The translations under genes were made by a program, and so were the position numbers. The notes beneath the pieces are model-generated. The model worked only from the letters and a program-made list of their open reading frames with translations, had not been told where the DNA came from and searched no databases. Positions 1-64,000 of a stretch of 64,000 bases of DNA are shown here, piece by piece (within the stretch, counting starts at the first letter, position 1; each line of letters begins with the position of its first letter). Origin of the DNA: an uncultured Nitrososphaerota archaeon (GTDB lineage Archaea > Thermoproteota > Nitrososphaeria > Nitrososphaerales > Nitrosopumilaceae); the NCBI GenBank assembly GCA_963701075.1, contig OY969559.1:1056001-1120000 (forward strand), in the 5' to 3' direction.

Positions 1-783
1 AGTGCGGCGTTCATTACACTAGAATCAGGTGACATTACATCAAGTCAATTACGTGCTGTTGCTGACATGGCTCGAGAATTTTCTGCAGAGGGACGAATTA
101 GAACTGGATTTGTTCAAGATGTGGTGTTTAGGTGGGTGAGGGATGAAGATCTTCCAAAACTTTATGCCAAATTGTTAGAGGTTGGCCTTGCAAATCCTGG
201 TGCGTTGACTATGGCCTCTGTTGTGGGATGTTCTGGTACTACCTCATGTAATCTTGCATTGACTAATTCTCATAGGCTCGCAAAAGAAGTTCAAAGAAAA
301 TTTCTTGAGCTAAAACTTGATGAAGATGATGACCTGCGAGATTCTACAATTAAGATAAGTGGTTGTCCCAATTCATGTGGCCAACACGAAATAGCAACAA
401 TTGGATTTTATGGTGGCGGCGGAAGGCTAGGAAAAGACATGTATCCACAGTATACCATGTCGTTGGGTGGAAGAGCAGATGGAAACTCAATGCTAGGACT
501 GATGACCACCAAGGTTCCTACGAAGAGAGTCATCCCAACAATTTTGAAAATAATTGAGATCTTCAAATCCGAAAAAAGATCTGGCGAAGTTTTGGATTCT
601 TGGATTCATAGGGTTATTGAGGGTAACGGCGGACCTAAGATTAAATCAATTAGTGATATCAAGGAGTTGTTAAAGCCTGTTGTAGCACCCCCTACAATTG
701 AGCAAGATCCTGACTTTTACGTCGATTATGGAAACGATGGAAGTTATCATGCAAAAACTGGAAGGGGCGAATGTGCTGCTTGA
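1..783 (+). CDS. Nitrite/sulfite reductase (siroheme, 4Fe-4S), C-terminal part; 5' end lies upstream of the window
   Basis: Frame is open from base 1. Siroheme/Fe-S motifs GCSGTTSCNLA and ISGCPNSCGQH. A rhodanese gene follows, favouring an assimilatory sulfite reductase. Confidence 0.85.
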   Translation, partial: SAAFITLESGDITSSQLRAVADMAREFSAEGRIRTGFVQDVVFRWVRDEDLPKLYAKLLEVGLANPGALTMASVVGCSGTTSCNLALTNSHRLAKEVQRKFLELKLDEDDDLRDSTIKISGCPNSCGQHEIATIGFYGGGGRLGKDMYPQYTMSLGGRADGNSMLGLMTTKVPTKRVIPTILKIIEIFKSEKRSGEVLDSWIHRVIEGNGGPKIKSISDIKELLKPVVAPPTIEQDPDFYVDYGNDGSYHAKTGRGECAA

Positions 784-1580
784 GCAAAGAAAAGATTGCC
801 CGAATAACGGTTGATGCTGATACCTTACGATCAGAGATTAGAGACAAGAGTGCTAAGGTACTTGACATAAGGAAAGAAGAAGATTACAAACAAGGACATC
901 TGCCTGGAGCAATTAATTTCCCATTATCAAGTCTTCTCTCTGACGACAGCCCAGAAAAGACTCTTCAATACACGCAATCTTTTGGTATTGATGACGAAAC
1001 ACATGTTGTTGTATATGATGACACATTTGGCGCCTTGGCGTCACGGGTAGCATGGGCTCTTCAGTATATTGGTCATGAAGAAGTTTCCTTATTAGACATT
1101 ACATACGGATCGTGGAAAAAGCTTGGACTTGAAACAAGCCTCGAATCTCCATCTCTTGAAAAGAAAACACATTCTCTAAAGTTACAACCGCAAATTCTTG
1201 CAACTGCTGATTATCTTATGCCTGCCAAGGAGAAGGGAGCTATATTGATGGATAATAGGGAAAGGCTAAACTTTCTTGAACATCATATTCCTGGTGCCGT
1301 TAACATTCCATATCGAATGCTTGCCTCCCCTCAAAATATACTAAGATCAAAAGATGAGTTGAGAAGACTTCTACAGAACAGAAACATATCTTCTAACTCT
1401 GAGGTGGTTACATATTGTGGTAGTGTGGGAACTCTTTCAGGATTGGGATACTATGCATTAAAGTCGATAGGAATTCAAAATGTAAAACTTTACGTTCGTT
1501 CGTTTAAGGAATGGGAATCGTTAGCAAAACCAATTGAAAAACAAAAAGACGCAAATTATTGGGATCTCTCAGCGGAATAA
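771..1580 (+). CDS. Tandem-domain rhodanese / thiosulfate sulfurtransferase
   Basis: Two rhodanese domains (GHLPGAINF, HHIPGAVNI) and active-site loop YCGSVG. The true start may be the TTG at 780. Confidence 0.85.
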   Translation: MCCLSKEKIARITVDADTLRSEIRDKSAKVLDIRKEEDYKQGHLPGAINFPLSSLLSDDSPEKTLQYTQSFGIDDETHVVVYDDTFGALASRVAWALQYIGHEEVSLLDITYGSWKKLGLETSLESPSLEKKTHSLKLQPQILATADYLMPAKEKGAILMDNRERLNFLEHHIPGAVNIPYRMLASPQNILRSKDELRRLLQNRNISSNSEVVTYCGSVGTLSGLGYYALKSIGIQNVKLYVRSFKEWESLAKPIEKQKDANYWDLSAE

Positions 1581-1584
1581 TATT

Positions 1585-2731
1585 CTAGGTATTTTGTGTA
1601 GTCTCGCTTCTTAACTTCTTTGTAGTTTGACTCTCAATGTGATCAAAGAGATCTATCATTTTCTGTTTATTTGCCTGCAAGTATTCATAACCTTTGTCAG
1701 TTAATCTAATCTTGAATAATCTGATGTCCCGATGTTCTTCAAAAAAGTGCTCTATCATCTGTGCACCTCTTTTACTAGGATCAATGAATACGTCCATCTT
1801 TGCAATGACCTCATTAACATCTCCTTTCTCTATTGCAGACTTGACAGCTTGAACTGCCTCGCTAATTTCTTTTAGGTGTTGAATCAATAGTGGATTGATC
1901 TTTTTTGTTGTGCCAAAGAGACCTTTCTTTTCAACGCCTATCTTCAGCTGCCAACTCGGGGGCAATCTCAAACTCTTCCGTCTTAGACAGACCGGCATTT
2001 CTTTCCTCTTTTATCAATAGGCCTTTTTCCACCAATTTTCTTGCTGCGTCTTCTACCTCTGCCTTGCCTAGCATGGTTGTCCAAACTATCTGGCCCACCT
2101 TGTGATATCCCTGTCTTACTGATTCTAATACTACGACCTCAACAATTCTTCTATATCCGTCATCTGCTTTGATATTCTCAAAGTCTTTGTCCCTTACTGC
2201 CTTCTTTGCATTTTTAACATCTATTTCGATTGAACGCTTCAAAGCCTCAATGCCCTCCGGAACATGATTCAAAAGAGAATAATAGCATGCCTTGTTGTAC
2301 CAAGACATACCGTCAGTGGGATTGGTATCAATTGCCTTTTCTACACATTCAAGAGCTTTTTCATAATTTTTCTGTCTATAGTAGATGAGACCTTTTAGGT
2401 TCCAAGCGTCTGAATTTGTAACATCAATCTCGTGAACCTTGTTGTAATCTCCCATGGATCCGGCCAAGTCACCCATGTGAAATCGGGCATAGCCTAACTT
2501 CAGAAGGGAATCGACATGTCCTGGGTCAATCTGTAGTGCTCCTTCAAAGGCTCGCACTGCCTCTTCCATCTTTTCATCGGCCATGCAAGAAATTCCCTTC
2601 TTGTACAGTTTATCTCTAGTATAGTTAGGATCTGTTATCTTTGATTCCTTGGATATCTCTACTGACGTTTCAGGTTTTATCTCTCTAGTGCTTTCAGGTG
2701 ACTCTGAACTCCCCTTGAATAATTTTTTCAC
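1585..2731 (-). CDS. TPR-repeat protein with C-terminal domain; one apparent +1 indel near 1945
   Basis: TPR motifs (AWNLKGLIYY, SWYNKACYY). Removing the extra base at 1945 joins ORFs 1931-2731 and 1585-1998 as ...ELAAKIGVEKKGLFG... Confidence 0.75.
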
Positions 2732-2859
2732 GACTGGTCAAATATGGATTTTCCGTAGATAAATACTATTCCGGATGTCTAAAAAGTAAATTTTATTGGC
2801 AAAGCAGACTTTATAACGCTTGGATAAATACAAAAATACTCAGGTATTACACCTAGGAT

Positions 2860-4272
2860 ATGTCAGCCAGAGAAAGGATCATAGAAATAACTGGCGAATC
2901 GCCATTTAAGCTCTCATCGGGCGTCTTTGAGGTGCAAATTTCTATTTGTGATTATCCTCCTTCTCAAGAAGACATAAAACGAAGGAACTTTCCGGTTATC
3001 TGGAAAGATAATTTTCACCTAAGGGTAAAAGATGCAAAATTCACTCAGACCCTGGGCTCTTCAAAAAACCCCATTCCTGATTTTGTGTTTGCAAGAGACT
3101 CAGTTTGGGTCATAATTCTTGATCAGTTTTCCTCAATTAATTCTGCTTTTCAAGTTGACGTGCCAAAGATTCCAGGTGAAGTTCCACCAACTCCTAGTCC
3201 TAGAGATGAATCGTCGTCAAAGGGCCACAAACCATCTCCAGAATATTATTACCCTACATCCGGTACTCAGGGCAGCCGTGGTCCTCCAGGTCAACCGGGA
3301 GTTCAGGGTCCATCAGGACCGCCAGGTCCTCAGGGCCCACCTGGACAGCAAGGGATTCCAGGTTCTCAAGGTGACAAGGGATCTCCAGGCCAGCAAGGTC
3401 CTCCCGGAGATAAAGGCCCACAAGGTCCTCCCGGAGATAAAGGCGATAAGGGAGACAAAGGTCCATCTGGCGATAAAGGCATAACGGGAGACAAAGGTCC
3501 ATCTGGTGATAAAGGTCCAAGAGGAGACAAGGGAGAAATTGGTGACAAGGGAGACAAGGGTGACAAGGGAGACAAAGGGGAAAAAGGCCTTACAGGAGAA
3601 TCAGGTCCTATAGGCGATAAGGGTACAACAGGTCCTCCAGGGCCACTAGGAGATAAAGGAATTCTTGGTCCTCCAGGTGATAAAGGACCAAAAGGTCCTC
3701 CGGGTCCACTTGGCGACAAAGGTCCACTGGGTCCACAAGGTCCACTTGGCGACAAAGGTCTTACAGGTCCACAAGGTCCACTTGGCGACAAAGGTCCACA
3801 AGGCCCACAAGGTCCTCCTGGAGAAAAAGGTCTAACAGGTATTCCAGGCCCTCAAGGTGAAAAAGGACCTAGAGGTTTACCGGGTTCGCCTGGTGAACAA
3901 GGTCCAAGGGGACCGCCAGGCCCACAAGGTCCACCAGGCCCGCAAGGAATTCAAGGTCCTCAAGGTGATAAGGGTCCACTGGGTCCACAAGGTCAATCTG
4001 GAGATAAAGGCCCGCAAGGAGTTCAAGGTCCTCAAGGTGATAAAGGAGTTACTGGTCCTCCAGGTATGTCTGGCGATAAAGGTCCACAAGGCACACAAGG
4101 TACGATGGGAGATGTAGGTCCCCGTGGACCTCCAGGCCCTCCCGGTCCACCCGGCCAGCCAGGATTTTCAGAACAACAAAAGCAAATAATCACTCAACTT
4201 CTTGAAATATTATCTTCCAAGAATCTGATCACAACAGAACAACAGATCAAATTGCTGAGTTTTCTCTATTAG
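2860..4272 (+). CDS. Collagen-like triple-helix repeat protein
   Basis: About 101 Gly-X-Y triplets (GDK, GPP, GPQ) between a ~134 aa N-terminal region and a short C-terminal helix. Confidence 0.9.
3262..4170 (+). repeat. Gly-X-Y coding repeat tract with 9/18/27-nt periodicity
   Basis: Recurring units such as ggtccacttggcgacaaa and caaggtcctcccggagataaaggc. Confidence 0.85.
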
Positions 4273-4594
4273 CATATCTTTGCACAATCCGTATATGACA
4301 TGTACATGAAATGCTCTAAAAGACAAAGTTGAACTTAAAATGCTAATGTAAAAAATTCAGTAATCTACTCTATACATGCAATAATGCTATGGAGATGAAT
4401 TTGATTTGTATTGATGTGAATTAAGGGAATAATTTGATACTCAATTGTATTGTGAGATTGTAAATCTTAATGCTTCAAAATGGAGAGTCCTTCTTAGCTT
4501 GAATCTATATTCATTATATGTCATGCTGTCTAAGAAAGATGGTTAGCTAAAATATTAAAATTATCGCCTGATGTCAAGCGATAATTTTTTGATT

Positions 4595-4749
4595 TTATCT
4601 TCTGCGTTTCTTTGCAGATTTTCTTTTAGCTGTTCTTTTAGCTTTTTTACCCGCTGTTCTTTTACTGCTGATCTTCTCTTCGGAGCAGATTTTCTTTTTG
4701 GAGCTGATCTTCTTTTGGCAGCTTTTTTAGCGCGTCTTTTCATTGCCAT
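4595..4749 (-). CDS. Small, extremely basic histone H1/protamine-like protein (51 aa after restoring one base)
   Basis: Restoring one base between 4664 and 4665 gives MAMKRRAKKAAKRRSAPKRKSAPKRRSAAKRTAGKKAKRTAKRKSAKKRRR*, which keeps the K/R/A/S repeat register to the stop. Confidence 0.65.
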
Positions 4750-4862
4750 TGATAAGTTTTACATTTAACTTGTTTTTCTATAGTTACGCTTAAGAAAATT
4801 ACACCAAATGATGATATTCTATAAACAAATTTTTCATAAAATTCTAAAATTTTGATCGCATT

Positions 4863-5048
4863 TTAGTAAACCGACTCAGCTGATGGTCGTCTTCCTTGTA
4901 ACCATGAGATCTGTCCACATTGTGCGCATTTGTATTGGCGCCTTCTTTTGTAAGTTGGAATCTCTGGCATGAAAATTATCTCTTGTTTTGTTTTCGAAAT
5001 GCATTTCTTACACCATCTGTATTCTGTTTCTTTTTCCATGAATCGCAA
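4863..5048 (-). CDS. Small zinc-ribbon protein
   Basis: Two CxxC pairs: WCKKC and YKCAQCG. Confidence 0.6.
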   Translation of the reverse strand: MRFMEKETEYRWCKKCISKTKQEIIFMPEIPTYKRRRQYKCAQCGQISWLQGRRPSAESVY

Positions 5049-5073
5049 GACTTGTCTGTTAAATTAGTTGTTG

Positions 5074-6174
5074 CTATTTGCTTTTTACTATAGTGAGCAC
5101 GTCTTCATCTTCTAATATGTGACTCAAACCAGCTCTTTGTCCTCCAAACTTGACGCTCTTGCCCCACACTAGCGCATATCTAAAGTCTTTTTTCAAATCT
5201 CTGTGTAATTTGTTACACACGTCTAAAACAGTTGAACTGCGCCTAACAATAAGCGGTTCTTTGTAATCCGTCTCGCCGCCTTTTGGTCTCATGTAAATTC
5301 TGATAAAATCCAGATATTCGTAAATTGCATCTCTGAGTGCAGCTATGTTAACGTCAGCATCAGCTGATATGGGGATGATTTTTGATTTTACTTTTTCTTG
5401 TAATTCGTTTAGGAATCCTTGGTTTACCAAGTCTATTTTGTTCATCACGGTTAAAGATTCGACATAAAACTTGTTACCTGATACATAATCAATTAATTGT
5501 TCAGAATCGATATCCTCTCTTATCAAAACACGCGCATTATTTATCCCGTATACTCGCAAAATGTCTTTGAGTAAGTTTACTGGCATCTTCGTCATTGGAA
5601 CCTGCTGGCTTACTGCTAATCCTCCATCACCTGTTTTTTCTATGACTATGTTGGGAGGTTTTTGATCTAACCTGATTCCTATGTTTCCAAGCTCAGTTCT
5701 AATTACTTCCTCATGATAGGGCTGAAATACGTCTAATATGATTAGCACCAAATCTGCACTCTTTGCCACTGAAAGAACTCTTTTACCAAGTCCCTTACCT
5801 GTAGATGCTCCTTTGATTATCCCTGGCAAGTCAAGAACTTGAATCTTGGCGCCGCGGTATTCCATCATACCTGGAACTACTGTTGTAGTTGTAAATTGAA
5901 ATGCACCAACAGCTGACTTTGCACCGGTAAGCCTGTTAAGTAAAGTAGATTTTCCAACACTTGGAAGTCCGATGAACACAACCGTTGCATCTCCTGTTCT
6001 TTTTACATCAAAACCGATTGAACTGCCTGAGCCTTTTGATTTTCTTTCCTCTTCTTCTCTTTTTAATTTGGCAAGCTTTGCCTTTAGCAGACCTACATGG
6101 TGTTCAGTAGCCTTGTTGATCTGAGTTTTGGCCATCTCGTCTTTTATGGCCTGAATCTTCTCTGGTACTCCCAT
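5074..6174 (-). CDS. DRG/OBG-family GTPase with TGS domain
   Basis: TQINKATEHH N-terminus, GLPSVGKS P-loop, DLPG, NKID, and C-terminal TGS (HILEDEDVL). Confidence 0.9.
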   Translation of the reverse strand: MGVPEKIQAIKDEMAKTQINKATEHHVGLLKAKLAKLKREEEERKSKGSGSSIGFDVKRTGDATVVFIGLPSVGKSTLLNRLTGAKSAVGAFQFTTTTVVPGMMEYRGAKIQVLDLPGIIKGASTGKGLGKRVLSVAKSADLVLIILDVFQPYHEEVIRTELGNIGIRLDQKPPNIVIEKTGDGGLAVSQQVPMTKMPVNLLKDILRVYGINNARVLIREDIDSEQLIDYVSGNKFYVESLTVMNKIDLVNQGFLNELQEKVKSKIIPISADADVNIAALRDAIYEYLDFIRIYMRPKGGETDYKEPLIVRRSSTVLDVCNKLHRDLKKDFRYALVWGKSVKFGGQRAGLSHILEDEDVLTIVKSK

Positions 6175-6239
6175 CTATCTTACTTGACTTTCATACTGAA
6201 TAAAATCTTTCTAATTAGATTTGACTCGATGTTTTCTAG

Positions 6240-6758
6240 TTAAAGTTTGAACGAATTAAAATAATGAACAAACATGTTTCCAAAATAAACTGAAGCAAAC
6301 GCACTAGTTGTCCTTGCTATGCTCATAGTTATGAGAAATTTCTTGAAATTGTATCTTTTTACTCCTGCTATTATTGTGACAATTTCTGTTAATATGGGTA
6401 CTAAACTTAAAGCAAAGATTATACTCCAACCATGTTTGTTTAACCGTTCAAAGCTCTTCTTATAATGCTCTTCACTATGGGTTTTTCTCAGTAATTTGTA
6501 CATCTTTTTCCCATCATACCCTATGAAATAAGTTATAATGCCTCCGCCGACAGAACCAACTGCCATAATGACAAACACAGTGACAGCGCTTTGACCGTTT
6601 AGAAGTAATGCGGTTGATGTTATTACTATTGGAAATGGAATAATTGAAGCAAAAATACAGTTTAGAAAAAGACCAACTAATCCATATTTTACAAAGAACG
6701 GATTCTCAAGTATTGGTTTTAAAAAATCAATTAGCACAATCCTAGGTGATTTTCTCAC
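6240..6758 (-). CDS. DedA/VTT (YqaA-like) membrane protein
   Basis: Hydrophobic helices, GSVGGGIITYFIG and LVPILTEIVTIIAG patterns. Confidence 0.7.
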   Translation of the reverse strand: MRKSPRIVLIDFLKPILENPFFVKYGLVGLFLNCIFASIIPFPIVITSTALLLNGQSAVTVFVIMAVGSVGGGIITYFIGYDGKKMYKLLRKTHSEEHYKKSFERLNKHGWSIIFALSLVPILTEIVTIIAGVKRYNFKKFLITMSIARTTSAFASVYFGNMFVHYFNSFKL

Positions 6759-6775
6759 ATATTATAACTGAATGC

Positions 6776-7024
6776 TCAAAAACATTCCGAGTGCTTGGGG
6801 TCTTTTTTATTATTTGATTTATGGTATAATATCTTGTCTCCTTTCTTTATGTAAAAAATCCTTGTAGCAGGTATCGTCTCAAAGTTCTCAGAAATCTTGA
6901 GAAATTCTGTTAACGTAGATTCCTTAATTATGTTAAAGTCAAGATAGCCGACAAAATAGAGGTCTGGGTTGTCATAATGTAGTGCTTTGCTGAAAATTTC
7001 AGCCACTGATCCTTTTCTGGTCAC
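6776..7024 (-). CDS. DUF504/MJ1316-like RNA repair domain protein
   Basis: Short protein with VGYLD and IPATRIFYIKKG motifs. Confidence 0.6.
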   Translation of the reverse strand: MTRKGSVAEIFSKALHYDNPDLYFVGYLDFNIIKESTLTEFLKISENFETIPATRIFYIKKGDKILYHKSNNKKDPKHSECF

Positions 7025-7112
7025 AAATTAGCAACCAGATGTGAATATTTTAGCTAACCTCATCAAAATCTATCTTTACACAGAAGTGCATAATTTTAAA
7101 TTCTAACAATAA

Positions 7113-7430
7113 ATGATTCAAATCATGACTAATAAAATCACGCTAAATATAGACAAACCGATCTACAATGAAGGTGAATATATGAAATTAAAAGTAGATT
7201 ACGAGACACTTAATCCTAAACAGACAATCCATGTGACAGTTTTAGATCCGTCTGAGAAGGAAGTTTTTAGTGCAGATCAGTACATTAATTCTCAAAAGGG
7301 AACTTATTCTACTGTGCTAAAGTTTGATACAAAACAATGGAGAATTTCTGGCAGATACAAAGTTGCGGCGTGGGATCAGGAAGGAACGAGAAAAGAAGTG
7401 TTTTTCCAATTCAAGGGAAAGACTTCATGA
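7113..7430 (+). CDS. Hypothetical Ig-like beta-sandwich protein
   Basis: DKPIYNEGE...VTVLDPS...GRYKV resembles MG2/Ig-like repeats. Confidence 0.5.
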   Translation: MIQIMTNKITLNIDKPIYNEGEYMKLKVDYETLNPKQTIHVTVLDPSEKEVFSADQYINSQKGTYSTVLKFDTKQWRISGRYKVAAWDQEGTRKEVFFQFKGKTS

Positions 7431-7503
7431 TACTTTGCAGATAACACGATAGAATGGATTGTCTATTACAGTTATTATGCCCGGGACTCATTATGTGATT
7501 TGA

Positions 7504-8199
7504 TTGAAACCCAAGATATATGCAGTGGACATAGACGGCACCATTACAGATAACAAAGGGGGACGGGTTGATCTTGACGCACTTGCAGCCCTGCGTTATT
7601 TAGTAAAACTTGGCCATAAAGTAATTTACGTGACAGGAAGATCATCAATTGAAGCCTATGTCCTGTCAGTATTTGGCGGTACAACAAGGATAGCAGTAGG
7701 AGAGAATGGTGGAATTATTACCTCTGGACCAGATGAACACAGGTTGATTGGAAACAAACAGGAATGCTTGAAGGCATTCCAATTCATTAAAACCCAGATT
7801 CCTGAGGCAGTTGAAAAACCTGTTTTTCCGCGTATTACTGAAGTGGTTCTTGAAAGAAATTTTGATGTCAATCTGGGAAAAAAGATTCTAACTGAAAATA
7901 ATTTTAACGTGCAGTTATCTGATAGCATGTATGCTTACCATATCAACTCAAAAGGGGTTAACAAGGCAAATGGATTCCTTGAGGTTATGAAGATGTTCTC
8001 AGCTACCAAGCAAGATATTATTGCAATAGGTGACAGCGAAACAGACGTGCCTCTTTTTGGACTAGCTGACGTAAGCGTGGCATTGGGAAATGCTACTGAT
8101 GATGTAAAATCTCATGCCACAATTACAGTTCAGGGTCATGCAGGAGACGGAATAATAGAAGCGCTTGAAAAGATTGAACTAAAACTTTTAGTGAAATGA
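7504..8199 (+). CDS. HAD-family phosphoglycolate phosphatase (SPP-like)
   Basis: DIDGT, TGR, GVNKA and GDSETD motifs. Confidence 0.85.
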   Translation: MKPKIYAVDIDGTITDNKGGRVDLDALAALRYLVKLGHKVIYVTGRSSIEAYVLSVFGGTTRIAVGENGGIITSGPDEHRLIGNKQECLKAFQFIKTQIPEAVEKPVFPRITEVVLERNFDVNLGKKILTENNFNVQLSDSMYAYHINSKGVNKANGFLEVMKMFSATKQDIIAIGDSETDVPLFGLADVSVALGNATDDVKSHATITVQGHAGDGIIEALEKIELKLLVK

Positions 8200-8203
8200 T
8201 ATC

Positions 8204-10091
8204 ATGACACTGCGACTTCTTTTCGATGAAATTCGATCTAACGTACAAAAAATCTCAAATGATCTAGGCTATCCACTGGTAGAGTTTGATGTATCAGAGG
8301 CATCCAAACCGGAATTTGGGGATGTAAGCTGTAATATTGGATTTCTGCTGGCAAAACCACTCAAAAAAAGGCCATCGGAAATCGCAGAGATTATTGCAAA
8401 TGAATACCAAAAGCACGAATGTGTATTCGTATCAAAAGTAACCGTCCATGCATCAGGATATCTTAACTTTGTTGCAAACCATTCCGCTTTCATTAAATCC
8501 GTTATGCAATCGTCAGTAAGACAAGACTATGGAAAGTTTGATCTTGGAAAGAATTCAAAGATTGTAGTAGAGCATACGAGTGTTAACCCAAACAAGGCAT
8601 TGCATATTGGGCACGTGAGAAACATCGTAATTGGAGATACAATGGCAAGAATTCTACACAAAGCCTGTTATGATGTCAGGATTTTAAACTATGTAGACGA
8701 TTCTGGGCTTCAGGTGGCAGATATTGTCGTTGGCTTCAAGTACGGCGGTTTTGATAGCGAGCCGTCACAGAACCAGAAATTCGATCATTATTGTGGTGAT
8801 GTCGTATATGTGAGCATCACTGAAAGATATGAAAAAGAACCGCTTCTTGCAGAAAAAAGAACTATGGTACTCAAAGAACTTGAAGAGGGAAACTCTGAGA
8901 TTGCAAAATTTGGTGATAAGATAACTCGAAGAGTTCTTGAAGAACAACTCAAGACTTGTTGGCGACTTGGAGTAACATACGACTGTCTAAATTTTGAATC
9001 GCAGATAATTCGCTCTAGGTTATGGAATATAGTTCTTGAGAAAATGAAATCCATGGGACTGATATATCTTGAAAACGAAGGAAAGAATGCTGGTTGCTGG
9101 GTAATAAAATCTGATTCAGAAACAGAAGAAGATAAGATTTTGATTAGAAGTAACGGTATTGCTACGTATATTGCAAAAGATATTCCATATGCTACGTGGA
9201 AGCTGAGGGATCTTGGAAGATCCTTTCTACTATAAACAATACACTGTACAGAAAAATGACAGAATACTTTGGGAGACCACTCTGGAAAATACCAAAACAA
9301 AACTGAATTTCACTGGCGATACTGTAATCACAGTTATTGATTCAAGACAATCAAGACTGCAAAAAATTATTACAAAAATAATAGATGATTTCAAATCAGA
9401 GGGAAAATCATATGTGCATCTTGGCTATGAGTCTGTTACTTTGAGTTCAGACACTGCAAAAAATCTTAATCTTGAAACTGAAGGCAAGTCTGTCCAGATG
9501 TCAGGCAGAAAGGGAATCTATGTTAACGCTGATTCTGTTTTGGACATACTTGGTAAAAAAACGTATGATGAAGTAAAGAAACGAAATCCAGAACTTGATG
9601 ATGCTCTTCTTATAAAAATTGCAGAACAGGTTGCGGTTGGTGCTCTACGATATGCCATGATAAAACAAGATCTTGATAAAATAATTACCTTTGATATGAC
9701 CGAATCGCTGAGTCTTGAAGGGGATACGGGGCCATACATACAGTATGCATACGCAAGATCTGTGAGAATTCTTGAAAAATCTGGCAAAACGCCTGCATTT
9801 GACGTCTCTTTTGATGATCTGAATACCTCCTACGAGAGAAACCTGGTAAAAATAATTGGCAAATTTGACATACAGGTAGAAGACTCTGCAAAGAACCTGT
9901 CTCCTAAGCTAATTGCCAGGTACTGTTATGAACTTGCAGTATCTTTCAATTCATTTTATGAACACGTCAAAGTATTGACTGCCGAATCTCCTGAAATGAT
10001 AAACGCAAGGCTTTGTCTTGTATGGTCGTTCAAAGAAACTCTAGTCAAGGCACTTTCTTTGCTGGGTATTGATGCTCCGCATAGGATGTAA
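8204..10091 (+). CDS. argS: Arginine--tRNA ligase; one apparent +1 indel at 9205
   Basis: EHTSVNPNKALHIGH, MSGRKG and GDTGPYIQYAYAR. Deleting G9205 restores W-K-L-G-I-L-E-D-P-F and joins the two ORFs. Confidence 0.9.
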
Positions 10092-10144
10092 TTCTGACCA
10101 TGAAATTTGGAAATACTATTATCCATATGGAATAAGGTCTAGTT

Positions 10145-11027
10145 GTGAAGAAAATAAAACAGAATAGCAACGTGTTGTTCTTCTATGATGATTCAAAGAA
10201 GTGGCTGATGAAAGTATCGCGGAAACAACAATTTCATACTCATGTTGGAATTATTGATCATAAAAAAGTAATAGGTAAAGAATATGGAAGTGCAATCAAG
10301 ACCAATAAAGGAAAGATAATCTATCTTTTAGAGCCCACCGTATATGACTATGTTATGAAAAGCCAGCGCAGTACTCAGATAGTTTATCCAAAAGATCTAG
10401 GTTACATTGCTGCACGAACAGGATTACAAAGTGGGCAAACAATTGTTGAAATTGGAACTGGGAGTGGTTCACTAACTACTTTTCTTGCCAGTATAGTAAA
10501 ACCGCGTGGTCATGTGTATACATATGATGTAGATGAAAACTTTATGGCAATAGCAAAGAAAAACATCGAAAAAGCCGGAATCTCAAAACATGTTACAATG
10601 GAAAAGTTAGATATCAAAAACATCAAGAAAGTACCACAAACAGATGTAGATATGGTTGTAGTGGACTTGGGGGATCCATGGACTGTAGTTCCACAAGCAA
10701 GAAAGATGCTCAAAGGCAGTGGATATTTTGTAGCAATATGCCCAACAATGAATCAACTTGAGAAACTTGCATCCGCATTGCGGGAAAATGACTTTTTTGA
10801 TTTAGAGTTTACTGAACAGATTGTGCGAACAATAGAAGCTGAGGGAAGGTAAGACACGACATTCTTTCCGAGGTATTGGGCACACTACATATGTCGCATT
10901 TGCTCGGAAAGTTACTACTCCAAAAGATCTTAGAAGAGCAATACCGCGTATAGAAGCTAAAGATGTACCTGATGAAGAGTCTGTGGAAGAATCTGAAGAC
11001 GAAGGTTTATCCGGTGTCAAAAAATAG
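10145..11027 (+). CDS. trmI: tRNA (adenine-N1, A57/58) methyltransferase; one apparent +1 indel at 10841
   Basis: RSTQIVYPKD and VEIGTGSGSL. Deleting G10841 restores EAREGKTRHSFRGIGHTTY and ends at TAG 11025-11027. Confidence 0.85.
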
Positions 11028-11032
11028 GACAT

Positions 11033-11896
11033 TTGTTGGCCAAAATTCTGCAGGCTACTGTTGTCAAAAATTTTATTCCTCCAAGAAAATCTTTGTCAAG
11101 AAAGGGAGAAAACGGAAAAGTGTTAGTTGTTGGAGGAAGTTATCTGTATCACGGCGCTCCAATTCTCTCATCACTGGCAGCACTCCGGGCAGGGACTGAT
11201 CTAGTTTACACATGTGTACCTAAAACACATGTGACATCCACAAGAGCATATTCACCAAATCTTATTGTAATTCCACTGGTTGACGTCAAGCTTACAAGAG
11301 GTGCAGCTAGAAAATTGGTTGGAATAATTCCAAAGGAACTTGATTCTGCAACTATCGGCATGGGACTTGGAATCCAAGATCGGGAGGCATTAAAGATGCT
11401 GGTAAAAGATCTACTTGACAGAGCAGTTATGTTATCTCTTGACGCAAGCGCCCTCATACCTGAAATTCTTCCTGAAATTAAAGACAAAAAAGTTGTAGTC
11501 ACTCCTCATGCTGGCGAATTCAAAAGATTGTTTGGGGAGATTCCTCCGGATAACGTAAAGCAGAGGACCGCAATGGTGCAAAAACATGCAAAAGACAATG
11601 GCATAACCGTGCTGCTCAAGGGACCAACTGACATTGTTTCAGACGGGGCACAAACGTTCCTTAATCCAAAGAACTTGGCATCAATGACTGTGGGTGGTAC
11701 AGGGGATGTTCTCTCTGGAGTAGTAGCTGCAATGCTATCGAAGAATCGAAAACCTGTAGAGGCAGCATCTGGCGCTGTGTTCATAAATGGAAAAGCAGGT
11801 GCACTGGCACAAAAGAAAAATGGTTTTCACATTGTGGCAACAGACATCTTGGATTTTATTCCAGTAGCAATGAAATCATTTGATAGAGTAAAGTGA
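11033..11896 (+). CDS. nnrD: ADP/ATP-dependent NAD(P)H-hydrate dehydratase
   Basis: KGENGKVLVVGGS, TPHAGEF and GGTGDVLSG. Confidence 0.9.
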   Translation: MLAKILQATVVKNFIPPRKSLSRKGENGKVLVVGGSYLYHGAPILSSLAALRAGTDLVYTCVPKTHVTSTRAYSPNLIVIPLVDVKLTRGAARKLVGIIPKELDSATIGMGLGIQDREALKMLVKDLLDRAVMLSLDASALIPEILPEIKDKKVVVTPHAGEFKRLFGEIPPDNVKQRTAMVQKHAKDNGITVLLKGPTDIVSDGAQTFLNPKNLASMTVGGTGDVLSGVVAAMLSKNRKPVEAASGAVFINGKAGALAQKKNGFHIVATDILDFIPVAMKSFDRVK

Positions 11897-11902
11897 TTTT
11901 GC

Positions 11903-13249
11903 ATGCAGGAACAATATATAGACAAAAACATGCCGGCATTAATTTCTGACTTGCAGAAATTAATTCAACAACCAAGTATATCTGCAAAAAACCTTGGATT
12001 GGAAGAATGTGCAAGACTAGTGGTTGGAATAATGGGCCACTCTGGAATCAAGGCAGAAATACTAAGGCTAGGTAAAAACGTCCCGCCTGTAGTCTATGGG
12101 GAAGTCAGGTCAAAGAAAAACCCCCACAAAACACTCCTGTTTTACAATCATTACGATGTTCAACCCGAAGAACCTCTTGAATTGTGGAATGATGCGCCGT
12201 TTAGCGGTAAGATACGAGGAAACAAAATCTATGGTCGTGGCTCGGCTGATGATAAGGGAGAACTAATCACCCGAATCAAAGCAGTTGAGGCATTTATCAA
12301 AACAACAGGTGATGTACCATGTAACATAAAATTTCTAGTTGAAGGCGAAGAAGAAATTGGCAGCATGCATGTTGAAGAATATCTGAAAAGATACCAAAAG
12401 AAGCTGTCATGTGATGGCATAATCTGGGAATTTGGATATGTTGATGAAAAGGACAGACCTGTAATCAGCCTTGGCATGAAAGGTTTGCTGTATGTTGAGC
12501 TCTCTGTACAGGAATCCATTCGTGACGCTCATTCTAGCCTGGCAGTCTTAATTGAAAATCCGGCTTGGAGATTGATCGGAGCGCTAAAAACACTACGTGA
12601 TAAAAATGGATTAATTCTCATTAAAGATTGGTATAGAGAAGTTGATAATTTTACAAAAGAGGAACTTGGTGTAATTGCCAGAGAACCATTTGATGAAAAA
12701 TCGTTCAAAAAAGAATATGGTATAAAGAGATTTGTGGGAAATAGAAAAGGAATAGACATACGAAAGGCAGTGGTAGGTGATCCTACTTGTAACATAGCAG
12801 GATTTTCATCTGGATGGGAAGGACCTGGAGCAAAAACAGTTTTACCATCAAAGGCGCTAGTAAAAATTGATTTTAGACTTGTTCCAAAAATGGATCCTCT
12901 GAGGCAACTATCTAGACTAAAGCGACATCTCAAAGACAAAGGATTCGGGGATGTCAAAATACAAATGATTCATGGGGAAGCAGCTTCTAGAACTACAATA
13001 TCTGATCCATTTGTAAAGTTAGTAAAGAAGGCAGCAGACGAATCTTTTGGAACGTCAATAATAAGCGTCTCCTCTGCTGGGACAGGACCAATGCATTCGT
13101 TTTCCAAAGTGCTCAAGGCCCCATGCATTTCAATTGGGAGTACGTATGTCTATGCAAGGATCCACTCACCTAATGAATTTGCAAGAATTGACCTGCTAAA
13201 AAAGACAACAAAATGCATGTGTAAAATAATAAAAAAATTCAATGCCTAG
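11903..13249 (+). CDS. M20-family metallopeptidase/deacylase
   Basis: YNHYDVQP, GRGSADDKG, EGEEEIGS and HSPNE. Confidence 0.85.
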   Translation: MQEQYIDKNMPALISDLQKLIQQPSISAKNLGLEECARLVVGIMGHSGIKAEILRLGKNVPPVVYGEVRSKKNPHKTLLFYNHYDVQPEEPLELWNDAPFSGKIRGNKIYGRGSADDKGELITRIKAVEAFIKTTGDVPCNIKFLVEGEEEIGSMHVEEYLKRYQKKLSCDGIIWEFGYVDEKDRPVISLGMKGLLYVELSVQESIRDAHSSLAVLIENPAWRLIGALKTLRDKNGLILIKDWYREVDNFTKEELGVIAREPFDEKSFKKEYGIKRFVGNRKGIDIRKAVVGDPTCNIAGFSSGWEGPGAKTVLPSKALVKIDFRLVPKMDPLRQLSRLKRHLKDKGFGDVKIQMIHGEAASRTTISDPFVKLVKKAADESFGTSIISVSSAGTGPMHSFSKVLKAPCISIGSTYVYARIHSPNEFARIDLLKKTTKCMCKIIKKFNA

Positions 13250-13375
13250 CGGGGAAAATCTTGGGCAGGCGATTTTTTGCATGTAGGCTAAGTGTCTGAT
13301 CTTGACGGCAAGAAGAATTCGGATCACAAGCGATTTAGAGAAAGGCCTTTATTGTGCTCATTTGGCAGTTCAATT

Positions 13376-13969
13376 ATGGCCTTTATGTACATGCCAGGCG
13401 CCACGGCAGTTGGAATAACCTATGATGGAGGTATAGTACTAGCAAGCGAGAGAAGGATATCTTATGGAAATTTTGTAGTAAGTAAAAACACAAAGAAGAC
13501 TTTTAAAATAACAGATTTTGTAGGCGCATGCTGTGCAGGAATGGTAGCAGATATGCAAGTTTTGGCAATGCAGATGCGTGCACTGACAAAGATTAGAAAA
13601 TTGGAACTCAAAAGGGAGATTCCGCCAAATTCTGTAGCTAAAATGATGTCATCTCTCATGTATGAAAGGAGATTCTATCCTTTGCTCACTCAGGTAATTG
13701 TCGGTGGTGTTAATGGTGACGCTGCAATTTACACACTTGACCCGTTAGGTTCTGTTCTTCCAGATGATTATGCAGCTGTAGGTACAGGTGCAGAGATGGC
13801 ACTGGGAGTATTAGATCAGGAGTTCAAAAAAGGAATGAAGGAAAAGGACGCAGTAACACTTGCAGTAAAATCAATCAAATCTGCTATAATGCGAGATGCG
13901 GCAAGCGGAGATGGTATTGATGTGCTTGTTATTGACAAGACTGGGGCAAGAGAGTCCACCGAAAACTAG
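13376..13969 (+). CDS. psmB: 20S proteasome beta subunit
   Basis: Ntn-hydrolase pattern GATAVGI, AGMVADMQ, LDPLGS and RDAASGDGID. The ATG at 13376 is the likely start. Confidence 0.9.
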   Translation: MAFMYMPGATAVGITYDGGIVLASERRISYGNFVVSKNTKKTFKITDFVGACCAGMVADMQVLAMQMRALTKIRKLELKREIPPNSVAKMMSSLMYERRFYPLLTQVIVGGVNGDAAIYTLDPLGSVLPDDYAAVGTGAEMALGVLDQEFKKGMKEKDAVTLAVKSIKSAIMRDAASGDGIDVLVIDKTGARESTEN

Positions 13970-14446
13970 TTACTTTTTTATCGTTTTTGCAGATTCCCAA
14001 TATTTGTCTGAAATATAATGTAAATTCTTGACTACCTCTCCTTTTGTGATGTTGGGCATTTCATCGCTGGGTATGAGGGATTTTCCTATTGCAAGAAATT
14101 TGTTATGGGTTTCCTCTGCAACACATATGATTTGATCCTTTTGAAAATCAGTATATTTTTTGATTCCTGGGCGCATGATATTTGCCCCGTTGCACACGAA
14201 CTTTATTGCTCCTGCATCTACCATGATTTTTGGAAATTTTTCAAGCAAGGAAGTTTCGGAAAGAAATGGAAGATATGTTTCACCAATTTTAACTGCCATG
14301 AAACTATCGCCTGTGATTATAGACGTTTCATCATCAATCTCATATTTCACTAATGTCTTTAGTTTTGGTAACTCTATTTTCCACTGGGATGCAATTGCTT
14401 CAAGAATATCATTGCTGTCACTTTTAGATAGTGGATGTGATTTCAA
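13970..14446 (-). CDS. PUA-domain RNA-binding protein (MCT-1/Tma20-like)
   Basis: VDAGAIKFVCNGANIMRPGI and NLHYISDKYW. Confidence 0.85.
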   Translation of the reverse strand: MKSHPLSKSDSNDILEAIASQWKIELPKLKTLVKYEIDDETSIITGDSFMAVKIGETYLPFLSETSLLEKFPKIMVDAGAIKFVCNGANIMRPGIKKYTDFQKDQIICVAEETHNKFLAIGKSLIPSDEMPNITKGEVVKNLHYISDKYWESAKTIKK

Positions 14447-15462
14447 ACTCTAGACATTTCCTGTTTTATATCAAGCAAATCACGCAATATGGAACTTGCA
14501 GTCTCCATGCCGCCGGCACCGCGTCCAATTATGGTCTGTTGACCAGAATGTTCTGAATTAAAGGTAATTGCATTTAATGTCCCGTTGACACAAAGCGGGT
14601 CTTCTACTGATATTTCTCTTGGAGCTACCTCTAGATCTTTATTGCATGATGCGATTAGTTTGACTGCGGCACGATTAGCAGATGCTTTCTTAATATCAGA
14701 AGTTGATACGTCTCTAATCCCAATTCTCTTGATATCCTTGATGGTTACTTTCATGTCCATTATCCAGTTTGCAAGTATTACAAGCTTGGCTGCTGCATCA
14801 AAACCATCGATATCCAACGACTCATCGGCCTCAACATATCCTTTTTTCTTTGCATCTGCAAGTGCTGTCTTAAACGTCATACCGCCCGCCATGTTTGTAA
14901 GAATATAATTTGTTGTACCGTTTAGGATGCCTTGAAAAGAAACTATTCTTTCTCCTCTGAGGCTATTTTTTGCATAATCTAGTATTGGAGTGCCCCCGCC
15001 CACAGTTCCACTAAATCTTAATTGTACCTGATTGTATGTGGCTAACTCTATCAATGACGGAAACGCAAGTGCCAGAGGACCCTTATTTACTGTGATAACA
15101 TGAAGACCTTTTTTCATTGCAGTCACTATATGTGACATGCCAGGCTCTGCATCCTTGTAGTTACTTGGTGTGGTCTCAATTAAAACTTCAGCCTCCATAC
15201 CATTTATCATGTCTAGTCCGTTTGCTTCTTTTTCCTTGTTGTGATACTTTCGTATGTTTCCGTATTTTTTCTTGACTTCTAGCAATCTGTTTAGATCAAT
15301 ACCTGCAGAAGAAGCAGCAGAACCTTTACTATCGAACACGCCAACAATTCTAGGCTTGAGTCCATGTTTTGCGTAAAGATCCTCAGATCTTGAAAGAAGA
15401 AGCTTTGCAAAACTTTGTCCTACCACACCAAAGCCACACAGTATTATGCGCAACATCCACAA
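14443..15462 (-). CDS. hom: Homoserine dehydrogenase
   Basis: GFGVVG, TVNKGP, GILNGTTNYIL and GAGGMETAS. Confidence 0.9.
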   Translation of the reverse strand: MWMLRIILCGFGVVGQSFAKLLLSRSEDLYAKHGLKPRIVGVFDSKGSAASSAGIDLNRLLEVKKKYGNIRKYHNKEKEANGLDMINGMEAEVLIETTPSNYKDAEPGMSHIVTAMKKGLHVITVNKGPLALAFPSLIELATYNQVQLRFSGTVGGGTPILDYAKNSLRGERIVSFQGILNGTTNYILTNMAGGMTFKTALADAKKKGYVEADESLDIDGFDAAAKLVILANWIMDMKVTIKDIKRIGIRDVSTSDIKKASANRAAVKLIASCNKDLEVAPREISVEDPLCVNGTLNAITFNSEHSGQQTIIGRGAGGMETASSILRDLLDIKQEMSRV

Positions 15463-15536
15463 GACGCATGTTGGGATTAATTAAGATTCATGAATTCCGA
15501 GATTCCTTTATTAAAGCTTGAAAAACTTCGGATATA

Positions 15537-16196
15537 GTGAAATCTAAAAAATATGCTTACGTCGGAATTGCAGCAGCGGCTAGCATTGCAGCTGTAGTTG
15601 TATTTTTCACTCAATTCAATATGGCACCCACAGAACCAAGTGCACCAACTGGACTTTCGGCATATACTTTGGATTTTACCTATGCAGAAGTGAATTCAGA
15701 CTTGAAAAATATTCTAATAAGTCAGAACATAAACATGTCAAAACCTGTGAAGTTTAGCACTCAATCTGACATTAATCAATACTGCAATTTTCTCACTAAT
15801 CAGACAAGACAAGCCATGATTGAATATTGCACTTCCACAGAAATAAAGGACGAACATGGTAATTTCCTTGGAAATCTTGACATGATAGGATCTCCACTCA
15901 CTCCTGTGATGGTGATTGCAGCAGCACAATCTGATCCTATGTTTGGTAACTATAACGATGTAAAAATTCTATTTGGAGATGTTGTTAATGAAACAATCTG
16001 TCAGTGTTGGGCAACGGAAACACCAGGTAACTATACTACATTGTCAGGCATGATGGACGCGCTCCGCGATTTTCATGTGAAAGGAAAAGAACCTGATAGC
16101 ACTACTCACGGTGTACCATTAAACGACAAACACTTTGAAATAGAATTAACTACAACCAGTCAAGGCTATTTGTGGAAATTACTTGTGGCCAAGTAA
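15537..16196 (+). CDS. Membrane-anchored hypothetical protein
   Basis: N-terminal hydrophobic anchor and a Cys-containing extracytoplasmic domain. Confidence 0.6.
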   Translation: MKSKKYAYVGIAAAASIAAVVVFFTQFNMAPTEPSAPTGLSAYTLDFTYAEVNSDLKNILISQNINMSKPVKFSTQSDINQYCNFLTNQTRQAMIEYCTSTEIKDEHGNFLGNLDMIGSPLTPVMVIAAAQSDPMFGNYNDVKILFGDVVNETICQCWATETPGNYTTLSGMMDALRDFHVKGKEPDSTTHGVPLNDKHFEIELTTTSQGYLWKLLVAK

Positions 16197-16256
16197 TTAC
16201 TCTATACTCAGGTCCATTAAGCTTGACGCGCTCACTTAATCCATGGAAATTTCAAT

Positions 16257-17036
16257 TTGGTGTTAGCATTGCTTGAATATCTATGGCTAATACCACTTGG
16301 TTTTGCTGCTGGTATCATAGGATCGATGATTGGCCTTGGGGGTGGATTTGTTATTGTACCCGCATTGACTTTTGCTGGGTTTTCGCCTACTCTTGCAGCA
16401 AGTGATAGCCTCTTTGCCGCCTTTTGTAATGCAGTAGCATCTACACTATCTTATGCTAGGCAAAAACGGATTGTGTATTCCCTAGGGATAAAACTGGCGT
16501 TGTTTTCCATTCCGGGAACAGTGCTTGGAGCGTATATCTCAGATGAAATATCTGCTTCTGCATTCAAGATACTATTTGGCATAGTACTGGTTGCTTCTAG
16601 TGTCTATATTTACTCTAGAAGAAAGATGGAGCCTAAAGAATACCATCTTTCAAAACAGATCATGATGCTTGCAATAGGTGCTAGCTTTTTTGCAGGTATA
16701 ATCTCAAGCCTATTTGGAATTGGGGGAGGTACTGTCTTTATTCCTCTCATGGTTGTAGCAATAGGATTATCCATGAAACTAGCTGCCCCTACATCGCAAT
16801 TCATATTGATGTTTGCAGCCGCATCTGGAATGATTGTCCATTCTCTATTGGGTCATCCTGATTATGCTCAGGCTGGTTTGTTGTCAATAGGCGCATTTGC
16901 TGGAGGAATTGTGGGAAGTAAAATGTCGTCAAGAGTAGACGAAAGAAAACTCAAGATATTTGTCACACTGGTGCTTGCTATCACGTCAATCAAGCTCTTC
17001 ATGGACGCTTTTAACACTCCGGTTAAAACACACTGA
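16257..17036 (+). CDS. Sulfite exporter TauE/SafE family permease
   Basis: Duplicated GLGGG/GIGGG..P motif in a highly hydrophobic protein. Confidence 0.85.
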   Translation: MVLALLEYLWLIPLGFAAGIIGSMIGLGGGFVIVPALTFAGFSPTLAASDSLFAAFCNAVASTLSYARQKRIVYSLGIKLALFSIPGTVLGAYISDEISASAFKILFGIVLVASSVYIYSRRKMEPKEYHLSKQIMMLAIGASFFAGIISSLFGIGGGTVFIPLMVVAIGLSMKLAAPTSQFILMFAAASGMIVHSLLGHPDYAQAGLLSIGAFAGGIVGSKMSSRVDERKLKIFVTLVLAITSIKLFMDAFNTPVKTH

Positions 17037-17074
17037 TGGTAGCATGGGGAAATAAATGCTGAAATAGTTTTCAG

Positions 17075-17542
17075 TTATTTTCTGGTCGGAGGTTCCTTTC
17101 TAATTTGGTAAAGATTTCTTTTAGATAAAAGAACAATCTCCCCGTTGTCTTTTGTCCCTTCAAAATCAATTGATATTAGACCAAACTCATCATTAAGATC
17201 GCGCTTGTCCGATATCTTGAATTTGATTTTTAATTTTTCATCTGTGTTGACAGGCTTGAGAAATCTAGTTTGTCTGTTGTTCCAAGCTGGATCTCCATCT
17301 ATGCCATAGAAAATCAAAAGGTTGCCATACATTTCTTCAAGCCTTGTAAATTCCCCTTCTATTCTTGCTAGTATGGCTCTACCTGAAACCATTTTACCGC
17401 GTTGGTGTGAAAGTTCTCCCTTTTCATAAATTATGTTCTTTATTCCTGAAAAGGAAAGATATCTGTCAAGATCATCTGAAGAAATCTTACACTCTGAAAA
17501 AAACTCGTCTCCAATTTTAAGCTCGGAGAACTTTTTCATCAA
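17075..17542 (-). CDS. MaoC-like hotdog-fold (acyl-CoA dehydratase-like) protein
   Basis: FSELKIGDEF N-terminus and RFLKPV..D motif; overlaps the stop of the upstream SDR. Confidence 0.6.
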   Translation of the reverse strand: MMKKFSELKIGDEFFSECKISSDDLDRYLSFSGIKNIIYEKGELSHQRGKMVSGRAILARIEGEFTRLEEMYGNLLIFYGIDGDPAWNNRQTRFLKPVNTDEKLKIKFKISDKRDLNDEFGLISIDFEGTKDNGEIVLLSKRNLYQIRKEPPTRK

Positions 17543-19327
17543 GATCTTGTTTCGTCTGGATAGTAAATTACTTCTGAGTTTGTAACTGCTTTTCCAGATC
17601 TGAAGAAATTCACCGCATTTAGGATTTTTGAGTTGTCTGGTTCTGTCCCATCAATACTTCCAGGAAGAATTAGGTGTATTCTGATTTTTGACTTGAGAAC
17701 ATCACTTAGTTCCTGATTGACTGTTGTGACAAAAGGTCTTAGTGCTCCTCTGAACACTTCTACTTTTGCTCTGTCTCTGCCTGTTACCTTGCTGCCTGAT
17801 GGCATGTCTGGACCAATTATTATGATGCTGCCTTCTTTTTCCTTGAAAAGAGGCGGGTTTTTTGCTCCCCCTGGAACAAATCTGTTAAGGACTTCTTGAA
17901 GGACAAGGGCAGGCGTGTTTATGAATTTGTCTACTAGGCCATCCCATTGTTGCCTTGATAGACTCTGTAATCTTTGGGACTTGAGGCAATTTTCCAGTTA
18001 CATAAATCACTGCATTTATTGGCCCTATCTTTTCTGTGGCTGTATTTAGCATTCTTTTCATGTTTTCTTGACTGTTGATATCCATCACATGCGAATGAAA
18101 CTTGGATAATCGTTCTTCAGCCTGCTTGATGCTGGTCTTTGAAATCAAAATTACAGTTTTTCCTCCATTGTTTTCAATATTTTGTGCAAGATGTTCTACT
18201 CTTGATACATCTGACTCTTCTGTGGCATCTACTACAAACAAAATTACTTTTGAGTTATAGTCTGGCTTGGTATCTGGTATTGAGCAAGCTATATGTGGTT
18301 TAACAGGATAGAAGACTCTGTCGCCTGGAATTACTTTGCCATTTAGAATCTTTGATATGTTTTCATCACATAGCATAAGGACAGTTTCAGCAACTTGCTG
18401 CTGTGACAAGAACTGTTCATCTGCAATCATTTTGCTAGTATTATTTTGAATCTTTTCTGCAATCTGTTGTATTTTGACCAAAAGCGAGGTGATTGTATTG
18501 TCAAGTTTTTGAATTTCTGGTTCTGACGTTATCGACTTTGTCTTTGCTAGCTTTGTTGTTGCTTGTCTTACTCCATTTTTTACTGTGTTCTCATCTTCGC
18601 CTAATAACGGAAGGATATCATTGTTGACCGTCTCTACTTCCTCTGGAGTTATATTTTCAAAACCACTGACTCGCATAAACTCTGCTGCTGCTTTTGGATA
18701 TACGGTTTTGTATATTCTGTCAGAATGAACTGGCCCAGGATTTGTAGCAATTGATATTATTCCTTTGTCTGTAAGCTCCCACGACATTGCCTCTGCAAGT
18801 CTATTCTTTGCTCCTTGAGAAGCTGTATATGGACTTCTAAACCTGTATGGTCTTTGCTCAAACGGGCGTTCTTCTGTGAAGAAAGTAGATATTGTTACAA
18901 TTTTGCATCCTGATTTCATGGATTTGATTGCCTGAGCTGAAGTCCAAAATGTACCGGTGAGGTGAATACCGACAGTACTCTTGAAATCACTCATTGGGGA
19001 ATTGGCAAAACATGTTACTGGACCTGAAACTCCTGCGTTATTTACTAAAATATCGACGGTTCCATGAGTCTTCTTTAAATCTTCAAACATTTGAGAAACC
19101 CCTGCCTCATCGCTGACATCAACTCCTGGGAAAATTTTCACAAACGCACCGCTTTTGGCTTTGTCAATTATTGGTTGCAGCTCCTTGGCAGCTTCTTCAA
19201 GCGGCTCCTTTCTTCTTCCTAAAATGACTATATTTGCACCATTTTCGGCAAATTTGATCGCTATTGCTTTTCCAATTCCAGTGCCGCTACCAGTGATAAC
19301 CACGAGTTTATCTTGGAACTTTAACAT
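17539..19327 (-). CDS. Large two-domain SDR oxidoreductase; one apparent +1 indel at 17962
   Basis: TGSGTGIG, NNAG and NPGPVHSDRI. Removing one base at 17962 restores TELSRQQWDGLVDKF and joins ORFs 17885-19327 and 17539-17805. Confidence 0.8.
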
Positions 19328-19426
19328 TAACAGAATTTGGCATGTTTTGGACTATTTATTCGATTGTGCCTATGCGCTAGTGTTGGCACACTAATATTTA
19401 TTTGAGGGTCAAATTCAACCTGACGC

Positions 19427-19663
19427 ATGCACGATTCTGAACCTGATACTATTGTACGAAAAAACAAGCCAAAAGAATACTGTGATCTGTTGGAAAAGAT
19501 TGGGATAAATGCGGAACCAAAACAATTTGAGACAGACGAAGTTGAAAAAAGTGATTATTATTCAAAGTATTTCTCACATTCACCAGCTATGGTTACAAAC
19601 CATGGTTGTATAGATCTAAAAGGAAGTAACATCGATATTATTCAAATCATCCAGAAGGGTTGA
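19427..19663 (+). CDS. Hypothetical protein
   Basis: ATG-initiated ORF downstream of an AT-rich promoter-like stretch; operonic with the next gene. Confidence 0.5.
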   Translation: MHDSEPDTIVRKNKPKEYCDLLEKIGINAEPKQFETDEVEKSDYYSKYFSHSPAMVTNHGCIDLKGSNIDIIQIIQKG

Positions 19664-19664
19664 A

Positions 19665-20048
19665 ATGTCACAAGATCTAAATCCGTCACCTTGGGGAGCA
19701 CAAGACAGATTTCAAGCTCATTTTATTGTCAAAACTAAAAACCAACTAGCAGATACTGATGATCTTCTTGCCAAAACAAAACTAAATACCGAAGGACACT
19801 TTTCCACAAAGAAAGTATCTGGAATAGAATGGGTTGGAGGAAACCTTACAGCATCTCTAAATTCAGACGAAGAACTCAAAAACATGATTTTGAAGCTCCC
19901 TCCAAATGACGCCTTAATTTGGGTAGAGCCAACCAAGAAAGGAATTAGAATTCATGGTAAATGGAAGAGTAGTCAAGAATTGGGTATTACAAAAGAACTA
20001 TTCGATGTCTATGACAGGATAGCTTCTCATATCAAAAAACTTCTCTAG
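19665..20048 (+). CDS. Hypothetical protein
   Basis: 127 aa ORF with normal composition. Confidence 0.6.
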   Translation: MSQDLNPSPWGAQDRFQAHFIVKTKNQLADTDDLLAKTKLNTEGHFSTKKVSGIEWVGGNLTASLNSDEELKNMILKLPPNDALIWVEPTKKGIRIHGKWKSSQELGITKELFDVYDRIASHIKKLL

Positions 20049-20584
20049 GCTCGCCACCAGTCAAGTGCTAAGCAATCAATCTTATTTCCTCTTGGAATTG
20101 CAAGGATGAACTGCTTTCGAACGGTTGTAGCCAATCTACCTGCTAAAACAACTGCGGTTGCAGATATTGTATCTGTGGAATTGTAAACCTGTAACAAATA
20201 TGGTGCATGGTCAATACCTGGACCTTTTTGGTAAACTGCAAAATCACAACCAAACTTGATTCCGGGATTTATGATATATCCTTTATCTCTAAAATCTTTG
20301 TAAACAAGATATTTCTTGTCAAAGTTGTGATGCTCACGTCTACATATATCCAACATTTCATTTGGGACGACTTTCTTTTTAGCTTGATAGATCTTCAATT
20401 TTGATTTCTCTAGAAGATAATATCCTTCTATGAGATCTAAAATCAAAGGTACGTTAATCTCGTCAGGTTTTGGTTTTGTGATTCCGATTGGTTTTCCATA
20501 ATATCCGTTGACAAATAATGACTTTGATTCTTCCAAATCCCATACTACTATTCTGTTCTCGATTAGTTCTCCTTTCAAGTACAT
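20045..20584 (-). CDS. endA: tRNA-intron endonuclease (catalytic subunit)
   Basis: PGIKFGCDFAVY, GPGIDHAPY and RLATTVRK, carrying the catalytic Tyr/His/Lys. Confidence 0.9.
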   Translation of the reverse strand: MYLKGELIENRIVVWDLEESKSLFVNGYYGKPIGITKPKPDEINVPLILDLIEGYYLLEKSKLKIYQAKKKVVPNEMLDICRREHHNFDKKYLVYKDFRDKGYIINPGIKFGCDFAVYQKGPGIDHAPYLLQVYNSTDTISATAVVLAGRLATTVRKQFILAIPRGNKIDCLALDWWRA

Positions 20585-20657
20585 CTATCACGAATAAGGC
20601 AATTGATTTTAGTGTTTACAAAATGTTGTAAAAAAAGAGAAAGATAGTTTCAAGATT

Positions 20658-21311
20658 TTATAGGCTAAGAGCCAGTAGAATGAATGAATCTGACACCTGA
20701 AGGCATTTGTCAGACATTTCCTCTATGCCTTCCACCACATCTTTTAGAAGCATTAGTTCCTTTGTAGTTGTAACCTCGTCCAAGACCTTTATGGTTAACG
20801 CGCGATATTTTTCATCTACCATTCTTTCCATCTTCTGGGCTTCGTGGGCCAGATCAATTGCAACTGTGGCATTACCGCCCATTGCACGAACAATTTCGTT
20901 TATCTTATAGATCTGGTCTACTGCCTGCTCAATCAATTCTGATAGGTCTTTTTCTATTTTTTCCTTCTTCAGCGTGGCTCCCTTTATGTTTGATAGCTTG
21001 AAGGCTATGCCTGTGATGTAACCTGCGATTTCATCCATCGTGTATGCAGTATTCAACAGGTTCTCTCTGTTCATCATGAGTCCACCCACATCTGCAATTT
21101 CGCGAGTTATTTTTCTGCGCAAAGCCTCAACTTCATCCTCGGTGTTCTTTATTCTCTCAAGAACTTGTTTTACCTCTGACTTGTCAGCCTTGATTATCAA
21201 CTCGGGAAGTGATGAGAGGTCCCTCACGGCGTTAAGGATCCTGTTTATTTCATCCTGCAAAACGGCAAGTGCCTTTCTCTTTGCCTGAACTTCAAGTTCT
21301 CCGCTGTACAT
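20658..21311 (-). CDS. DUF47 / PhoU-like phosphate transport regulator
   Basis: All-helical protein with EDEVEALRR and IEEMSDKC repeats. Confidence 0.75.
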   Translation of the reverse strand: MYSGELEVQAKRKALAVLQDEINRILNAVRDLSSLPELIIKADKSEVKQVLERIKNTEDEVEALRRKITREIADVGGLMMNRENLLNTAYTMDEIAGYITGIAFKLSNIKGATLKKEKIEKDLSELIEQAVDQIYKINEIVRAMGGNATVAIDLAHEAQKMERMVDEKYRALTIKVLDEVTTTKELMLLKDVVEGIEEMSDKCLQVSDSFILLALSL

Positions 21312-21382
21312 CTAGACGTTTAATTCTATGCCAGCAGCTAATAATCCTTACGTAAAGAGCTTTTGATCAAGTTAATCTTTAC

Positions 21383-23149
21383 TCAAAATTGTTTTTCATC
21401 TTGTACAACTTTCTTTTGGCTGTTGTACATGGTGATAACCTCATTCACAGAAGTAGCGTTTTCTGGAGTTTTTTCAAATCTGATCTTCCCAGTAAATTTG
21501 GGGAAACGCAAGGCAAGACCGCTACCTTTTCGTATCTTGTCTAAAGCTGCCTTGTGAATGGGGCTCAGTGTAATCTCAGAAGCAACTACTTCAATTACAA
21601 CTTCTGGTTCAAACCATACGTCTGCTTCAAGGCCACTGTCAATTCTAGGATCTTTTTTGATTATGATTTTGTCAGATAATATTTGATAGAATTGATCCAA
21701 GCTCTCATCTGTAAATCCGGTTCCGACTTTACATACACTGGGATAACTATCTGTCTCTTCGTCATATGTTGACAAGAGCAATGCGCCGTATCTGCCAGTT
21801 CTTCGACCGCGACCATAAAATGCACCTACTACAACCAAATCTAGAGAATCACCCAACTCATTTCTATATTCGCGTTTTAGTTTGAGCCAATTGCTTGCTC
21901 TGGCACCAGCTCTGTATGGAGAATCAAGTTGTTTGAGCATCAGTCCCTCGCAACCAGAGTTAATGGCGTTTTCAAGAAAGTCCTCTACCTCGTCATCTGT
22001 TTTAACTAACATCATAGGCATGACTTTGACAAAAGAATTGTCATTTACAATATTTTCAAGTATGTGTCGGCGTTCCTTATACGACATGTCTAAACAGCTT
22101 TTACTATCTACAAATAATACATCAAAGAAATTGACTGTTATGGGATAGTCCTGCACGGCCTTTGCAATGTCGTATTTCCGTCTTCTATGCATGAGCTCTT
22201 GAAAAGGTAAGAACTCTCCAGTGTCTTCGTTTATTGCTACTATTTCTGCCTCTAATATGACTTCGTTAGCCTTTATGGATTTTCCAATCTTCTCCACAAT
22301 GTCAGGATAATAATTGGTGATATTCTCAAGGCTTCTAGAATAAAGAATGATCTTGTCTTTTTGCATGTGGAGTTGAACCCGTTCTCCATCAAGTTTGTAT
22401 TCTGCTGCAAATTCTGTCTCTATTTTCTCGTGAGCTTCCTGTGCACTCTTTACTCTCTCAGCAAGCATGGGACGAATCGGACTGAAAACTGATACCTGAA
22501 AACTCTTCAACGCACTGGCTCCATTTTTTGCAACAGCCTCTGCTACTCTGCCCAAGTCACTGCAAACATTGTACGCATGTTCTAACAGCGGTCTATTTTC
22601 TTTTGAACCCGTAAATGCAATAGATAGTGCGTCAAGAATAGTATAATCTGCCACCCCTAATCGTAGGTTGGCTGTAATTATTTTTGCAATGAATCTTCCT
22701 TCTGTGGGGCTAGCGTCATTTAATAGACTAGATATGTACTTCATCTTCATATCTTGGGACCTGTTCCCCTTGAGTGACGCTATCTTGAATAAAGTGTCAT
22801 AAACTCTCTCTACGGTGATGTCTTCCTTGAGAAAAGTTGTTTGTGTTTTTTGTTCTAAGATATTGGCAGTAGCCTGACCAAAATCGCCGACTTTTTTGTA
22901 TTCGTGTTCTATCTTCAATACTGGGACTCCTGTTGATTTCGATAGTGCTCTAATTGCGATCTTCTCGGCAACTCCAATTTCTACTCCTTCGTGTTCGGGT
23001 CTCAACTTGCCTTGAAGCAAATATGCCACCTTTGAAATTATTTCAGATGAAGTGATCTTAAATAAATCTACTAGATGCTGAGTCAGTTCTAGCCGTTTAG
23101 TAGTCCCCTCCATGTATCCTAGAGTGTCAGCAACCAACGAGAATTTCAT
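21383..23149 (-). CDS. lig: ATP-dependent DNA ligase
   Basis: PMLAE, EYKLDGER (motif I), EGLMLK, WLKLK and LRFPKF. Confidence 0.95.
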   Translation of the reverse strand: MKFSLVADTLGYMEGTTKRLELTQHLVDLFKITSSEIISKVAYLLQGKLRPEHEGVEIGVAEKIAIRALSKSTGVPVLKIEHEYKKVGDFGQATANILEQKTQTTFLKEDITVERVYDTLFKIASLKGNRSQDMKMKYISSLLNDASPTEGRFIAKIITANLRLGVADYTILDALSIAFTGSKENRPLLEHAYNVCSDLGRVAEAVAKNGASALKSFQVSVFSPIRPMLAERVKSAQEAHEKIETEFAAEYKLDGERVQLHMQKDKIILYSRSLENITNYYPDIVEKIGKSIKANEVILEAEIVAINEDTGEFLPFQELMHRRRKYDIAKAVQDYPITVNFFDVLFVDSKSCLDMSYKERRHILENIVNDNSFVKVMPMMLVKTDDEVEDFLENAINSGCEGLMLKQLDSPYRAGARASNWLKLKREYRNELGDSLDLVVVGAFYGRGRRTGRYGALLLSTYDEETDSYPSVCKVGTGFTDESLDQFYQILSDKIIIKKDPRIDSGLEADVWFEPEVVIEVVASEITLSPIHKAALDKIRKGSGLALRFPKFTGKIRFEKTPENATSVNEVITMYNSQKKVVQDEKQF

Positions 23150-23186
23150 CTGACGATTTTTACAAGCTGTAGGATAAAAGGTTGAG

Positions 23187-23489
23187 TTATTTTAGATGTA
23201 AATGTGTCTTGATTTTTAATCGTATTTCGGGAGTTCTTTTCAAAATGGTGTTATGAAAGTCTGAGGATTCTTCCAAATCTAAGTATCTCTTATTTCTCTT
23301 TAAAAACCCATCAAAGAAAACTCCACAGATATAGCCAATGTAAATCCCATATGCAAAGTCTTCAAGGTTAGATGTTACTGATACAGACTTGGACTCGGAC
23401 AAAACCATTTTTGGATAATCTAGTGCATATGTTATGATATCGTCAAGATTTTTTTCTTCGATCACACCCAAGCCCATATGAGTGCCCAA
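23187..23489 (-). CDS. Hypothetical protein
   Basis: About 100 aa ORF with a DFAYGIYIG helix. Confidence 0.55.
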   Translation of the reverse strand: MGTHMGLGVIEEKNLDDIITYALDYPKMVLSESKSVSVTSNLEDFAYGIYIGYICGVFFDGFLKRNKRYLDLEESSDFHNTILKRTPEIRLKIKTHLHLK

Positions 23490-23556
23490 ATTTAGCTTGT
23501 ATTTAGAACTTCTGAAATTCTCGTTCGTTTATAAATAGGAAATAGAGAGCTTGATT

Positions 23557-23865
23557 ATGGGTGGAGCAAAGAAAAAATCCCCGGCACAAGCAGAAAAGTC
23601 ACAGACTGCAGAAGCCGCGAAGAAGGATGGTCAAAAGAAAGACAAGAAAGAACAGAAACAAAGAACAAACATTTCTGTAATCATAGATGAAGGGCAGGCC
23701 ATGAATTTTATAAAAAACTCCAAGGTCTTCACCGTACAAGAATTATCCAGACAAACAAATGTCAAAGTGTCAGCAGCAAATGCATATCTGCTAAACTTGT
23801 TAAAACAAGGATCAATAAAGAGAATAGGCGGATATAGCGGACATCATATCTATGTGCCGTCTTGA
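23557..23865 (+). CDS. rps25e: 30S ribosomal protein S25e
   Basis: MGGAKKK basic N-terminus followed by a winged-helix C-terminal domain. Confidence 0.75.
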   Translation: MGGAKKKSPAQAEKSQTAEAAKKDGQKKDKKEQKQRTNISVIIDEGQAMNFIKNSKVFTVQELSRQTNVKVSAANAYLLNLLKQGSIKRIGGYSGHHIYVPS

Positions 23866-24236
23866 GATATAGAAAATATATCACCAGGTTTAATTTCTCT
23901 TAACGCTTCCAAGTTTGACGTTATTTTGCCAACAAGTGTCATAAGTTTGGCAGAAGACACATCTTCTAAAAAGAAACAAATCGAACCGTTTGATGCCATA
24001 AAGCCGACTTCACCCTTTTTGAACTGTGTTCTGAGTTTTTCACCACCTGCAGTGAGAGATGTATCCATAAATGCAATGGAATTGCCCATCATGTGTGAAT
24101 TGCCCTCAAGTGGTAATGCTCTCAGTATGGAACCGACAGTTTTTGGTGCAAGATGACGTTTTAATTCCAATCTCATCTCTGCCTTTCCTTTCAGCGATAG
24201 TGTTAGATCAATTTTCGATACCGATCCAGCACTCAT
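23850..24236 (-). CDS. Cyclophilin-like fold protein (TM1367/DUF369-like)
   Basis: RHLAPKTV..ALP and KGEVGF..SICFF. Confidence 0.7.
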   Translation of the reverse strand: MSAGSVSKIDLTLSLKGKAEMRLELKRHLAPKTVGSILRALPLEGNSHMMGNSIAFMDTSLTAGGEKLRTQFKKGEVGFMASNGSICFFLEDVSSAKLMTLVGKITSNLEALREIKPGDIFSISQDGT

Positions 24237-24288
24237 TTTTGAAGGAGAGTATTATGAAATATATAACGTTTCTTGCCGTTCCATCTTA

Positions 24289-24798
24289 ATGTCTGATGAA
24301 CCTGAGGAAGTTAGTGTAGATACTGAAGAGGTTCCAGCAGAAGAAGAACCCGTAGAATCAATTTTACCACGAGAGCCAGAACCTGTAGAAGTTGTGTCTG
24401 AGGATGGTGTAGAAGAAAAACCGGTAACTAAGAGAGGAAAGAAAGAACTCTCGCCAGAAGAACTCGCAGAACAGGAAAGGCTACAAAAAATTATTGCCGC
24501 AAGAGAAATTATCGAGGTAGATCCAGTACATATTCCAATAGAATATGAAACTACAGGAAAGGGCAAGATCATGATAGGTCCTCCCACACTTACACGCTTT
24601 GAAAAAGCTAGGATTCTTGGAGCAAGAGCATTACAACTTTCTCTTGGAGCTCCACCGTTCATTTCAGTACCTAAAGAAGTAGCAACCTCTCTTGATTTAG
24701 CTTACACTGAACTTGAAAAACGTGTCATCCCAATTACAATAAGACGCGTATTGCCAAATGGTGATTTTCAGAATATTCCAATTGATCTCTTCGATTAA
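24289..24798 (+). CDS. rpoK: DNA-directed RNA polymerase subunit K (Rpo6) with acidic N-terminal extension
   Basis: LTRFEKARILGARALQLSLGAP. Confidence 0.95.
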   Translation: MSDEPEEVSVDTEEVPAEEEPVESILPREPEPVEVVSEDGVEEKPVTKRGKKELSPEELAEQERLQKIIAAREIIEVDPVHIPIEYETTGKGKIMIGPPTLTRFEKARILGARALQLSLGAPPFISVPKEVATSLDLAYTELEKRVIPITIRRVLPNGDFQNIPIDLFD

Positions 24799-24893
24799 TG
24801 GATGATTTGTCGATAAGATTTTAATAGAATGTATAATTTGGTGTTTGGTAGAGTTTGTTGAGTGGAATTGAGGAAAACGTGCAACTAAACGAT

Positions 24894-25175
24894 ATGTCAT
24901 CCAATTCAAAAGATGGAAAATTGATCGCAATTAATCAACAACCAGTAATGGAGTGTGCACTGGACATTTTGACAGAATTGGTAAAACATAGGACCGTCAC
25001 TCTCAAGGCTAAGGGTGACTCCATACCTACAGCGGTGGCAGTGGCAAACGTGATAACTGAAAACATGATGAGGGGCAATTCTAAGATATCTGATATTGTG
25101 GTAGATAGTGAGAGCCAAGGAAATCACGGTCCGCTTGTCTCAATAATTGAAATAACTATAACCAAAACGAATTAG
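24894..25175 (+). CDS. Alba-family nucleic-acid binding protein
   Basis: QPVMEC, VTLKAKGDSIPTAVAVA and VSIIEITI. Confidence 0.75.
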   Translation: MSSNSKDGKLIAINQQPVMECALDILTELVKHRTVTLKAKGDSIPTAVAVANVITENMMRGNSKISDIVVDSESQGNHGPLVSIIEITITKTN

Positions 25176-25588
25176 AAAGTACTTCTTGGACCCTTGAGGA
25201 GCATGCTTTCGCATTCCTTGCATATTGCCTCGTCTATGTTTGATTCTAGCTTGTGATGTATATCACAGATCAAAAGACTTGATTTTATGTAATTGCAGAG
25301 ACCTATGAATTTTGAAAGGCTAGAAGGTGTGTATGCCATATTAGATGCTAAATTGTTACAAATGTCACTTATCATATCTGATACTTCCTTGATTGCAAGA
25401 AGCTTGTTGATTAATTCCGGATCGCCTCTGGTCCCTCTTACATAGTTACTAATTGCAGCTTGAGTTACACCTAGCATCTTTGAAACTTCCTCCTCTCGTA
25501 TTTTATGATCCTCGATGAGCTTTTTAGCCAAGATAGCTCTTAATGCAGGAATTAGCGTCTTTGTTTCAATTTCAGCAGGTAAAAGCAT
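25172..25588 (-). CDS. HTH transcriptional regulator (COG2522-like)
   Basis: LLPAEIE..LIPALR, LGVTQAAISNY..G.RG and C-terminal CDIHH/CKEC. Confidence 0.8.
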   Translation of the reverse strand: MLLPAEIETKTLIPALRAILAKKLIEDHKIREEEVSKMLGVTQAAISNYVRGTRGDPELINKLLAIKEVSDMISDICNNLASNMAYTPSSLSKFIGLCNYIKSSLLICDIHHKLESNIDEAICKECESMLLKGPRSTF

Positions 25589-25625
25589 ACGGTTTTTTCC
25601 TTTGTAAAATATTTAAAGCTAATCT

Positions 25626-25640
25626 TTATCACCGTGATAA
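25626..25640. promoter_or_regulatory. Palindromic candidate operator TTATCAC-C-GTGATAA
   Basis: Perfect 7-1-7 inverted repeat between the divergent regulator and asparagine synthase-like genes. Confidence 0.4.
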
Positions 25641-25671
25641 CTTATTTGAGAGATTACTTCAGATCAACTGA

Positions 25672-26622
25672 TTGCAAGATATTTGTTCAAGGTTACAGTC
25701 ACTCGTATTTGATGCTGTTAAGAGATGCAAAGCTGAAAGTATTTCTCTATCGGGAGGTCTTGACTCATCAATCATTGCATCTTGCCTTGACGCCAAAACA
25801 ACTCAAGCATATGTCATGGTAGCGGCAGATTTTCCATCGACAGACTTGGTGCATGCCCAATTGGTTGCTAAGCTGAGTGGCCTGAAACTAACCATAATCT
25901 CTGCATCTATTGATGAATTATTACAAGCAATTGAACAAACAATCAAAATCCTACATGTTTTCAATCCTATAGAGATTCGGAATAACGTTGTACTTTATCT
26001 TACAATGAAAAATGCAAAGAATGATGGTTTCAAGTCTATTATGACAGGTGATGGAGCAGATGAGCTTTTTGCAGGCTATCACTTCTTTCAAAGGATGCAG
26101 CAGTCTGAACTACAAAAAGATCTTGAACGAATATGGAAAATAATGCATTTTCCATCCATGTCGATATCAAAGGCTCTCGGAATAGCCTTGCAGGCCCCGT
26201 TTCTTGATGAGAAAATTGTAGAATATGCAAAATCAATACCGCCCGAACTCAAGATTCATGAAGAAAATGACAAAAAGTATGGCAAATGGGTTCTGAGAAA
26301 AACATTTGAGGGCATGTTGCCACAATCAATTGTATGGAGAGACAAGGATGCAATGCAAGATGGCTCAGGTACAAATGGGCTAACACATTTTTTTGATAGT
26401 TTAATACCAGATTCTGTCTTTTTGGAAAAGACCAAAAAATATTTGGAAAAAGAACAAGCCGCATTATTATCAAAAGAAGCGCTTTATTATTATGAGATCT
26501 ATCGAAGATACCACGATTATCCTGCTAGACTTGGATTGTCGAAAAATAAATGTCCACATTGTAGTTATTCTGTTGAGGAGGGATCACATTTTTGCCGCAT
26601 GTGTGGGGCCTTTCCTATCTAG
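25672..26622 (+). CDS. Asparagine synthase C-terminal-domain protein with C-terminal zinc ribbon
   Basis: SLSGGLDSS, TGDGADELFAGY, PFLD and CPHC...CRMC. No glutaminase domain. Confidence 0.8.
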   Translation: MQDICSRLQSLVFDAVKRCKAESISLSGGLDSSIIASCLDAKTTQAYVMVAADFPSTDLVHAQLVAKLSGLKLTIISASIDELLQAIEQTIKILHVFNPIEIRNNVVLYLTMKNAKNDGFKSIMTGDGADELFAGYHFFQRMQQSELQKDLERIWKIMHFPSMSISKALGIALQAPFLDEKIVEYAKSIPPELKIHEENDKKYGKWVLRKTFEGMLPQSIVWRDKDAMQDGSGTNGLTHFFDSLIPDSVFLEKTKKYLEKEQAALLSKEALYYYEIYRRYHDYPARLGLSKNKCPHCSYSVEEGSHFCRMCGAFPI

Positions 26623-26762
26623 TCCTTTTTCCACTTGTTGGGTTTCCTTACAAAAATTCTTTTGCAGCCGTGACAACAAAAGTAATATTTTTTTCCTTTA
26701 TACTCATGTTCTAGAGCAAGTTTCTCATCAAGCTCTATACCACAGACTGGATCTACTGGCAT
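26619..26762 (-). CDS. YHS/TRASH-domain metal-binding microprotein (47 aa, not in the ORF track)
   Basis: MPVDPVCGIELDEKLALEHEYKGKKYYFCCHGCKRIFVRKPNKWKKD matches the DPVCG...Y.G..YYFC...C...F...P signature. Confidence 0.85.
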   Translation of the reverse strand: MPVDPVCGIELDEKLALEHEYKGKKYYFCCHGCKRIFVRKPNKWKKD

Positions 26763-26800
26763 GTTTTGATTCGTCTGTTATTTGTATTTAAAACTTACAA

Positions 26801-27907
26801 TTACGGTGATAATTTACTAACAATATCCGAAAATTCTTTTTCACTTAAAACAGGAATCTTTGTTAATTCTAAATTCTCGTCTACATGAGAAGAGGATTTT
26901 TGTCCTACCAATGGTGCTATGACACCTGGGGTAGACCTAACAAATTGAATTGCTCTGTGAGATGCTCGTGTTAATTCTCCAAACTCAGGTAAGACATTTG
27001 GGCCTAGAAGTTTTGCCTGCATTAGGGGAACGCTTGTAAAAACTCCTATTCCAAGCTTGGTTGCAGCCTCAAAAATATTGAGTGTTATGCCGTCTTGTGT
27101 TTGATTCTTCATGGTCAGAGCTTGATCAAGATACATATTGTATGGAAGTTGGATGAACTTGAATCCATTTTCAGAACCACCTATGTCTCTTGCTATCTTA
27201 ACAATGTCAAAAATAGAGAGATACTGCGGGTGTTCTTGTGGTACTCTAAAGCAATCCCATGTGGCCATACCGTAGTATCTTATTGTTCCGGACTTTCTTT
27301 GATTTTCGTAAAACTCAAACACGTCTCCAAGTTTTTTCATGAATTCCTCTTTTGACATGTCTTGGAGCTGTCCTTCAGCAGCATTGTGCAGATACATCAA
27401 GTCAATGCACTCTAGTCCCAAATTCTTGAGACTCCTGTTTAATTGATCTTGAAGATATGGTATTGTCATGCAGTGATATCCAGAAGAGATGTCCCCCGAT
27501 TTGATTATGTTAGATTTTACAAGGGTATTTTGAATATTCTGCCAAAATTCTTCTTTTACATCGCCGTCATTTGTTATGTAGCCATTCTTTGTACTTATGA
27601 ATAATTGATCCCTTTTTGCCTTGTTCTTTTCAATCAGTTGAGCAATTGCTTTACCTACTGATCTTTCAGCCTTCTGTGATCTATAATTAATAGCGGTATC
27701 TATTACGTTTACACCCAAAGTGGTTGATTTTATCACCGCATCCTTGACTAGTACGTCAGTCATATCGTCTGGATTTCCAAGATACGTGCCTATCCCAATA
27801 GATGATAACGTTAACCCATCGAATTGTTTGAAGTGATTTTTTGCAACATTTGGATGATTCTTTGCAAACTCGGCTGTCCCTTCTGGTGTGGCATGTCCCG
27901 TTATCAC
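26801..27907 (-). CDS. Aldo/keto reductase
   Basis: GIGTYLG, IDTAINY, ISTKNG and IDLMYLHN. Confidence 0.85.
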   Translation of the reverse strand: MITGHATPEGTAEFAKNHPNVAKNHFKQFDGLTLSSIGIGTYLGNPDDMTDVLVKDAVIKSTTLGVNVIDTAINYRSQKAERSVGKAIAQLIEKNKAKRDQLFISTKNGYITNDGDVKEEFWQNIQNTLVKSNIIKSGDISSGYHCMTIPYLQDQLNRSLKNLGLECIDLMYLHNAAEGQLQDMSKEEFMKKLGDVFEFYENQRKSGTIRYYGMATWDCFRVPQEHPQYLSIFDIVKIARDIGGSENGFKFIQLPYNMYLDQALTMKNQTQDGITLNIFEAATKLGIGVFTSVPLMQAKLLGPNVLPEFGELTRASHRAIQFVRSTPGVIAPLVGQKSSSHVDENLELTKIPVLSEKEFSDIVSKLSP

Positions 27908-27937
27908 AAAATGACTTTAGATATGGTTGATTTAATT

Positions 27938-28840
27938 CTACTGAACAATTTTCATGAGATAGTCTACAACAAAGCTTAGAACAAGTAAAACACCGGTGAT
28001 TCTGCTGTATGATACAAAGTTTTTCATTATAGGAACAAATTCTTCTACCTGATCAAATTTTTGTTTCAAGGCCATGCCGGATTTTATTACAATGGGTATG
28101 GTAACAAGTGTGACAAGAGATACAGCTGGAAAGAGGCGTAATGCAACTGCAGTTATGATTACCCCGTATGATATGACTGGAAAAATCCATATGCTCGAAG
28201 CTGCCTTTGCTCTTCCAAGTAGTATGACAAGCGTCTTTCTTCCGTGAGATTTGTCTGCATCATGATCTGGAAATGAATTTACAAAGAGAACCGTTGATGA
28301 TAAAACTCCCGAGACTATGCCTGCAAGTATGGGCTCGGCGGTTATATGGGCGGCCTGCACAAAGTATGTTCCAAGCACTATCATTGCACCTTTGATGGCA
28401 ACAAAGACTTCGCCCAGACCTGAATCAACTATTCTTGTAGAATAAAAATAGATTGAAATAATTGCAAATCCCAAAATTATTGCAATTGTTATGCCTCTTT
28501 CAAATACAAAATATGCCCCAATTAGTGCGCCAACAACCAGTAAAATAATTCCTGCACGATAGACTTCAGATGGGTTGAGCAATCCCTCTGGTAAAACTCC
28601 GGTACCTCCACTGAACTTAGTTCTCTTAGTTTCTGTATCTATCTTTCTTTTATAATCCCAATAATCATTGAGTAGATCCACACTTGCATGTAGTGCCACG
28701 ACACCTGCTAATGTTAACACGGCAAATTCTATGTTGATAGTTGTATTTTGCCACCAATTTATGGCGAGACCAAGAAAGACTGAGATTATTGACGCAAGTA
28801 AAAATTTGATTCTAACTATACGTAGCCAGGATGACAGCAT
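27938..28840 (-). CDS. UbiA/MenA-family prenyltransferase
   Basis: NDYWDYKRKID and NSFPDHDADKSHGRKTL motifs; multi-pass membrane protein. Confidence 0.85.
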   Translation of the reverse strand: MLSSWLRIVRIKFLLASIISVFLGLAINWWQNTTINIEFAVLTLAGVVALHASVDLLNDYWDYKRKIDTETKRTKFSGGTGVLPEGLLNPSEVYRAGIILLVVGALIGAYFVFERGITIAIILGFAIISIYFYSTRIVDSGLGEVFVAIKGAMIVLGTYFVQAAHITAEPILAGIVSGVLSSTVLFVNSFPDHDADKSHGRKTLVILLGRAKAASSIWIFPVISYGVIITAVALRLFPAVSLVTLVTIPIVIKSGMALKQKFDQVEEFVPIMKNFVSYSRITGVLLVLSFVVDYLMKIVQ

Positions 28841-28905
28841 TATGTAATGTTCAGATATATGGTCTATTTCGGTATATTGTCTGTACTGGGAGAGATAGTA
28901 GTTGG

Positions 28906-29316
28906 TTAGCGTAATTTTTCCAAGTCTACATTTTCTACTGGCTTTCTGCCGTTGAAGCCTTCATCCTTTCCATGCCAAAACTTGATCTCAGTTTCACCTT
29001 CTTTCCAACAAAGCCATATTTCTTCATTAAATCGAAGTGATGGAAAATCCAACAATCCTTCATCTATGCTTTTTATGGTTATCCCAGAACTCTCCATATC
29101 TTCTATTGCTTTATAAAAACTTGAGATTGCTGTATTGAGTTCTTGTTTCTTGAGGGCATATTCTTTGAAACTAGACATGTATTTGGGATTTGTTTCCATC
29201 TCGGTTTGTATTCTTATGACTTCATTTTTCAAATTTACCAGATCTTTAAATTTCTTAATTACGGAAGGAAGCATTGCATTTGCCTCTTTTAGAGTAAAAT
29301 GAGAAAACATTACCAA
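28906..29316 (-). CDS. DUF2203 family protein
   Basis: FTLKEAN..LP, GLLDFPS, LCWKEGE and WHG..EGF.GRKP. Confidence 0.8.
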   Translation of the reverse strand: MVMFSHFTLKEANAMLPSVIKKFKDLVNLKNEVIRIQTEMETNPKYMSSFKEYALKKQELNTAISSFYKAIEDMESSGITIKSIDEGLLDFPSLRFNEEIWLCWKEGETEIKFWHGKDEGFNGRKPVENVDLEKLR

Positions 29317-29343
29317 ACTAGCACGATGGCCCAGTTAAAAGTA

Positions 29344-30189
29344 TTAAGTCTCATTCAGGGATGATATTACTTCAGCAATCATTCTTGATGCCAAGTGGGA
29401 TGTTCTGTCCTTGATGTCGTAACCTGGACAAACTTCCATGATATCAAATCCAACAATCCCTTTCTTTGCTATTGATTTGAGAAGGTATAGCGTCTCGAGA
29501 TTTCCAAGTCCTAATGGAACAGGAACCGAGACTCCGGGGGCATAAGCAGGATCAATCGCGTCCATGTCTACTGAGACATATGTGTTTTTTCCAATCTTGT
29601 CAAGTATGGTTCTGTCAATTTCTGTAATGCCGTTTTTGAGAATATCAAGAGGAGTTATTACCGATAAATTATATTTTTTGATATTGTCTATTTCTTCTTG
29701 TTCTGGAGTTCTTATCCCTATCTGGACACTTGATTTTGTATCTATGTCAGGCAAGACATCATGCAAGACAGAGCCGTAATAACCACTGGAAGAACTAATA
29801 AAATCTGGATGGGCGTCAAAATAGACAAGAGATATTGGACCGTATCTTTTGGATAATGATTTGATGATTTCTGTAGAAACAGAATGATCGCCACCCATAG
29901 TTATGGGAATTTTTGATTTTGAAACTATCTTACTTATCACGTCATTAACTTCAGTCCTTAGTATATTTCCATAATCGTACACTTTCTTGTTTATGCCGCC
30001 AAGCGGATATCCGGCAGAAATCTCATTGCCTCTCTTGTATGTGTCTCTTATGTTGGAGATTTCTCTTATCTTATGAGGTGCTTCCGAAGTCCCTTTACGC
30101 AGTGAATGTGATTTTGATTCGTCAGGTACTCCTAAAATTACAACATTTGATTCGTCATAATCTTCAGTATTTGCCCAACATATTCTCAT
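29344..30189 (-). CDS. Arginase/agmatinase (ureohydrolase) family protein
   Basis: GGDHS, DAHPD and SVDMDAIDPAYAPG metal-binding motifs. Confidence 0.85.
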   Translation of the reverse strand: MRICWANTEDYDESNVVILGVPDESKSHSLRKGTSEAPHKIREISNIRDTYKRGNEISAGYPLGGINKKVYDYGNILRTEVNDVISKIVSKSKIPITMGGDHSVSTEIIKSLSKRYGPISLVYFDAHPDFISSSSGYYGSVLHDVLPDIDTKSSVQIGIRTPEQEEIDNIKKYNLSVITPLDILKNGITEIDRTILDKIGKNTYVSVDMDAIDPAYAPGVSVPVPLGLGNLETLYLLKSIAKKGIVGFDIMEVCPGYDIKDRTSHLASRMIAEVISSLNET

Positions 30190-30257
30190 TCTTATACTCT
30201 CAATTTGTAATTATAAAAACTGACTAGTAAACACGCAAGTATGATGATGCAGCATGG

Positions 30258-31256
30258 TTAGACTTGATAAGACATGTCTCCAACCAGTAATCTCTGTGTC
30301 TTTCCCTTGCTGAGAACTAACAACGCCCCGTCGCTATCTATTCCTACGGCCTTTCCTTTTATTTCTCCGCTAGGGTGTGATATCCTGACATTTCTTCCTA
30401 TGGTTGAAGATCTTTTTTCCCACTCACTTTTGATTCCATGGAAATTGTTTGTAACTAGTTTGTTGTATAGTTGTTCAAGTTCATAGAGAAATGTTTGAAG
30501 CAACAGCACGGGGTCGGCCTTTTCTTTTTTTCCAACCAGTGTTGTCAAGCCGTAAAAATTCTCAGAATTCTTAACAATCTTAGTTATCGTACTAGGTTGA
30601 ATCTTGAAATTTATTCCAACGCCTATGACTAGGTAATCTATTTGATTAGATTCAATGGATGCGTCAACTAGTATGCCAGCTACTTTCTTATCATCTAGAG
30701 TAAGGTCATTTGGCCACTTTAATTTGGGCCTTAACCTCAATACTTTTTCTATAGACACGGCAAGAGCAAGTGAGGTCAGCATAGGAAACAGCGAAGCTTG
30801 AGAGATTTCGAAATTTGGCTTGAGAAGAACTGATAGCCATATGCCCCCTCTCGGAGATACCCATTTCCTATTTTGTCTTCCTCTACCCCGTGTCTGCTGT
30901 TCAGATATTACAATAGAGCCATTCTCATGTGGCTTTGAAGCCAGCTTTAATGCAAAACTCTGTGTTGAATCGATTGTGTTAAAATAATATATTTTTCTTC
31001 CAATAGTTTCTGTTTGCAGTCCATCTGAAATTTCCCATGGCAACATTAGATTTGTCTTGTCAATTAGTCTGTATCCCGATTTCTGCTTTGATCTTATTTT
31101 GTAACCTAGGGACTGGAGTTTTTTTATATTCTTCCAGACTGCAGCTCTACTAAGTCCTAATGACTTGCTAAGTTCTTCTCCAGAAAGAAACTCTGATTGA
31201 TGAGATTTTAGTAGTCTGACTATCTTGTCAAGAGTGTCATCAAATGAAGTGTACAT
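30258..31256 (-). CDS. birA: Biotin--protein ligase with N-terminal HTH
   Basis: SGEELSKSLGLSRAAVWK HTH, QTRGRGR, KWPND and KVAGIL. Confidence 0.9.
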   Translation of the reverse strand: MYTSFDDTLDKIVRLLKSHQSEFLSGEELSKSLGLSRAAVWKNIKKLQSLGYKIRSKQKSGYRLIDKTNLMLPWEISDGLQTETIGRKIYYFNTIDSTQSFALKLASKPHENGSIVISEQQTRGRGRQNRKWVSPRGGIWLSVLLKPNFEISQASLFPMLTSLALAVSIEKVLRLRPKLKWPNDLTLDDKKVAGILVDASIESNQIDYLVIGVGINFKIQPSTITKIVKNSENFYGLTTLVGKKEKADPVLLLQTFLYELEQLYNKLVTNNFHGIKSEWEKRSSTIGRNVRISHPSGEIKGKAVGIDSDGALLVLSKGKTQRLLVGDMSYQV

Positions 31257-31293
31257 GTGTTGTTTATTTGACAAATTAGCATTACATGGAGTT

Positions 31294-31956
31294 TTATTCT
31301 TTGAGTAACTTTTTGATATTTTCTTCAAGAAAATCGTTTTGACCAAATCCGACATCTCTGAGTATTCCCTTCTTATCAATTAGAATGAAAGATGGTGTGC
31401 CTCGTAGAGCATACTGTTCAAATGTCTGGGCGGAATATTCTTTGTTTTTTAGATATTGCTTGACACGCTCAATGATATCTGACTTTTGATGCTCATTATA
31501 AGAGTCAAATCCTGGTACATTGGCTTCTATGATCTCATTTATTTTCTCTTGACTAATAGGACCTTCGTCTTTCTTTAAAATATCCATGCCGACCGGGAAT
31601 GGAATTTTGTATGGAAGTTTTTTTCCATCTACCAGTTGACCATATTGCCCTAATGCTCTGAGTGTCTCACCTATTGTTTCACCCGTTGTCAGAAGAAGTT
31701 CAAGGTTGTCGATGGTATTTTTATCAAAATCCTCAAACGCAGTTGAGATCCCGAGAACTGTGACACCGTCTTTACGGTACTTGTTGTAAATGTCAATTGC
31801 CTGTGGTATTGCATGTAGAAAACATCCTGGACAATTTACTTGGAATACTTCAACCAAAACAACATTGTCTTTTTCCTTATCTATGTTGGTAGGTAAACCT
31901 TGTACCCATTTTGAGACTCCGAGATTTGGTGCCTTTGAACCTATTTTTGCAATCAT
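31294..31956 (-). CDS. Thioredoxin-fold redoxin (TlpA-like)
   Basis: FQVNCPGC (CxxC) and RGTPSFILIDKKG. Confidence 0.8.
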   Translation of the reverse strand: MIAKIGSKAPNLGVSKWVQGLPTNIDKEKDNVVLVEVFQVNCPGCFLHAIPQAIDIYNKYRKDGVTVLGISTAFEDFDKNTIDNLELLLTTGETIGETLRALGQYGQLVDGKKLPYKIPFPVGMDILKKDEGPISQEKINEIIEANVPGFDSYNEHQKSDIIERVKQYLKNKEYSAQTFEQYALRGTPSFILIDKKGILRDVGFGQNDFLEENIKKLLKE

Positions 31957-32051
31957 GAATAACATCTAGAATTAATTTAGTATCTATTTCTTTGTAAGGT
32001 AAGGATGGAATGTGCGAAATTCTTTTATATGCGCAGCCTATAGCTAAAACC

Positions 32052-32432
32052 ATGTCGTCCAAGTTACCGGTAGTACTGTTGTTAACAGCAGTTCTGATGG
32101 CATCTGTTGCAGTATCAACTATTCCTGCATCAAATGCATTGATCCAGAGAGACTTCTCCTACCTAAATGATCAACAGATAACAGTGAGATACGGAGACAC
32201 CAAAGTTTGTGGCGATCACCTATGTGCACCTGGAGAATGGGATAAATTGCAAACATCAATTGCTAATGCTCAGCTTGGCAATCAAACTGGTGGAAAGAAT
32301 GCAACGACCACAACCATGGCACCTATGGCGTCTGGTACATCAAGTCTTTGCACTATGGTAAAGGCCGCACTTGCTAATGCAAATGCCAGTCCTACTATAA
32401 CACAAACAGTACTTTCACAACTAGGCTGTTAA
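32052..32432 (+). CDS. Secreted hypothetical protein
   Basis: Signal peptide, VCGDHLCAPGEW motif, Thr-rich linker and C-terminal Cys pair. Confidence 0.65.
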   Translation: MSSKLPVVLLLTAVLMASVAVSTIPASNALIQRDFSYLNDQQITVRYGDTKVCGDHLCAPGEWDKLQTSIANAQLGNQTGGKNATTTTMAPMASGTSSLCTMVKAALANANASPTITQTVLSQLGC

Positions 32433-32485
32433 AAGAATCAGTATTTCAAATCTCTTTTTTTAAAACACATCTCTGTAATTAAAAT

Positions 32486-33052
32486 TCAAAAGTTTACGTC
32501 AAAACCGCCAATGTCGCCCTGTCCACCATTACTGTGACCAAAATCTCCACTGCCATAGTCACCATGACCTATATCATGTCCACCGTCAGCATGATTCATG
32601 TCTGTTGAACCTGCGTCATACATGTACTGATCTGGCATAAAACTTGTCATGGCAAGACCCATGAATGACATCATTGATGAGAACATCATCATGTCCATGA
32701 TTCCCATGAACATCATGGTGGGCAGGATGGAACGATTATTATCTATGTGTTGTTGCAGCTTTTCTTTATCTCCCTTCTTCCAAAGAGTTACCATATGATC
32801 CCAGTTTTGTTGCATTTCGAATCTTCTTTCTTCTAATTCTCTTATTCCTTTATCGGTAAGAACAATCTCCTTCTTTGGACCGAAGAATCCTTTCTTTTCT
32901 ACCCTTGTGATCAGTCCCTTGCTTTCAAGGCGCTCCAGAAGACTGTTCACCGCTTTGCCTTCGATATGTGCTTTCTTTTCTATCTTATCTGATTTTCTAG
33001 CGCCTTGACTTATGGCACTTAGAACTATTACATCAGTTGGTTCTTCTTCCAT
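32486..33052 (-). CDS. Winged-helix (MarR-like) protein with Met-rich and His/Gly/Asp-rich tail
   Basis: LERLESKGLITR and LTDKG wHTH pattern, followed by MMFMGIMDMMMFSSMMSFMG. Confidence 0.7.
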   Translation of the reverse strand: MEEEPTDVIVLSAISQGARKSDKIEKKAHIEGKAVNSLLERLESKGLITRVEKKGFFGPKKEIVLTDKGIRELEERRFEMQQNWDHMVTLWKKGDKEKLQQHIDNNRSILPTMMFMGIMDMMMFSSMMSFMGLAMTSFMPDQYMYDAGSTDMNHADGGHDIGHGDYGSGDFGHSNGGQGDIGGFDVNF

Positions 33053-33126
33053 AAAATAAAGCACTGCATTTGTGCCTATAAATTGTTCCACGATAATCTA
33101 TTAAGAGGAACAATCATCACAAAATC

Positions 33127-33537
33127 ATGGAAAGGGATTTGCACTCTGATGAGCAAATAAAGAAAATCTACACATTAAAAAATATAGCCGTTGTAGGCAT
33201 GTCCAAGAATCCTGAAAAGGCGGCACATTATGTGCCAAAATATCTCGTAGAACAAGGATACAACATAATACCAGTTAATCCAACAACTAATGAGATTCTA
33301 GGAAAAAAATGTTATCCGAGTTTACTTGACGTCCCAGTTCAGGTGGATATCGTCGATGTTTTCAGACCGTCTGATCAAGTAAAACCTGTAGTTGAGGAAG
33401 CCATCAAAATAAAACCAAGAGTGATTTGGCTGCAAGAAGGAATCCATGATCCTGAAGCGGAATCACTAGCAAAAAAAGAAGGAATAGACGTTGTCTTCAA
33501 CCGGTGTATGCTTGCAGAACACCAGAGATTATTCTAG
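33127..33537 (+). CDS. CoA-binding protein (YccU-like)
   Basis: IAVVGMS, IIPVNP, VDIVDVFRP and WLQEGI. Confidence 0.9.
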   Translation: MERDLHSDEQIKKIYTLKNIAVVGMSKNPEKAAHYVPKYLVEQGYNIIPVNPTTNEILGKKCYPSLLDVPVQVDIVDVFRPSDQVKPVVEEAIKIKPRVIWLQEGIHDPEAESLAKKEGIDVVFNRCMLAEHQRLF

Positions 33538-33539
33538 AC

Positions 33540-33905
33540 ATGGTAGAAGATTTTGTAGAGTTTTATGATGCTCTTTCAGATCTGGTAAAATCATTTGAAC
33601 AAAAAAATGTGCTAATCAAGGTGGTGCCAGACATCGATTCCAATATTGTCAAGATATATGGTGAGAGATCAGATGCGCTTGCACGCGCAAAAACAGGACT
33701 TGAGGAAGTTGCAGAGCTTGCATATGATACAGCAGAACATCATCCATATTGGAATTTGTTGTATAATGGTTCACAAATCCTAAAAGTAGTTCTGGACAAA
33801 TGGAACAATACATTAACGGAAGAAGAACTTGGAGAAATCAAATGGTATGCAGACAAGATAAAAGACTCGCTTGGAAATGTCTCAAATGATCATCATCATG
33901 AATAA
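33540..33905 (+). CDS. Hypothetical protein
   Basis: Operonic ORF with an AEHHPYW motif. Confidence 0.6.
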   Translation: MVEDFVEFYDALSDLVKSFEQKNVLIKVVPDIDSNIVKIYGERSDALARAKTGLEEVAELAYDTAEHHPYWNLLYNGSQILKVVLDKWNNTLTEEELGEIKWYADKIKDSLGNVSNDHHHE

Positions 33906-33946
33906 TCTACAACAGAGATAAATAGCAAGCATTACGAGATGAGTTT

Positions 33947-35164
33947 ATGCCAATAAAAATTGGCCTTATCGGTAAAACAAATACTGGAAAAACTACATTT
34001 TTTAACGCTGCCACTCTGTCAGGTGGGGAGATCTCAACTTATCCCTTCACAACAAAGAAACCAGAGAGTGGCATAGGAAATGCAATAACTCCATGCGTTC
34101 ATACAGAATTTAATGTACAAGATAGTCCTCAAAACTCAAAATGTGTTGATGGGTGGAGATTCATACCAATCGAGCTCATCGATCTTCCGGGTCTTATAAA
34201 AGGAGCCTGGGCAGGAAAGGGACTGGGTAACAGATTTCTTTCTGTTGCAACTCAATCTGATGCCCTTTTGCATGTAGTGGATGTATCAGGGGGTGTGGAT
34301 GCCGCTGGGAGAATAACAGAGATTGGTCAAGGCGACCCGATTGCTGACGTATCAGATATTGAAGAAGAATTGATAATGTGGTATCAAAAACTTTTGGAAG
34401 GCAATAGAGACAAGATATCAAAACTTGTCAACTCTGAAACCGAGCCGGTTGTAGCAATCACTGACGTCTTCAGGGGTATAGGTGTCAAGGAAAGTCACGT
34501 AAAGGAGGCATTGAGGGTGACTGGTCTTGAAGGCAAGCACTTTGATAATTTTGATATGAATGATAGCAAAAAATTCTCTGCACATTTACGAAAGATCTCA
34601 AAACCCACGCTTATAGTAGCAAATAAAATTGACCTTGCAGGTGCAGACAAAAACTTTGATAGGCTGCGCGAAAAGCATGTAGACACAATAATTATACCTG
34701 CCAGCGCTGACAGCGAACTTTCTCTGAGACGTGCAGAACAGAAAGGCTTGATAAAGTATATTCCAGGCTCGGAACAGTTTGAAATACTTCACAAGGAGGC
34801 ATTAAACAAAAAACAACTCGAAGCTCTTGAGTTTATTACAAAAGGTATACTTGGAGAATATATGAGAACAGGTGTACAGTTTGCAATCAATGTTACCGTC
34901 TTCAAATTGCTGAAGATGAATTCGGTTTATCCTGTTGCAGATCCTGAGAAGCTATCCGACAAAAAAGGGCATATTCTTCCTAATCTTATTCTTATGAAAG
35001 ATGGCTCAACAATAGAAGATTTGGCAAAAGAAATTCACTCAGATCTTACAAAGGGCCTACTCTATGCAAAAGATGTCAGATATGGAGTGAGATTGCCGAC
35101 AAATTACCAATTGCGTGATAGGGATATAGTGTCGTTGGTAAGTGCACAGACAAAGAAATCTTAA
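33947..35164 (+). CDS. ychF: YchF/OBG-related GTPase/ATPase (archaeal)
   Basis: GKTNTGKT, YPFTT, DLPGLIKGA..GKGLGN, NKID and TGS domain. Confidence 0.85.
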   Translation: MPIKIGLIGKTNTGKTTFFNAATLSGGEISTYPFTTKKPESGIGNAITPCVHTEFNVQDSPQNSKCVDGWRFIPIELIDLPGLIKGAWAGKGLGNRFLSVATQSDALLHVVDVSGGVDAAGRITEIGQGDPIADVSDIEEELIMWYQKLLEGNRDKISKLVNSETEPVVAITDVFRGIGVKESHVKEALRVTGLEGKHFDNFDMNDSKKFSAHLRKISKPTLIVANKIDLAGADKNFDRLREKHVDTIIIPASADSELSLRRAEQKGLIKYIPGSEQFEILHKEALNKKQLEALEFITKGILGEYMRTGVQFAINVTVFKLLKMNSVYPVADPEKLSDKKGHILPNLILMKDGSTIEDLAKEIHSDLTKGLLYAKDVRYGVRLPTNYQLRDRDIVSLVSAQTKKS

Positions 35165-36567
35165 CTGCGCTCGGCACCGATTTTTTCCTGTTTCATCCAT
35201 AATGTTTTTTTCTTGTGATCGATTAGAACAATTCCCAAGCCTGATAGCTCTTTCCTAATGGTATCTGCACCCTGAAAGTTTTTTTGACTTCGTAATAGAT
35301 TGCGTTGATTGATAAGTTCATTTATTTTTGTTTTCTCCTCTGAGAAAACCTGTGATATCTTTAGGCCTAAAATGTCAAGCATTTGATCAAATACAGGTAA
35401 AACTGCATTAGAAAGGGAAGACACCATGTGTTCAGATGAAGCAATCTGATTTACTACCTTTACAAGTTTAAAAAACGCACTAGATGCAAGCGGCGTGTTA
35501 AAGTCTGAGTTTAGAGCTTCAGCAAACTCTTTCTTGGTTTCTTTCACTGTCTCTTCAATGAGTTTTACATCATCTGTGGAAGCCGATCCATCCTCTGACA
35601 AGACCAATTCATAATAACAATTCTCCACTTGGCGCCACTTTGTTATGGCCTCTCTTAACAAGTCTTCAGAATAATCGATGGGCTTAGAATAGTGACCTGA
35701 AAGGCAAAAAAGCCTGATTATGTTTGAACCCCATTTTTTTAGAACAAAATCTACCGACTTTGTATTTCCAAGAGACTTTGACATTTTCTCGCCATTTATT
35801 GTAACCATTCCTACATGCATCCAAATCTTGGCAAAATTCTTGCCTGAATACGATTCTGATTGAGCAATTTCATTTTCATGATGAGGAAAGATAAGGTCTC
35901 TTCCCCCTCCATGAATCTCAAAATTAGGCCCCAAGTATTTTAGACTCATAGCAGAGCATTCTATGTGCCATCCAGGTCTACCAGGTCCCCATGGACTTTC
36001 CCATTTTGGCTCGTCATTTGCAAACTTCCATAATGCAAAATCTAATGGATCATTTTTAGTCTCATCTATCTCTACGCGCGCGCCAGAGACTAACTCGTCA
36101 GTCTTTTTCTTTGAAAGCTTTCCATATTCGTGAAATTTTGATACCGAAAAATAAACCCCATTTGTTGACACGTACGCAAAATTTTTCTCAATTAATACTT
36201 TGATCAAATTAATCATATCTCCTATATGCTCTGTAGCTTTTGGATATCTATCTGCATGTCTTACATTGAGATTGTCAAACTCCTTGAAATAACTTGCAAT
36301 GTATTTTGAACTTATTTTATCCGCAGATACATTTTCTGCTCTTGCTCGATTTATTATCTTGTCATCTACATCAGTGAAGTTTTGAATGAATTCAACTTTG
36401 ATTCCCTGTGATTCTAGAAATCTGCGTAGAGTATCGAAAACTATGATTGTTCTAGCATGTCCTATATGACTATCATCATATACTGTGACACCGCAGAGGT
36501 AGATTCTTACCTTGTCTGATATGTCTAATTCCTTTTCTGCTACTGATAATGTATCAAAAATTTTCAA
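35161..36567 (-). CDS. cysS: Cysteine--tRNA ligase
   Basis: CGVTVYD..HIGH, GRPGWHIECS, HGGGRDLIFPHHENE and KMSKS. Confidence 0.95.
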   Translation of the reverse strand: MKIFDTLSVAEKELDISDKVRIYLCGVTVYDDSHIGHARTIIVFDTLRRFLESQGIKVEFIQNFTDVDDKIINRARAENVSADKISSKYIASYFKEFDNLNVRHADRYPKATEHIGDMINLIKVLIEKNFAYVSTNGVYFSVSKFHEYGKLSKKKTDELVSGARVEIDETKNDPLDFALWKFANDEPKWESPWGPGRPGWHIECSAMSLKYLGPNFEIHGGGRDLIFPHHENEIAQSESYSGKNFAKIWMHVGMVTINGEKMSKSLGNTKSVDFVLKKWGSNIIRLFCLSGHYSKPIDYSEDLLREAITKWRQVENCYYELVLSEDGSASTDDVKLIEETVKETKKEFAEALNSDFNTPLASSAFFKLVKVVNQIASSEHMVSSLSNAVLPVFDQMLDILGLKISQVFSEEKTKINELINQRNLLRSQKNFQGADTIRKELSGLGIVLIDHKKKTLWMKQEKIGAERS

Positions 36568-36581
36568 ACTTTATCATCTTA

Positions 36582-37370
36582 TCAAAGAACACATGTTTTG
36601 GGTGTTATTCTTTTATGCTCGCTTCTTTTGTGCATCTGGTAAATTTTATCCACATTTGAAATGGGTATTTCTGTGATCTTGGAAGTGTCCTCAATTGAGA
36701 GATTCTTGTCAATCACACAATGAAGAATGGAATCAATCTCTTCGTATGTCAGGCCAATCTCTGCCTCTGCCGTATGCCCTTCCCACAGTCGGGGGCCGCT
36801 TGGTTTTGATATTATGTTTGATGGAATGCCCAAAAATCTTGCAAATTCTCGAATCTGGGTTTTGTATAGTGAAACTATTGGTAAGAGGTCTGCGGCGCCA
36901 TCGCCATATTTTGTAAAATATCCTATCAAAAATTCGCTTCTATCTTCTGATCCGAGAACAAGATAATTTCTAGCATTGGCATAATAATACAAAATGTTTG
37001 ATCTAATCCTGGCACCCAAATTGCCAAATGCCAGTGGGCTTGGTTCAATGTACTTTGAGTACTCTTTGTGAATAAATCCAATATCAATTAACTTGTATTC
37101 AAGATGTGAACTGTCGACAATTTTGATTGCATCTTCTGTATCTGTCTGTGGTGTAATTTTAGAATCTGGCATTATCAACGCAAGTGATTTTTCTCTGACA
37201 AATTTTGCGCAAAGCATGGCAATAACGGCAGAGTCTATTCCTCCACTTAGACCAAATATTACTCCCTGTGATCTACGTTCTCTAATTTCTTCAACAAGAA
37301 ATGAACCAATTTTTTCTTGTATGGCGTTGAAATCTTTTTTTGTGATCTCATCTAGTATTTTTAGATTCAA
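36582..37370 (-). CDS. nadE: NH3-dependent NAD+ synthetase
   Basis: GLSGGIDSA, GYFTKYGDGA and SEHKR. Confidence 0.92.
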   Translation of the reverse strand: MNLKILDEITKKDFNAIQEKIGSFLVEEIRERRSQGVIFGLSGGIDSAVIAMLCAKFVREKSLALIMPDSKITPQTDTEDAIKIVDSSHLEYKLIDIGFIHKEYSKYIEPSPLAFGNLGARIRSNILYYYANARNYLVLGSEDRSEFLIGYFTKYGDGAADLLPIVSLYKTQIREFARFLGIPSNIISKPSGPRLWEGHTAEAEIGLTYEEIDSILHCVIDKNLSIEDTSKITEIPISNVDKIYQMHKRSEHKRITPKTCVL

Positions 37371-37432
37371 CGTTTGTTAAAATTATTCTAAAGAATTAAA
37401 CTTTTTCAAGTATTTTTTACATTAAGTGTTTT

Positions 37433-37645
37433 TCATTGCGATTTTTCGGGATTTGCACATTTCTGAACTCGTCCTATTTTGCCATTATCTAATTCTACCT
37501 TAATTCCATGAGGATGAGAGTTACTTGAAGTAAGGATTCTCTTGACCACCCCTCTAGTCAAAACACCTGTGCGTTGGTCTTGTTTTTGTACTATCAGTAC
37601 ACTTGTTCCAATTTTTATTTCATCTCTTGAAGGAGATTTGGTCAT
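37433..37645 (-). CDS. YwbE/DUF2196 family protein
   Basis: KQDQRTG.LTRG.V..ILT and HPHGIKV.L..G.IGRV. Confidence 0.85.
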   Translation of the reverse strand: MTKSPSRDEIKIGTSVLIVQKQDQRTGVLTRGVVKRILTSSNSHPHGIKVELDNGKIGRVQKCANPEKSQ

Positions 37646-37954
37646 GATGACTTGATGACAATTGTATGTCTTAAACTAAGCTAAACCTGTGAGACATTTT
37701 TTCATGTGTTATAGTTTTTTTATGAGTGTCTGTAACATTAACTGTTGAATGATTTCATTGCAAGATGTAGGTCTTGCAATACTAGAGTCTTTATCCCTGA
37801 TCAGGGGCCTTGTACAGATTTAGAGTATATGGAATACATTAATGCATACAACAAACAATGCAAATGTGGTAAAAACGACTGGGAGATTCTTTCCTAGTGT
37901 ACCATATCGTGTAATAACTGTGTAGAGATTTCTGTGGTAAATTAGTTAAACTTG

Positions 37955-38257
37955 TTATATATCTAGATAAATACCGTCATTTTTTACTTCAACTTTGTAT
38001 GTTTGAAGTTTCACTCCTTTGATATAATCTAAAAGCTCTCCTGTTTTGATGTTGTAGTGCCATAAATGAAGTGGACACTCTACTATATCGCCGTCTATCT
38101 TGCCGGGTGCAAGAGATCCATCCTGATGTACGCAAACTGAATCTAGCGCATGAAAACCGTCTTGATTGAATATCGCAATTTTTTTACCATCTACCGAAAA
38201 CTCTCTACCTTTTCCTAGTGCAATTTCGTTCTTTTCTGCCACTTTTTTCCAGACCAT
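37955..38257 (-). CDS. Rieske [2Fe-2S] ferredoxin
   Basis: CVHQ and CPLH ligand motifs. Confidence 0.85.
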   Translation of the reverse strand: MVWKKVAEKNEIALGKGREFSVDGKKIAIFNQDGFHALDSVCVHQDGSLAPGKIDGDIVECPLHLWHYNIKTGELLDYIKGVKLQTYKVEVKNDGIYLDI

Positions 38258-38337
38258 ATTTTTTTAAGCAAAACACATCCAATATTTAGATTGTTATTTT
38301 TGATAACATTTTATACCCCTGAAATTTGAGATGCCTT

Positions 38338-39579
38338 ATGAGTCAGGTAAAGGATCCAAGCCTAGCAGAAAAAGGAAAGATGTCATACGAATGGGCACGG
38401 GATCACATGCAAATTCTCACTAATACAATTGGAAGATTAAAGAGATCTCAGCCTCTCAAAGGACTGCGCATAGGAATATGCCTGCATATTACAAAAGAAA
38501 CATCTGTCTTGATCATGGGTGCAAAGGAGTTGGGTGCTGATGTAAGTGCCTGCGCAGCAAACCCTCTTTCAACACAGGATGACATAGCTGCATTTTTAGC
38601 TGAAAATGGAATCCACATTTATGCTTGGACCGGACAAACCTCAGAAGAATATGACTGGTGCATTGAACAGATGCTAAGTCATAACCCGCAGATTCTAACA
38701 GATGATGGTTCTGACAGTCATAGCAAAATACATGGAAATAAAAAATTTGCGTCAATGAAAGTCATGGGAGGAACAGAAGAGACAACAACTGGTGTTATAC
38801 GATTGAAGGCCCTTGCAAAAGAAAAGAAACTCAAGTATCCTGTAATTGCTGTCAATGACGCATATACAAAACACATGTTTGACAATAGATATGGAACAGG
38901 CCAGAGTACAATTGATGGATATCTCAGATCAATGAATTTACTATTTGCAGGAAAACGTATTGTTGTAGCAGGCTATGGATGGGTAGGAAGAGGCGTTGCA
39001 TCCAGATGTCGTGGAATGGGAGCCAAAGTCTGCGTTACTGAAGTCGATCCGGTGAGAGCTTTGGAAGCTCATATGGATGGTTTTGAAGTTGCACCAATGG
39101 CCGAAGCCGCAAAAACGGGAGAGATATTCATTACCGCGACGGGCCAAACTGGAATCATTAGAAAAGAGCATATCTTGACTATGAGAAACGGTGCCATCAT
39201 GGGTAACGTGGGTCACTTTGATGTTGAAGTTGATGCCAAGTTTTTACTAAATGAATCAAAATCAGTACGAGAAGTTCGTCCAAATCTAGATGAATGTTTA
39301 TTAAAAAATGGAAAGCGCGTTTATCTTATTGGAAAAGGAAGAATTGCTAATCTTGTTGCAGCAGAAGGACACCCACCGGAAGTTATGGCACAATCGTTTT
39401 CAAATCAATTGCTGTCCATGATTTACATTGCAAAGAATCACAAAAAGATAGGAAAGAATGTAATCACAGTTCCCCAAGAAATTGACATACAGATTGCAAT
39501 TGATGCACTCAAAGCAATGAATGTGAACATGGACAAACCAACTGCAGCCCAGATAAAATACGGCCAAAGTTGGGCATAG
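38338..39579 (+). CDS. ahcY: Adenosylhomocysteinase
   Basis: EETTTG, KHMFDNRYGTGQS, GYGWVGRG, GHFDVE and AEGHP. Confidence 0.95.
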   Translation: MSQVKDPSLAEKGKMSYEWARDHMQILTNTIGRLKRSQPLKGLRIGICLHITKETSVLIMGAKELGADVSACAANPLSTQDDIAAFLAENGIHIYAWTGQTSEEYDWCIEQMLSHNPQILTDDGSDSHSKIHGNKKFASMKVMGGTEETTTGVIRLKALAKEKKLKYPVIAVNDAYTKHMFDNRYGTGQSTIDGYLRSMNLLFAGKRIVVAGYGWVGRGVASRCRGMGAKVCVTEVDPVRALEAHMDGFEVAPMAEAAKTGEIFITATGQTGIIRKEHILTMRNGAIMGNVGHFDVEVDAKFLLNESKSVREVRPNLDECLLKNGKRVYLIGKGRIANLVAAEGHPPEVMAQSFSNQLLSMIYIAKNHKKIGKNVITVPQEIDIQIAIDALKAMNVNMDKPTAAQIKYGQSWA

Positions 39580-39609
39580 CTTAAATCACGCACAAACTTT
39601 ATTCAGATA

Positions 39610-41256
39610 ATGAAAAAGGCAATTATAACAAGTGCGTTGCCATATGCCAATGGCGAGATACATCTTGGTCATGTTGCCTCGACTTACTTGCCTGCTGATA
39701 TCACAACAAGATTTCTCAAGCTTACTGGCACAGAGGCATATTACATATGTGCATCAGATGACTATGGCACACCAATTTTAATTCAAGCTGAAAAAGAAAA
39801 AAAGACACCAGAGGAATATGTCAAAGTCTGGAATAAAAGAGATTATGATGATTTTACTGCATTTGGAATAGGATTTGATCTATTCTACAGAACAAGCTCT
39901 CCTGAAAATGTTGCCTTTGTACAAGACGTATTCAAAAAATTAATGGAAAATGGTCACATTTACGAACAAGAGATTATACAATTCTATTGTAAAGTTGACA
40001 AAAAGTTTTTGCCAGATAGGTACGTGATAGGACGATGCCCCTATTGTAAGGCTGAAGAACAATATTCTGACCTATGTGAAAAATGTGGGAGAGTACCACA
40101 AGAGATAGAAGAGCCCAAATGTTCAATTTGCAAGAATCCTCCAACAAAAGAGAAGACCAAGCATTACTTTTTCAAACTGACAAACTTTGTAAACGAATTA
40201 AATGAATGGCTTGCAGGCGACTCTCATCTTCAAAAGGACGTAAAAAAATACGTACAAAATTGGATAAAAGATGGCTTGGTAGATTGGGATATTACAAGAG
40301 ACATCACATGGGGGGTGCCTATTCCGCTTGAAGCAGCCAAGGGTCAAGTCTTCTATGGCTGGTTTGACAATCACCTTGCATACATTTCTTCAGCACTAAA
40401 GTTTCTAAATGACAAGGGGATAGATGGCAAAGAATTTTGGAACTCTGCAGATATTTACCATTTTATTGGTAAAGATATAGTGTATCATCACTATCTGTTT
40501 TTACCTGCAATGAGATTTGGAATAAAAAAAGAGTACAAACTTCCCGACTATATCCCAACTAGGGGGCATCTCATGCTGCAATCAAAAAAGATCTCAAAGA
40601 GCCGTAACTGGTATATTGGCCTAAAAGATTTTCTTCAAATTTATCCATCTGATTATCTACGATTCTATCTGACATTGATTACCCCGTATAGTCAAGATGA
40701 TCTTAATTTTGATTGGGATGAGTTTGCAGTGAGGATAAACTCTGAGCTCATAGGAAACATTGGTAACTTTGTCAATCGGGCGCTTGGCTTTACAAAAAAG
40801 AGTACTGGAGGTATAATACCCCCCACTGATGGTCTTGACTCTGCTGATAACGAAGCACAAGACAAGATCGAAAGCTTGGTAAATGAAATGACACCGCTAA
40901 TGGAAGAAAACAATCTTGATAGGGCACTTAAGAAGATCTTGGAGTTTTCTGCATACTTTAACCAATACTTTCAGAAAAAGGAACCGTGGAAAGGAGGAAC
41001 AGGTACAAACAATTGCATATTCATTTCAGTGCACGCAGTACGTTCTATCGCAATAGCGCTTTATCCATTTTTACCAGAATCATCCCAGAGAATATGGTCT
41101 CAACTCAACTTGGCGGGAAATGTATCAGAGCAACCATGGCATTCTATGTCTGAAATTATGATAACACCAGGTCATAATCTGGGTGAGGCTTCTCCACTTT
41201 TCAAGAAAGTAGAGTCTGCTGATATTCAGGTGCATAAATCAAAACTTGGACAGTAA
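39610..41256 (+). CDS. metG: Methionine--tRNA ligase
   Basis: ALPYANG..HLGH, zinc knuckles, IGKDI and KISKS. Confidence 0.95.
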   Translation: MKKAIITSALPYANGEIHLGHVASTYLPADITTRFLKLTGTEAYYICASDDYGTPILIQAEKEKKTPEEYVKVWNKRDYDDFTAFGIGFDLFYRTSSPENVAFVQDVFKKLMENGHIYEQEIIQFYCKVDKKFLPDRYVIGRCPYCKAEEQYSDLCEKCGRVPQEIEEPKCSICKNPPTKEKTKHYFFKLTNFVNELNEWLAGDSHLQKDVKKYVQNWIKDGLVDWDITRDITWGVPIPLEAAKGQVFYGWFDNHLAYISSALKFLNDKGIDGKEFWNSADIYHFIGKDIVYHHYLFLPAMRFGIKKEYKLPDYIPTRGHLMLQSKKISKSRNWYIGLKDFLQIYPSDYLRFYLTLITPYSQDDLNFDWDEFAVRINSELIGNIGNFVNRALGFTKKSTGGIIPPTDGLDSADNEAQDKIESLVNEMTPLMEENNLDRALKKILEFSAYFNQYFQKKEPWKGGTGTNNCIFISVHAVRSIAIALYPFLPESSQRIWSQLNLAGNVSEQPWHSMSEIMITPGHNLGEASPLFKKVESADIQVHKSKLGQ

Positions 41257-42483
41257 ATGGCACTAGACTGGGTCTCAAGAGATGGAAAACTAATACTGAG
41301 TGCAAGAGTTGTAAGAGCATTCTCGTACGGTTTTGTGAGCGTAATTTTAGCAATTTACCTCAATTTACTTGGATTCAATGAAGTCTTAATTGGAGTTGTT
41401 CTAACTGCCACGTTAGTAAATAGCATAATCTTCAACCTAATCTCAAGTGTATATGCTGATAAGATAGGGCGCAGGAAGTTTTTGATCCTTTATGCAGTTT
41501 TGATGGTTATTTCGGCAGCCGTCTTTTTCCTAACCGACAACTATGTTGCACTAATTATAGCCGCGCTTATTGGAACAATCAATGTAACAGGATCTGAGGT
41601 AGGTGCATTCTTATCACTTGAGCAAGCCATTTTGCCTAAAACAGTAAATGATGAAAAGAAGCGGACTTCTATTTTTTCTATCTATAACATGGTAGGAACA
41701 TTTGCCATGTCCGGTGGCGTACTCCTTTCAGGATTGCCGCACATTTTTTCACAACAATTTGGACTTGATCAAATTGATGCAATCAAAGTTCTCTTTCTTG
41801 CATATGCCGCATGTGCGTTAGGTGCTCTGGTAATCTATCTTGCATTATCGCACAAGATTGAGATCAAGTCAGTGAATCAAAAAGGCGATTCATCATCTTA
41901 TACCATTACGCCGAAATCTCGTAGCGTTATTAAGAAAATGTCCTCACTATTTGCGGTTGATTCCTTTGCAGGAGGGTTTGTGATACAAAGCATAGTTTCC
42001 TTTTGGTTCTATACAAAATTTGGTGCTGACTTGTCTACTCTGTCTTACATATTTACAATAGCAGGCATACTCACCGCAGTGTCATATTTGCTAGCAAGCA
42101 AGATAGCATCAAAGATTGGTCTTGTTAATACAATGGTCTATACACACATACCATCCAACATTCTTCTAATCTTAGTGGCGTTTGCACCAAGTTTTCCACT
42201 TGCTGTTGGGTTGTACTTTGCAAGAATGAGTATATCGCAGATGGATGTTCCAACACGCCAATCATATTTGATGGCTGTAGTAAACGAGAATGAACGTGTT
42301 GCAGCTGCCGGGATTACTAATACATCAAGAAACATTGCCCAGTCAGTGGGTCCATCTCTTGCTGGTGCAATAATGGGCTCTTTTTTATCCGCTCCTTTCA
42401 TTATTGGCGGCGTACTAAAGTTAGCATATGATGTAGGGCTATTTCTGAATTTTAGAAAAATCAAGCCGCCTGAAGAACTCTAG
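41257..42483 (+). CDS. MFS transporter
   Basis: ADKIGRRK motif A, about 12 TM helices, SQMDVPTRQSY. Confidence 0.85.
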   Translation: MALDWVSRDGKLILSARVVRAFSYGFVSVILAIYLNLLGFNEVLIGVVLTATLVNSIIFNLISSVYADKIGRRKFLILYAVLMVISAAVFFLTDNYVALIIAALIGTINVTGSEVGAFLSLEQAILPKTVNDEKKRTSIFSIYNMVGTFAMSGGVLLSGLPHIFSQQFGLDQIDAIKVLFLAYAACALGALVIYLALSHKIEIKSVNQKGDSSSYTITPKSRSVIKKMSSLFAVDSFAGGFVIQSIVSFWFYTKFGADLSTLSYIFTIAGILTAVSYLLASKIASKIGLVNTMVYTHIPSNILLILVAFAPSFPLAVGLYFARMSISQMDVPTRQSYLMAVVNENERVAAAGITNTSRNIAQSVGPSLAGAIMGSFLSAPFIIGGVLKLAYDVGLFLNFRKIKPPEEL

Positions 42484-43376
42484 ATACTTGATTTGCTGAT
42501 TTTCTCAAGGTATGCAAGAATTCCTGTGTAGTCTATATTGCCAAATCCATCCTTGACGGCATTTTGGTACAATTCATTTGCAAGTCTGGCAACAGGTAAA
42601 TCTACCCCGAATTCTTTGGCTGTGTAATTTATCTCATCTAGGTCTTTTTGCATTACGTTTAGAAAGAAACTTGGCTCAAAGACTCCTTTTACCATCTTTG
42701 GTCCTTTGAGAACACTCATTCCTGTCTTGAAATATGTGGAATTTAACACCTCTAAGAAAAGGAGGGGATCTAGACCTGACTTTTTTGCCAATATGATGCC
42801 TTCAGATATAGCTAATGCCAAAATTGAAATCTGCAAGTTCATGGCAAGTTTCATTGCATCAGCAGAACCGTTATCTCCCAGGTAGAATGTTCTTTCCCCT
42901 ATTGAATCAAAAACATCTTTGCATTTTTCATAAACTTCTTTTTTGCCTCCTATCATGATTACAAGCTGACCTTTTTCTGCAAGTGATGGTCCACCCATAA
43001 CGGGGCTGTCAATCATTGGAATTCCATGCTGGGAGTATTTTTCAGCTATTTTTCTTGATGAAATCGGACTAATTGTGCTCATGTCAGATACAATTAGTTT
43101 TTCATGCTTACCATGTATGATACCATCTTTTCCAAATGATATCGACTCGACAGCCTTTGCGTCCTTTACTATTGTAATTACGATATCAGATCTTTCTGCT
43201 ACTTGTTTTGGTGACTTTGCAACTTGAGCTCCCATGCTCTTAAGTGGCTCTGTCTTTTCTTCTGTTCTATTGTAAACCGTAACCTTGTGCCCTGTACTAA
43301 GAAGGCGTACTGCAACTGCTTTTCCAAGCAATCCTGTACCGATAATCCCAACATTCATCGTATCATTGTTTTTCAT
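42480..43376 (-). CDS. NAD(P)-dependent beta-hydroxyacid dehydrogenase (3-hydroxyisobutyrate/tartronate semialdehyde reductase family)
   Basis: GIIGTGLLG, YNRT, DSPVMGG and MKLAMN. Confidence 0.85.
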   Translation of the reverse strand: MKNNDTMNVGIIGTGLLGKAVAVRLLSTGHKVTVYNRTEEKTEPLKSMGAQVAKSPKQVAERSDIVITIVKDAKAVESISFGKDGIIHGKHEKLIVSDMSTISPISSRKIAEKYSQHGIPMIDSPVMGGPSLAEKGQLVIMIGGKKEVYEKCKDVFDSIGERTFYLGDNGSADAMKLAMNLQISILALAISEGIILAKKSGLDPLLFLEVLNSTYFKTGMSVLKGPKMVKGVFEPSFFLNVMQKDLDEINYTAKEFGVDLPVARLANELYQNAVKDGFGNIDYTGILAYLEKISKSSI

Positions 43377-43402
43377 GACAGTATTTTTTTCTATTGCATC
43401 AT

Positions 43403-43927
43403 TTAGGTAACAAGCGCTTTGAATCTATCGTCATTTCGAAGAATATCAAAATCTTTGTCACCGCTAGCTTTTATTCCGTATTCTGGATCAAGAACTACGA
43501 CACGCTCAAGCAACGCCAGAGCTTCTTCAGTGTTTTTCTGGAGTGATTTGCTGCAGGCCTTGTGGTATATGGCACTGGTATGTTCTGGCTCTTGTGATAG
43601 AATCTTATCATAGCAAGCTATGGCTTCATCATATCTTTGAAGATAATGTAGGGCAAGTCCTTTGTTTAAAAGACAAATTGCATGGTTTGGCTTTAGTTTC
43701 AAAGCTACATCGTAGGAAGAAATAGAATCATTGTACCTGCCCATCTTTCCCAATGCATTTCCTTTGTTGATTAAAGCATTCAGGTGTGCTGGGTTTACTG
43801 CCAAAACCTTATCAAAGTAAAATATGGCATCTCTAGGCTTACCACGCTTTGCATGTCCAAGACCTATATTGTAAAAATACTCGAGGTTTACCTCTTCGTC
43901 ATCTGAGAAAAAGTGTATTCCCTTCAC
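43403..43927 (-). CDS. TPR-repeat protein
   Basis: NKGNALGKMGRY, NKGLAL and YHKACS repeats. Confidence 0.8.
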   Translation of the reverse strand: MKGIHFFSDDEEVNLEYFYNIGLGHAKRGKPRDAIFYFDKVLAVNPAHLNALINKGNALGKMGRYNDSISSYDVALKLKPNHAICLLNKGLALHYLQRYDEAIACYDKILSQEPEHTSAIYHKACSKSLQKNTEEALALLERVVVLDPEYGIKASGDKDFDILRNDDRFKALVT

Positions 43928-44011
43928 TCTGGTACGTATGCCATTCTATTTGATAAACGCTATTGCATCTGATCAAATTGATAAAGTACCATGATGATAT
44001 ACAATAAAGGC

Positions 44012-44131
44012 ATGGAAAAACTAAGAGCATGTCCAATCTGTCCTAATTGTGGTTCAAGAAAATTTGACAAGATAAAATCCAAAGATACCCTAGTTAGATG
44101 CATAAAATGCGGAAAAGAAATGATAATTTGA
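44012..44131 (+). CDS. Zinc-ribbon microprotein (39 aa, not in the ORF track)
   Basis: MEKLRACPICPNCGSRKFDKIKSKDTLVRCIKCGKEMII, with CPNCG and CIKCG. Confidence 0.6.
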   Translation: MEKLRACPICPNCGSRKFDKIKSKDTLVRCIKCGKEMII

Positions 44132-44236
44132 TTATTTTAGATACTGCAACACTACCATTATTTTCAAGTTTATTGTTTGAATAAAAATAAAAAACTCGCG
44201 CTAATCAATTATACTGTATCTTTAGATTGAAGAAAA

Positions 44237-44434
44237 CTATTCTAATGAACCGGACTTGAGAAACTCATGACTCTCTTTTTCAAACATGTCTGACTTTTCC
44301 TTTACCTGTTTGATGGAAGAATATAGTCTAAACAACAATTCATCACTAGGCTGGGTAGTTTCTAAAAGTTTACGATCTATGCCATATTCTTCTATTACCT
44401 GCCACATATCATCAAGCGACAATTTTGAACTCAA
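44237..44434 (-). CDS. Small hypothetical protein
   Basis: 65 aa ORF with protein-like composition. Confidence 0.45.
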   Translation of the reverse strand: MSSKLSLDDMWQVIEEYGIDRKLLETTQPSDELLFRLYSSIKQVKEKSDMFEKESHEFLKSGSLE

Positions 44435-44668
44435 CTTACTCCCCGTTTGAATAAAAATTATTCCGGTATTTAAGAATTCTCAAGAGATGAGAAAACTACA
44501 AGATCTCAAATGACATGCACGTAAAACAAATCTTTTTCCAGATTTGGATAATAATATCTGGAAAGATCTTTCATATTTTTAATGTGCTGATAGCTTGCAG
44601 ATCTTATTTTAGATGCATTTCCAATCGGTTTTATATACATTGCAAATTTTTTGACACAAAAAAGAGAA

Positions 44669-45079
44669 TTAATTAAAAAATTTCATTTTGTTAACATTAG
44701 TTTCAGATATCAGATCCTTTACAACATTCACTATGTCATTGATATCAAATGGCTTGTGGATTATTGCAGAGGCACGTAGTTGTTCCAATCGTTCAGCCGT
44801 TGTGGTGGCAAGATCTGACGTGACCATTACAACTATTGCGGCGGGATTGATCTCCCGAATCTTTTCCAAAGCGTATATACCATCGCCATTAGGCATGACA
44901 ACATCCAAAAATGTAATATCTGGTTTAAGGGTGCGATACAACTCTACAGCTTCTTGACCGTTCTGTCCTTTCCCGGCAACTACGAAATTCTTTAATTGCA
45001 ATAGCTCGACAAAAAGGGTCAGAATGTCAGGGTTGTCATCTACTACTAGTGCCTTTATGCTCTGTTCCTTCTCTCCCAC
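44669..45079 (-). CDS. Stand-alone response regulator receiver (CheY-like)
   Basis: LVVDD, FLDVVMP.GDG, MVTS and KPF. Confidence 0.9.
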   Translation of the reverse strand: MGEKEQSIKALVVDDNPDILTLFVELLQLKNFVVAGKGQNGQEAVELYRTLKPDITFLDVVMPNGDGIYALEKIREINPAAIVVMVTSDLATTTAERLEQLRASAIIHKPFDINDIVNVVKDLISETNVNKMKFFN

Positions 45080-45126
45080 TAATATCGAAACAACGAATTT
45101 CCTATTTAAGGTATCTTTTGTACCGG

Positions 45127-45146
45127 ATTTCCCTTTAAAGGGAAAT
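45127..45146. promoter_or_regulatory. Perfect 20-bp palindrome ATTTCCCTTTAAAGGGAAAT
   Basis: Lies about 50 bp upstream of the receiver-domain gene. Confidence 0.4.
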
Positions 45147-45404
45147 TATATTGTTGGAGGGAGCGTATGGATAACAGGTCCAAATACAGTTTAAAAGAAA
45201 TTTGGTCTAATGAATGCAAAAAATCTATCTTCTGGTGTGAAAAGTCTTACGTGGTCATAATTCCGTGCTACCTTATCAGCTGCTATTTTGTTAACAGTAT
45301 GTAGTTATCCCACATTCCCATTCATGTTTTCTGACTGGAATCTATCGAGTTTACCATCAAAACGTATCGTACGTTTTTATTTCGAGTATTTTTAAAGGTT
45401 CAGC

Positions 45405-46403
45405 ATGGCCAAAACTTGGAAAGATTCTGATGTAAGTCTAGATCCGATAAAAAACGAGACCATCGCAGTACTTGGCTATGGAATTCAGGGTAATGCACAA
45501 GCAAACAACCTGAAGGATTCAGGTCTTAACGTTATAGTGGGAGTACAAGAATCTGGGGCAAGCTGGAAGAAAGCAAAAGAAGATGGCCACCAAGTAATGT
45601 CGGTCCAAAAGGCATGTGAAAAAGCCGATATCATTCATGTATTGATTCCAGATATGGTTCAAGCACAAGTTTACAAGGAACAGATAGCACCAAACTTGAA
45701 ATCTGGTAAAGCACTTTCATTTTCTCACGCTGCAGCAATACACTGGGGCTGGATTGTGCCACCAAAAGATATTGATGTAATAATGATAGCTCCAAAAGGT
45801 CCTGGTTCAAAGGTTCGCGAAACATACCAGCAGAACTTTGGGACTCCGTCAATTGTAGCAGTTCATCAGGATTATACCAAAAAAGCTTGGGATAGAACGC
45901 TTGCCATTGCAAAGGGAATAGGTAGTACAAGAGCTGGAGTAATTCAAACAACCTTTAAAGAAGAAGTTGAAACGGATTGGTTTGGCGAGCAGGTGGATCT
46001 ATGTGGCGGTTCTGCATCGATGGTAATGAATGCATTTGAGACTCTAGTTGAAGCAGGATATCAACCAGAGATAGCTTACTTTGAGGTGCTTCATGAACTC
46101 AAATTAATTGTAGATATGATTCAACGATATGGAATAGCTGGAATGTATAGGCGGGTAAGCGAGACTGCAAGATATGGTGGCTTGACCAGAGGTCCTATGG
46201 TGATGGACAAAGAGGTTAAAGAGAAGATGAAAAAGGCATTAAAGATGATACAGGATGGCACGTTTAACCAAGAATGGACAAGTGATTACAGAAAGAATGG
46301 TAAAAACGCGTTTGATAGATACATGAAAGAGATCGAGGCACATAAGGTAGAACAAGTGGGCAAGAAAATGCGACAGATGATGTGGCCCGATTCTACAGAA
46401 TAA
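45405..46403 (+). CDS. ilvC: Ketol-acid reductoisomerase
   Basis: GYGIQG.AQA.NL.DSG, APKGPG, ETDWFGEQ and SETARYG. Confidence 0.95.
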   Translation: MAKTWKDSDVSLDPIKNETIAVLGYGIQGNAQANNLKDSGLNVIVGVQESGASWKKAKEDGHQVMSVQKACEKADIIHVLIPDMVQAQVYKEQIAPNLKSGKALSFSHAAAIHWGWIVPPKDIDVIMIAPKGPGSKVRETYQQNFGTPSIVAVHQDYTKKAWDRTLAIAKGIGSTRAGVIQTTFKEEVETDWFGEQVDLCGGSASMVMNAFETLVEAGYQPEIAYFEVLHELKLIVDMIQRYGIAGMYRRVSETARYGGLTRGPMVMDKEVKEKMKKALKMIQDGTFNQEWTSDYRKNGKNAFDRYMKEIEAHKVEQVGKKMRQMMWPDSTE

Positions 46404-46406
46404 TCT

Positions 46407-46829
46407 TTAACTTTTCTTAGTTTTTGCCAGATTGGACTGGATAAAATCAATTATGGTTGGAAGTGGCGTACCTGGTCCAAAATTTCCCAACACTCCTGCT
46501 TTTTCAAGCTCTTGCTTGTCATCATGTGGAATAACTCCGCCACCTATTACGAGCACATCGCTGATTCCCTTTTCTTTGAGAGCTTTTACAACTCTTGGAA
46601 ACAGAGTCAAGTGTGCACCATTTAGTAGACTCAATGCTATGACATTGACATCTTCATCTTCTGCAATTTGTGCAATCCTGTCAGGTGTTGCAAACAAGCC
46701 AGAGTAAATGACCTCCATTCCTGCATCTCTAAATGCTCTACACAATACGAGGGCGCCCCTATCGTGGCCGTCTAGCCCTAACTTTGACACCAGTATTCTG
46801 ATTCGTTTTGTCTGGGCTTTTTGCGACAT
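46407..46829 (-). CDS. Methylmalonyl-CoA mutase, cobalamin-binding small subunit
   Basis: KLGLDGHDRG and GGGVIP. Confidence 0.92.
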   Translation of the reverse strand: MSQKAQTKRIRILVSKLGLDGHDRGALVLCRAFRDAGMEVIYSGLFATPDRIAQIAEDEDVNVIALSLLNGAHLTLFPRVVKALKEKGISDVLVIGGGVIPHDDKQELEKAGVLGNFGPGTPLPTIIDFIQSNLAKTKKS

Positions 46830-46937
46830 GATCTTGAAAGTATAAACTGGGTTTTAAAACCTTTATTGGAAAATTCTGAAGACTTGTGTTTATTTGATAT
46901 TACTGCAACAAGATTTTATTGTACGCGTGGTACGTGA

Positions 46938-47861
46938 TTGTTCTATATGGATTTAGTAAAGGATCTCAAGCAAGGTAATCGAAGAGCCATCGCAAGAGCT
47001 ATATCTATAGTTGAAAATGACGAAAAAGAAGCAAGAGATCTGGTCAAAAAAATCTTCAAGAGTTCTGGACACTCCCTCACTATTGGTATAACTGGTCCTG
47101 CAGGGGCAGGGAAGAGTACTCTGATCAATAAAACAAGTATTGAGCTCAACAAACTTGGTTACAAGACGGCTGTTCTTGCAATAGATCCTACAAGCCACAT
47201 AACAGGAGGTGCGATTCTTGGGGACCGAGTTCGCATGACCGAATCAACAGACTCTGGTACTTATATCCGTAGCATGGCATCAAGGGGTGCAACAGGTGCA
47301 GTCTCGCTTGCGTTAAGAAATAGCATAAGGGTACTGGAATTCGCAGGATTTAATCCAATAATTATAGAAAGTGTTGGAGCAGGACAGACTGAAGTTGACA
47401 TATCACGAGTAGTTGATATGACAATAGTGGTCTTTAACCCAAACACTGGTGATAATATTCAAACAATAAAAGCCGGTCTAACTGAGATCGGTGATATCTA
47501 TTTAATTAACAAGAGCGACCTACCTGGAGCAAATCAACTCTTCGACTCTGTAAGGGATTTCATAGGCGTGTCAGAAAAAAATCCGACCGTTATGATGACC
47601 TCAGCCAAATCAAACAAGGGAATGGTAGAATTTGCAAAGAAACTACAGGAATTGATGGAATCGCAAAAAAAATCCAAGAAACAAAAGGAGGAATCACGGC
47701 TTGATGCGGAACTGAGGGATATTATTTTAAATAATGTCAAAAACAAAGTGAGCAACATGCTTGATTCAAGTAATGCTTACACTAAATATCTCAAAAAGGT
47801 ACAAAAAAAGGACATGGATCCATTCGAAGCTGCAGATAAGATGTCTAAACTATTAAAGTGA
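46938..47861 (+). CDS. meaB: Methylmalonyl-CoA mutase-associated GTPase
   Basis: ITGPAGAGKST, IDPTS..TGGAILGDRVRM and ESVGAGQTE. Confidence 0.92.
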   Translation: MFYMDLVKDLKQGNRRAIARAISIVENDEKEARDLVKKIFKSSGHSLTIGITGPAGAGKSTLINKTSIELNKLGYKTAVLAIDPTSHITGGAILGDRVRMTESTDSGTYIRSMASRGATGAVSLALRNSIRVLEFAGFNPIIIESVGAGQTEVDISRVVDMTIVVFNPNTGDNIQTIKAGLTEIGDIYLINKSDLPGANQLFDSVRDFIGVSEKNPTVMMTSAKSNKGMVEFAKKLQELMESQKKSKKQKEESRLDAELRDIILNNVKNKVSNMLDSSNAYTKYLKKVQKKDMDPFEAADKMSKLLK

Positions 47862-47874
47862 GAGAATAAAAAAT

Positions 47875-49467
47875 ATGAAAACTAAACCAATTCCAAAGAA
47901 AAAGATAAAAACTGATTCTAACATACCTGTCAAAAGCTTCTACGATTCCACGGTCAAACCAAAGAGCAAAAACGAAGAGCCAGGAAAACATCCATTCACT
48001 AGGGCGATTCATCCTGGAATGTACCGGGACAGACTTTGGACAATGAGGCAGTATACTGGTTTTGGTACAGCTGCACAGACAAATCAGAGATTCAAGTATC
48101 TGCTTGAAAGAGGACAAACTGGTCTGAGTATGGCGTTTGATTTGCCCACTCAGATAGGATATGACGCAGACGATTCCCATGCGGAGGGCGAGGTGGGAAA
48201 GGTAGGGGTTTCAATCACATCGCTCAAAGACATGATGACTTGCTTTGATGGTATTCCCCTTGACAAAGTAAGTACATCTATGACAATTAATGCGACAGCT
48301 TCGACGCTACTTTCATTGTATATTGCTACAGGGGAGTCACAAGGAGTAAAAAGTGAACAATTACGAGGCACTACACAAAATGACATTCTCAAAGAATACA
48401 TTGCAAGAAACACCTACATCTATCCTCCAAGACCGTCTATGAGATTGATAGGTGACATGATTGAATACTGTTCCAAAAAGGTACCGCAGTGGTATCCTGT
48501 ATCAATATCTGGATATCACATGAGGGAGGCAGGATGCAATGCTGTACAAGAAGTTGCGTTTACTCTTGCAAATGCCATAGAGTATATCGAAACATGTGTT
48601 GACCGAGGACTCAAGATTGACGACTTTGCTCCAAGGCTGTCGTTCTTCTTTTGTTGCACCAGTGAATTCTTGGAAGAAGTTGCCAAGTTCAGAGCTGCAA
48701 GAAGAATCTATGCAAAGATAATCAAAGATAGATTCCATGCCAAAGACAAAAAATCAATGCAGCTTAAATTCCACGTTCAGACAAGTGGAGAATCACTAAC
48801 CGCACAACAGCCCGATAACAACATTGTCCGAGTAGCAGTGCAATCAATGGCTGCAGTATTGGGAGGCTGTCAGTCACTTCACACAAACTCAAAAGACGAG
48901 GCATTAGCATTGCCAACTGAAGCGGCAGTAAAGATTGCCTTGAGAACACAGCAGATTGTGGGGCACGAAAGCGGAATTACAAAAACAGTTGACCCGCTTG
49001 CCGGTTCATATTATGTAGAATACCTGACTGATAAAATAGAGGAAGAGGCAAACAAATATCTCAAAAGAATTGACAGGATGGGCGGATCACTTGCTGGGAT
49101 TGAGAAAGGCTTTTTCCAGTCTGAGATACGACAAAATGCATACAGGCTAAAGAAGGAGATTGATAGCAACGAGAGAGTAATTGTTGGAGTCAACAAGTTT
49201 ACGGATTCTGTTGAAGAAAAACAAGAGATCATGAAGATTGATGACAGCATTCAGGTTAAACAGATGCAGAATTTAAAAGAACTACGCAGTACGCGTGATA
49301 ATAAAAAGGCTGAAGATGCGCTATCGAAGATGAAGAGCGCTGCAGAAAAAGAAGAAAATCTAATGCCTTTCATCTTGGAATCAGTGCGAAGCTATGTCAC
49401 TCTTGGAGAGATAAGCAATACATTCAGAGAAGTTTTCGGCATCTACCAACCAAAGGAGTCGTTCTAA
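47875..49467 (+). CDS. Methylmalonyl-CoA mutase, large (substrate-binding) subunit
   Basis: WTMRQYTGF, GLSMAFDLPTQ, GTTQNDILKEY, SGYHMREAG and SLHTNS.DEA. Confidence 0.95.
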   Translation: MKTKPIPKKKIKTDSNIPVKSFYDSTVKPKSKNEEPGKHPFTRAIHPGMYRDRLWTMRQYTGFGTAAQTNQRFKYLLERGQTGLSMAFDLPTQIGYDADDSHAEGEVGKVGVSITSLKDMMTCFDGIPLDKVSTSMTINATASTLLSLYIATGESQGVKSEQLRGTTQNDILKEYIARNTYIYPPRPSMRLIGDMIEYCSKKVPQWYPVSISGYHMREAGCNAVQEVAFTLANAIEYIETCVDRGLKIDDFAPRLSFFFCCTSEFLEEVAKFRAARRIYAKIIKDRFHAKDKKSMQLKFHVQTSGESLTAQQPDNNIVRVAVQSMAAVLGGCQSLHTNSKDEALALPTEAAVKIALRTQQIVGHESGITKTVDPLAGSYYVEYLTDKIEEEANKYLKRIDRMGGSLAGIEKGFFQSEIRQNAYRLKKEIDSNERVIVGVNKFTDSVEEKQEIMKIDDSIQVKQMQNLKELRSTRDNKKAEDALSKMKSAAEKEENLMPFILESVRSYVTLGEISNTFREVFGIYQPKESF

Positions 49468-49468
49468 A

Positions 49469-49867
49469 ATGAGAATAGACCATGTTGCAATAGCTGTTAA
49501 CAACTTGGATGTAGCAGTAAAGGAATATCAAAACGTACTTGGAGTAAAAGAAGTAGAGTTTGAGACAGTAGAGACTGAAGGAGTGAGAGTTGCAATACTT
49601 CATCTAAACAATTCAAGAATTGAACTCATGGAACCAACAAAGGAGACAAGTCCAATCAAAAAATTCCTTGATACAAGAGGAGAAGGCTTGCACCATATTG
49701 CTCTTGAAACCGAAGGCATAGAAGGAGAAGTCGACAGAATGAAAGGTTCTGGAGTAAGATTTCTTGGAGAAATAAGGCCTGGCTCTGGAGGCACAAAGAT
49801 TACCTTTATTCATCCAAAGTCACTTCATGGCGTATTGACAGAGCTCTGCTCACACCCAAAAAAGTAA
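49469..49867 (+). CDS. mce: Methylmalonyl-CoA epimerase
   Basis: IDHVAIAV, IELMEP, GEGLHHIA and FIHPK...GVLTEL. Confidence 0.92.
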   Translation: MRIDHVAIAVNNLDVAVKEYQNVLGVKEVEFETVETEGVRVAILHLNNSRIELMEPTKETSPIKKFLDTRGEGLHHIALETEGIEGEVDRMKGSGVRFLGEIRPGSGGTKITFIHPKSLHGVLTELCSHPKK

Positions 49868-49983
49868 ATTAACATACTGCCATCAGCGTGATAGCGGATG
49901 GGATATCTTCTAATCTTAGATATTGATTTCCAATTATGATATTTTATAATTTACTTTTTATACGCAAGTTATACATGTAGAAT

Positions 49984-50412
49984 ATGATAAAACACATCAT
50001 GGTACCATATGATACATCAGAATCTTCTATCCGTGCATTTGAGTTTGCAGTTGATCTTGCAAAAAAATACAATTCAAGCATTAGTATTTTTTCATGTGTT
50101 CATCTACAGGTTCCAACCGATCCATACTTTGGGACAGCGTATGCAGAAACAACAAAACTATTGGAAAAAGACGCTATCAACTCAATATCAAAGTTAGAAC
50201 CAAGATTGAAAGAATCCAAGATACCGTTCAAGACTGAGGTATTGGAAGCAATTTCCATTACTGATGCCATAATATCATATGCGGAATCTCACCAAGTAGA
50301 TCTTATTGTGATGGGCTCGCGTGGACTGGGTGGATTTAAGAAACTATTGCTTGGGAGTGTCGCAAGTGGTGTCTCTCAACACTCAAAATGCCCAGTTTTA
50401 ATTATCAAGTAA
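49984..50412 (+). CDS. Universal stress protein (USP1)
   Basis: IMVPYD.S and VMGSRGLGGFKKLLLGSVA..V...CPVLIIK. Confidence 0.92.
   Translation: MIKHIMVPYDTSESSIRAFEFAVDLAKKYNSSISIFSCVHLQVPTDPYFGTAYAETTKLLEKDAINSISKLEPRLKESKIPFKTEVLEAISITDAIISYAESHQVDLIVMGSRGLGGFKKLLLGSVASGVSQHSKCPVLIIK
50308..50369 (+). repeat. 62-bp exact direct repeat, copy 1 (copy 2 at 51315-51376)
   Basis: gtgatgggctcgcgtggactgggtggatttaagaaactattgcttgggagtgtcgcaagtgg is identical in USP1 and USP3. Confidence 0.9.
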
Positions 50413-50453
50413 TACTGTTGAATCGTTGAGCGAGATAGATTACGGAAAACAAT

Positions 50454-50889
50454 CTATTTGACTATGAGAACTGGGATCTCCAAGTTGTTAAGAACCCCAT
50501 TAGTAACGCTGCCTAAATACTTGGTATCCGATGAGCTCTGACCTCTAGATCCCATTATTACTATATCAAACCTCTTTGATTTTGCAAAACCAACTATCGT
50601 TTTGACAATGCCAGGCGAGGTAATGATCTTTCCGTCAAATTCTATACCGTTCTTTGTTACACTTGATCTCAGCTTGAAGCATGATTTTTTCTGCACTTTT
50701 TATCAATTCTGTTCTGTATTTTTTTAACAGTGTAGGCGCTTTGGAAAACCCAGAGCTTGATATTACATAAAGTCCGGTTACTGTTCCGCTACTTTGCTTT
50801 GCAAGCGAAATTGCTACGTTTAAACCTCTTATTGAATTTGGGGAACCGTCCAACGGAACAAGAATTTTTTTTAGGGTATTTTGCGACAT
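50454..50889 (-). CDS. Universal stress protein (USP2); one apparent +1 indel at 50670
   Basis: ILVPLDGS N-half and MGSRG..LGSV C-half are in different frames; removing the base at 50670 joins them as LQARSSVTKNG. Confidence 0.8.
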
Positions 50890-50990
50890 GTTTGTAAATC
50901 TACATCGTATACTTAAAAACCAGATATATCAAGTTATCAAAAATGAAATTCTAAGGTCTCTTTAAATGGGCTGATTGATAATCTTTCTTT

Positions 50991-51419
50991 ATGTTTGAGC
51001 ACATCATGGTGCCATATGACAAGTCAGAACCTGCCAGTAGAGCACTTGAATATGCAATGGATCTTGCCAAGAAATACAGTTCAAAAATAAGTATTATAAC
51101 ATATGTGTCCCTGAACGTCGGTTATTCTGCAGATGGTGGTAGTTCATACGTGGAGATGGTAAAATTGCAAAAGAAATCAGCAGAATACACTCTCTCAAAA
51201 TTAGAACCAAAGTTACAAAAACTCAAAATTCCTTACTGCATTAAAGCAATTGAAGGAACATCCATCATTGAAACTTTAATTTCCTATGCAGAAATGCATC
51301 ACGTAAATCTTATAGTGATGGGCTCGCGTGGACTGGGTGGATTTAAGAAACTATTGCTTGGGAGTGTCGCAAGTGGAGTCTTACAGCATTCGGAGTGTCC
51401 TGTGTGGATAGTAAAATAG
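50991..51419 (+). CDS. Universal stress protein (USP3)
   Basis: IMVPYD.S and VMGSRGLGGFKKLLLGSVA. Confidence 0.92.
   Translation: MFEHIMVPYDKSEPASRALEYAMDLAKKYSSKISIITYVSLNVGYSADGGSSYVEMVKLQKKSAEYTLSKLEPKLQKLKIPYCIKAIEGTSIIETLISYAEMHHVNLIVMGSRGLGGFKKLLLGSVASGVLQHSECPVWIVK
51315..51376 (+). repeat. 62-bp exact direct repeat, copy 2
   Basis: Identical to 50308-50369. Confidence 0.9.
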
Positions 51420-51488
51420 GAATTTTGCTAGCCTTACATACCCAATAGCTGCAGTGCAGCTCACTGCATACATAGTTGTTAAATTCTA

Positions 51489-51674
51489 TTGAATCAATCC
51501 ACTATCGATCAGAAAATGGTATCAAGCCAGAAGATTGGACTCTTGAACTTCTTTGGAGTAAAAAACTCAAGAAAATACATTCTCATTTGCATAAGGTGTG
51601 GTTCTGATAATATTCAGCGGAAACAAAACCTTATTGAATGCAGAGAATGCGGTAAAGTTCTTTCCACCAAATAG
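51489..51674 (+). CDS. Small zinc-ribbon protein
   Basis: CIRCGS and CRECG. The start position is uncertain. Confidence 0.5.
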   Translation: MNQSTIDQKMVSSQKIGLLNFFGVKNSRKYILICIRCGSDNIQRKQNLIECRECGKVLSTK

Positions 51675-51748
51675 TGCCAAATTGTAATAACAAAAGGCCA
51701 GATAGAGCAAAAGGCTTAACCAATAATGAACCAAGTCTTGTAGATGGA

Positions 51749-52642
51749 CTAGGATTTTTGCGCACTGAGCAATTTACGAATTGAGCGTAATTCTTGTCTG
51801 CGTTTTGCACCTGATTTTGGATAAGCCATTTTGAGTTCTTTTAGTGCATCTAAGATGATCTGTGAAATGATCAGTCTGGTGTTCTCTTTGTCATCTGCAG
51901 GAATGACATACCAAGGTGCCTCAGTCGTGCTTGTGGCACTCAGACAATCTTCATATGCTCTCATGTAATGCTTCCAAAATTTTCTCTCCTCTATATCTGC
52001 AAGGCTAAATTTCCAATTCTTTTCGGGCTCATCAATACGCTTTAGAAAACGTTTCCGTTGTTCTTCTTTTGAAATATGGAGGAAAAATTTGATTATGCGT
52101 GTTCCGTTGCGATGTAGATGGTTTTCCAAGTTCACTATAGAATGATATCGTTGATGCCACATTGTATGCTTATCCAACAATTCATTTGGAAGGCATTCAC
52201 TGTGGAGAATCTCTGGATGTACACGAACAATCAGTACCTCTTCATAATAAGAACGATTGAAGATACCTATTCGCCCCCTTTCAGGCAGACATTGAACAGT
52301 ACGCCATAAAAAATCATGCTTAAGTTCCTCATTGCTTGGATGTTTGAAGCTGAACACTTGACATCCTTGAGGATTGATGCCAGACATCACATGTTTGATA
52401 GCACTGTCTTTTCCTGCCGCATCCATTGCCTGAAAAATCAATAGTAACGAATAGCGGTTTGATGCATAGAGAAGATTTTGCAAGGAGCTTAGTTCTTCCA
52501 CATGTTTTCTGAGGACTTGGTTATACTGTTCCTTTGATTTGTACACGGGGTTCACAGTTGTTTTATAGTTACTGAGTTTCACCTTTTTTCCTGCAGGTAC
52601 AAGAAAATCATTGCAATTTATTTTCATCATGTCACCTTTCAT
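51749..52642 (-). CDS. ppk2: Polyphosphate kinase 2, class III-type
   Basis: Walker A AMDAAGKD, Walker [27 protein letters not shown] and [11 protein letters not shown]. Confidence 0.92.
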
Positions 52643-52682
52643 TTCTGTAGTTTATAAAATATGTAAATAAGCACAAAAGATA

Positions 52683-52913
52683 TCATGCCCAGCAATAATG
52701 CAACAAGATGGTTTTGTACCAAGACTCAATTGAGTTATTTAGCAAAAAACCAAATAGAAAAGCTGAAAATGTTGTTAAAAGTGTGCTTTCCCTTATTATT
52801 GATCCGTAATCACTTGTCAGCGCGTCCTTGTCTGCACGTTCATATCTATCTTTGTTAGACAATCTGCCACTAGTTGAGTTTCTCCTATATTGAATAAACC
52901 GGCAAAATTTCAT
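52683..52913 (-). pseudogene. Probable truncated membrane-protein fragment
   Basis: One TM-like segment (ESTLLTTFSAFLFGFLLN) and then an abrupt end. Confidence 0.3.
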
Positions 52914-52922
52914 TTGTGATGA

Positions 52923-53399
52923 CTATATTCCCAATAATGATACAGTTTCACCATCTTTGTCGGAAGCTAGCACCTTACCTGATTCTTCCTTAGGGTCTAG
53001 TGAATAGACTGCTTTTGGTTTGAACATTATTACAGTAGGATGTTTATTCTTGCTTTGTTGTTCAAATATCTTCGATGATGTCTTGCCAGTGGCTGAGCGC
53101 GATATTGTTTCGATGATTTTTTCCCCCTTATTTTCATCAGTTATGAAACTCACCTTGCCTTTCATTTGGAATCCTCGTAATTGTTCTTTGTCAAAAACAG
53201 CCACACTAACCCAAGGTATTACTCGAAAATTTCCTTGGGATTTGTGTTTGAAAAAATCTAACCAATATATGGAATCATCTGTAAAATAAAATGCGGTCCT
53301 CGGTGATATGTTGGCTAATCCGTTTGGGTCGACTGAAGCAACCACTATGAACTTTTGTCTTTTCATCATGTAAAGTACATCTTCTGGAATTGTAACCAT
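52923..53399 (-). CDS. Pyridoxamine 5'-phosphate oxidase-like FMN-binding protein
   Basis: VVASVDPNG.ANISPR, HKSQGN..P.VSV and GFQMKG split-barrel pattern. Confidence 0.8.
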   Translation of the reverse strand: MVTIPEDVLYMMKRQKFIVVASVDPNGLANISPRTAFYFTDDSIYWLDFFKHKSQGNFRVIPWVSVAVFDKEQLRGFQMKGKVSFITDENKGEKIIETISRSATGKTSSKIFEQQSKNKHPTVIMFKPKAVYSLDPKEESGKVLASDKDGETVSLLGI

Positions 53400-53497
53400 G
53401 GGATTCCTTTCAATTTCTTTTAAATAAAAGTAATGATTGATTATCTTGATTGATAATCTTCATTCTCGTTATATAACATAGACAAGACAAATAATGC

Positions 53498-54253
53498 ATG
53501 AAAATTATTGTCGCAGCAATAGTTTCAATACTTGTTTTAACTGGATTGTGTGATTTGGCATATGCTGAATCATCATATCAAATGGAAGGAAGTGGGGCTG
53601 CAGTGATGGATACTAATAATCCGCAAATGTACCAATCCATATTTAGAATGACACTGTCAAACCAATCAACCATTACAAAAGGAACATTTCTGGTATATGG
53701 AAGTGATGTGTACCTACATGCATACATGTTGCCTCAAAGCTGGTCATTTTTGTATAATGCAGACGGATCTTTTCATGGACAAGGCCCAGTTCAGACCACT
53801 CAAGGCCAATTCTTTGATGTTGCATTAGATGGTAACCGGGTATTTGCAACAAACACCGGTTCACTATGGAAAGTAAGCGCCGATATGAAAAACAACAATA
53901 CCAATATGATACTTGATTATTTAACTACTGGAATAGATCCACTTCCCACCGTAAACGTATCTTCAAATGCAACTGTAATGATTCCAAACGGCAACTCTAA
54001 CGTAACTGGCGTTGGTTTTTACATACCGCTAAATCTAGAGGCGATGCGAGGAACCACAGTAACATGGCAAAACGAGGATAACATAGGCCATGTAATACAG
54101 AGCCAAGACGGCCACGGAAACATCATACCTATCTTTAGCAGTGCCATATTGAAGACAGGAGATACATTTAGCTACAAATTTGACAAGCCAGGTGTGTATT
54201 ATTATTTTTGTACAATACATCCGTGGAGAACCGGCGTAGTAACCATATCCTGA
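53498..54253 (+). CDS. Secreted cupredoxin (plastocyanin/azurin-like) domain protein
   Basis: Signal peptide, GTTVTWQN.D..GH and FDKPGVYYYFCTIHPW. Confidence 0.85.
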   Translation: MKIIVAAIVSILVLTGLCDLAYAESSYQMEGSGAAVMDTNNPQMYQSIFRMTLSNQSTITKGTFLVYGSDVYLHAYMLPQSWSFLYNADGSFHGQGPVQTTQGQFFDVALDGNRVFATNTGSLWKVSADMKNNNTNMILDYLTTGIDPLPTVNVSSNATVMIPNGNSNVTGVGFYIPLNLEAMRGTTVTWQNEDNIGHVIQSQDGHGNIIPIFSSAILKTGDTFSYKFDKPGVYYYFCTIHPWRTGVVTIS

Positions 54254-54346
54254 GACATTTTTCATCATTATGTTGAACAGAAAAGGTGATTCTCATGTTT
54301 GGTATTCGTGTACCGAAAATAAATTGCAAATGCTTGTCATAATTAT

Positions 54347-55111
54347 ATGCTGGTTCAACATGCAGGCAGTTTGGAAGGAAGATCCCTCGCCACTAGTATA
54401 GTTGCATCTAAGGGACGGAAAAAAAATCAAAATGTACTGAGAGTAGAAAACTTATCAAAAATTTACAGCTCAGAATCAGGAAAAGTAGTTGCATTATCAA
54501 ACATCAATTTTACAGTAAAAAAAGGCGAGTTTGTCTCTATTCTGGGACCATCTGGAAGTGGCAAGTCAACTCTGCTATACATGATAGGAGCATTAGACAG
54601 ACCTAGTGCCGGTAAGGTCTACATTAATGGAGTTGACGTATTCTCACTTAATGATTCGGAGATTGCAATGGTCAGAAACAGGCTAATTGGATATGTCTTC
54701 CAGTCGTATAATTTGATAAATAGATCAACAGTGCTAAAGAATGTCAAGATACCAGTAACAATACGTGGAATGGCTCGTACTGAGGCCAATTTCAAGGCGA
54801 TGGAGATTATGAAAGCACTAGGTATAGATGACAAAATTAATGAAAAACCTGCGAATCTAAGCGGTGGTCAACAGCAGAGGGTTGCTATTGCAAGAGCACT
54901 TGTCAATAACCCATCAATAATACTTGCTGATGAGCCAACTGGTAATTTGGATACGAAAACTGGCAGTGAAGTGTTTGAGATACTCAAAAAACTATCCCGC
55001 CAATTTAACAGAACAATAATCATGGTTACTCATAACGCCGAGCTTGCAGAAGAGACAGATCGGTCTATATTTATAAAAGACGGAAGTATTGAAAGAGAAA
55101 CGCGGCATTAA
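54347..55111 (+). CDS. ABC transporter ATP-binding protein (LolD/MacB/SalX-like)
   Basis: GPSGSGKST, LSGGQQQRVAIARAL, ADEPTGNLD and VTH. Confidence 0.9.
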   Translation: MLVQHAGSLEGRSLATSIVASKGRKKNQNVLRVENLSKIYSSESGKVVALSNINFTVKKGEFVSILGPSGSGKSTLLYMIGALDRPSAGKVYINGVDVFSLNDSEIAMVRNRLIGYVFQSYNLINRSTVLKNVKIPVTIRGMARTEANFKAMEIMKALGIDDKINEKPANLSGGQQQRVAIARALVNNPSIILADEPTGNLDTKTGSEVFEILKKLSRQFNRTIIMVTHNAELAEETDRSIFIKDGSIERETRH

Positions 55112-55298
55112 ACATCATCATTTGTTCCGTATTACGTCCGTCTTTGATTTTAGTACGTAACGTGATATACTTTCAAGAAAGATCTTCTAAAGATATCTGG
55201 AGTTTTATATTATGTCATAAAATTAAATTTCATTGATTGAAACCCATCTTTGGAAATTAAACAGATATAATATATGCAATGACTAGTTATGGACATTA

Positions 55299-56840
55299 TT
55301 GCATCTTAAAGCTGATATTTTGGGAATAGATTCAGGTGGAAAACCAATTGTATTTCTTAACAAGTCTGATGCAGACGATATTGGAATAAGAGCTTCTGGC
55401 AGAATCACTTTAAATTTCAAAAAAAAGTTGCTCACTGCAATAGTTAACACAACAACGTCAGTCAATCGAGGCCATATTGGAATAAACGACGAAGTTAAAC
55501 GCATGCTTGGCCTAAAACAAAATTCTGACGTAGATGTAGAAATTGCGGCCTTTCCCAAATCACTCCAATTTATTCATAATAGATTGACTGGAAGGAGACT
55601 GTTATATCATGAAATTTACGAAATTGTAAAAGATGTAGTACAGGGGAACCTAAATGAAAATGAAATTTCTGCTTTTGTTACTGCATTAAGCATACAGGGA
55701 TTAGATTTGGATGAAGCAACAAGTCTTGCTTTGTCCATGGTTGAAACTGGAAAACAACTTGATCTTGGAAAAAAGATCATCGTGGACAAACACAGTATAG
55801 GTGGCGTGCCAGGGGACAAGACAACATTGCTAGTTGTTCCTATTGTGGCAGCTATGGGCCTTACAATTCCCAAGGTTTCCTCAAGGGCAATAACGTCAGC
55901 TGGCGGTACTGCCGACAGGGCTGAAACACTAATGCCTGTAGATCTAGAGATAAGCGAGATGGAACGCGTCATACGAAAAAGTAACGGCTGCATGGTATGG
56001 GGAGGATCGTTGGATCTTGCACCCGCCGATGATATTTTTGTTAGAAGTGAATATTCCTTGTACATTGATCCTCTGCTACTACCTTCCATCATGAGTAAGA
56101 AAAAGGCTGTTAATGCGACTCATCTTGTCATTGACATCCCAACGGGACGGGGATCAAAAATGCAGACTATCAGCGAGTCTGACTTTTTGGCTAAAGAACT
56201 AATCGAGCTTGGGCGAAGGCTTGGAATTCGTACACATTGTGTTTTGACAAATGGTGAAAAACCAATAGGGTTTACCATGGGGCCATCACTTGAAGTGAGA
56301 GAAGCTCTCTCCGTATTGATGAACAAAGTAGATGTTCCAGATCTTGTCGATAAAGTCTGTCACATCGCAGGAAGCATATTTGAAATGGTCGGAAAGAAAA
56401 ATGGCTACCACCTAGCAAGAGAGATCCTGCATAGTGGAAAAGCGGAGAAAAAAATGAGGGAAATTATAGGCCTGCAGGGAGGAAACTCGAAAGTAAAGAT
56501 TGAAGATTTGGCAATTGGCGAAGAAAAACATATGGTCAGAGCAAAAAAGCCCGGTCAAGTTCTATGGATGGACAATATTGCACTCATAGAAATTGCTCGA
56601 GCGGCAGGAGCTCCAAAGGACAAAGGCGCTGGCATTGTTTTTAACAAGAAGACTGGCGACAAGGTGCGAATTGGTGATGTTTTGTATACTATCTACGCCG
56701 AAAAACCGCGAAAACTCTCAAGAACAGTTGAACTACTATCAGAAACAGAGCCATTTGGAATAGGTGACAATGTAGAGATGCTCATACACAAAATAAAAGA
56801 ATCTTCGTTTGTAAAAAGATCATTTATGATAGACAGGTAG
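55299..56840 (+). CDS. deoA: AMP phosphorylase (thymidine phosphorylase family with N-terminal extension)
   Basis: DKHSIGGVPG.KTT, PKVSSRAITSAGGTAD, WGGSLDLAPADD, SIMSKKKA and IARAAGAPKDKGAG; 513 aa; first gene of the operon. Confidence 0.92.
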   Translation: MHLKADILGIDSGGKPIVFLNKSDADDIGIRASGRITLNFKKKLLTAIVNTTTSVNRGHIGINDEVKRMLGLKQNSDVDVEIAAFPKSLQFIHNRLTGRRLLYHEIYEIVKDVVQGNLNENEISAFVTALSIQGLDLDEATSLALSMVETGKQLDLGKKIIVDKHSIGGVPGDKTTLLVVPIVAAMGLTIPKVSSRAITSAGGTADRAETLMPVDLEISEMERVIRKSNGCMVWGGSLDLAPADDIFVRSEYSLYIDPLLLPSIMSKKKAVNATHLVIDIPTGRGSKMQTISESDFLAKELIELGRRLGIRTHCVLTNGEKPIGFTMGPSLEVREALSVLMNKVDVPDLVDKVCHIAGSIFEMVGKKNGYHLAREILHSGKAEKKMREIIGLQGGNSKVKIEDLAIGEEKHMVRAKKPGQVLWMDNIALIEIARAAGAPKDKGAGIVFNKKTGDKVRIGDVLYTIYAEKPRKLSRTVELLSETEPFGIGDNVEMLIHKIKESSFVKRSFMIDR

Positions 56841-56843
56841 TAC

Positions 56844-57677
56844 ATGAAGACACTTCAACAAGTAACGGATGACATAAGAGAATTCAGAATCCAAGGAGCA
56901 AACCAAATTGCACTGTACAGTTTATGCTTCTTAAAAAAAATTGCGCTTTGTTATGGATTTGGACTCAAATTCAAGACTGTATCACGACATTTGGAAAGGG
57001 CCAGACCAACCGCAGTAGTACTTCATAACTGTATTCAGATTATAAACACAAGTCCAAAAATTTCTACAATTGATACTTTGATTAATACGCTACGTGACAT
57101 GGGAGAAAAAGAAGCAGTATACTCGGCCAAGATTATAAAGAATGGTTCTACAATAATTACATACTGTCACTCGGGGGAAGCAATGTCATTTATCAAACAT
57201 GCGTGGATAAAATACAAAAAGAGATTTTCTGTGATTGCGTGCGAGACAGAACCTTTGGAACAAGGTGTAAGAACCGCAAAAGAGCTGGCAAAAGTGGGAA
57301 TCCCTGTAACCCTGATTGATGATAACGCGATCGGGTTCTTCATAAAATGTGCAGATATGGTAATTGTTGGTGCGGATGCATTACGAAAAGAAGGACTGGT
57401 TAACAAGATAGGAACTAGCCTTCTTGCACAGGCAGCAAATGATGCAGCCAAGCCATTCTATGTGATAGCCAGCTCGCTTAAGATTGACAAGAGGAGAAAA
57501 TTTGAGATCGAGGAGAGGCCTGCAAACGAGATATACAGAAAAATAATGCACAAAAGAGGGCTGGGTGGAATAAAGATACGAAATCCGGCCTTTGATACAA
57601 CTCCATGGAAATATGTTACTGCTGTAATAAACGAGAGAGGAGTCTTGACAAAGAATCAGCTGAGGAAAGTGATATGA
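56844..57677 (+). CDS. Ribose-1,5-bisphosphate isomerase (eIF-2B alpha/beta/delta family)
   Basis: IQGA..IA, RPTAV.L.N, TYCHS (catalytic Cys), VGAD (catalytic Asp), NKIGT and NPAFDTTP; lies between AMP phosphorylase and RuBisCO. Confidence 0.85.
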   Translation: MKTLQQVTDDIREFRIQGANQIALYSLCFLKKIALCYGFGLKFKTVSRHLERARPTAVVLHNCIQIINTSPKISTIDTLINTLRDMGEKEAVYSAKIIKNGSTIITYCHSGEAMSFIKHAWIKYKKRFSVIACETEPLEQGVRTAKELAKVGIPVTLIDDNAIGFFIKCADMVIVGADALRKEGLVNKIGTSLLAQAANDAAKPFYVIASSLKIDKRRKFEIEERPANEIYRKIMHKRGLGGIKIRNPAFDTTPWKYVTAVINERGVLTKNQLRKVI

Positions 57678-58963
57678 GGCACATCGATTGGTACAAAGAC
57701 TTTGTTGATTTAAAGTACAAGCCAAGCAAAACTGACGTAGTCTGTCTTTTCAGATTTGAACCATCTGATAAAGTATCGGTTGTTGAAGCAGCTGGTAGAA
57801 TAGCTTCTGAAAGCTCGGCTGGAACATGGACAACACTGACCAAGTTGCCAAAAACAATAAAAAAAGTAATGGCGACTTCTTTTGAGATAAATGGCAATTT
57901 TGCTAAGGTTGCATATCCAATCGAGATCTGGGAACCAGGAAACATATCACAGCTGTTAAGCGGTATTGCCGGAAATATTTTTGGGATGAAAGCATTAGAA
58001 AATCTCAGGCTTGTTGATGTATCTTTGCCCATTCAATATACCAAACATTTCAGAGGACCAGAGTTTGGAATAGAAGGAATTAGAAGAATTCTAAAAGTAA
58101 GAAAGAGACCAATTACAGGGGCAGTAGCAAAACCCAAGATAGGATGGAGTGCTGAAGAACATGCGACGATTGCCTATGAGACGTGGATTGGAGGGTTTGA
58201 TTTGGTAAAAGACGATGAAAACCTTACATCAACACAGTTTAACAAATTTGAACAACGCGTAAAGCTTTGTGCCAAGATGCGAGACAAGGCTGAAAAAGAG
58301 AGCGGAGAAAGAAAATCCGCACTGATAAACATAACTGGAGAAACTAATCAGATGACAAAGCGCGCTAAAATGCTGCATGATTTTGGATTTGAATATGCAA
58401 TGATAGATGTGGTTACAGTAGGTATGTCAGCATTGCAAACTTTGCGTGAGGTGTGTCATGACCATAATCTGGCAATACATGCGCACAGGGCAATGCATGC
58501 TGCATTTGACAGAAATCCAAGACATGGCATATCGATGCTGTTTCTTGCCAAGATCTGTCGATTGATAGGCGTCGACCAGCTTCACATAGGGACCGTGATA
58601 GGCAAACTTGTTGGAACGCGTCATGATGTTCTAGATATAAAAAACGCGATTACTAGTCAAAATAACAAGAGGTTTGGCAGCCTGAATCAAAATTGGAACA
58701 ACATCAAACCGGTTTTTCCAGTCTCTTCTGGAGGCATACACCCAGGAATCATACCTGATGTGTTAAAGATCATGGGAAATAACATAGTGTTACTGGTGAG
58801 TGGTGGAATACACGGTCATCCAAATGGTACCCGTGATGGAGCACGTGCTGCAATGCAGTCTATTGAAGCCTCAATGCAGAGGATCCCGTTATATCAATAC
58901 GCAAGATCACACAAAGAACTTGGAGATGCCTTGGCAAAGTGGGGCCGTCTTAGGCCTCAATGA
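57674..58963 (+). CDS. rbcL: Form III ribulose-1,5-bisphosphate carboxylase
   Basis: ESSAGTWT, AGNIFGMK, KPKIG, GGFDLVKDDEN, HAHRAMHA, HIGTVIGKL, SSGG.HPG and GGIHGHP. ATG 57674 overlaps the upstream TGA. Confidence 0.95.
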   Translation: MRHIDWYKDFVDLKYKPSKTDVVCLFRFEPSDKVSVVEAAGRIASESSAGTWTTLTKLPKTIKKVMATSFEINGNFAKVAYPIEIWEPGNISQLLSGIAGNIFGMKALENLRLVDVSLPIQYTKHFRGPEFGIEGIRRILKVRKRPITGAVAKPKIGWSAEEHATIAYETWIGGFDLVKDDENLTSTQFNKFEQRVKLCAKMRDKAEKESGERKSALINITGETNQMTKRAKMLHDFGFEYAMIDVVTVGMSALQTLREVCHDHNLAIHAHRAMHAAFDRNPRHGISMLFLAKICRLIGVDQLHIGTVIGKLVGTRHDVLDIKNAITSQNNKRFGSLNQNWNNIKPVFPVSSGGIHPGIIPDVLKIMGNNIVLLVSGGIHGHPNGTRDGARAAMQSIEASMQRIPLYQYARSHKELGDALAKWGRLRPQ

Positions 58964-59007
58964 TTGTCATTTCATCTTTCATTGAATGTGTATATCTGAG
59001 AAACAAA

Positions 59008-59658
59008 TTATCTAATAATCACAACTGGACACTTGGCTTCTTCTGAAATTTTTCTGCTTACACTACCGAGTGCCATTATCTTGTTCAGTCTAGTCAATCC
59101 TCTACTGCCGATAACTATTAGGTCTATCTTGTTATCTCTTGCAAATTTTAGTATGGAATCAGCAGGTTTTCCAGTTATCACTTCGCAAAATGTATTGACT
59201 CCCGACTGCTTACATATTTTCATCTTTTCTTGGAGAACACTATTTGAATGATTTTTTTGTGGCTCTAAAATATCTTTATTTAATTTTTTTATCTTTTTGT
59301 TTACTTGATCTTGTATTATTATGGGTAATTGGTCTGTCTGGATATTGATGACATTTATTATGTATAATTCTGAACCAAACTCTTTTGCTATGTCAGTTGC
59401 CTCAATAAGTGCTTTTTTTGAATATTTTGAGTTATCATAAGGTACCAATATTTTGCCATATTTTTTCTTGCTAGGTAGAGATACGCCAGTACTTAGTTGT
59501 ACATCAATCCTTGATGCTGCATCATTTATTCTTTTTATATTTTGAAGAAAATCTTGATGATTGCCATATTTTGCATTTTTTAACATTACGCCTATCGTAT
59601 TTTTTATTATTGATACTTGCTTCCTTAATGAAAAATTATATTCGTAGTCCAAGTCCAT
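59008..59658 (-). CDS. Universal stress protein (USP4) with ~65 aa N-terminal extension
   Basis: ILVPYDNS and IVIGSRGL..ALGSVS..CPVVIIR. Confidence 0.85.
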   Translation of the reverse strand: MDLDYEYNFSLRKQVSIIKNTIGVMLKNAKYGNHQDFLQNIKRINDAASRIDVQLSTGVSLPSKKKYGKILVPYDNSKYSKKALIEATDIAKEFGSELYIINVINIQTDQLPIIIQDQVNKKIKKLNKDILEPQKNHSNSVLQEKMKICKQSGVNTFCEVITGKPADSILKFARDNKIDLIVIGSRGLTRLNKIMALGSVSRKISEEAKCPVVIIR

Positions 59659-59785
59659 ATCTATTCAACTACTGGAAAATGTATACTTATACTGTATCTC
59701 ATGGGATTACTTTTCTTACAATGAATTTAAAGGAATAATATAATTATCAAGATTGGAATCTTTTATATGAAAAAATTGGTTATTC

Positions 59786-60127
59786 CTAATTACTTGTATC
59801 AGAATTAGGAACGATTTCAACATCAAGTGAACCGCTTTTGAAACATGTTACAATGGACTTGATCTTTGATTTGTACAAAAAGTACTTTTTGCCATCCTGA
59901 CTTATGGAGCCGGAGATGCCAAGTAATTTGTGAGTATGTAGTAATTGCACTCTTCTGTATGTTGTGCTGATTGGAATACCACACTCTATACTTAGATCAA
60001 TGGTAGATTTTGGCATCTCAAGTGTAGATTCCAATATGGCACGGGAATACTTGTCAGCCAAGATCTCAAGCAAGACAGTCTTTGTTGTCTCTTCCTGTAC
60101 GGGTTTTGTCTGTAGTAAGACTTGCAT
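59786..60127 (-). CDS. ArsR-like winged-helix transcriptional regulator
   Basis: LADKYSRAIL, PKS..DLS.ECGIPISTTYRRVQ.L and DGKKYFLYKS. Confidence 0.8.
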   Translation of the reverse strand: MQVLLQTKPVQEETTKTVLLEILADKYSRAILESTLEMPKSTIDLSIECGIPISTTYRRVQLLHTHKLLGISGSISQDGKKYFLYKSKIKSIVTCFKSGSLDVEIVPNSDTSN

Positions 60128-60236
60128 GTACCTCTATTGGCACGAATTGATATAATCAGTAGGACTGCATTGCAGTGCAGTGCATACAAAAAACGCATTT
60201 TGAGATAGATTTTGTGTCTGTTTCCCCTTGCAGGCA

Positions 60237-60473
60237 CTATTTTTCTTCTTCTAGTCTCTCAATCTCTTCAAAACAGAGATTGACTAAATTTCTAAGATAT
60301 TCTGCCCTGTCGCGCAGAAGCGTTATTTGTTCATGTTCTTCCTCTTTTGACATTTTTTTGATGGTTAGATCCACCTGTCCAAAATACGTCAAGTCGTTTA
60401 TCTCGCCAAGAATCTTCAGTCTCTCTTCTTTAGATGTCAATTTTTCCCTTATTTCATCAAGATTACTCATCAT
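60237..60473 (-). CDS. Small helical hypothetical protein
   Basis: 78 aa charged ORF directly downstream of USP5. Confidence 0.5.
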   Translation of the reverse strand: MMSNLDEIREKLTSKEERLKILGEINDLTYFGQVDLTIKKMSKEEEHEQITLLRDRAEYLRNLVNLCFEEIERLEEEK

Positions 60474-60479
60474 TATTCA

Positions 60480-60905
60480 CTACTTTACTATAAGTACAGG
60501 AGTCTTTGATTTATGTACCACTGCGTTTGAGACGCTACCGAGAAAAACTTCCTTTACACTACCCAGTCCTCTTGCCCCAATTACTATTATGTCGAACTTG
60601 TTTTTTGTAGCAAAATCAACTATCTCTGAAGATTCGTTTCCGATTGCAGTTTTTCCAACAAAAACTATGCCATTTTGAGCAGCGCGTTTTTTAGCACTCT
60701 CCATAAACTCTCTGGCTGCTTTCATAAGGTATTTCTTGTCATAGGTTATTGGGGTAAAAGACTTTGGATAAATCGACATGACAAATAATCCCGTTATAGT
60801 TGCACCACACTGCCTTGCAAGATAGATGGCAGTGTCTAATCCTCTATACGAATTTTTTGATCCATCCAGAGGAACTAAGATTCGTCTAATTTTTGTTTTA
60901 ATCAT
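60480..60905 (-). CDS. Universal stress protein (USP5)
   Basis: ILVPLDGSKNS and IGARGLG..EVFLGSVS..PVLIVK. Confidence 0.92.
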   Translation of the reverse strand: MIKTKIRRILVPLDGSKNSYRGLDTAIYLARQCGATITGLFVMSIYPKSFTPITYDKKYLMKAAREFMESAKKRAAQNGIVFVGKTAIGNESSEIVDFATKNKFDIIVIGARGLGSVKEVFLGSVSNAVVHKSKTPVLIVK

Positions 60906-60946
60906 AAGCCACTTTCTTTCATGTTTAATTTAAGATTCACTTACAA

Positions 60947-60960
60947 TATCAATTATGATA
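60947..60960. promoter_or_regulatory. Candidate operator TATCA-N4-TGATA (perfect copy)
   Basis: TATCA-ATTA-TGATA between divergent USP5 and CBS genes; related copies occur in other island promoters. Confidence 0.5.
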
Positions 60961-61111
60961 ATCTATCTATAGTTTATCATGTATAAATAAGAGAGTAAGT
61001 ATAATGAAGTTTTCAATTATGATTATCTCAGATAAAAAAATGGCGTCCTTTTTATAGCCCTATGAATGTTTCAGAGAATGACGACATTGGGAATAATAGG
61101 AGATATCTGAG

Positions 61112-62278
61112 ATGAATTCTTTAGCAGCGTATGAACAGTTAAAGAATATTCGTGAACGTAAAGTTTCTAGAATTATAGGACCGGCAACTACGATAGAACC
61201 TACCGTTTCTGTCTCTAAACTCATAGGCATGATGCTCAGGGATGATTCTTACGATGTATTTTGTATGAATGGTCGTGAGGTATCAACCATAAATGCAAGA
61301 GAACTATTGACCTCGCGAGATGTCAAAAACATGAAGATCTCTCCTTTATTACACAAGGTTCAGGCCATAAGGAGAAATGATACCTTGGAGAAAGCGGCTG
61401 CAATTATGTCACATAATAGAATGCGTTCAGTTCCTGTAGTGGAAGACGGGAAAATAATTGGAGCAGTTAACATAAAAGAAATAATCAAACTATTAAATCA
61501 AGAGAACTTGAATTGGATCTCAGCAAGTGACATACTTACTCCAAATCCAATTACTATTGGCAGTAATGAATTACTTTCCTCTGCAAGACAAACGATGGCG
61601 ACGAAAAAAATAGATCACCTCCCCGTCATCAGTGGAGGAAAAGTATCTCAAGTCTTGACATCAATGCATCTTTTACATTTTGCTGTGCCTGAAGAAAGAA
61701 TAGGAAGTGGCATGAGAGGACGAAATACTGAAAGGAGATTTGGATCTCAGGTAGGTAATGCTGGAAGTACCAGAGTTCCCAACTGTCTTACAAGTGCATC
61801 TCTTAACACTGTAATGGGTGCAATGTTAAAGGCTGACACTTCATGTTGCTTGCTTACCTTGTGGGATAACCTACATGGAATAATTACTTACAAGGACTTG
61901 TTAGGAATACTTGAGTCCAGAATTCAAAGCACGGTACCCTTGTACATTATCGGGTTGCCGGAAAACTTGGGCAATGCACAAATAATAAAAGAAAAATTTG
62001 ACAAGATAATTAGAAATCTCATCAAGTCTTATCCTGAGGTGGAAGAGGCAAAAGCTAGTATCAAGACAATGCATAATCACGAAAGTAAGGGAGACCATTA
62101 CAAAGTTGTAATAAGAATAATGACACCATACAGGAGTTACAGCTATTCAGAACTTGGCTGGGATCTCTCAAAAGTTTTTGATATTCTTGGAAACAAAGTT
62201 ACCAGAAATCTCTCAAACCGAAGTAAGAAACGTTGGAAGACATCTGTTAGAAAGATAGAAAAGAGAAATATTTTCTAG
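61112..62278 (+). CDS. Four-CBS-domain protein with C-terminal HPF/RaiA-like domain (ribosome hibernation factor candidate)
   Basis: CBS motifs (RSVPVVEDGKIIG, DHLPVISGG, GIITYKDL), then a beta-alpha-beta-beta-beta-alpha-like tail (LYIIGL...YKVVIRI...GWDLSKVFD). Confidence 0.75.
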   Translation: MNSLAAYEQLKNIRERKVSRIIGPATTIEPTVSVSKLIGMMLRDDSYDVFCMNGREVSTINARELLTSRDVKNMKISPLLHKVQAIRRNDTLEKAAAIMSHNRMRSVPVVEDGKIIGAVNIKEIIKLLNQENLNWISASDILTPNPITIGSNELLSSARQTMATKKIDHLPVISGGKVSQVLTSMHLLHFAVPEERIGSGMRGRNTERRFGSQVGNAGSTRVPNCLTSASLNTVMGAMLKADTSCCLLTLWDNLHGIITYKDLLGILESRIQSTVPLYIIGLPENLGNAQIIKEKFDKIIRNLIKSYPEVEEAKASIKTMHNHESKGDHYKVVIRIMTPYRSYSYSELGWDLSKVFDILGNKVTRNLSNRSKKRWKTSVRKIEKRNIF

Positions 62279-62334
62279 TTATTTTTTTAAAAATTAACCA
62301 AGTTATTTCGGTATGTCATATGATTGATATCTAA

Positions 62335-62495
62335 TCACTTCTTATTTCTTGGACCTAGACTTGTTGCAACTATCTGTGCCATGTGTTTGGTCGCTGCAAT
62401 ATTGTTTCTTTGTGCATCGCAACCCTGGATTGTTTTGAACCATCTTTTGATACGATTACGGGTATTCCTTCAGATGTGGTCTGAACCAAAGCCAT
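62335..62495 (-). pseudogene. Thermosome (group II chaperonin) N-terminal remnant
   Basis: Reads MALVQTTSEGIPVIVSKDGSKQSR, then after a frameshift DAQRNNIAATKHMAQIVATSLGPRNKK*. This matches the thermosome N-terminus and stops where GMDKM is expected. Confidence 0.7.
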
Positions 62496-62548
62496 AAAGA
62501 CCTGTTACTTTTCAATAAAAATAGTAGAAGAAAATTACTATGCATGAT

Positions 62549-62562
62549 TATCATCCGTGATA
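62549..62562. promoter_or_regulatory. Candidate operator TATCA-N4-TGATA (perfect copy)
   Basis: TATCA-TCCG-TGATA just upstream of the TTATAA box of the PAC2 gene. Confidence 0.5.
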
Positions 62563-62641
62563 TTCTCCAACATGTTATAAAATTAGAAAAATACAGGTAA
62601 TTATATTGCTAGATAAAAATAATCCCAAAAACTTGAAGAAA

Positions 62642-63346
62642 ATGTCCACCGCGCCATCTATCTTGATTGTTGGCATTCCTGGACCTGGACTCATTGGTAC
62701 GCTCTCTGTCTCTTATCTGGTTCACTCGCTAGATATGGAAATTGTCGGTGAGATTGAAAACGAAGACACGACCCCTGTTGTGTTCGTTGATAATGGCGAA
62801 ATTTTTGGCCCAATTAGGATCTACAAAAAGGAATCACTGTATGCTATTCTTTCGGACACACCAATTGATTATGATATGGCTTCAGGTTTTTCTCAGTCAC
62901 TAATTGATTTTGCCCAAAAAAATAGCATAGACATGATTCTATTGCTTGGCGGCATACCTGCTTCTGAGAAAAATGCAGATGACATAAAAACATACGGACT
63001 CGCTACAAATGCAAAGCTTGACGCAATAATGTATGAAAATGAGATCCCCAAGTTTCTTAGCGGCATGATAGCAGGACCTGATGCTACCATACTTACACAT
63101 TTGAAAAATTCCACAATTCCATCATTGATTTTATTTACGCAGTGTAATTTCTTCTTCCCTGATCCTGAATCTGCCATGCATGCCATTGAGACAGTAGCAA
63201 GAATTGTAAAGCGAGATGTAGATCTTACTGAATTTAAGAAACAGATGAACTATTTGAGATTGCAAGGAAGACAGTTAATGGAAGAAACACTAAATGTTTT
63301 ACAACCGGAGCAAGAACCTCAGAAACCTCCACAGATTTACAAGTAG
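62642..63346 (+). CDS. PAC2-family proteasome assembly chaperone
   Basis: VGIPGPGLIG, PIRIY, LLGGIP and FPDPESA. Confidence 0.85.
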   Translation: MSTAPSILIVGIPGPGLIGTLSVSYLVHSLDMEIVGEIENEDTTPVVFVDNGEIFGPIRIYKKESLYAILSDTPIDYDMASGFSQSLIDFAQKNSIDMILLLGGIPASEKNADDIKTYGLATNAKLDAIMYENEIPKFLSGMIAGPDATILTHLKNSTIPSLILFTQCNFFFPDPESAMHAIETVARIVKRDVDLTEFKKQMNYLRLQGRQLMEETLNVLQPEQEPQKPPQIYK

Positions 63347-63350
63347 AGAA

Positions 63351-63746
63351 ATGTCGTCGCCAAGTTTTATCCCAGCATTTGAAAATCGCATCAATTCAAT
63401 ATTTGGCAATAGCTTAATTGATGATTTTGTCCATCGTGAGCTTGTACCTCTGTCTCATTTGACTGAAAAGGATTCAAGATGGATCTTGCAAATTGATCTC
63501 CCAGGAGTAAGAAAAAAAGATGTCTCAGTAACAGTAACCCGTGGTCACGTAATAGTAAAAGCCAAACTTGAAGAAGCATATCATGTTTCAAGGCATGGGC
63601 ATCTTACAAAGTTTGAATCTATGAGAAAAGTTTCTAGTCTTCCTACTCATGCAGATACAAAGAAGATCTCTGCTAGCCTCAAAAATGGAATTTTGACTAT
63701 AATGATTCCAAAAATAACGGACGGCAAGAAAATTCCAATTGACTGA
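63351..63746 (+). CDS. Hsp20/alpha-crystallin small heat-shock protein
   Basis: IDLPGVRKKDVSV and ASLKNGILTI.IPK...GKKIPID. Confidence 0.88.
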   Translation: MSSPSFIPAFENRINSIFGNSLIDDFVHRELVPLSHLTEKDSRWILQIDLPGVRKKDVSVTVTRGHVIVKAKLEEAYHVSRHGHLTKFESMRKVSSLPTHADTKKISASLKNGILTIMIPKITDGKKIPID

Positions 63747-63855
63747 ATCTTTGCACGATGAACAAATCATGCCTATCTGTATCTTGCCTGTTTTGTTATG
63801 CTATGAGATAGTTTATCTCTAAAACATATCAACTGGATATTGGGAATTGAATAAT

Positions 63856-64000
63856 TTGAATTATGCAAATAGAAGAATATTTGTAATCAAGTCAGATGGA
63901 ACTAGAGTACCGTTTAACCACAGAAAAGTCAAGCGAACATGTATTCGAGCAGGGGCTTCTAGAGAACTAGCTAATATTGTAGCAAACAAGGTCTCAGACC
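63856..64000 (+). CDS. ATP-cone domain protein, N-terminal part (runs off the window)
   Basis: From TTG 63856: ...IFVIKSDGTRVPFNHRKVKRTCIRAGASRELANIVANKV, matching the ATP-cone V.K.DG...F...K signature. Confidence 0.7.
   Translation, partial: MNYANRRIFVIKSDGTRVPFNHRKVKRTCIRAGASRELANIVANKVSD

Follow-up and report, generated by a model that had tools for sequence, protein, structure and literature searches.

Several components of the locus described here have counterparts in the literature. Ribosome hibernation factors of the HibA/AHA type were published in 2026 (PMC13324472, PMC13728122), USP and CBS-domain genes have been reported as cargo of thaumarchaeal mobile elements (PMC6563490), and a type III RuBisCO adjoining an AMP phosphorylase is known from a Nitrosotalea (PMC5767755). 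The initial annotation of the window (the whole stretch of 64,000 nucleotides analyzed) considered the locus a system not yet described in ammonia-oxidizing archaea. Given that the RuBisCO/AMP phosphorylase pair, HibA/Sri factors, and mobile USP/CBS cargo are in print, this can be maintained only in a narrower form: both the operator and the whole island, taken as one unit, appear to be undescribed, but several of its parts are already known. The suggested resemblance to the mycobacterial DosR regulon holds as an analogy in content and logic but does not extend to homology. The account that we consider somewhat probable for the whole is a portable stress island whose genes share an operator and are jointly activated by a dimeric regulator.

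The 14 kb originally flagged correspond to the left third of an accessory, movable genomic island of ~40 kb in this ammonia-oxidizing archaeon, which, from the names attached to homologous proteins, probably belongs to Nitrosotalea. The island spans ~39.9 kb between mce and a core block comprising HTH-CBS, PPDK, and TIM genes. Its left boundary had been placed correctly, directly after mce (methylmalonyl-CoA epimerase; 49469..49867, +; Glyoxalase_4, E = 1e-24), the last core gene, and the in-window part, as defined by Pfam content and synteny, covers 49868..64000. The right end is at genome position 1,145,730, ~25.7 kb beyond the end of the window (L002 and L003:1-7730). This outer part contains 5 further USP genes, 10 further CBS proteins, an Hsp20, PhaC, a second cupredoxin, a PRTase, an alpha/beta hydrolase, an ADH, an M50-CBS protease, transporters, an RHH protein, and a second winged-HTH (wHTH) protein. 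In total, the island carries two Hsp20 genes, PAC2, PPK2, two wHTH paralogs, and the genes for AMP phosphorylase, a ribose-1,5-bisphosphate (R15P) isomerase-like protein, and form III RuBisCO. Although the island accounts for only 2.08% of the genome, it harbors 10 of the 18 USP genes (binomial p = 6e-13) and 11 of the 15 CBS-domain proteins (p = 4e-16), an enrichment far above chance. For several stand-alone four-CBS proteins of the island, the nearest solved relatives are the Sri/Dri hibernation factors. Pfam searches confirmed the genes initially listed, except for a thermosome remnant: a genome search with PF00118 matched only two full genes, both located elsewhere, and a tblastn comparison of the island with a thermosome query gave nothing better than E = 0.8.

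The gene for an HTH_3-CBS protein lies directly after the mce ortholog in all five congeners examined (G009, G014, G015, G026, and G027); in this genome it is found 40 kb downstream of mce. Collinear islands are present in at least three other congeners, namely, G020, G027, and G036. This genome has the flanks of the G027 island (~49 kb) side by side at 1,801,366-1,801,766, and G027 in turn has an empty mce/HTH-CBS junction, i.e., the reciprocal empty site; the G036 island borders sequence that is found at 0.886 Mb in this genome. The occurrence of a collinear island at other sites in two congeners, together with the reciprocal empty sites, therefore indicates that the island moves as a unit. 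A search for an integrase of the island was negative. The proposal of a single module is thus borne out as far as linkage is concerned, since synteny comparison revealed a discrete unit of conserved gene order. G015 (97% complete) has one USP, and neither the HibA-like protein nor PPK2 nor RuBisCO was matched there, a pattern indicative of module-level loss. The core set kept in other genera of the family consists of the wHTH, the four-CBS protein, the RHH protein, USPs, the HibA-like protein, and PAC2-Hsp20.

Many island genes are preceded by an 18-bp inverted repeat, ATTATCA-N4-TGATAAT, to which we refer as the operator. At ~20 island promoters it ends 40 to 41 nt before the start codon and directly upstream of the TATA region (the motif WTATAW peaks genome-wide between -35 and -26 relative to start codons), and these promoters look like those of leaderless transcripts. 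The operator precedes genes of unrelated families, including PAC2, PNPOx, cupredoxin, ADH, DUF6114, ABC ATPase, USP, and CBS. The half-site TGATAAT occurs upstream of 14 of the 47 island genes versus 70 of 1,877 other genes; as the operator was found on the same island on which this enrichment was first measured, the independent checks are a spacer control, a positional peak, and other species and genera. (i) Among intergenic matches of at least 12/14 in this genome, a spacer of 4 gave 48 sites, of which 18 lie in the island, whereas spacers of 2, 3, 5, and 6 gave 8 to 12 sites each, with 0 or 1 in the island; the operator is spacer-specific. (ii) Of 30 site-to-gene distances in the island, which rest on start codons predicted from crude gene calls (longest ORFs), 14 were 40 or 41 nt. 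A peak at 40 to 42 nt was also seen outside the island, with 14 sites compared to a mean of 0.85 per position. (iii) At 11 loci from six other genera, which were picked around island homologs and, being from relatives, are not independent samples, there were 50 sites with spacer 4 versus 12 with spacer 5, and 26 of 54 site-to-start distances were 39 to 42 nt. Across 61 genomes of the family, the pattern with at most one mismatch was counted 347 times versus 21 times for a reversed control (summed per-genome counts; one of the 347 sites is from the unpublished genome G269). Operator density in the 20-kb island stretches downstream from RuBisCO in G020 and G027 was 2.8 to 2.95 per kb of intergenic sequence; elsewhere it was 1.04 per kb in the upstream stretch of G027 and 0.87 in G036, and in eight congener stretches downstream of mce it ranged from 0 to 0.48. 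Both the predicted operator and its position are thus conserved between species and between genera of the family. Since many island genes share the operator at the same promoter position, they are probably switched on together. Several island genes, including the two wHTH genes, PPK2, the ATP-cone gene, and PhaC, lack an operator site of their own in this genome.

The inverted repeat would be bound by a dimeric regulator, for which we infer the island-encoded wHTH to be the best candidate. This ArsR/TrmB-like protein (113 aa; 59786..60127, -) is a winged-HTH candidate only from weak Pfam matches and from its protein-atlas clusters, whose automatic names are "ArsR family" or "Transcriptional regulator"; its paralog is located at L003:5893-6231. 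Orthologs were present in such clusters in every genus examined, the identity to those of G020 and G027 is 84% versus 58 to 60% for neighboring genes, and 20 sequences from seven genera share an invariant putative recognition helix, IPISTxYRRxQ. A homodimer model passed with a score of 0.43 versus 0.00 for the best control, a mark attained by 20 of 30 solved homodimers and, among single chains, by 1 of 23, and the runs showed at least 94% contact agreement and pLDDT of at least 82. ArsR-type dimers have already been solved, and the pass may therefore reflect likeness to them. Alternative regulators are the RHH protein (L003:4519-5097) and the flanking HTH_3-CBS protein.

Assuming that the wHTH is the regulator, its binding at this promoter position would activate the island genes jointly upon a stress signal, and their products would put ribosomes into hibernation, shield proteins, and act as adenylate sensors. 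Lineages with PPK2 could in addition re-phosphorylate ADP from polyphosphate, and lineages with the RuBisCO operon could convert surplus AMP to 3-phosphoglycerate through RuBisCO. The initial annotation had assumed low energy charge (hypoxia or ammonia starvation) as the signal. In the marine relative Nitrosopumilus maritimus SCM1, USP-CBS operon products were seen at no growth temperature but the highest, and neither ammonia starvation nor copper stress regulated those usp transcripts (PMC12974425). These data favor heat over ammonia starvation as the trigger and are a poor fit to an energy-starvation trigger.

Ribosome parking is suggested by a HibA/AHA-type protein of 388 aa (61112..62278, +), which has four CBS domains and a C-terminal HPF/RaiA domain (residues ~271-388). 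The initial CBS-HPF assignment was confirmed by structure model, profile, and Foldseek searches. The model shows four CBS domains followed by a beta-alpha-beta-beta-beta-alpha C terminus. The best match of the C-terminal profile in the PDB was a bacterial HPF (E = 0.005), and HPF accounted for 5 of the 10 matches listed. In Foldseek searches with the domain model, all matches listed at ranks 1 to 29 (25 rows, as repeat chains past rank 10 were omitted) were HPF/RaiA/pY-type factors, the best with E = 5e-6 and TM values of 0.68/0.74. Residues 34-311 align to P. abyssi HibA (chain 9sr9_H), and the protein shares the architecture of the published HibA/AHA factors. The sole operator copy of this gene in this genome (11/14) is at -85. 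Downstream is a gene for a PAC2-family (proteasome assembly chaperone-like) protein (62606..63346, +; PF09754, E = 5e-30), with an operator copy of 13/14 (62547..62564) ending 41 nt before its start; its orthologs in G020, G027, and G036 also have upstream sites. PAC2 overlaps by 53 nt with the gene for Hsp20, a small heat-shock protein (63294..63746, +; PF00011, E = 1e-14), and the pair is kept in G009, G026, G125, G128, and G134. Only the start (63847..64000, +) of a gene encoding a 280-aa protein with an ATP-cone (E = 4e-11) and a restriction-endonuclease-like domain (weak matches to AF1548-like_C and Mrr_cat) lies in the window; it is complete in L002:847-1689 and, in G004, G009, and G016, is the divergent neighbor of the RuBisCO operon.

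The RuBisCO operon, around which the module was initially drawn, and PPK2 are accessory parts rather than conserved cluster members. The operon consists of an AMP phosphorylase with a TTG start (55299..56840, +; TIGR03327 equivalog, 568 bits versus a cutoff of 535), an e2b2/IF-2B family protein (56844..57677, +; PF01008, E = 4e-55), and a form III RuBisCO large chain (57674..58963, +; TIGR03326 equivalog, 577 bits versus a cutoff of 497). The second protein scored 181 bits against TIGR00511, below the cutoff of 314, and is probably a ribose-1,5-bisphosphate isomerase given its place between the other two genes. The best solved relative of the RuBisCO is 2cwx (E = 1e-143), and the KPK, KDDEN, HAHRAMHAAF, and SGG-HPG blocks are kept in the alignment. 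RuBisCO matches were found in only 9 of 36 congeners, eight of full length and one a fragment, and in all nine the match is adjoined by island-family genes. The operator-like block of the operon is degenerate, with only 8/14 positions by hand count in this genome (55240..55257, +); it ends 41 nt before the TTG and is followed by a TATA-like box, and a TCA-N4-TGRAAAT block with TATA is kept at this promoter in five species, including G009. PPK2 (51749..52642, -; PF03976, E = 8e-68) is not linked to RuBisCO in G009 and G014. The initial proposal that it could recharge AMP is not supported by its NCBIfam name, ADP-polyphosphate phosphotransferase (NF042973; 516 bits versus a cutoff of 450), which is not that of an AMP phosphotransferase.

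Of the five USP genes reported initially for the window, four are intact. USP 1 (49984..50412, +; PF00582, E = 2e-31) and USP 3 (50991..51419, +; E = 2e-29) each have an operator copy of 11/14 ending 40 nt upstream. USP 4 (59008..59658, -; E = 8e-30) has a 65-aa N-terminal extension, and USP 5 (60480..60905, -; E = 2e-28) has a copy of 13/14 (60945-60962) ending 39 nt upstream and is followed by a 78-aa coiled-coil ORF (60237-60473). USP 2 (50454..50889, -) is split over two overlapping frames, whose N- and C-terminal halves match PF00582 separately, and is therefore frameshifted or a pseudogene; its intact counterpart in G020 and G027 shows a 67 to 68% match to the island paralog usp9. PPK2 has the same direction as, and is downstream of, a gene for a PNPOx-like FMN-binding protein (52923..53399, -; PF01243, E = 3e-10); the gaps measure 9 and 40 nt. 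The latter gene is divergent from that of a cupredoxin with an N-terminal hydrophobic segment (53498..54253, +; Copper-bind, E = 7e-6), a pair kept in G020, G027, G036, G014, and G164. An operator copy of 13/14 (53440..53457) is centered in the 98-bp gap at a distance of 40 nt from either start codon, and G020, G027, and G036 have this site upstream of their cupredoxin orthologs as well. An ABC transporter ATPase (54347..55111, +; PF00005, E = 6e-36), absent from the initial annotation, has an operator copy of 11/14 ending 40 nt upstream; it separates cupredoxin and AMP phosphorylase in this genome only, whereas the two genes adjoin in G020, G027, and G036.

We rate the finding in this region as a putative stress or dormancy regulon with a common operator. 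The genome studied, G000, consists of a single contig of 1,915,938 bp and encodes archaeal AmoA; the window corresponds to G000:C1:1,056,001-1,120,000. The genus is probably Nitrosotalea, since close homologs of one island protein are named Nitrosotalea and Nitrosopumilaceae in the sources, and since a type III RuBisCO has been reported for only one ammonia oxidizer, a Nitrosotalea (PMC5767755). The genes that the initial annotation had named for window positions 49984 to 64000 were nearly all borne out by Pfam and NCBIfam. This segment contains five USP genes, one of which is split over two frames (Pfam), as well as genes for PPK2, a PNPOx-like FMN protein, a cupredoxin, AMP phosphorylase, an e2b2/IF-2B protein, and form III RuBisCO (Pfam/NCBIfam). 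It also encodes a small winged-HTH (wHTH) candidate regulator, a 388-aa CBS protein, PAC2, Hsp20, an ATP-cone ORF cut by the window end, and an ABC ATPase that had been missed; a thermosome remnant, which had been named, was not found in the island. The presence of an island was upheld, but not its extent of 14 kb, since the same kinds of genes run 25.7 kb further, making it approximately three times larger. Beyond the window there are five more USP genes (in L002 and L003, two stretches of G000 that run on past the window end), ten more CBS-domain proteins, including five with four CBS domains and one M50-CBS protease, a second Hsp20, PhaC, a second cupredoxin, a PRTase with an alpha/beta hydrolase, an alcohol dehydrogenase (ADH), permeases, an ABC-2 exporter, a ribbon-helix-helix (RHH) protein, and a second wHTH copy. 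On the right, the island stops at the HTH_3-CBS gene, which is followed by PPDK and TIM. Between mce and this gene, the island measures 39,863 bp, corresponding to 2.08% of the genome, and holds 10 of its 18 USP genes (binomial p = 6e-13), 11 of its 15 CBS proteins (p = 4e-16), and 30 of its 38 CBS-domain matches.

A k-mer enrichment analysis was run on the 150 nt upstream of the island genes. The word TGATAAT was present in this interval before 14 of the 47 island genes, compared to 70 of the 1,877 other genes, and in context it forms the inverted repeat ATTATCA-N4-TGATAAT. Sites in intergenic DNA of G000 were counted when at least 12 of the 14 half-site positions matched: a spacer of 4 nt resulted in 48 sites, 18 of them in the island, as compared to 8 to 12 sites, with 0 or 1 in the island, for spacers of 2, 3, 5, and 6 nt. 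The distance between the repeat and the start codon is 40 or 41 nt in 14 of the 30 site-gene pairs of the island, and the distances outside the island also peak at 40 to 42 nt (14 sites versus a mean of 0.85 per position). The PNPOx-like and cupredoxin genes are divergent, and the 98 bp that separate them (window positions 53400 to 53497) have one copy at their very center, 40 nt from either start. Since TATA-like words peak 26 to 35 nt before start codons throughout this genome, most transcripts are probably leaderless, and the repeat would be located just upstream of the BRE/TATA region. Archaeal activators bind just upstream of BRE/TATA, and activation is therefore favored. Within the island, the repeat precedes genes of unrelated families, namely, USP, CBS, PAC2-Hsp20 (with a 13/14 site), PNPOx, cupredoxin, ABC ATPase, ADH, DUF6114, and small unknowns, and elsewhere in the genome it is found before paralogs of USP, wHTH, and PhaC. 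Perfect (14/14) palindromes outside the island, at G000:C1:1,545,548 and 1,650,303, precede small genes that have no island paralogs, and 13/14 palindromes are found at 1,548,303, 1,657,520, 1,703,478, and 1,706,253, some of them near USP genes. The genes behind these copies are probably further members of the regulon.

We tentatively propose that the ammonia-oxidizing archaea of this family have in common a regulon for dormancy or energy stress. It would be driven by a small ArsR-like winged-HTH protein that acts as a dimer from the 18-bp palindrome, at -41 to -58 of leaderless promoters, and that would co-activate a HibA-type and several Sri-like ribosome hibernation factors, USP/CBS adenylate sensors, and sHSP/PAC2. 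In some members of Nitrosotalea, the regulon would have been packed into a 40- to 50-kb island that moves between chromosomal sites and to which a polyphosphate kinase and a RuBisCO shunt from AMP to 3-phosphoglycerate would have been added. A falling energy charge would be sensed, upon which ribosomes would be silenced and adenylates disposed of or recharged as parts of one program. The conserved core of the gene set, i.e., adenylate-binding sensors, ribosome hibernation factors, and sHSP/PAC2 with one operator, reads as a stress program that would park the translation apparatus and protect proteins, with accessory enzymes that would handle ADP and AMP.

The candidate for the HibA-type factor is the 388-aa CBS protein (CBS-HPF; window positions 61112 to 62278, plus strand). 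Its CBS domains were found by Pfam, and the full AF2 model (mean pLDDT 79.6) comprises four CBS domains and a C-terminal domain with beta-alpha-beta-beta-beta-alpha topology. When the whole model was submitted to Foldseek, the CBS module dominated, and the top matches were MJ1225, AMPK gamma, SriD, SriA/B, and Dri. A Pfam search with the C-terminal 112 residues returned nothing relevant; the HPF domain was seen only with a domain profile and a domain model. The profile, built from 11 orthologs, had as best PDB match the bacterial HPF chain 8uu4_w (E = 0.005, positions 14 to 103 of 118), and HPF accounted for 5 of the 10 PDB matches listed. The domain model (pLDDT 77.4) has the same topology, and among the Foldseek matches listed for it (ranks 1 to 29 in 25 rows, repeat chains being left out after rank 10), all were HPF/RaiA/pY-type factors, the best one with E = 5e-6 and TM scores of 0.68/0.74. 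Because four CBS domains are combined with a predicted HPF/RaiA fold, and because the protein aligns with Pyrococcus abyssi HibA (9sr9_H, 392 aa) over residues 34 to 311, we assign to CBS-HPF the defining HibA/AHA architecture. The island protein agrees with the HibA/AHA factors (PMC13324472, PMC13728122) in length (388 versus 392 aa), in the N-terminal four-CBS module, and in the C-terminal HPF/RaiA fold; binding of adenylates and of the ribosome across its subunits, which belongs to HibA/AHA, is putative for the island protein, whose gene differs in lying in a USP/CBS island together with Sri-like four-CBS genes. HibA is described there as preferring AMP for binding and as preserving 70S ribosomes in Thermococcales (PMC13324472). 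The CBS-HPF gene is not specific to the island, since congeners without RuBisCO possess orthologs of 58 to 60% identity; none was found in the congener G015. Orthologs with 41 to 56% identity were also observed in other genera of the family (loci L046, L050, L053, and L054); relative to the published account, either the family is labelled differently or these proteins were overlooked.

As to the Sri-like factors, the four-CBS proteins encoded at L002:3256-4122 and L003:6320-7180 have 9zni_6 as best PDB match, and that at L002:15006-15782 has 9znf_4. The best solved relatives are thus a 9ZNI chain (E = 2e-25 and 1e-20) and a 9ZNF chain (E = 3e-16), where 9ZNI is the SriC-SriD complex and 9ZNF is SriA-SriB, the chains being matched at the level of the complex; Dri (9e6q) also matches the stand-alone four-CBS proteins. 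They share with the Sri/Dri proteins (PMC13454478) the four tandem CBS domains and have the Sri complexes as nearest solved relatives, a likeness that comes from best sequence matches to solved structures, with CBS similarity being generic. The same study states that hibA and sri seldom co-occur in 91 genomes and sets apart a divergent Nitrososphaerales "SriC-short" clade (PMC13454478). In contrast to this rarity, hibA-like and Sri-like genes are neighbors in the present island. For the "SriC-short" group published for this order, a divergence in function is possible.

The trigger of the proposed program is where the strongest alternative arises, namely, that of a heat- or proteotoxic-stress regulon under a heat-shock type regulator, with an incidental adenylate theme. 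Phr of Pyrococcus, a wHTH repressor that controls hsp20 and an AAA+ ATPase, offers a comparable logic. The island contains two Hsp20 genes as well as PAC2, and the PAC2-Hsp20 promoter is one of those with a well-matched site. The only experimental data that we found are from Nitrosopumilus maritimus SCM1, in which, according to a 2026 proteomics paper, the products of a USP-CBS operon were present only at the highest growth temperature, and the corresponding usp transcripts did not respond to ammonia starvation or copper stress (PMC12974425). These data weaken the hypoxia and ammonia starvation triggers that had been proposed initially and keep the heat reading alive. We nevertheless regard it as somewhat doubtful, since heat by itself would not account for the presence in the island of a hibernation factor, of PPK2, and of an AMP-degrading pathway, and since the operator, to judge from its distances and those of the TATA-like words, is upstream of the TATA region and not over the start site, where archaeal repressors usually bind.

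Initially, a functional resemblance had been noted to the DosR regulon of Mycobacterium tuberculosis, which is induced by hypoxia, NO, or CO, has a role in non-replicating survival, consists of tens of genes, is rich in USPs, includes alpha-crystallin/Hsp20, a CBS protein, and an HPF-like factor, and has a palindromic operator. The island likewise has some tens of genes, with USPs, Hsp20, CBS proteins, an HPF-like factor, and a palindrome upstream of many members, and the DosR CBS protein Rv2626c is a weak match of CBS-HPF. The resemblance was strengthened by the common palindromic operator but does not extend to the NarL/LuxR-type response regulator with its sensor kinases: no response regulator or histidine kinase domains were detected among the island ORFs scanned with Pfam, and the candidate regulator is a small ArsR/TrmB-like wHTH protein. 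Further differences concern the sequence of the operator, the kind of promoter (archaeal TATA/BRE), and the organism. The resemblance to DosR is an analogy and not a homology. Another large co-regulated locus that contains USP and stress proteins is lxa of Burkholderia cenocepacia, which is activated at low oxygen and is linked to persistence. Likened by description, both loci are large and have many USPs and stress proteins, and lxa differs in being bacterial and in having another regulator and a known signal.

In all five congeners examined (G009, G014, G015, G026, and G027), the HTH_3-CBS ortholog is directly 3' of the mce ortholog, and the 40 kb are thus an insertion relative to these genomes. 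Comparison with relatives supported the idea of a linked module as opposed to scattered core genes, and the islands of G000 and of the congeners G020, G027, and G036 are collinear over most of their length. The G027 island, of about 49 kb, is on another contig, where a tRNA gene with an intron directly precedes it; in G000, the sequences that border the G027 island on its two sides adjoin each other at 1,801,366 to 1,801,766. The intron-containing tRNA gene of G000 at C1:1,801,561-1,801,657 marks the empty site for the G027 insertion; it was left unnamed by ARAGORN, and by our reading its anticodon loop holds CAT. The G036 island adjoins sequence located at 0.886 Mb in G000. The island is consequently found in three chromosomal contexts with reciprocal empty sites in G000, G027, and G036 and is a discrete, portable unit.

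Such portability would be accounted for if the island were a present or former integrative mobile element with stress cargo, similar to the cryptic integrated elements of Thaumarchaeota, a view that is compatible with the regulon reading. UspA (16 elements) and CBS arCOGs are among the most frequent cargo of thaumarchaeal integrated elements (PMC6563490), and the island resembles these elements in its type of cargo (USP, CBS, and plastocyanin-like), its patchy distribution, and the tRNA gene next to one of its copies. The three contexts with their empty sites point in the same direction, as do the CopG/RHH-like, Zn-ribbon, and nuclease-fold ORFs of the island. We consider this view unlikely, however, since the hallmarks of those elements, namely, an integrase, att repeats, which often belong to a tRNA gene, and replication genes, were not found. 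(i) There is no tyrosine integrase in or beside the G000 island: PF00589 matches in G000 are only at 0.57, 0.98, 1.24, and 1.77 Mb, those at 0.98 and 1.24 Mb being the nearest, and there are none on the island contigs of G027 (C25), G036 (C66), and G020 (C26). (ii) No tRNA gene was found at the G000 island site or anywhere in the window or the island extension. (iii) The island ends of G000 have no word of 10 nt or more in common, and the 3' half of the tRNA gene in G027 has no repeat beyond 12-mers. (iv) No replication or conjugation genes were seen in the island.

The operator was then followed across relatives. In the 20-kb island stretches downstream from RuBisCO in G020 and G027, the intergenic density of the core word is 2.8 to 2.95 per kb, as compared to 1.04 per kb in an upstream stretch of G027, 0.87 in G036, and 0 to 0.48 in eight congener stretches downstream of mce. 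The same orthologs, namely, PAC2, four-CBS, USP, and PNPOx/cupredoxin, are preceded by sites in the congener islands, and clusters that are smaller but contain these families along with the repeat were found in G009 and in two congeners without RuBisCO, G014 and G026. At 11 loci from six other genera, a wHTH ortholog is next to several of the four-CBS, RHH, USP, CBS-HPF, and PAC2-Hsp20 genes. These loci contain 50 sites with a spacer of 4 nt and 12 with a spacer of 5 nt, a control that is the fair comparison here because the loci were picked around wHTH orthologs, and the distance from site to start is 39 to 42 nt in 26 of 54 cases. When one mismatch at most is allowed, the pattern has 347 occurrences in 61 family genomes by our sums, compared to 21 for the reversed control, and 49 of these genomes contain it; one of the 347 sites is in G269, an unpublished genome.

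This conservation bears on the notion that the island arose by tandem duplication of USP and CBS genes together with their promoters, plus acquired cargo, so that the motif would be inherited and would not reflect a single physiological program. The USP and CBS paralogs are indeed numerous and mutually 45 to 70% identical, and the promoters at L002:18622 and L003:7205 are alike beyond the motif. The content also differs by species, with 1 to 13 PF00582 matches per genome in five congeners versus 20 (18 genes) in G000, and no compositional anomaly was detected, the GC content of the island being 0.36 to 0.41, as in the remainder of the window. This notion is nonetheless quite improbable, since the motif also precedes the unrelated PAC2, PNPOx, cupredoxin, ADH, DUF6114, and ABC ATPase genes, is present outside the island before USP, wHTH, and PhaC paralogs, and retains its spacer and its position at 40 to 41 nt across genera in which orthologs are only 40 to 60% identical. 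It is very unlikely that the repeat is an extended core-promoter element read by a TFB/TBP paralog and not the operator of a regulator: these archaea have several TFB paralogs and the distance to the TATA region is fixed, but the dyad symmetry and the strict 4-nt spacer fit a dimeric DNA-binding protein, a single centered copy symmetrically serves two divergent promoters, and the repeat is about 10 nt further upstream than BRE, which abuts the TATA box.

For the proposed regulon, the 113-aa wHTH protein (window positions 59786 to 60127, minus strand) is the putative repeat-binding protein, a role suggested by its conservation and by a dimer model. Among the island proteins, it shows the highest conservation between species (84% identity, compared to 58 to 60% for its neighbors); of the 201 genomes of the order, 154 have an ortholog (E <= 1e-8), and its putative recognition helix is invariant in 20 sequences. 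The homodimer model passed with a score of 0.43 as compared to 0.00 for the best control, a contact agreement between runs of at least 94%, and a pLDDT of at least 82; a score of 0.43 is reached by 20 of 30 solved homodimers and by 1 of 23 single chains. This pass may be due to the ArsR-type dimers among the solved structures. In a search of the wHTH sequence against solved structures, only FixK2 was retrieved (E = 0.19). The wHTH promoter carries two repeat sites in one genus, and the island copies in G000 have none. Two rivals are considered for binding the repeat: the RHH protein, which is encoded next to wHTH, and the HTH_3-CBS protein at the island flank (L003:7731-8285). The former (L003:4519-5097) has 192 aa with an N-terminal CopG/RHH-like segment and is of unknown family; its gene is beside the wHTH and four-CBS genes in all genera examined, and the protein is 57 to 89% identical between genera, which makes it a second candidate DNA-binding regulator. 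A further observation concerns L002:847-1689 (start at window position 63847), which encodes a 280-aa protein with an ATP-cone and a restriction-endonuclease-like (Mrr_cat/AF1548-like) domain. Its counterpart divergently adjoins the AMP phosphorylase gene in G004, G009, and G016, and by analogy with NrdR the protein might regulate the RuBisCO operon by sensing nucleotides and binding DNA.

A route from AMP to RuBisCO had been proposed initially. AMP phosphorylase (TIGR03327, 568 bits versus a cutoff of 535) and form III RuBisCO (TIGR03326, 577 bits versus 497) both pass as equivalogs, and the active-site blocks of RuBisCO, whose residues we take to have their accepted roles, align with the solved form III enzyme 2cwx; by family membership, this RuBisCO is predicted to be catalytically competent. 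The putative isomerase gene scores below the TIGR00511 cutoff (181 versus 314 bits), has a full-length IF-2B Pfam match (E = 4e-55), and is inside the operon, between the AMP phosphorylase and RuBisCO genes, in nine genomes. The archaeal AMP metabolic or pentose bisphosphate pathway (described by Sato et al. 2007, according to PMC5767755) is matched by AMP phosphorylase and type III RuBisCO above their cutoffs, with an e2b2-family gene between them. A type III RuBisCO was reported in one ammonia oxidizer, "Candidatus Nitrosotalea bavarica," and its adjacency to AMP phosphorylase was published as a species-specific feature (PMC5767755). The operon here differs in being embedded in a stress island, with which it travels. 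The isomerase, which is elsewhere in the bavarica genome according to Herbold et al., is here within the operon, the putative island isomerase being the one below the family cutoff.

The postulated co-occurrence was confirmed in part: RuBisCO matches were found in 9 of 36 congeners, eight of them full length, and all nine have island-family neighbors, but PPK2 is elsewhere unlinked or absent in the congeners. The ninth match, at L031:13052-13690 (G025:C11:53051-53689), is a 212-aa fragment with an in-frame TAG that has an ATP-cone gene on one side and a four-CBS gene on the other. The fragment looks like the remnant of a RuBisCO operon within an island, which suggests RuBisCO loss and not independent gain in some lineages. 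Outside the genus, no island-family neighbors were found beside RuBisCO within the stretches read (G054, G049, and G052, from other families), and the link between RuBisCO and the stress cluster is thus genus specific. The promoter of the RuBisCO operon carries a degenerate but conserved repeat at the canonical distance (by hand count 8/14 in G000 and 10/14 in G027 and G036), and the operon is possibly part of the regulon. PPK2 is probably cotranscribed with PNPOx in G000, with gaps of 9 and 40 nt. The recharging of AMP that had been suggested for it was not sustained, since NCBIfam names it an ADP-polyphosphate phosphotransferase. PPK2 matches with in-frame stop codons were noted at G009:C2:4641-5504 and G014:C1:720145-721020, and the gene may be decaying in these two congeners.

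The view that the module is undescribed applies to the island unit and its operator but not to several of its parts. Already known are the pairing of RuBisCO and AMP phosphorylase in a Nitrosotalea, the factors HibA/AHA, Sri, and Dri, the carriage of USP and CBS genes by thaumarchaeal mobile elements, and USP-CBS co-expression in SCM1. We did not find in print (i) the island as a unit and its relocation, (ii) the wHTH protein as candidate regulator, (iii) the embedding of the RuBisCO shunt, and (iv) the palindrome as an operator, with its constant place in promoters and its conservation throughout the family. In the literature consulted, a USP/CBS regulon or operator in ammonia oxidizers was not found; the supplements of the HibA and Sri papers may list these Nitrososphaerales proteins. 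In soils, sediments, and oxygen-poor water, ammonia-oxidizing archaea can survive for a long time, and how they shut down and restart is mostly not understood. The regulatory roles of their USPs are largely unknown, as stated in the 2026 proteomics paper (PMC12974425). An operator with a fixed promoter position provides a concrete, testable set of genes for which existing transcriptomes and proteomes can be reread without genetics, and the candidate regulators are open to in vitro testing. The newly described hibernation factors, HibA and Sri-like, gain a genomic and regulatory context, together in one island, and a physiological setting is offered for the puzzling type III RuBisCO of some ammonia oxidizers. 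If the island is truly mobile without an integrase of its own, a stress program would be transferred en bloc within the genus.

Several minor observations were made. In G015, whose completeness is 97%, one USP match was obtained but none for CBS-HPF, PPK2, or RuBisCO, and this congener seems to lack the entire module. The split USP gene, at window positions 50454 to 50889, is broken into two overlapping frames, which is either a true frameshift or a sequencing error. The ABC-2 membrane protein at L002:8091-8874 is represented by two adjoining minus-strand ORFs of 91 and 168 aa and may also be split. At the left island boundary there is a perfect 13-nt inverted repeat (window positions 49859 to 49871 and 49947 to 49959) with a 75-nt loop, which extends over the stop codon of mce and the first USP promoter.

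Follow-up and report, generated by a model that had tools for sequence, protein, structure and literature searches.

A compact three-gene operon, found within a stretch of 64,000 nucleotides (hereafter, the window), probably forms a working branch of the archaeal pentose bisphosphate pathway that salvages AMP (nucleoside monophosphates), in an aerobic, acid-soil member of the Nitrosotalea group of ammonia-oxidizing archaea (AOA). Its genes encode an AMP phosphorylase (AMPp), a short protein of the e2b2 family and the large subunit of a form III RuBisCO (Table 1). The first enzyme would convert AMP and phosphate to adenine and ribose-1,5-bisphosphate (R15P), the second would isomerize R15P to ribulose-1,5-bisphosphate (RuBP), and the RuBisCO would carboxylate RuBP to two molecules of 3-phosphoglycerate, which could then enter gluconeogenesis and central metabolism. 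Such a route would recycle the ribose of nucleotides and remove AMP. We infer these enzyme activities from the genes, as well as the substrate range, the co-transcription and the physiological trigger of the operon.

Table 1. Features of the AMP-salvage operon, in window coordinates
Feature	Coordinates	Strand	Basis or remark
AT-rich box TAATATATGCAATG	55268..55281	+	18-31 nt before the TTG of AMPp; putative TATA-type promoter
AMP phosphorylase, DeoA-like, 513 aa, TTG start	55299..56840	+	TIGR03327, 4ga5 alignment
Short e2b2/IF-2B-family isomerase, 277 aa, putative ribose-1,5-bisphosphate isomerase	56844..57677	+	PF01008, 3a11, residues, linkage
Large subunit of a form III RuBisCO, 429 aa when started at the ATG in the ATGA overlap	57674..58963	+	TIGR03326, motifs

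The genes are as tightly coupled as the initial annotation had described. Read directly, the junction between the AMPp and isomerase genes is TAG-tac-ATG, a gap of 3 bp, and the isomerase and RuBisCO genes overlap by the 4 bp of an ATGA. The RuBisCO reading frame is listed as 57605-58963, and ortholog alignments support the ATG at 57674 as its start. Upstream of the operon, the AT-rich box occurs as (c)TAATATATGCAATG or a near variant, at equal spacing, in all six loci compared, that is, the window and five subclade-A orthologous loci (L035, L038, L040, L041 and L042), and the TTG start of AMPp is likewise conserved in six of six subclade-A loci. The distance of this candidate promoter from the TTG suggests that the transcript may be leaderless or nearly so.

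Gene order is also maintained in related species. Among the nine other genomes of the window's genus (g1) that have an intact RuBisCO gene (rbcL), eight keep the order AMPp-e2b2-rbcL; in the ninth (G146), the contig begins within the operon and opens on the final 22 residues of AMPp, with e2b2 and rbcL adjoining. An e2b2-family gene lies between those for AMPp and RuBisCO in every operon-bearing g1 genome examined, and the flanks are syntenic on both sides in six other g1 genomes. In the window, the RuBisCO gene is flanked by the e2b2 gene and a USP gene, and CBS, PPK2 and ATP-cone genes are also found around the operon. Because of these neighbors, the trigger of the pathway may be energy or adenylate stress.

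The operon can scarcely be a relic in decay or an artifact of assembly or binning. To be sure, one member of the genus (G199) has only a deletion remnant, where AMPp residues 1-76 are joined to rbcL residues 227-424, with a TAG, which shows loss in progress. Small assembly errors also exist in the window, where argS is split and position 50670 differs by 1 nt from other runs. Nevertheless, 10 of the 32 sampled genomes of the genus carry the operon with undisturbed frames, and dN/dS against G180 is 0.074 for AMPp, 0.149 for the isomerase and 0.076 for RuBisCO, a range (0.07-0.15) that indicates purifying selection and compares with 0.05-0.13 for the flanking genes. Moreover, contigs from four other public runs (two studies) cover the region from 46 to 64 kb of the window at 99% identity or higher, and independent contigs bridge both the upstream (52286-55400 and 54090-55804) and the downstream (56321-59370 and 58478-60877) borders of the operon. 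No break was seen in GC content along the window, nor were frameshifts in most operon copies or a coverage break observed. Intact frames, low dN/dS, bridging contigs and syntenic flanks contradict the relic or artifact reading, and the operon is not an assembly artifact. The chimeric join near 50 kb that the initial annotation had envisaged as a danger can likewise be dismissed.

The first and last genes of the operon are assigned with little ambiguity, both scoring above the cut-offs of the families to which they had initially been ascribed. AMPp reaches 568 bits against TIGR03327 (AMP_phos; equivalog cut-off, 535). Its closest solved structure is 4ga5 from Thermococcus kodakarensis (423 bits), aligned over residues 5-492; this alignment, starting at residue 5, includes an extra N-terminal domain absent from thymidine phosphorylases; matches to thymidine and pyrimidine phosphorylases do not begin until about residue 86-92. 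RuBisCO scores 577 bits against TIGR03326 (rubisco_III; cut-off, 497) and is far below the cut-offs of other models, such as form II (NF010002, 240 against 489), MtnW (NF007095, 231 against 409) and OiaX (185 against 700). A script located every catalytic motif that had been recognized by inspection, namely KPK (153-155), KDDE (179-182), HAHRA (269-273), GKL (310-312), SSGG (351-354) and GGIHGHP (377-383), in addition to HIGT (304-307). Aligned to its closest solved structure, Pyrococcus horikoshii 2cwx (482 bits), the protein has a complete predicted carboxylase active site, with the carbamylated Lys, the metal ligands and the P1 and P2 phosphate sites; in spinach numbering, we take the positions to be K175, K177, K201, D203, E204, H294, R295, H327, K334, S379, G381, G403 and G404. 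A form IV RuBisCO-like protein (RLP) was ruled out by these intact motifs and by scores far under the cut-offs of the RLP models. Form III RuBisCOs are generally considered oxygen-sensitive, which is an odd fit with an obligately aerobic host.

The source genome consists of one 1.92-Mb contig and is 95% complete. It contains amoA and an HpaB_N-type 4-hydroxybutyryl-CoA-dehydratase-like gene; 5.4 kb upstream of the operon, close to the 5 kb estimated before, it has genes for the large subunit of methylmalonyl-CoA mutase (47875-49467) and for the epimerase (49469-49867). This gene content supports the view that the host is an ammonia oxidizer, and agrees with its initial description as one of 3HP/4HB type. 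In such an autotroph, a RuBisCO that is catalytically complete by sequence might be thought to fix CO2 for growth beside the 3HP/4HB cycle, in a CBB-like or reductive hexulose-phosphate cycle. This is, however, very improbable. No PRK-family gene (PF00485) was found in the 95%-complete genome, although the same search was positive in 11 of 14 control genomes, and rbcL is set among the genes for AMPp and the isomerase. Herbold et al. 2017 concluded likewise for Ca. Nitrosotalea bavarica (PMC5767755). The salvage route would thus not be a second autotrophic cycle, because PRK is absent and the carbon for growth would come from the 3HP/4HB cycle.

The isomerase is the weak link of the AMP-salvage reading. 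The protein scores 187 bits against Pfam IF-2B (PF01008), but only 181 bits against TIGR00511 (ribulose_e2b2), below the equivalog cut-off of 314 and slightly below that of the eIF-2B_rel subfamily (186). Consequently, its function is predicted from the catalytic residues, the fold and the gene linkage, and the R15P isomerase of the initial annotation is upheld by these three, although not by the equivalog model. The closest solved structure by sequence is the T. kodakarensis R15P isomerase (Tk, 3a11). In that enzyme, the catalytic residues are Cys133 and Asp202, and the phosphate and ribose ligands are Arg20, Arg63, Ser135, Asn212, Lys213, Lys238 and Arg254 (PMC6423476). The C108 of the window's protein aligns with the position of the Cys-to-Ser change in the C133S mutant 3vm6, and D178 lies within a GAD motif; both residues are invariant across 26 subfamily members, but the pair is not discriminating because MtnA has the same one. 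According to a HMMER alignment read by eye, six of the seven ligands are retained (R54, S110, N187, K188, K213 and R225) and are invariant in the subfamily, while Tk Arg20 is replaced by Gln17, also invariant. In addition, Tk Lys136 and Ala137, which make main-chain contacts, are Gly and Glu.

With the AF2 model (pLDDT, 90.2) as query, Foldseek ranks 1-8 are R15P isomerases of T. kodakarensis and P. horikoshii (E-values, 6e-24 to 1e-22; TMq, 0.72-0.85), but MtnA and eIF2B structures score nearly as well, and the highest TMq (0.86) belongs to MtnA 2yrf. The uncharacterized P. horikoshii protein 1vb5 (276 aa) is similar in size, with a TM of 0.83/0.84. Of 80 metagenome loci with the short e2b2 subfamily, 60 have rbcL directly downstream on the same strand, 13 reach a contig end and 7 lack rbcL despite room, so that linkage holds in 60 of 67 informative loci. 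Furthermore, in a survey of the class, e2b2 matches above 50% identity were found only alongside intact RuBisCO (9 g1 and 2 g34 genomes, g34 being another AOA genus; see below), and none outside these genera. The sole other IF-2B paralog in the genome is a bona fide MtnA (TIGR00512, 356 bits against 279), so that within this family the operonic copy is the only candidate for the R15P isomerase.

Could the middle gene instead encode an aIF2B-like regulator or another sugar-phosphate isomerase, with RuBP supplied otherwise or the trio not serving AMP salvage at all? The missed TIGR00511 cut-off, the substitutions at Arg20 and Lys136-Ala137 and the resemblance to 1vb5 would be compatible with this. 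It is nonetheless unlikely, given the conserved Cys, Asp and six ligands, the R15P isomerases among the top sequence and fold matches, the near-obligate linkage to and strict co-occurrence with RuBisCO, and the MtnA already present elsewhere.

RuBisCO is rare among sampled AOA, as the initial annotation had supposed. Among 316 sampled genomes of amoA-bearing families, 32 of them from the window's genus, only 12 have an intact RuBisCO: 10 of those 32, which carry the name Nitrosotalea in public titles, and 2 in g34 (Nitrososphaeraceae). A further 33 of the 316 genomes have AMPp without RuBisCO, a situation that none of the papers found in our searches discusses. A lone AMPp gene in AOA is often convergent with a PRPP-synthetase-like gene. 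In two closed g1 genomes that lack the operon, the syntenic site is empty.

The trees of the three genes contrast. In a careful AMPp tree, AOA form an order-level clade (95/89), with support of 100/98 for family f3, to which the operonic copy of g34 belongs, and of 100/100 for family f1, which holds both Nitrosotalea operon groups; branching within f1 is out of step with genera. The AMPp tree follows AOA families. In a careful rbcL tree, f1-type RuBisCOs group together (91/74); among AOA, g34 comes next within a clade supported at 100/98, and its long branch (0.77) may push it outwards. A strictly monophyletic AOA group of RuBisCOs, named only after tree inspection, is rejected by the AU test (p = 0.015, delta lnL 22.4). 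RuBisCO matches labeled Aenigmarchaeota, Methanoperedens or "Form III-b uncultured archaeon", taxon labels that derive from MAG bins, are 65-69% identical to that of the window, and sequences with DPANN or Methanoperedens labels cluster with the RuBisCO as well as with the isomerase. Vertical descent is weakened by the AU test, by these 65-69% matches and by the f1 branching.

The initial annotation had left the choice between lateral acquisition and patchy retention, and this choice is only partly settled. We favor retention and loss within AOA, together with exchange of RuBisCO with other archaea. We hold with moderate confidence that the cassette dates far back in the AOA order and was lost repeatedly, many lineages keeping AMPp only. 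Recent lateral capture is a serious possibility, though we hold it to be the less probable one: an e2b2-rbcL pair from a DPANN- or Methanoperedens-like "form III-b" donor would have been inserted beside a resident, vertically inherited AMPp gene in a Nitrosotalea ancestor, and independently in g34. In agreement with capture, the closest non-genus RuBisCOs bear non-AOA labels and surpass g34 (53-55%) in identity, the e2b2 tree places an Aenigmarchaeota-labeled protein nearer to g1 than g34 is (97 SH-aLRT), AOA-only monophyly of rbcL is rejected, gene order in g34 is e2b2-rbcL-AMPp instead of AMPp-e2b2-rbcL, and the nearest non-genus relatives of AMPp are all AOA. However, two or three independent insertions right beside AMPp make a less parsimonious history than a single old cassette, and g1-g34 identity is alike for the three proteins (57% for AMPp, 53-56% for rbcL and 55-58% for e2b2). 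The operonic AMPp of g34 is also of f3 type, and that of g1 and an f1-like metagenome contig of f1 type; moreover, both the long g34 branch and the MAG-derived labels may affect how the RuBisCO affinities are read. An extended form of the retention reading can be offered tentatively. The AMPp cassette would be ancestral to the order and most lineages would have dropped RuBisCO and isomerase, with the AMPp kept alone in about one-tenth of the sampled genomes acting in an undescribed, RuBisCO-independent fate of R15P; the Nitrosotalea that keep the trio would operate a form III RuBisCO under fully oxic and acidic conditions, supplied by a short R15P isomerase of a distinct class that has Gln for Arg20.

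Several related systems are known. The AMP metabolic, or pentose bisphosphate, pathway of T. kodakarensis was reportedly described by Sato et al. in 2007, and we take its structures to be 4ga5, 3a11 and 1geh. The window shares with it the three enzyme families, the predicted chemistry and the catalytic residues of all three. The sources of AMP may differ, to go by the lack of ADP-dependent sugar kinases that Herbold et al. 2017 report for N. bavarica (PMC5767755). In the window, moreover, the genes are tightly packed into a single operon, the host is a mesophilic, aerobic and autotrophic ammonia oxidizer, and the isomerase, about 45 residues shorter and with Gln for Arg20, falls below the equivalog cut-off. 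Gene clusters for form III-b RuBisCO and the AMP pathway are said to have been found in DPANN archaea by Jaffe et al. in 2019. Such clusters also appear in Li et al. 2021 (PMC8407114). They have in common with the window the short e2b2 subfamily, a related RuBisCO (the 65-69% matches so labeled) and the clustering of the three genes in metagenome loci. By contrast, their main order is e2b2-rbcL-AMPp (34 of 80 metagenome loci), and the AMPp described here belongs to an AOA clade, in a free-living chemolithoautotroph.

Heterotrophic marine Thaumarchaeota reportedly have a form III-a-like RuBisCO (Aylward and Santoro in 2020). The preprint of Reji and Francis describes the same type, less than 30% identical to that of Nitrosotalea, in genomes without amoA (10.1101/2019.12.22.886556). 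These organisms are thus similar in having, within the same class, a RuBisCO without PRK that is read as nucleotide-linked CO2 incorporation, but differ in the enzyme and in lacking amoA. Family f7 of our survey, which has no amoA and scores about 262-284 bits on TIGR03326, is likely their equivalent.

The closest precedent is within the genus, as the initial annotation had suspected. The trait is not new: Herbold et al. 2017 report, for the sister species Ca. Nitrosotalea bavarica SbT1, a type III RuBisCO beside AMPp, read as AMP salvage without PRK and as species-specific within the genus, with the isomerase step given, and flagged as doubtful, to an MJ0601 homolog elsewhere in the genome (PMC5767755). 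The genus-level group, the type of RuBisCO beside AMPp and the salvage conclusion are therefore the same. Here, however, the e2b2 gene sits between the other two, the genome is a single contig, and the trait is found in 10 of 32 sampled species-level genomes instead of one. What is new is the isomerase gene within the operon, its short (~277 aa) e2b2 subfamily under the NCBIfam equivalog cut-off, the lone AMPp in 33 AOA genomes, the contrasting gene trees and the operon remnant in one genus member.

Calvin-cycle autotrophy is a frequent interpretation of RuBisCO genes from soil and peat metagenomes, and for this abundant nitrifier it would be the wrong one. Instead, the operon provides a testable link from nucleotide and adenylate turnover to carbon metabolism in acid-adapted ammonia oxidizers. 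It would also be a natural example of form III RuBisCO predicted to function in an obligate aerobe at moderate temperature. Finally, the AMPp of RuBisCO-less genomes (33 of 316) poses the question of the fate of ribose-1,5-bisphosphate in those cells.

The three genes follow one another on the forward strand as tightly as the initial annotation had described, with a 3-bp spacer (TAG tac ATG) between the genes for AMP phosphorylase (AMPp) and a short IF-2B-family isomerase (e2b2), and a 4-bp ATGA overlap between the latter and the RuBisCO gene (rbcL). The alignment of AMPp to the Thermococcus kodakarensis structure 4ga5 begins at residue 5; thus, the protein includes the N-terminal domain that is absent from nucleoside phosphorylases. 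In RuBisCO, every catalytic motif named earlier is found within residues 153-383, aligned with P. horikoshii 2cwx (482 bits), and a form IV identity is ruled out. The start codon of AMPp is TTG, kept in 6/6 loci (the window and five others examined in subclade A, the Nitrosotalea group to which the window belongs), and 18-31 nt upstream of it lies a conserved box, read as a candidate promoter of archaeal type from which a leaderless mRNA may start. The 20 public runs listed as holding 55299-58963 are all of DNA type (soil, peat or wetland metagenomes), with no RNA run among them.

Features of the window, with profile scores against curated cut-offs where available
Feature	Position	Strand	Remarks
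Collagen-like repeat protein	2860-4272	+	470 aa
Archaeal phosphoglycolate phosphatase	7504-8199		
Arginine--tRNA ligase, first ORF	8204-9235	+	NF002447 profile 8-322 (N-terminal)
Arginine--tRNA ligase, second ORF	9213-10091	+	NF002447 profile 328-613 (C-terminal)
Adenylate-/stress-linked gene cluster round the operon	49984-52642 and 59008-64000		
PPK2-type ADP-polyphosphate phosphotransferase	51749-52642	-	516 bits vs 450
Conserved upstream box	55268-55281		TAATATATGCAATG
AMPp	55299-56840	+	ORF; TIGR03327 568 bits vs 535
e2b2	56844-57677	+	ORF; PF01008 187 bits
Form III RuBisCO	57674-58963	+	ORF; TIGR03326 (type III) 577 bits vs 497
Post-rbcL spacer	58964-59007		44 nt
CBS-domain protein	61112-62278		
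ATP-cone protein	starts about 63871		runs past window end

The middle gene had been named ribose-1,5-bisphosphate (R15P) isomerase. This is also its best equivalog, although the score of 181 bits is well below the TIGR00511 cut-off of 314, so that the name stands on linkage, catalytic residues and fold and not on family membership by curated threshold. Of the key residues of the T. kodakarensis enzyme listed in the available text of Gogoi and Kanaujia (2019, PMC6423476), an alignment read by eye places the catalytic Cys133 and Asp202 at C108 and D178 and finds Arg63, Ser135, Asn212, Lys213, Lys238 and Arg254 conserved, with Arg20 replaced by Gln17 and Lys136-Ala137 by Gly-Glu; Gln17, C108 and D178 do not vary among 26 members of the subfamily. 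In a fold search with the AlphaFold model (pLDDT 90.2), R15P isomerases gave the best E-values (6e-24 to 1e-22, TMq 0.72-0.85), with MtnA and eIF2B subunits a close second and the highest TMq going to MtnA 2yrf (0.86). The only other IF-2B paralogue in the genome is a true MtnA (TIGR00512, 356 bits vs 279). Members of the short subfamily have about 273-288 residues and are split from the e2b2 of basal Nitrososphaeria (309-325 residues) by a branch with a support of 100 in a quick tree.

The strongest functional argument is linkage to rbcL. In all nine other Nitrosotalea genomes with an intact RuBisCO, e2b2 lies directly before rbcL, and AMPp lies directly upstream of e2b2 in the eight whose contig extends there, the contig of the ninth (G146) beginning with the last 22 AMPp residues. 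Matches above 50% identity in the class survey come solely from these nine genomes and two of g34, a genus of Nitrososphaeraceae, all of which also have an intact RuBisCO. Among 80 metagenome loci recovered with the short subfamily, rbcL is directly downstream on the same strand in 60 (with a gap of 44 nt or less in 48 of them), the contig ends too early in 13, and rbcL is absent despite sufficient room in seven. On the basis of this linkage, e2b2 is treated here as working like an R15P isomerase.

The best-supported function of the operon is the salvage of AMP to 3-phosphoglycerate. AMPp would convert AMP and phosphate into adenine and R15P, e2b2 would turn R15P into ribulose-1,5-bisphosphate, and RuBisCO would convert the latter into two molecules of 3-phosphoglycerate. 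A phosphoribulokinase (PRK)-family gene was absent from the genome in a search that was positive in 11 of 14 control genomes. Thus, the operon is read as a salvage route and not as part of an autotrophic cycle, and a CBB role is rejected. The archaeal phosphoglycolate phosphatase could dispose of the oxygenase by-product.

The host is an ammonia oxidizer by gene content. Its single-contig genome (1,915,938 bp, 95% complete by marker genes, the window being C1:1056001-1120000) carries amoA (349 bits), part of the amoABC check proposed at the outset, and a 4-hydroxybutyryl-CoA-dehydratase-like gene; methylmalonyl-CoA mutase, MeaB and the epimerase lie 5-9 kb upstream of the operon, the mutase and the epimerase having been placed near it at the outset. 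Proteins of its closest relatives are named Nitrosotalea sp. The initial annotation had named a coverage break or chimeric join near 50 kb as grounds for refutation. GC content shows no break across the window, contigs from four other public runs (two studies) span 46-64 kb with at least 99% identity and extend across each end of the operon, and the flanks are syntenic on both sides in six other Nitrosotalea genomes; together, these observations rule out a contaminant or chimeric origin. Small differences from the contigs of three other runs occur at 50670, between two USP genes, where one base is absent from those contigs, and at 56296-56297, inside AMPp (T and G in the window, C and T in those contigs); these are either strain differences or small assembly errors. 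Elsewhere in the window, a frameshift, due either to an indel of the assembly or to a genuine break, divides the arginine--tRNA ligase between two ORFs that overlap and lie in separate reading frames, with no obvious homopolymer at the junction, and a protein with collagen-like Gly-X-Y repeats, unusual for an archaeon, matches bacterial Scl/Lcl adhesin models below cut-off.

The distribution of RuBisCO was surveyed in 401 genomes of the class (the window's own and 400 sampled), where the unpublished-flagged G132, G231, G283 and G327 (Nitrosotalea) and G364 (Nitrososphaeraceae) were counted as negatives only. amoA was found in 303 genomes, exclusively of families f1 (Nitrosopumilaceae; 214/223 and the window's own), f2 (10/10), f3 (Nitrososphaeraceae; 74/78) and f5 (4/4). 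RuBisCO matches occur in 58 of the 401 genomes, 45 of them over cut-off. Within the amoA-bearing families, an intact gene is limited to 12 of 316 genomes, namely the window's own, nine of 31 other Nitrosotalea genomes and two of 78 Nitrososphaeraceae genomes, both of g34, with none in the 192 remaining Nitrosopumilaceae genomes searched. As had been supposed, ammonia oxidizers thus seldom have this trait, and the operon is not common among them. Basal families without amoA often have RuBisCO (f12, 8/9; f13, 8/14; f17, 16/17). A scan of genome contigs with RuBisCO alone returned nine loci, four of them Nitrosotalea-like; the other five, from Methanosarcinales or Woesearchaeota MAGs (49-54% identity), have neither AMPp nor e2b2 adjoining and were used only as an outgroup.

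AMPp is more widespread. The TIGR03327 cut-off is exceeded in 85 of the 401 genomes, including 36 Nitrosopumilaceae with the window's own (g1, Nitrosotalea, 10; g2, 12; g3, 6; g7, 3; g9, 2; g16, 2; g18, 1), nine Nitrososphaeraceae and two of family f7, so that, once the RuBisCO carriers are subtracted, 33 of the 316 genomes of amoA-bearing families have AMPp alone. Loci were fetched for 20 of the 35 f1, f3 and f7 genomes with AMPp and without intact form III RuBisCO (L092-L111; 19 from ammonia-oxidizing archaea (AOA) of f1 and f3, one from f7, which has no amoA). Neither e2b2 nor rbcL occurs within 6 kb of AMPp in any of the 20. Instead, a convergent PRPP-synthetase-like gene lies downstream in 10, a USP gene nearby in 10, and an ATP-cone/AF1548-C protein beside AMPp in nine. 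The nearest AMPp relatives outside the genus in a large protein collection are all AOA-named (Nitrosotenuis, Nitrosopumilus or Nitrosopumilaceae; 64-71% identity), and a literature search found no discussion of AMP phosphorylase in Nitrosotenuis, Nitrosopumilus and related AOA genera. In two other Nitrosopumilaceae genomes, one closed, AMPp is interrupted near residue 270, leaving two neighbouring fragments (G193:C1:684050-685512 and G288:C106:3165-4621) that may be pseudogenes. In three metagenome contigs (L156, L195 and L197), AMPp matches fall into two pieces (query 1-168 and 165-513) about 1.5 kb apart, with a break at the HSIGGVPG phosphate loop that looks intein-like.

A careful AMPp tree of 58 rows (25 of 34 metagenome trios after removal of copies with at least 92% identity, and ten redundant earlier rows dropped) recovers an order-level clade (95/89). 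Within it, a Nitrososphaeraceae clade (100/98) includes the g34 operon copy, and a Nitrosopumilaceae clade (100/100) holds both Nitrosotalea operon groups, stand-alone copies of six other genera, a Nitrosopumilaceae-like metagenome contig and one nested g34 stand-alone copy. The g34 loci L109 and L110 (G331 and G278) carry stand-alone AMPps inside the Nitrosopumilaceae clade beside a g2 sequence (100/98), which would reflect either misbinning or gene transfer across AOA families. The order-level clade is set apart from basal Nitrososphaeria (100/99) and falls within (97/89 and deeper) a set of AMPps from host-unassigned e2b2-rbcL-AMPp clusters in metagenomes. Similarity of flanking ORFs to the window's genome sets Nitrosopumilaceae-like contigs apart, but by this measure Nitrososphaeraceae-like contigs cannot be told from those of other archaea (Nitrososphaeraceae control loci average 32-50% identity).

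The careful rbcL tree (50 rows, including nine basal sequences, seven named database proteins and the 25 metagenome rows already used for AMPp) groups the Nitrosopumilaceae-type RuBisCOs (91/74) within an unresolved clade (100/98) that also holds two groups labelled by their depositors, and taken as such, Aenigmarchaeota, Methanoperedens or 'Form III-b uncultured archaeon'. The g34 sequences are sister to that clade (100/98), with most metagenome clusters outside (97/97). A quick e2b2 tree gives the same picture, and so does a preceding quick rbcL tree that included 26 of the 56 database matches from outside the genus. An AOA-only rbcL clade was rejected by an AU test (p = 0.015, delta lnL 22.4) in which the AOA group was named post hoc, with the tree already seen, and g34 is on a long branch. 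Gene order also varies among AOA lineages, being AMPp-e2b2-rbcL in Nitrosotalea and e2b2-rbcL-AMPp in g34; in Nitrosopumilaceae-like contigs, AMPp comes after e2b2-rbcL and is encoded on the other strand. We lean slightly towards a cassette that is old in the order and has undergone many losses; in this reading, a Nitrosopumilaceae-like lineage and other archaea would have exchanged RuBisCO (and e2b2). Capture of an e2b2-rbcL pair beside a resident AMPp is the alternative, and we regard it as possible but less likely.

Loss of the operon is visible within Nitrosotalea. In a tenth genome (G199; L036 7837-8678, G199:C11), AMPp residues 1-76 are fused to RuBisCO residues 227-424 with an internal TAG, a deletion remnant of the operon, and in two closed genomes the flanking frame (pnpox-cupredoxin ... 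HTH ... CBS) is retained and encloses no part of the trio. For AMPp, e2b2 and rbcL, pairwise dN/dS against G180, the nearest usable relative, amounts to 0.074, 0.149 and 0.076, respectively, at a dS of about 1.0-1.2, more distant pairs being saturated; flanking genes range from 0.05 to 0.13.

In general, the initial observation was real and its interpretation correct, including the precedent in Nitrosotalea. According to the available text of Herbold et al. (2017, PMC5767755), Ca. Nitrosotalea bavarica SbT1 has a type III RuBisCO adjoining AMP phosphorylase, lacks PRK and was proposed to salvage AMP, features that the present operon shares; Reji and Francis (10.1101/2019.12.22.886556), in the part available, give it as one of the two thaumarchaeal cases that had been reported before. 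For N. bavarica, however, the isomerase step was given to an MJ0601 homologue elsewhere and termed doubtful, whereas in the window and the other Nitrosotalea operons e2b2 lies within the operon. The operon is thus a further member of a published system. What the present analysis adds is the short isomerase encoded within the operon, the figures on distribution, the AMPp genes that stand alone in other AOA, and an AMPp tree congruent at the family level. Its neighbourhood comprises, besides the PPK2, CBS-domain and ATP-cone genes, four USPs, Hsp20 and a proteasome-assembly chaperone, and these adenylate-linked neighbours hint that the operon may serve under energy or adenylate stress.
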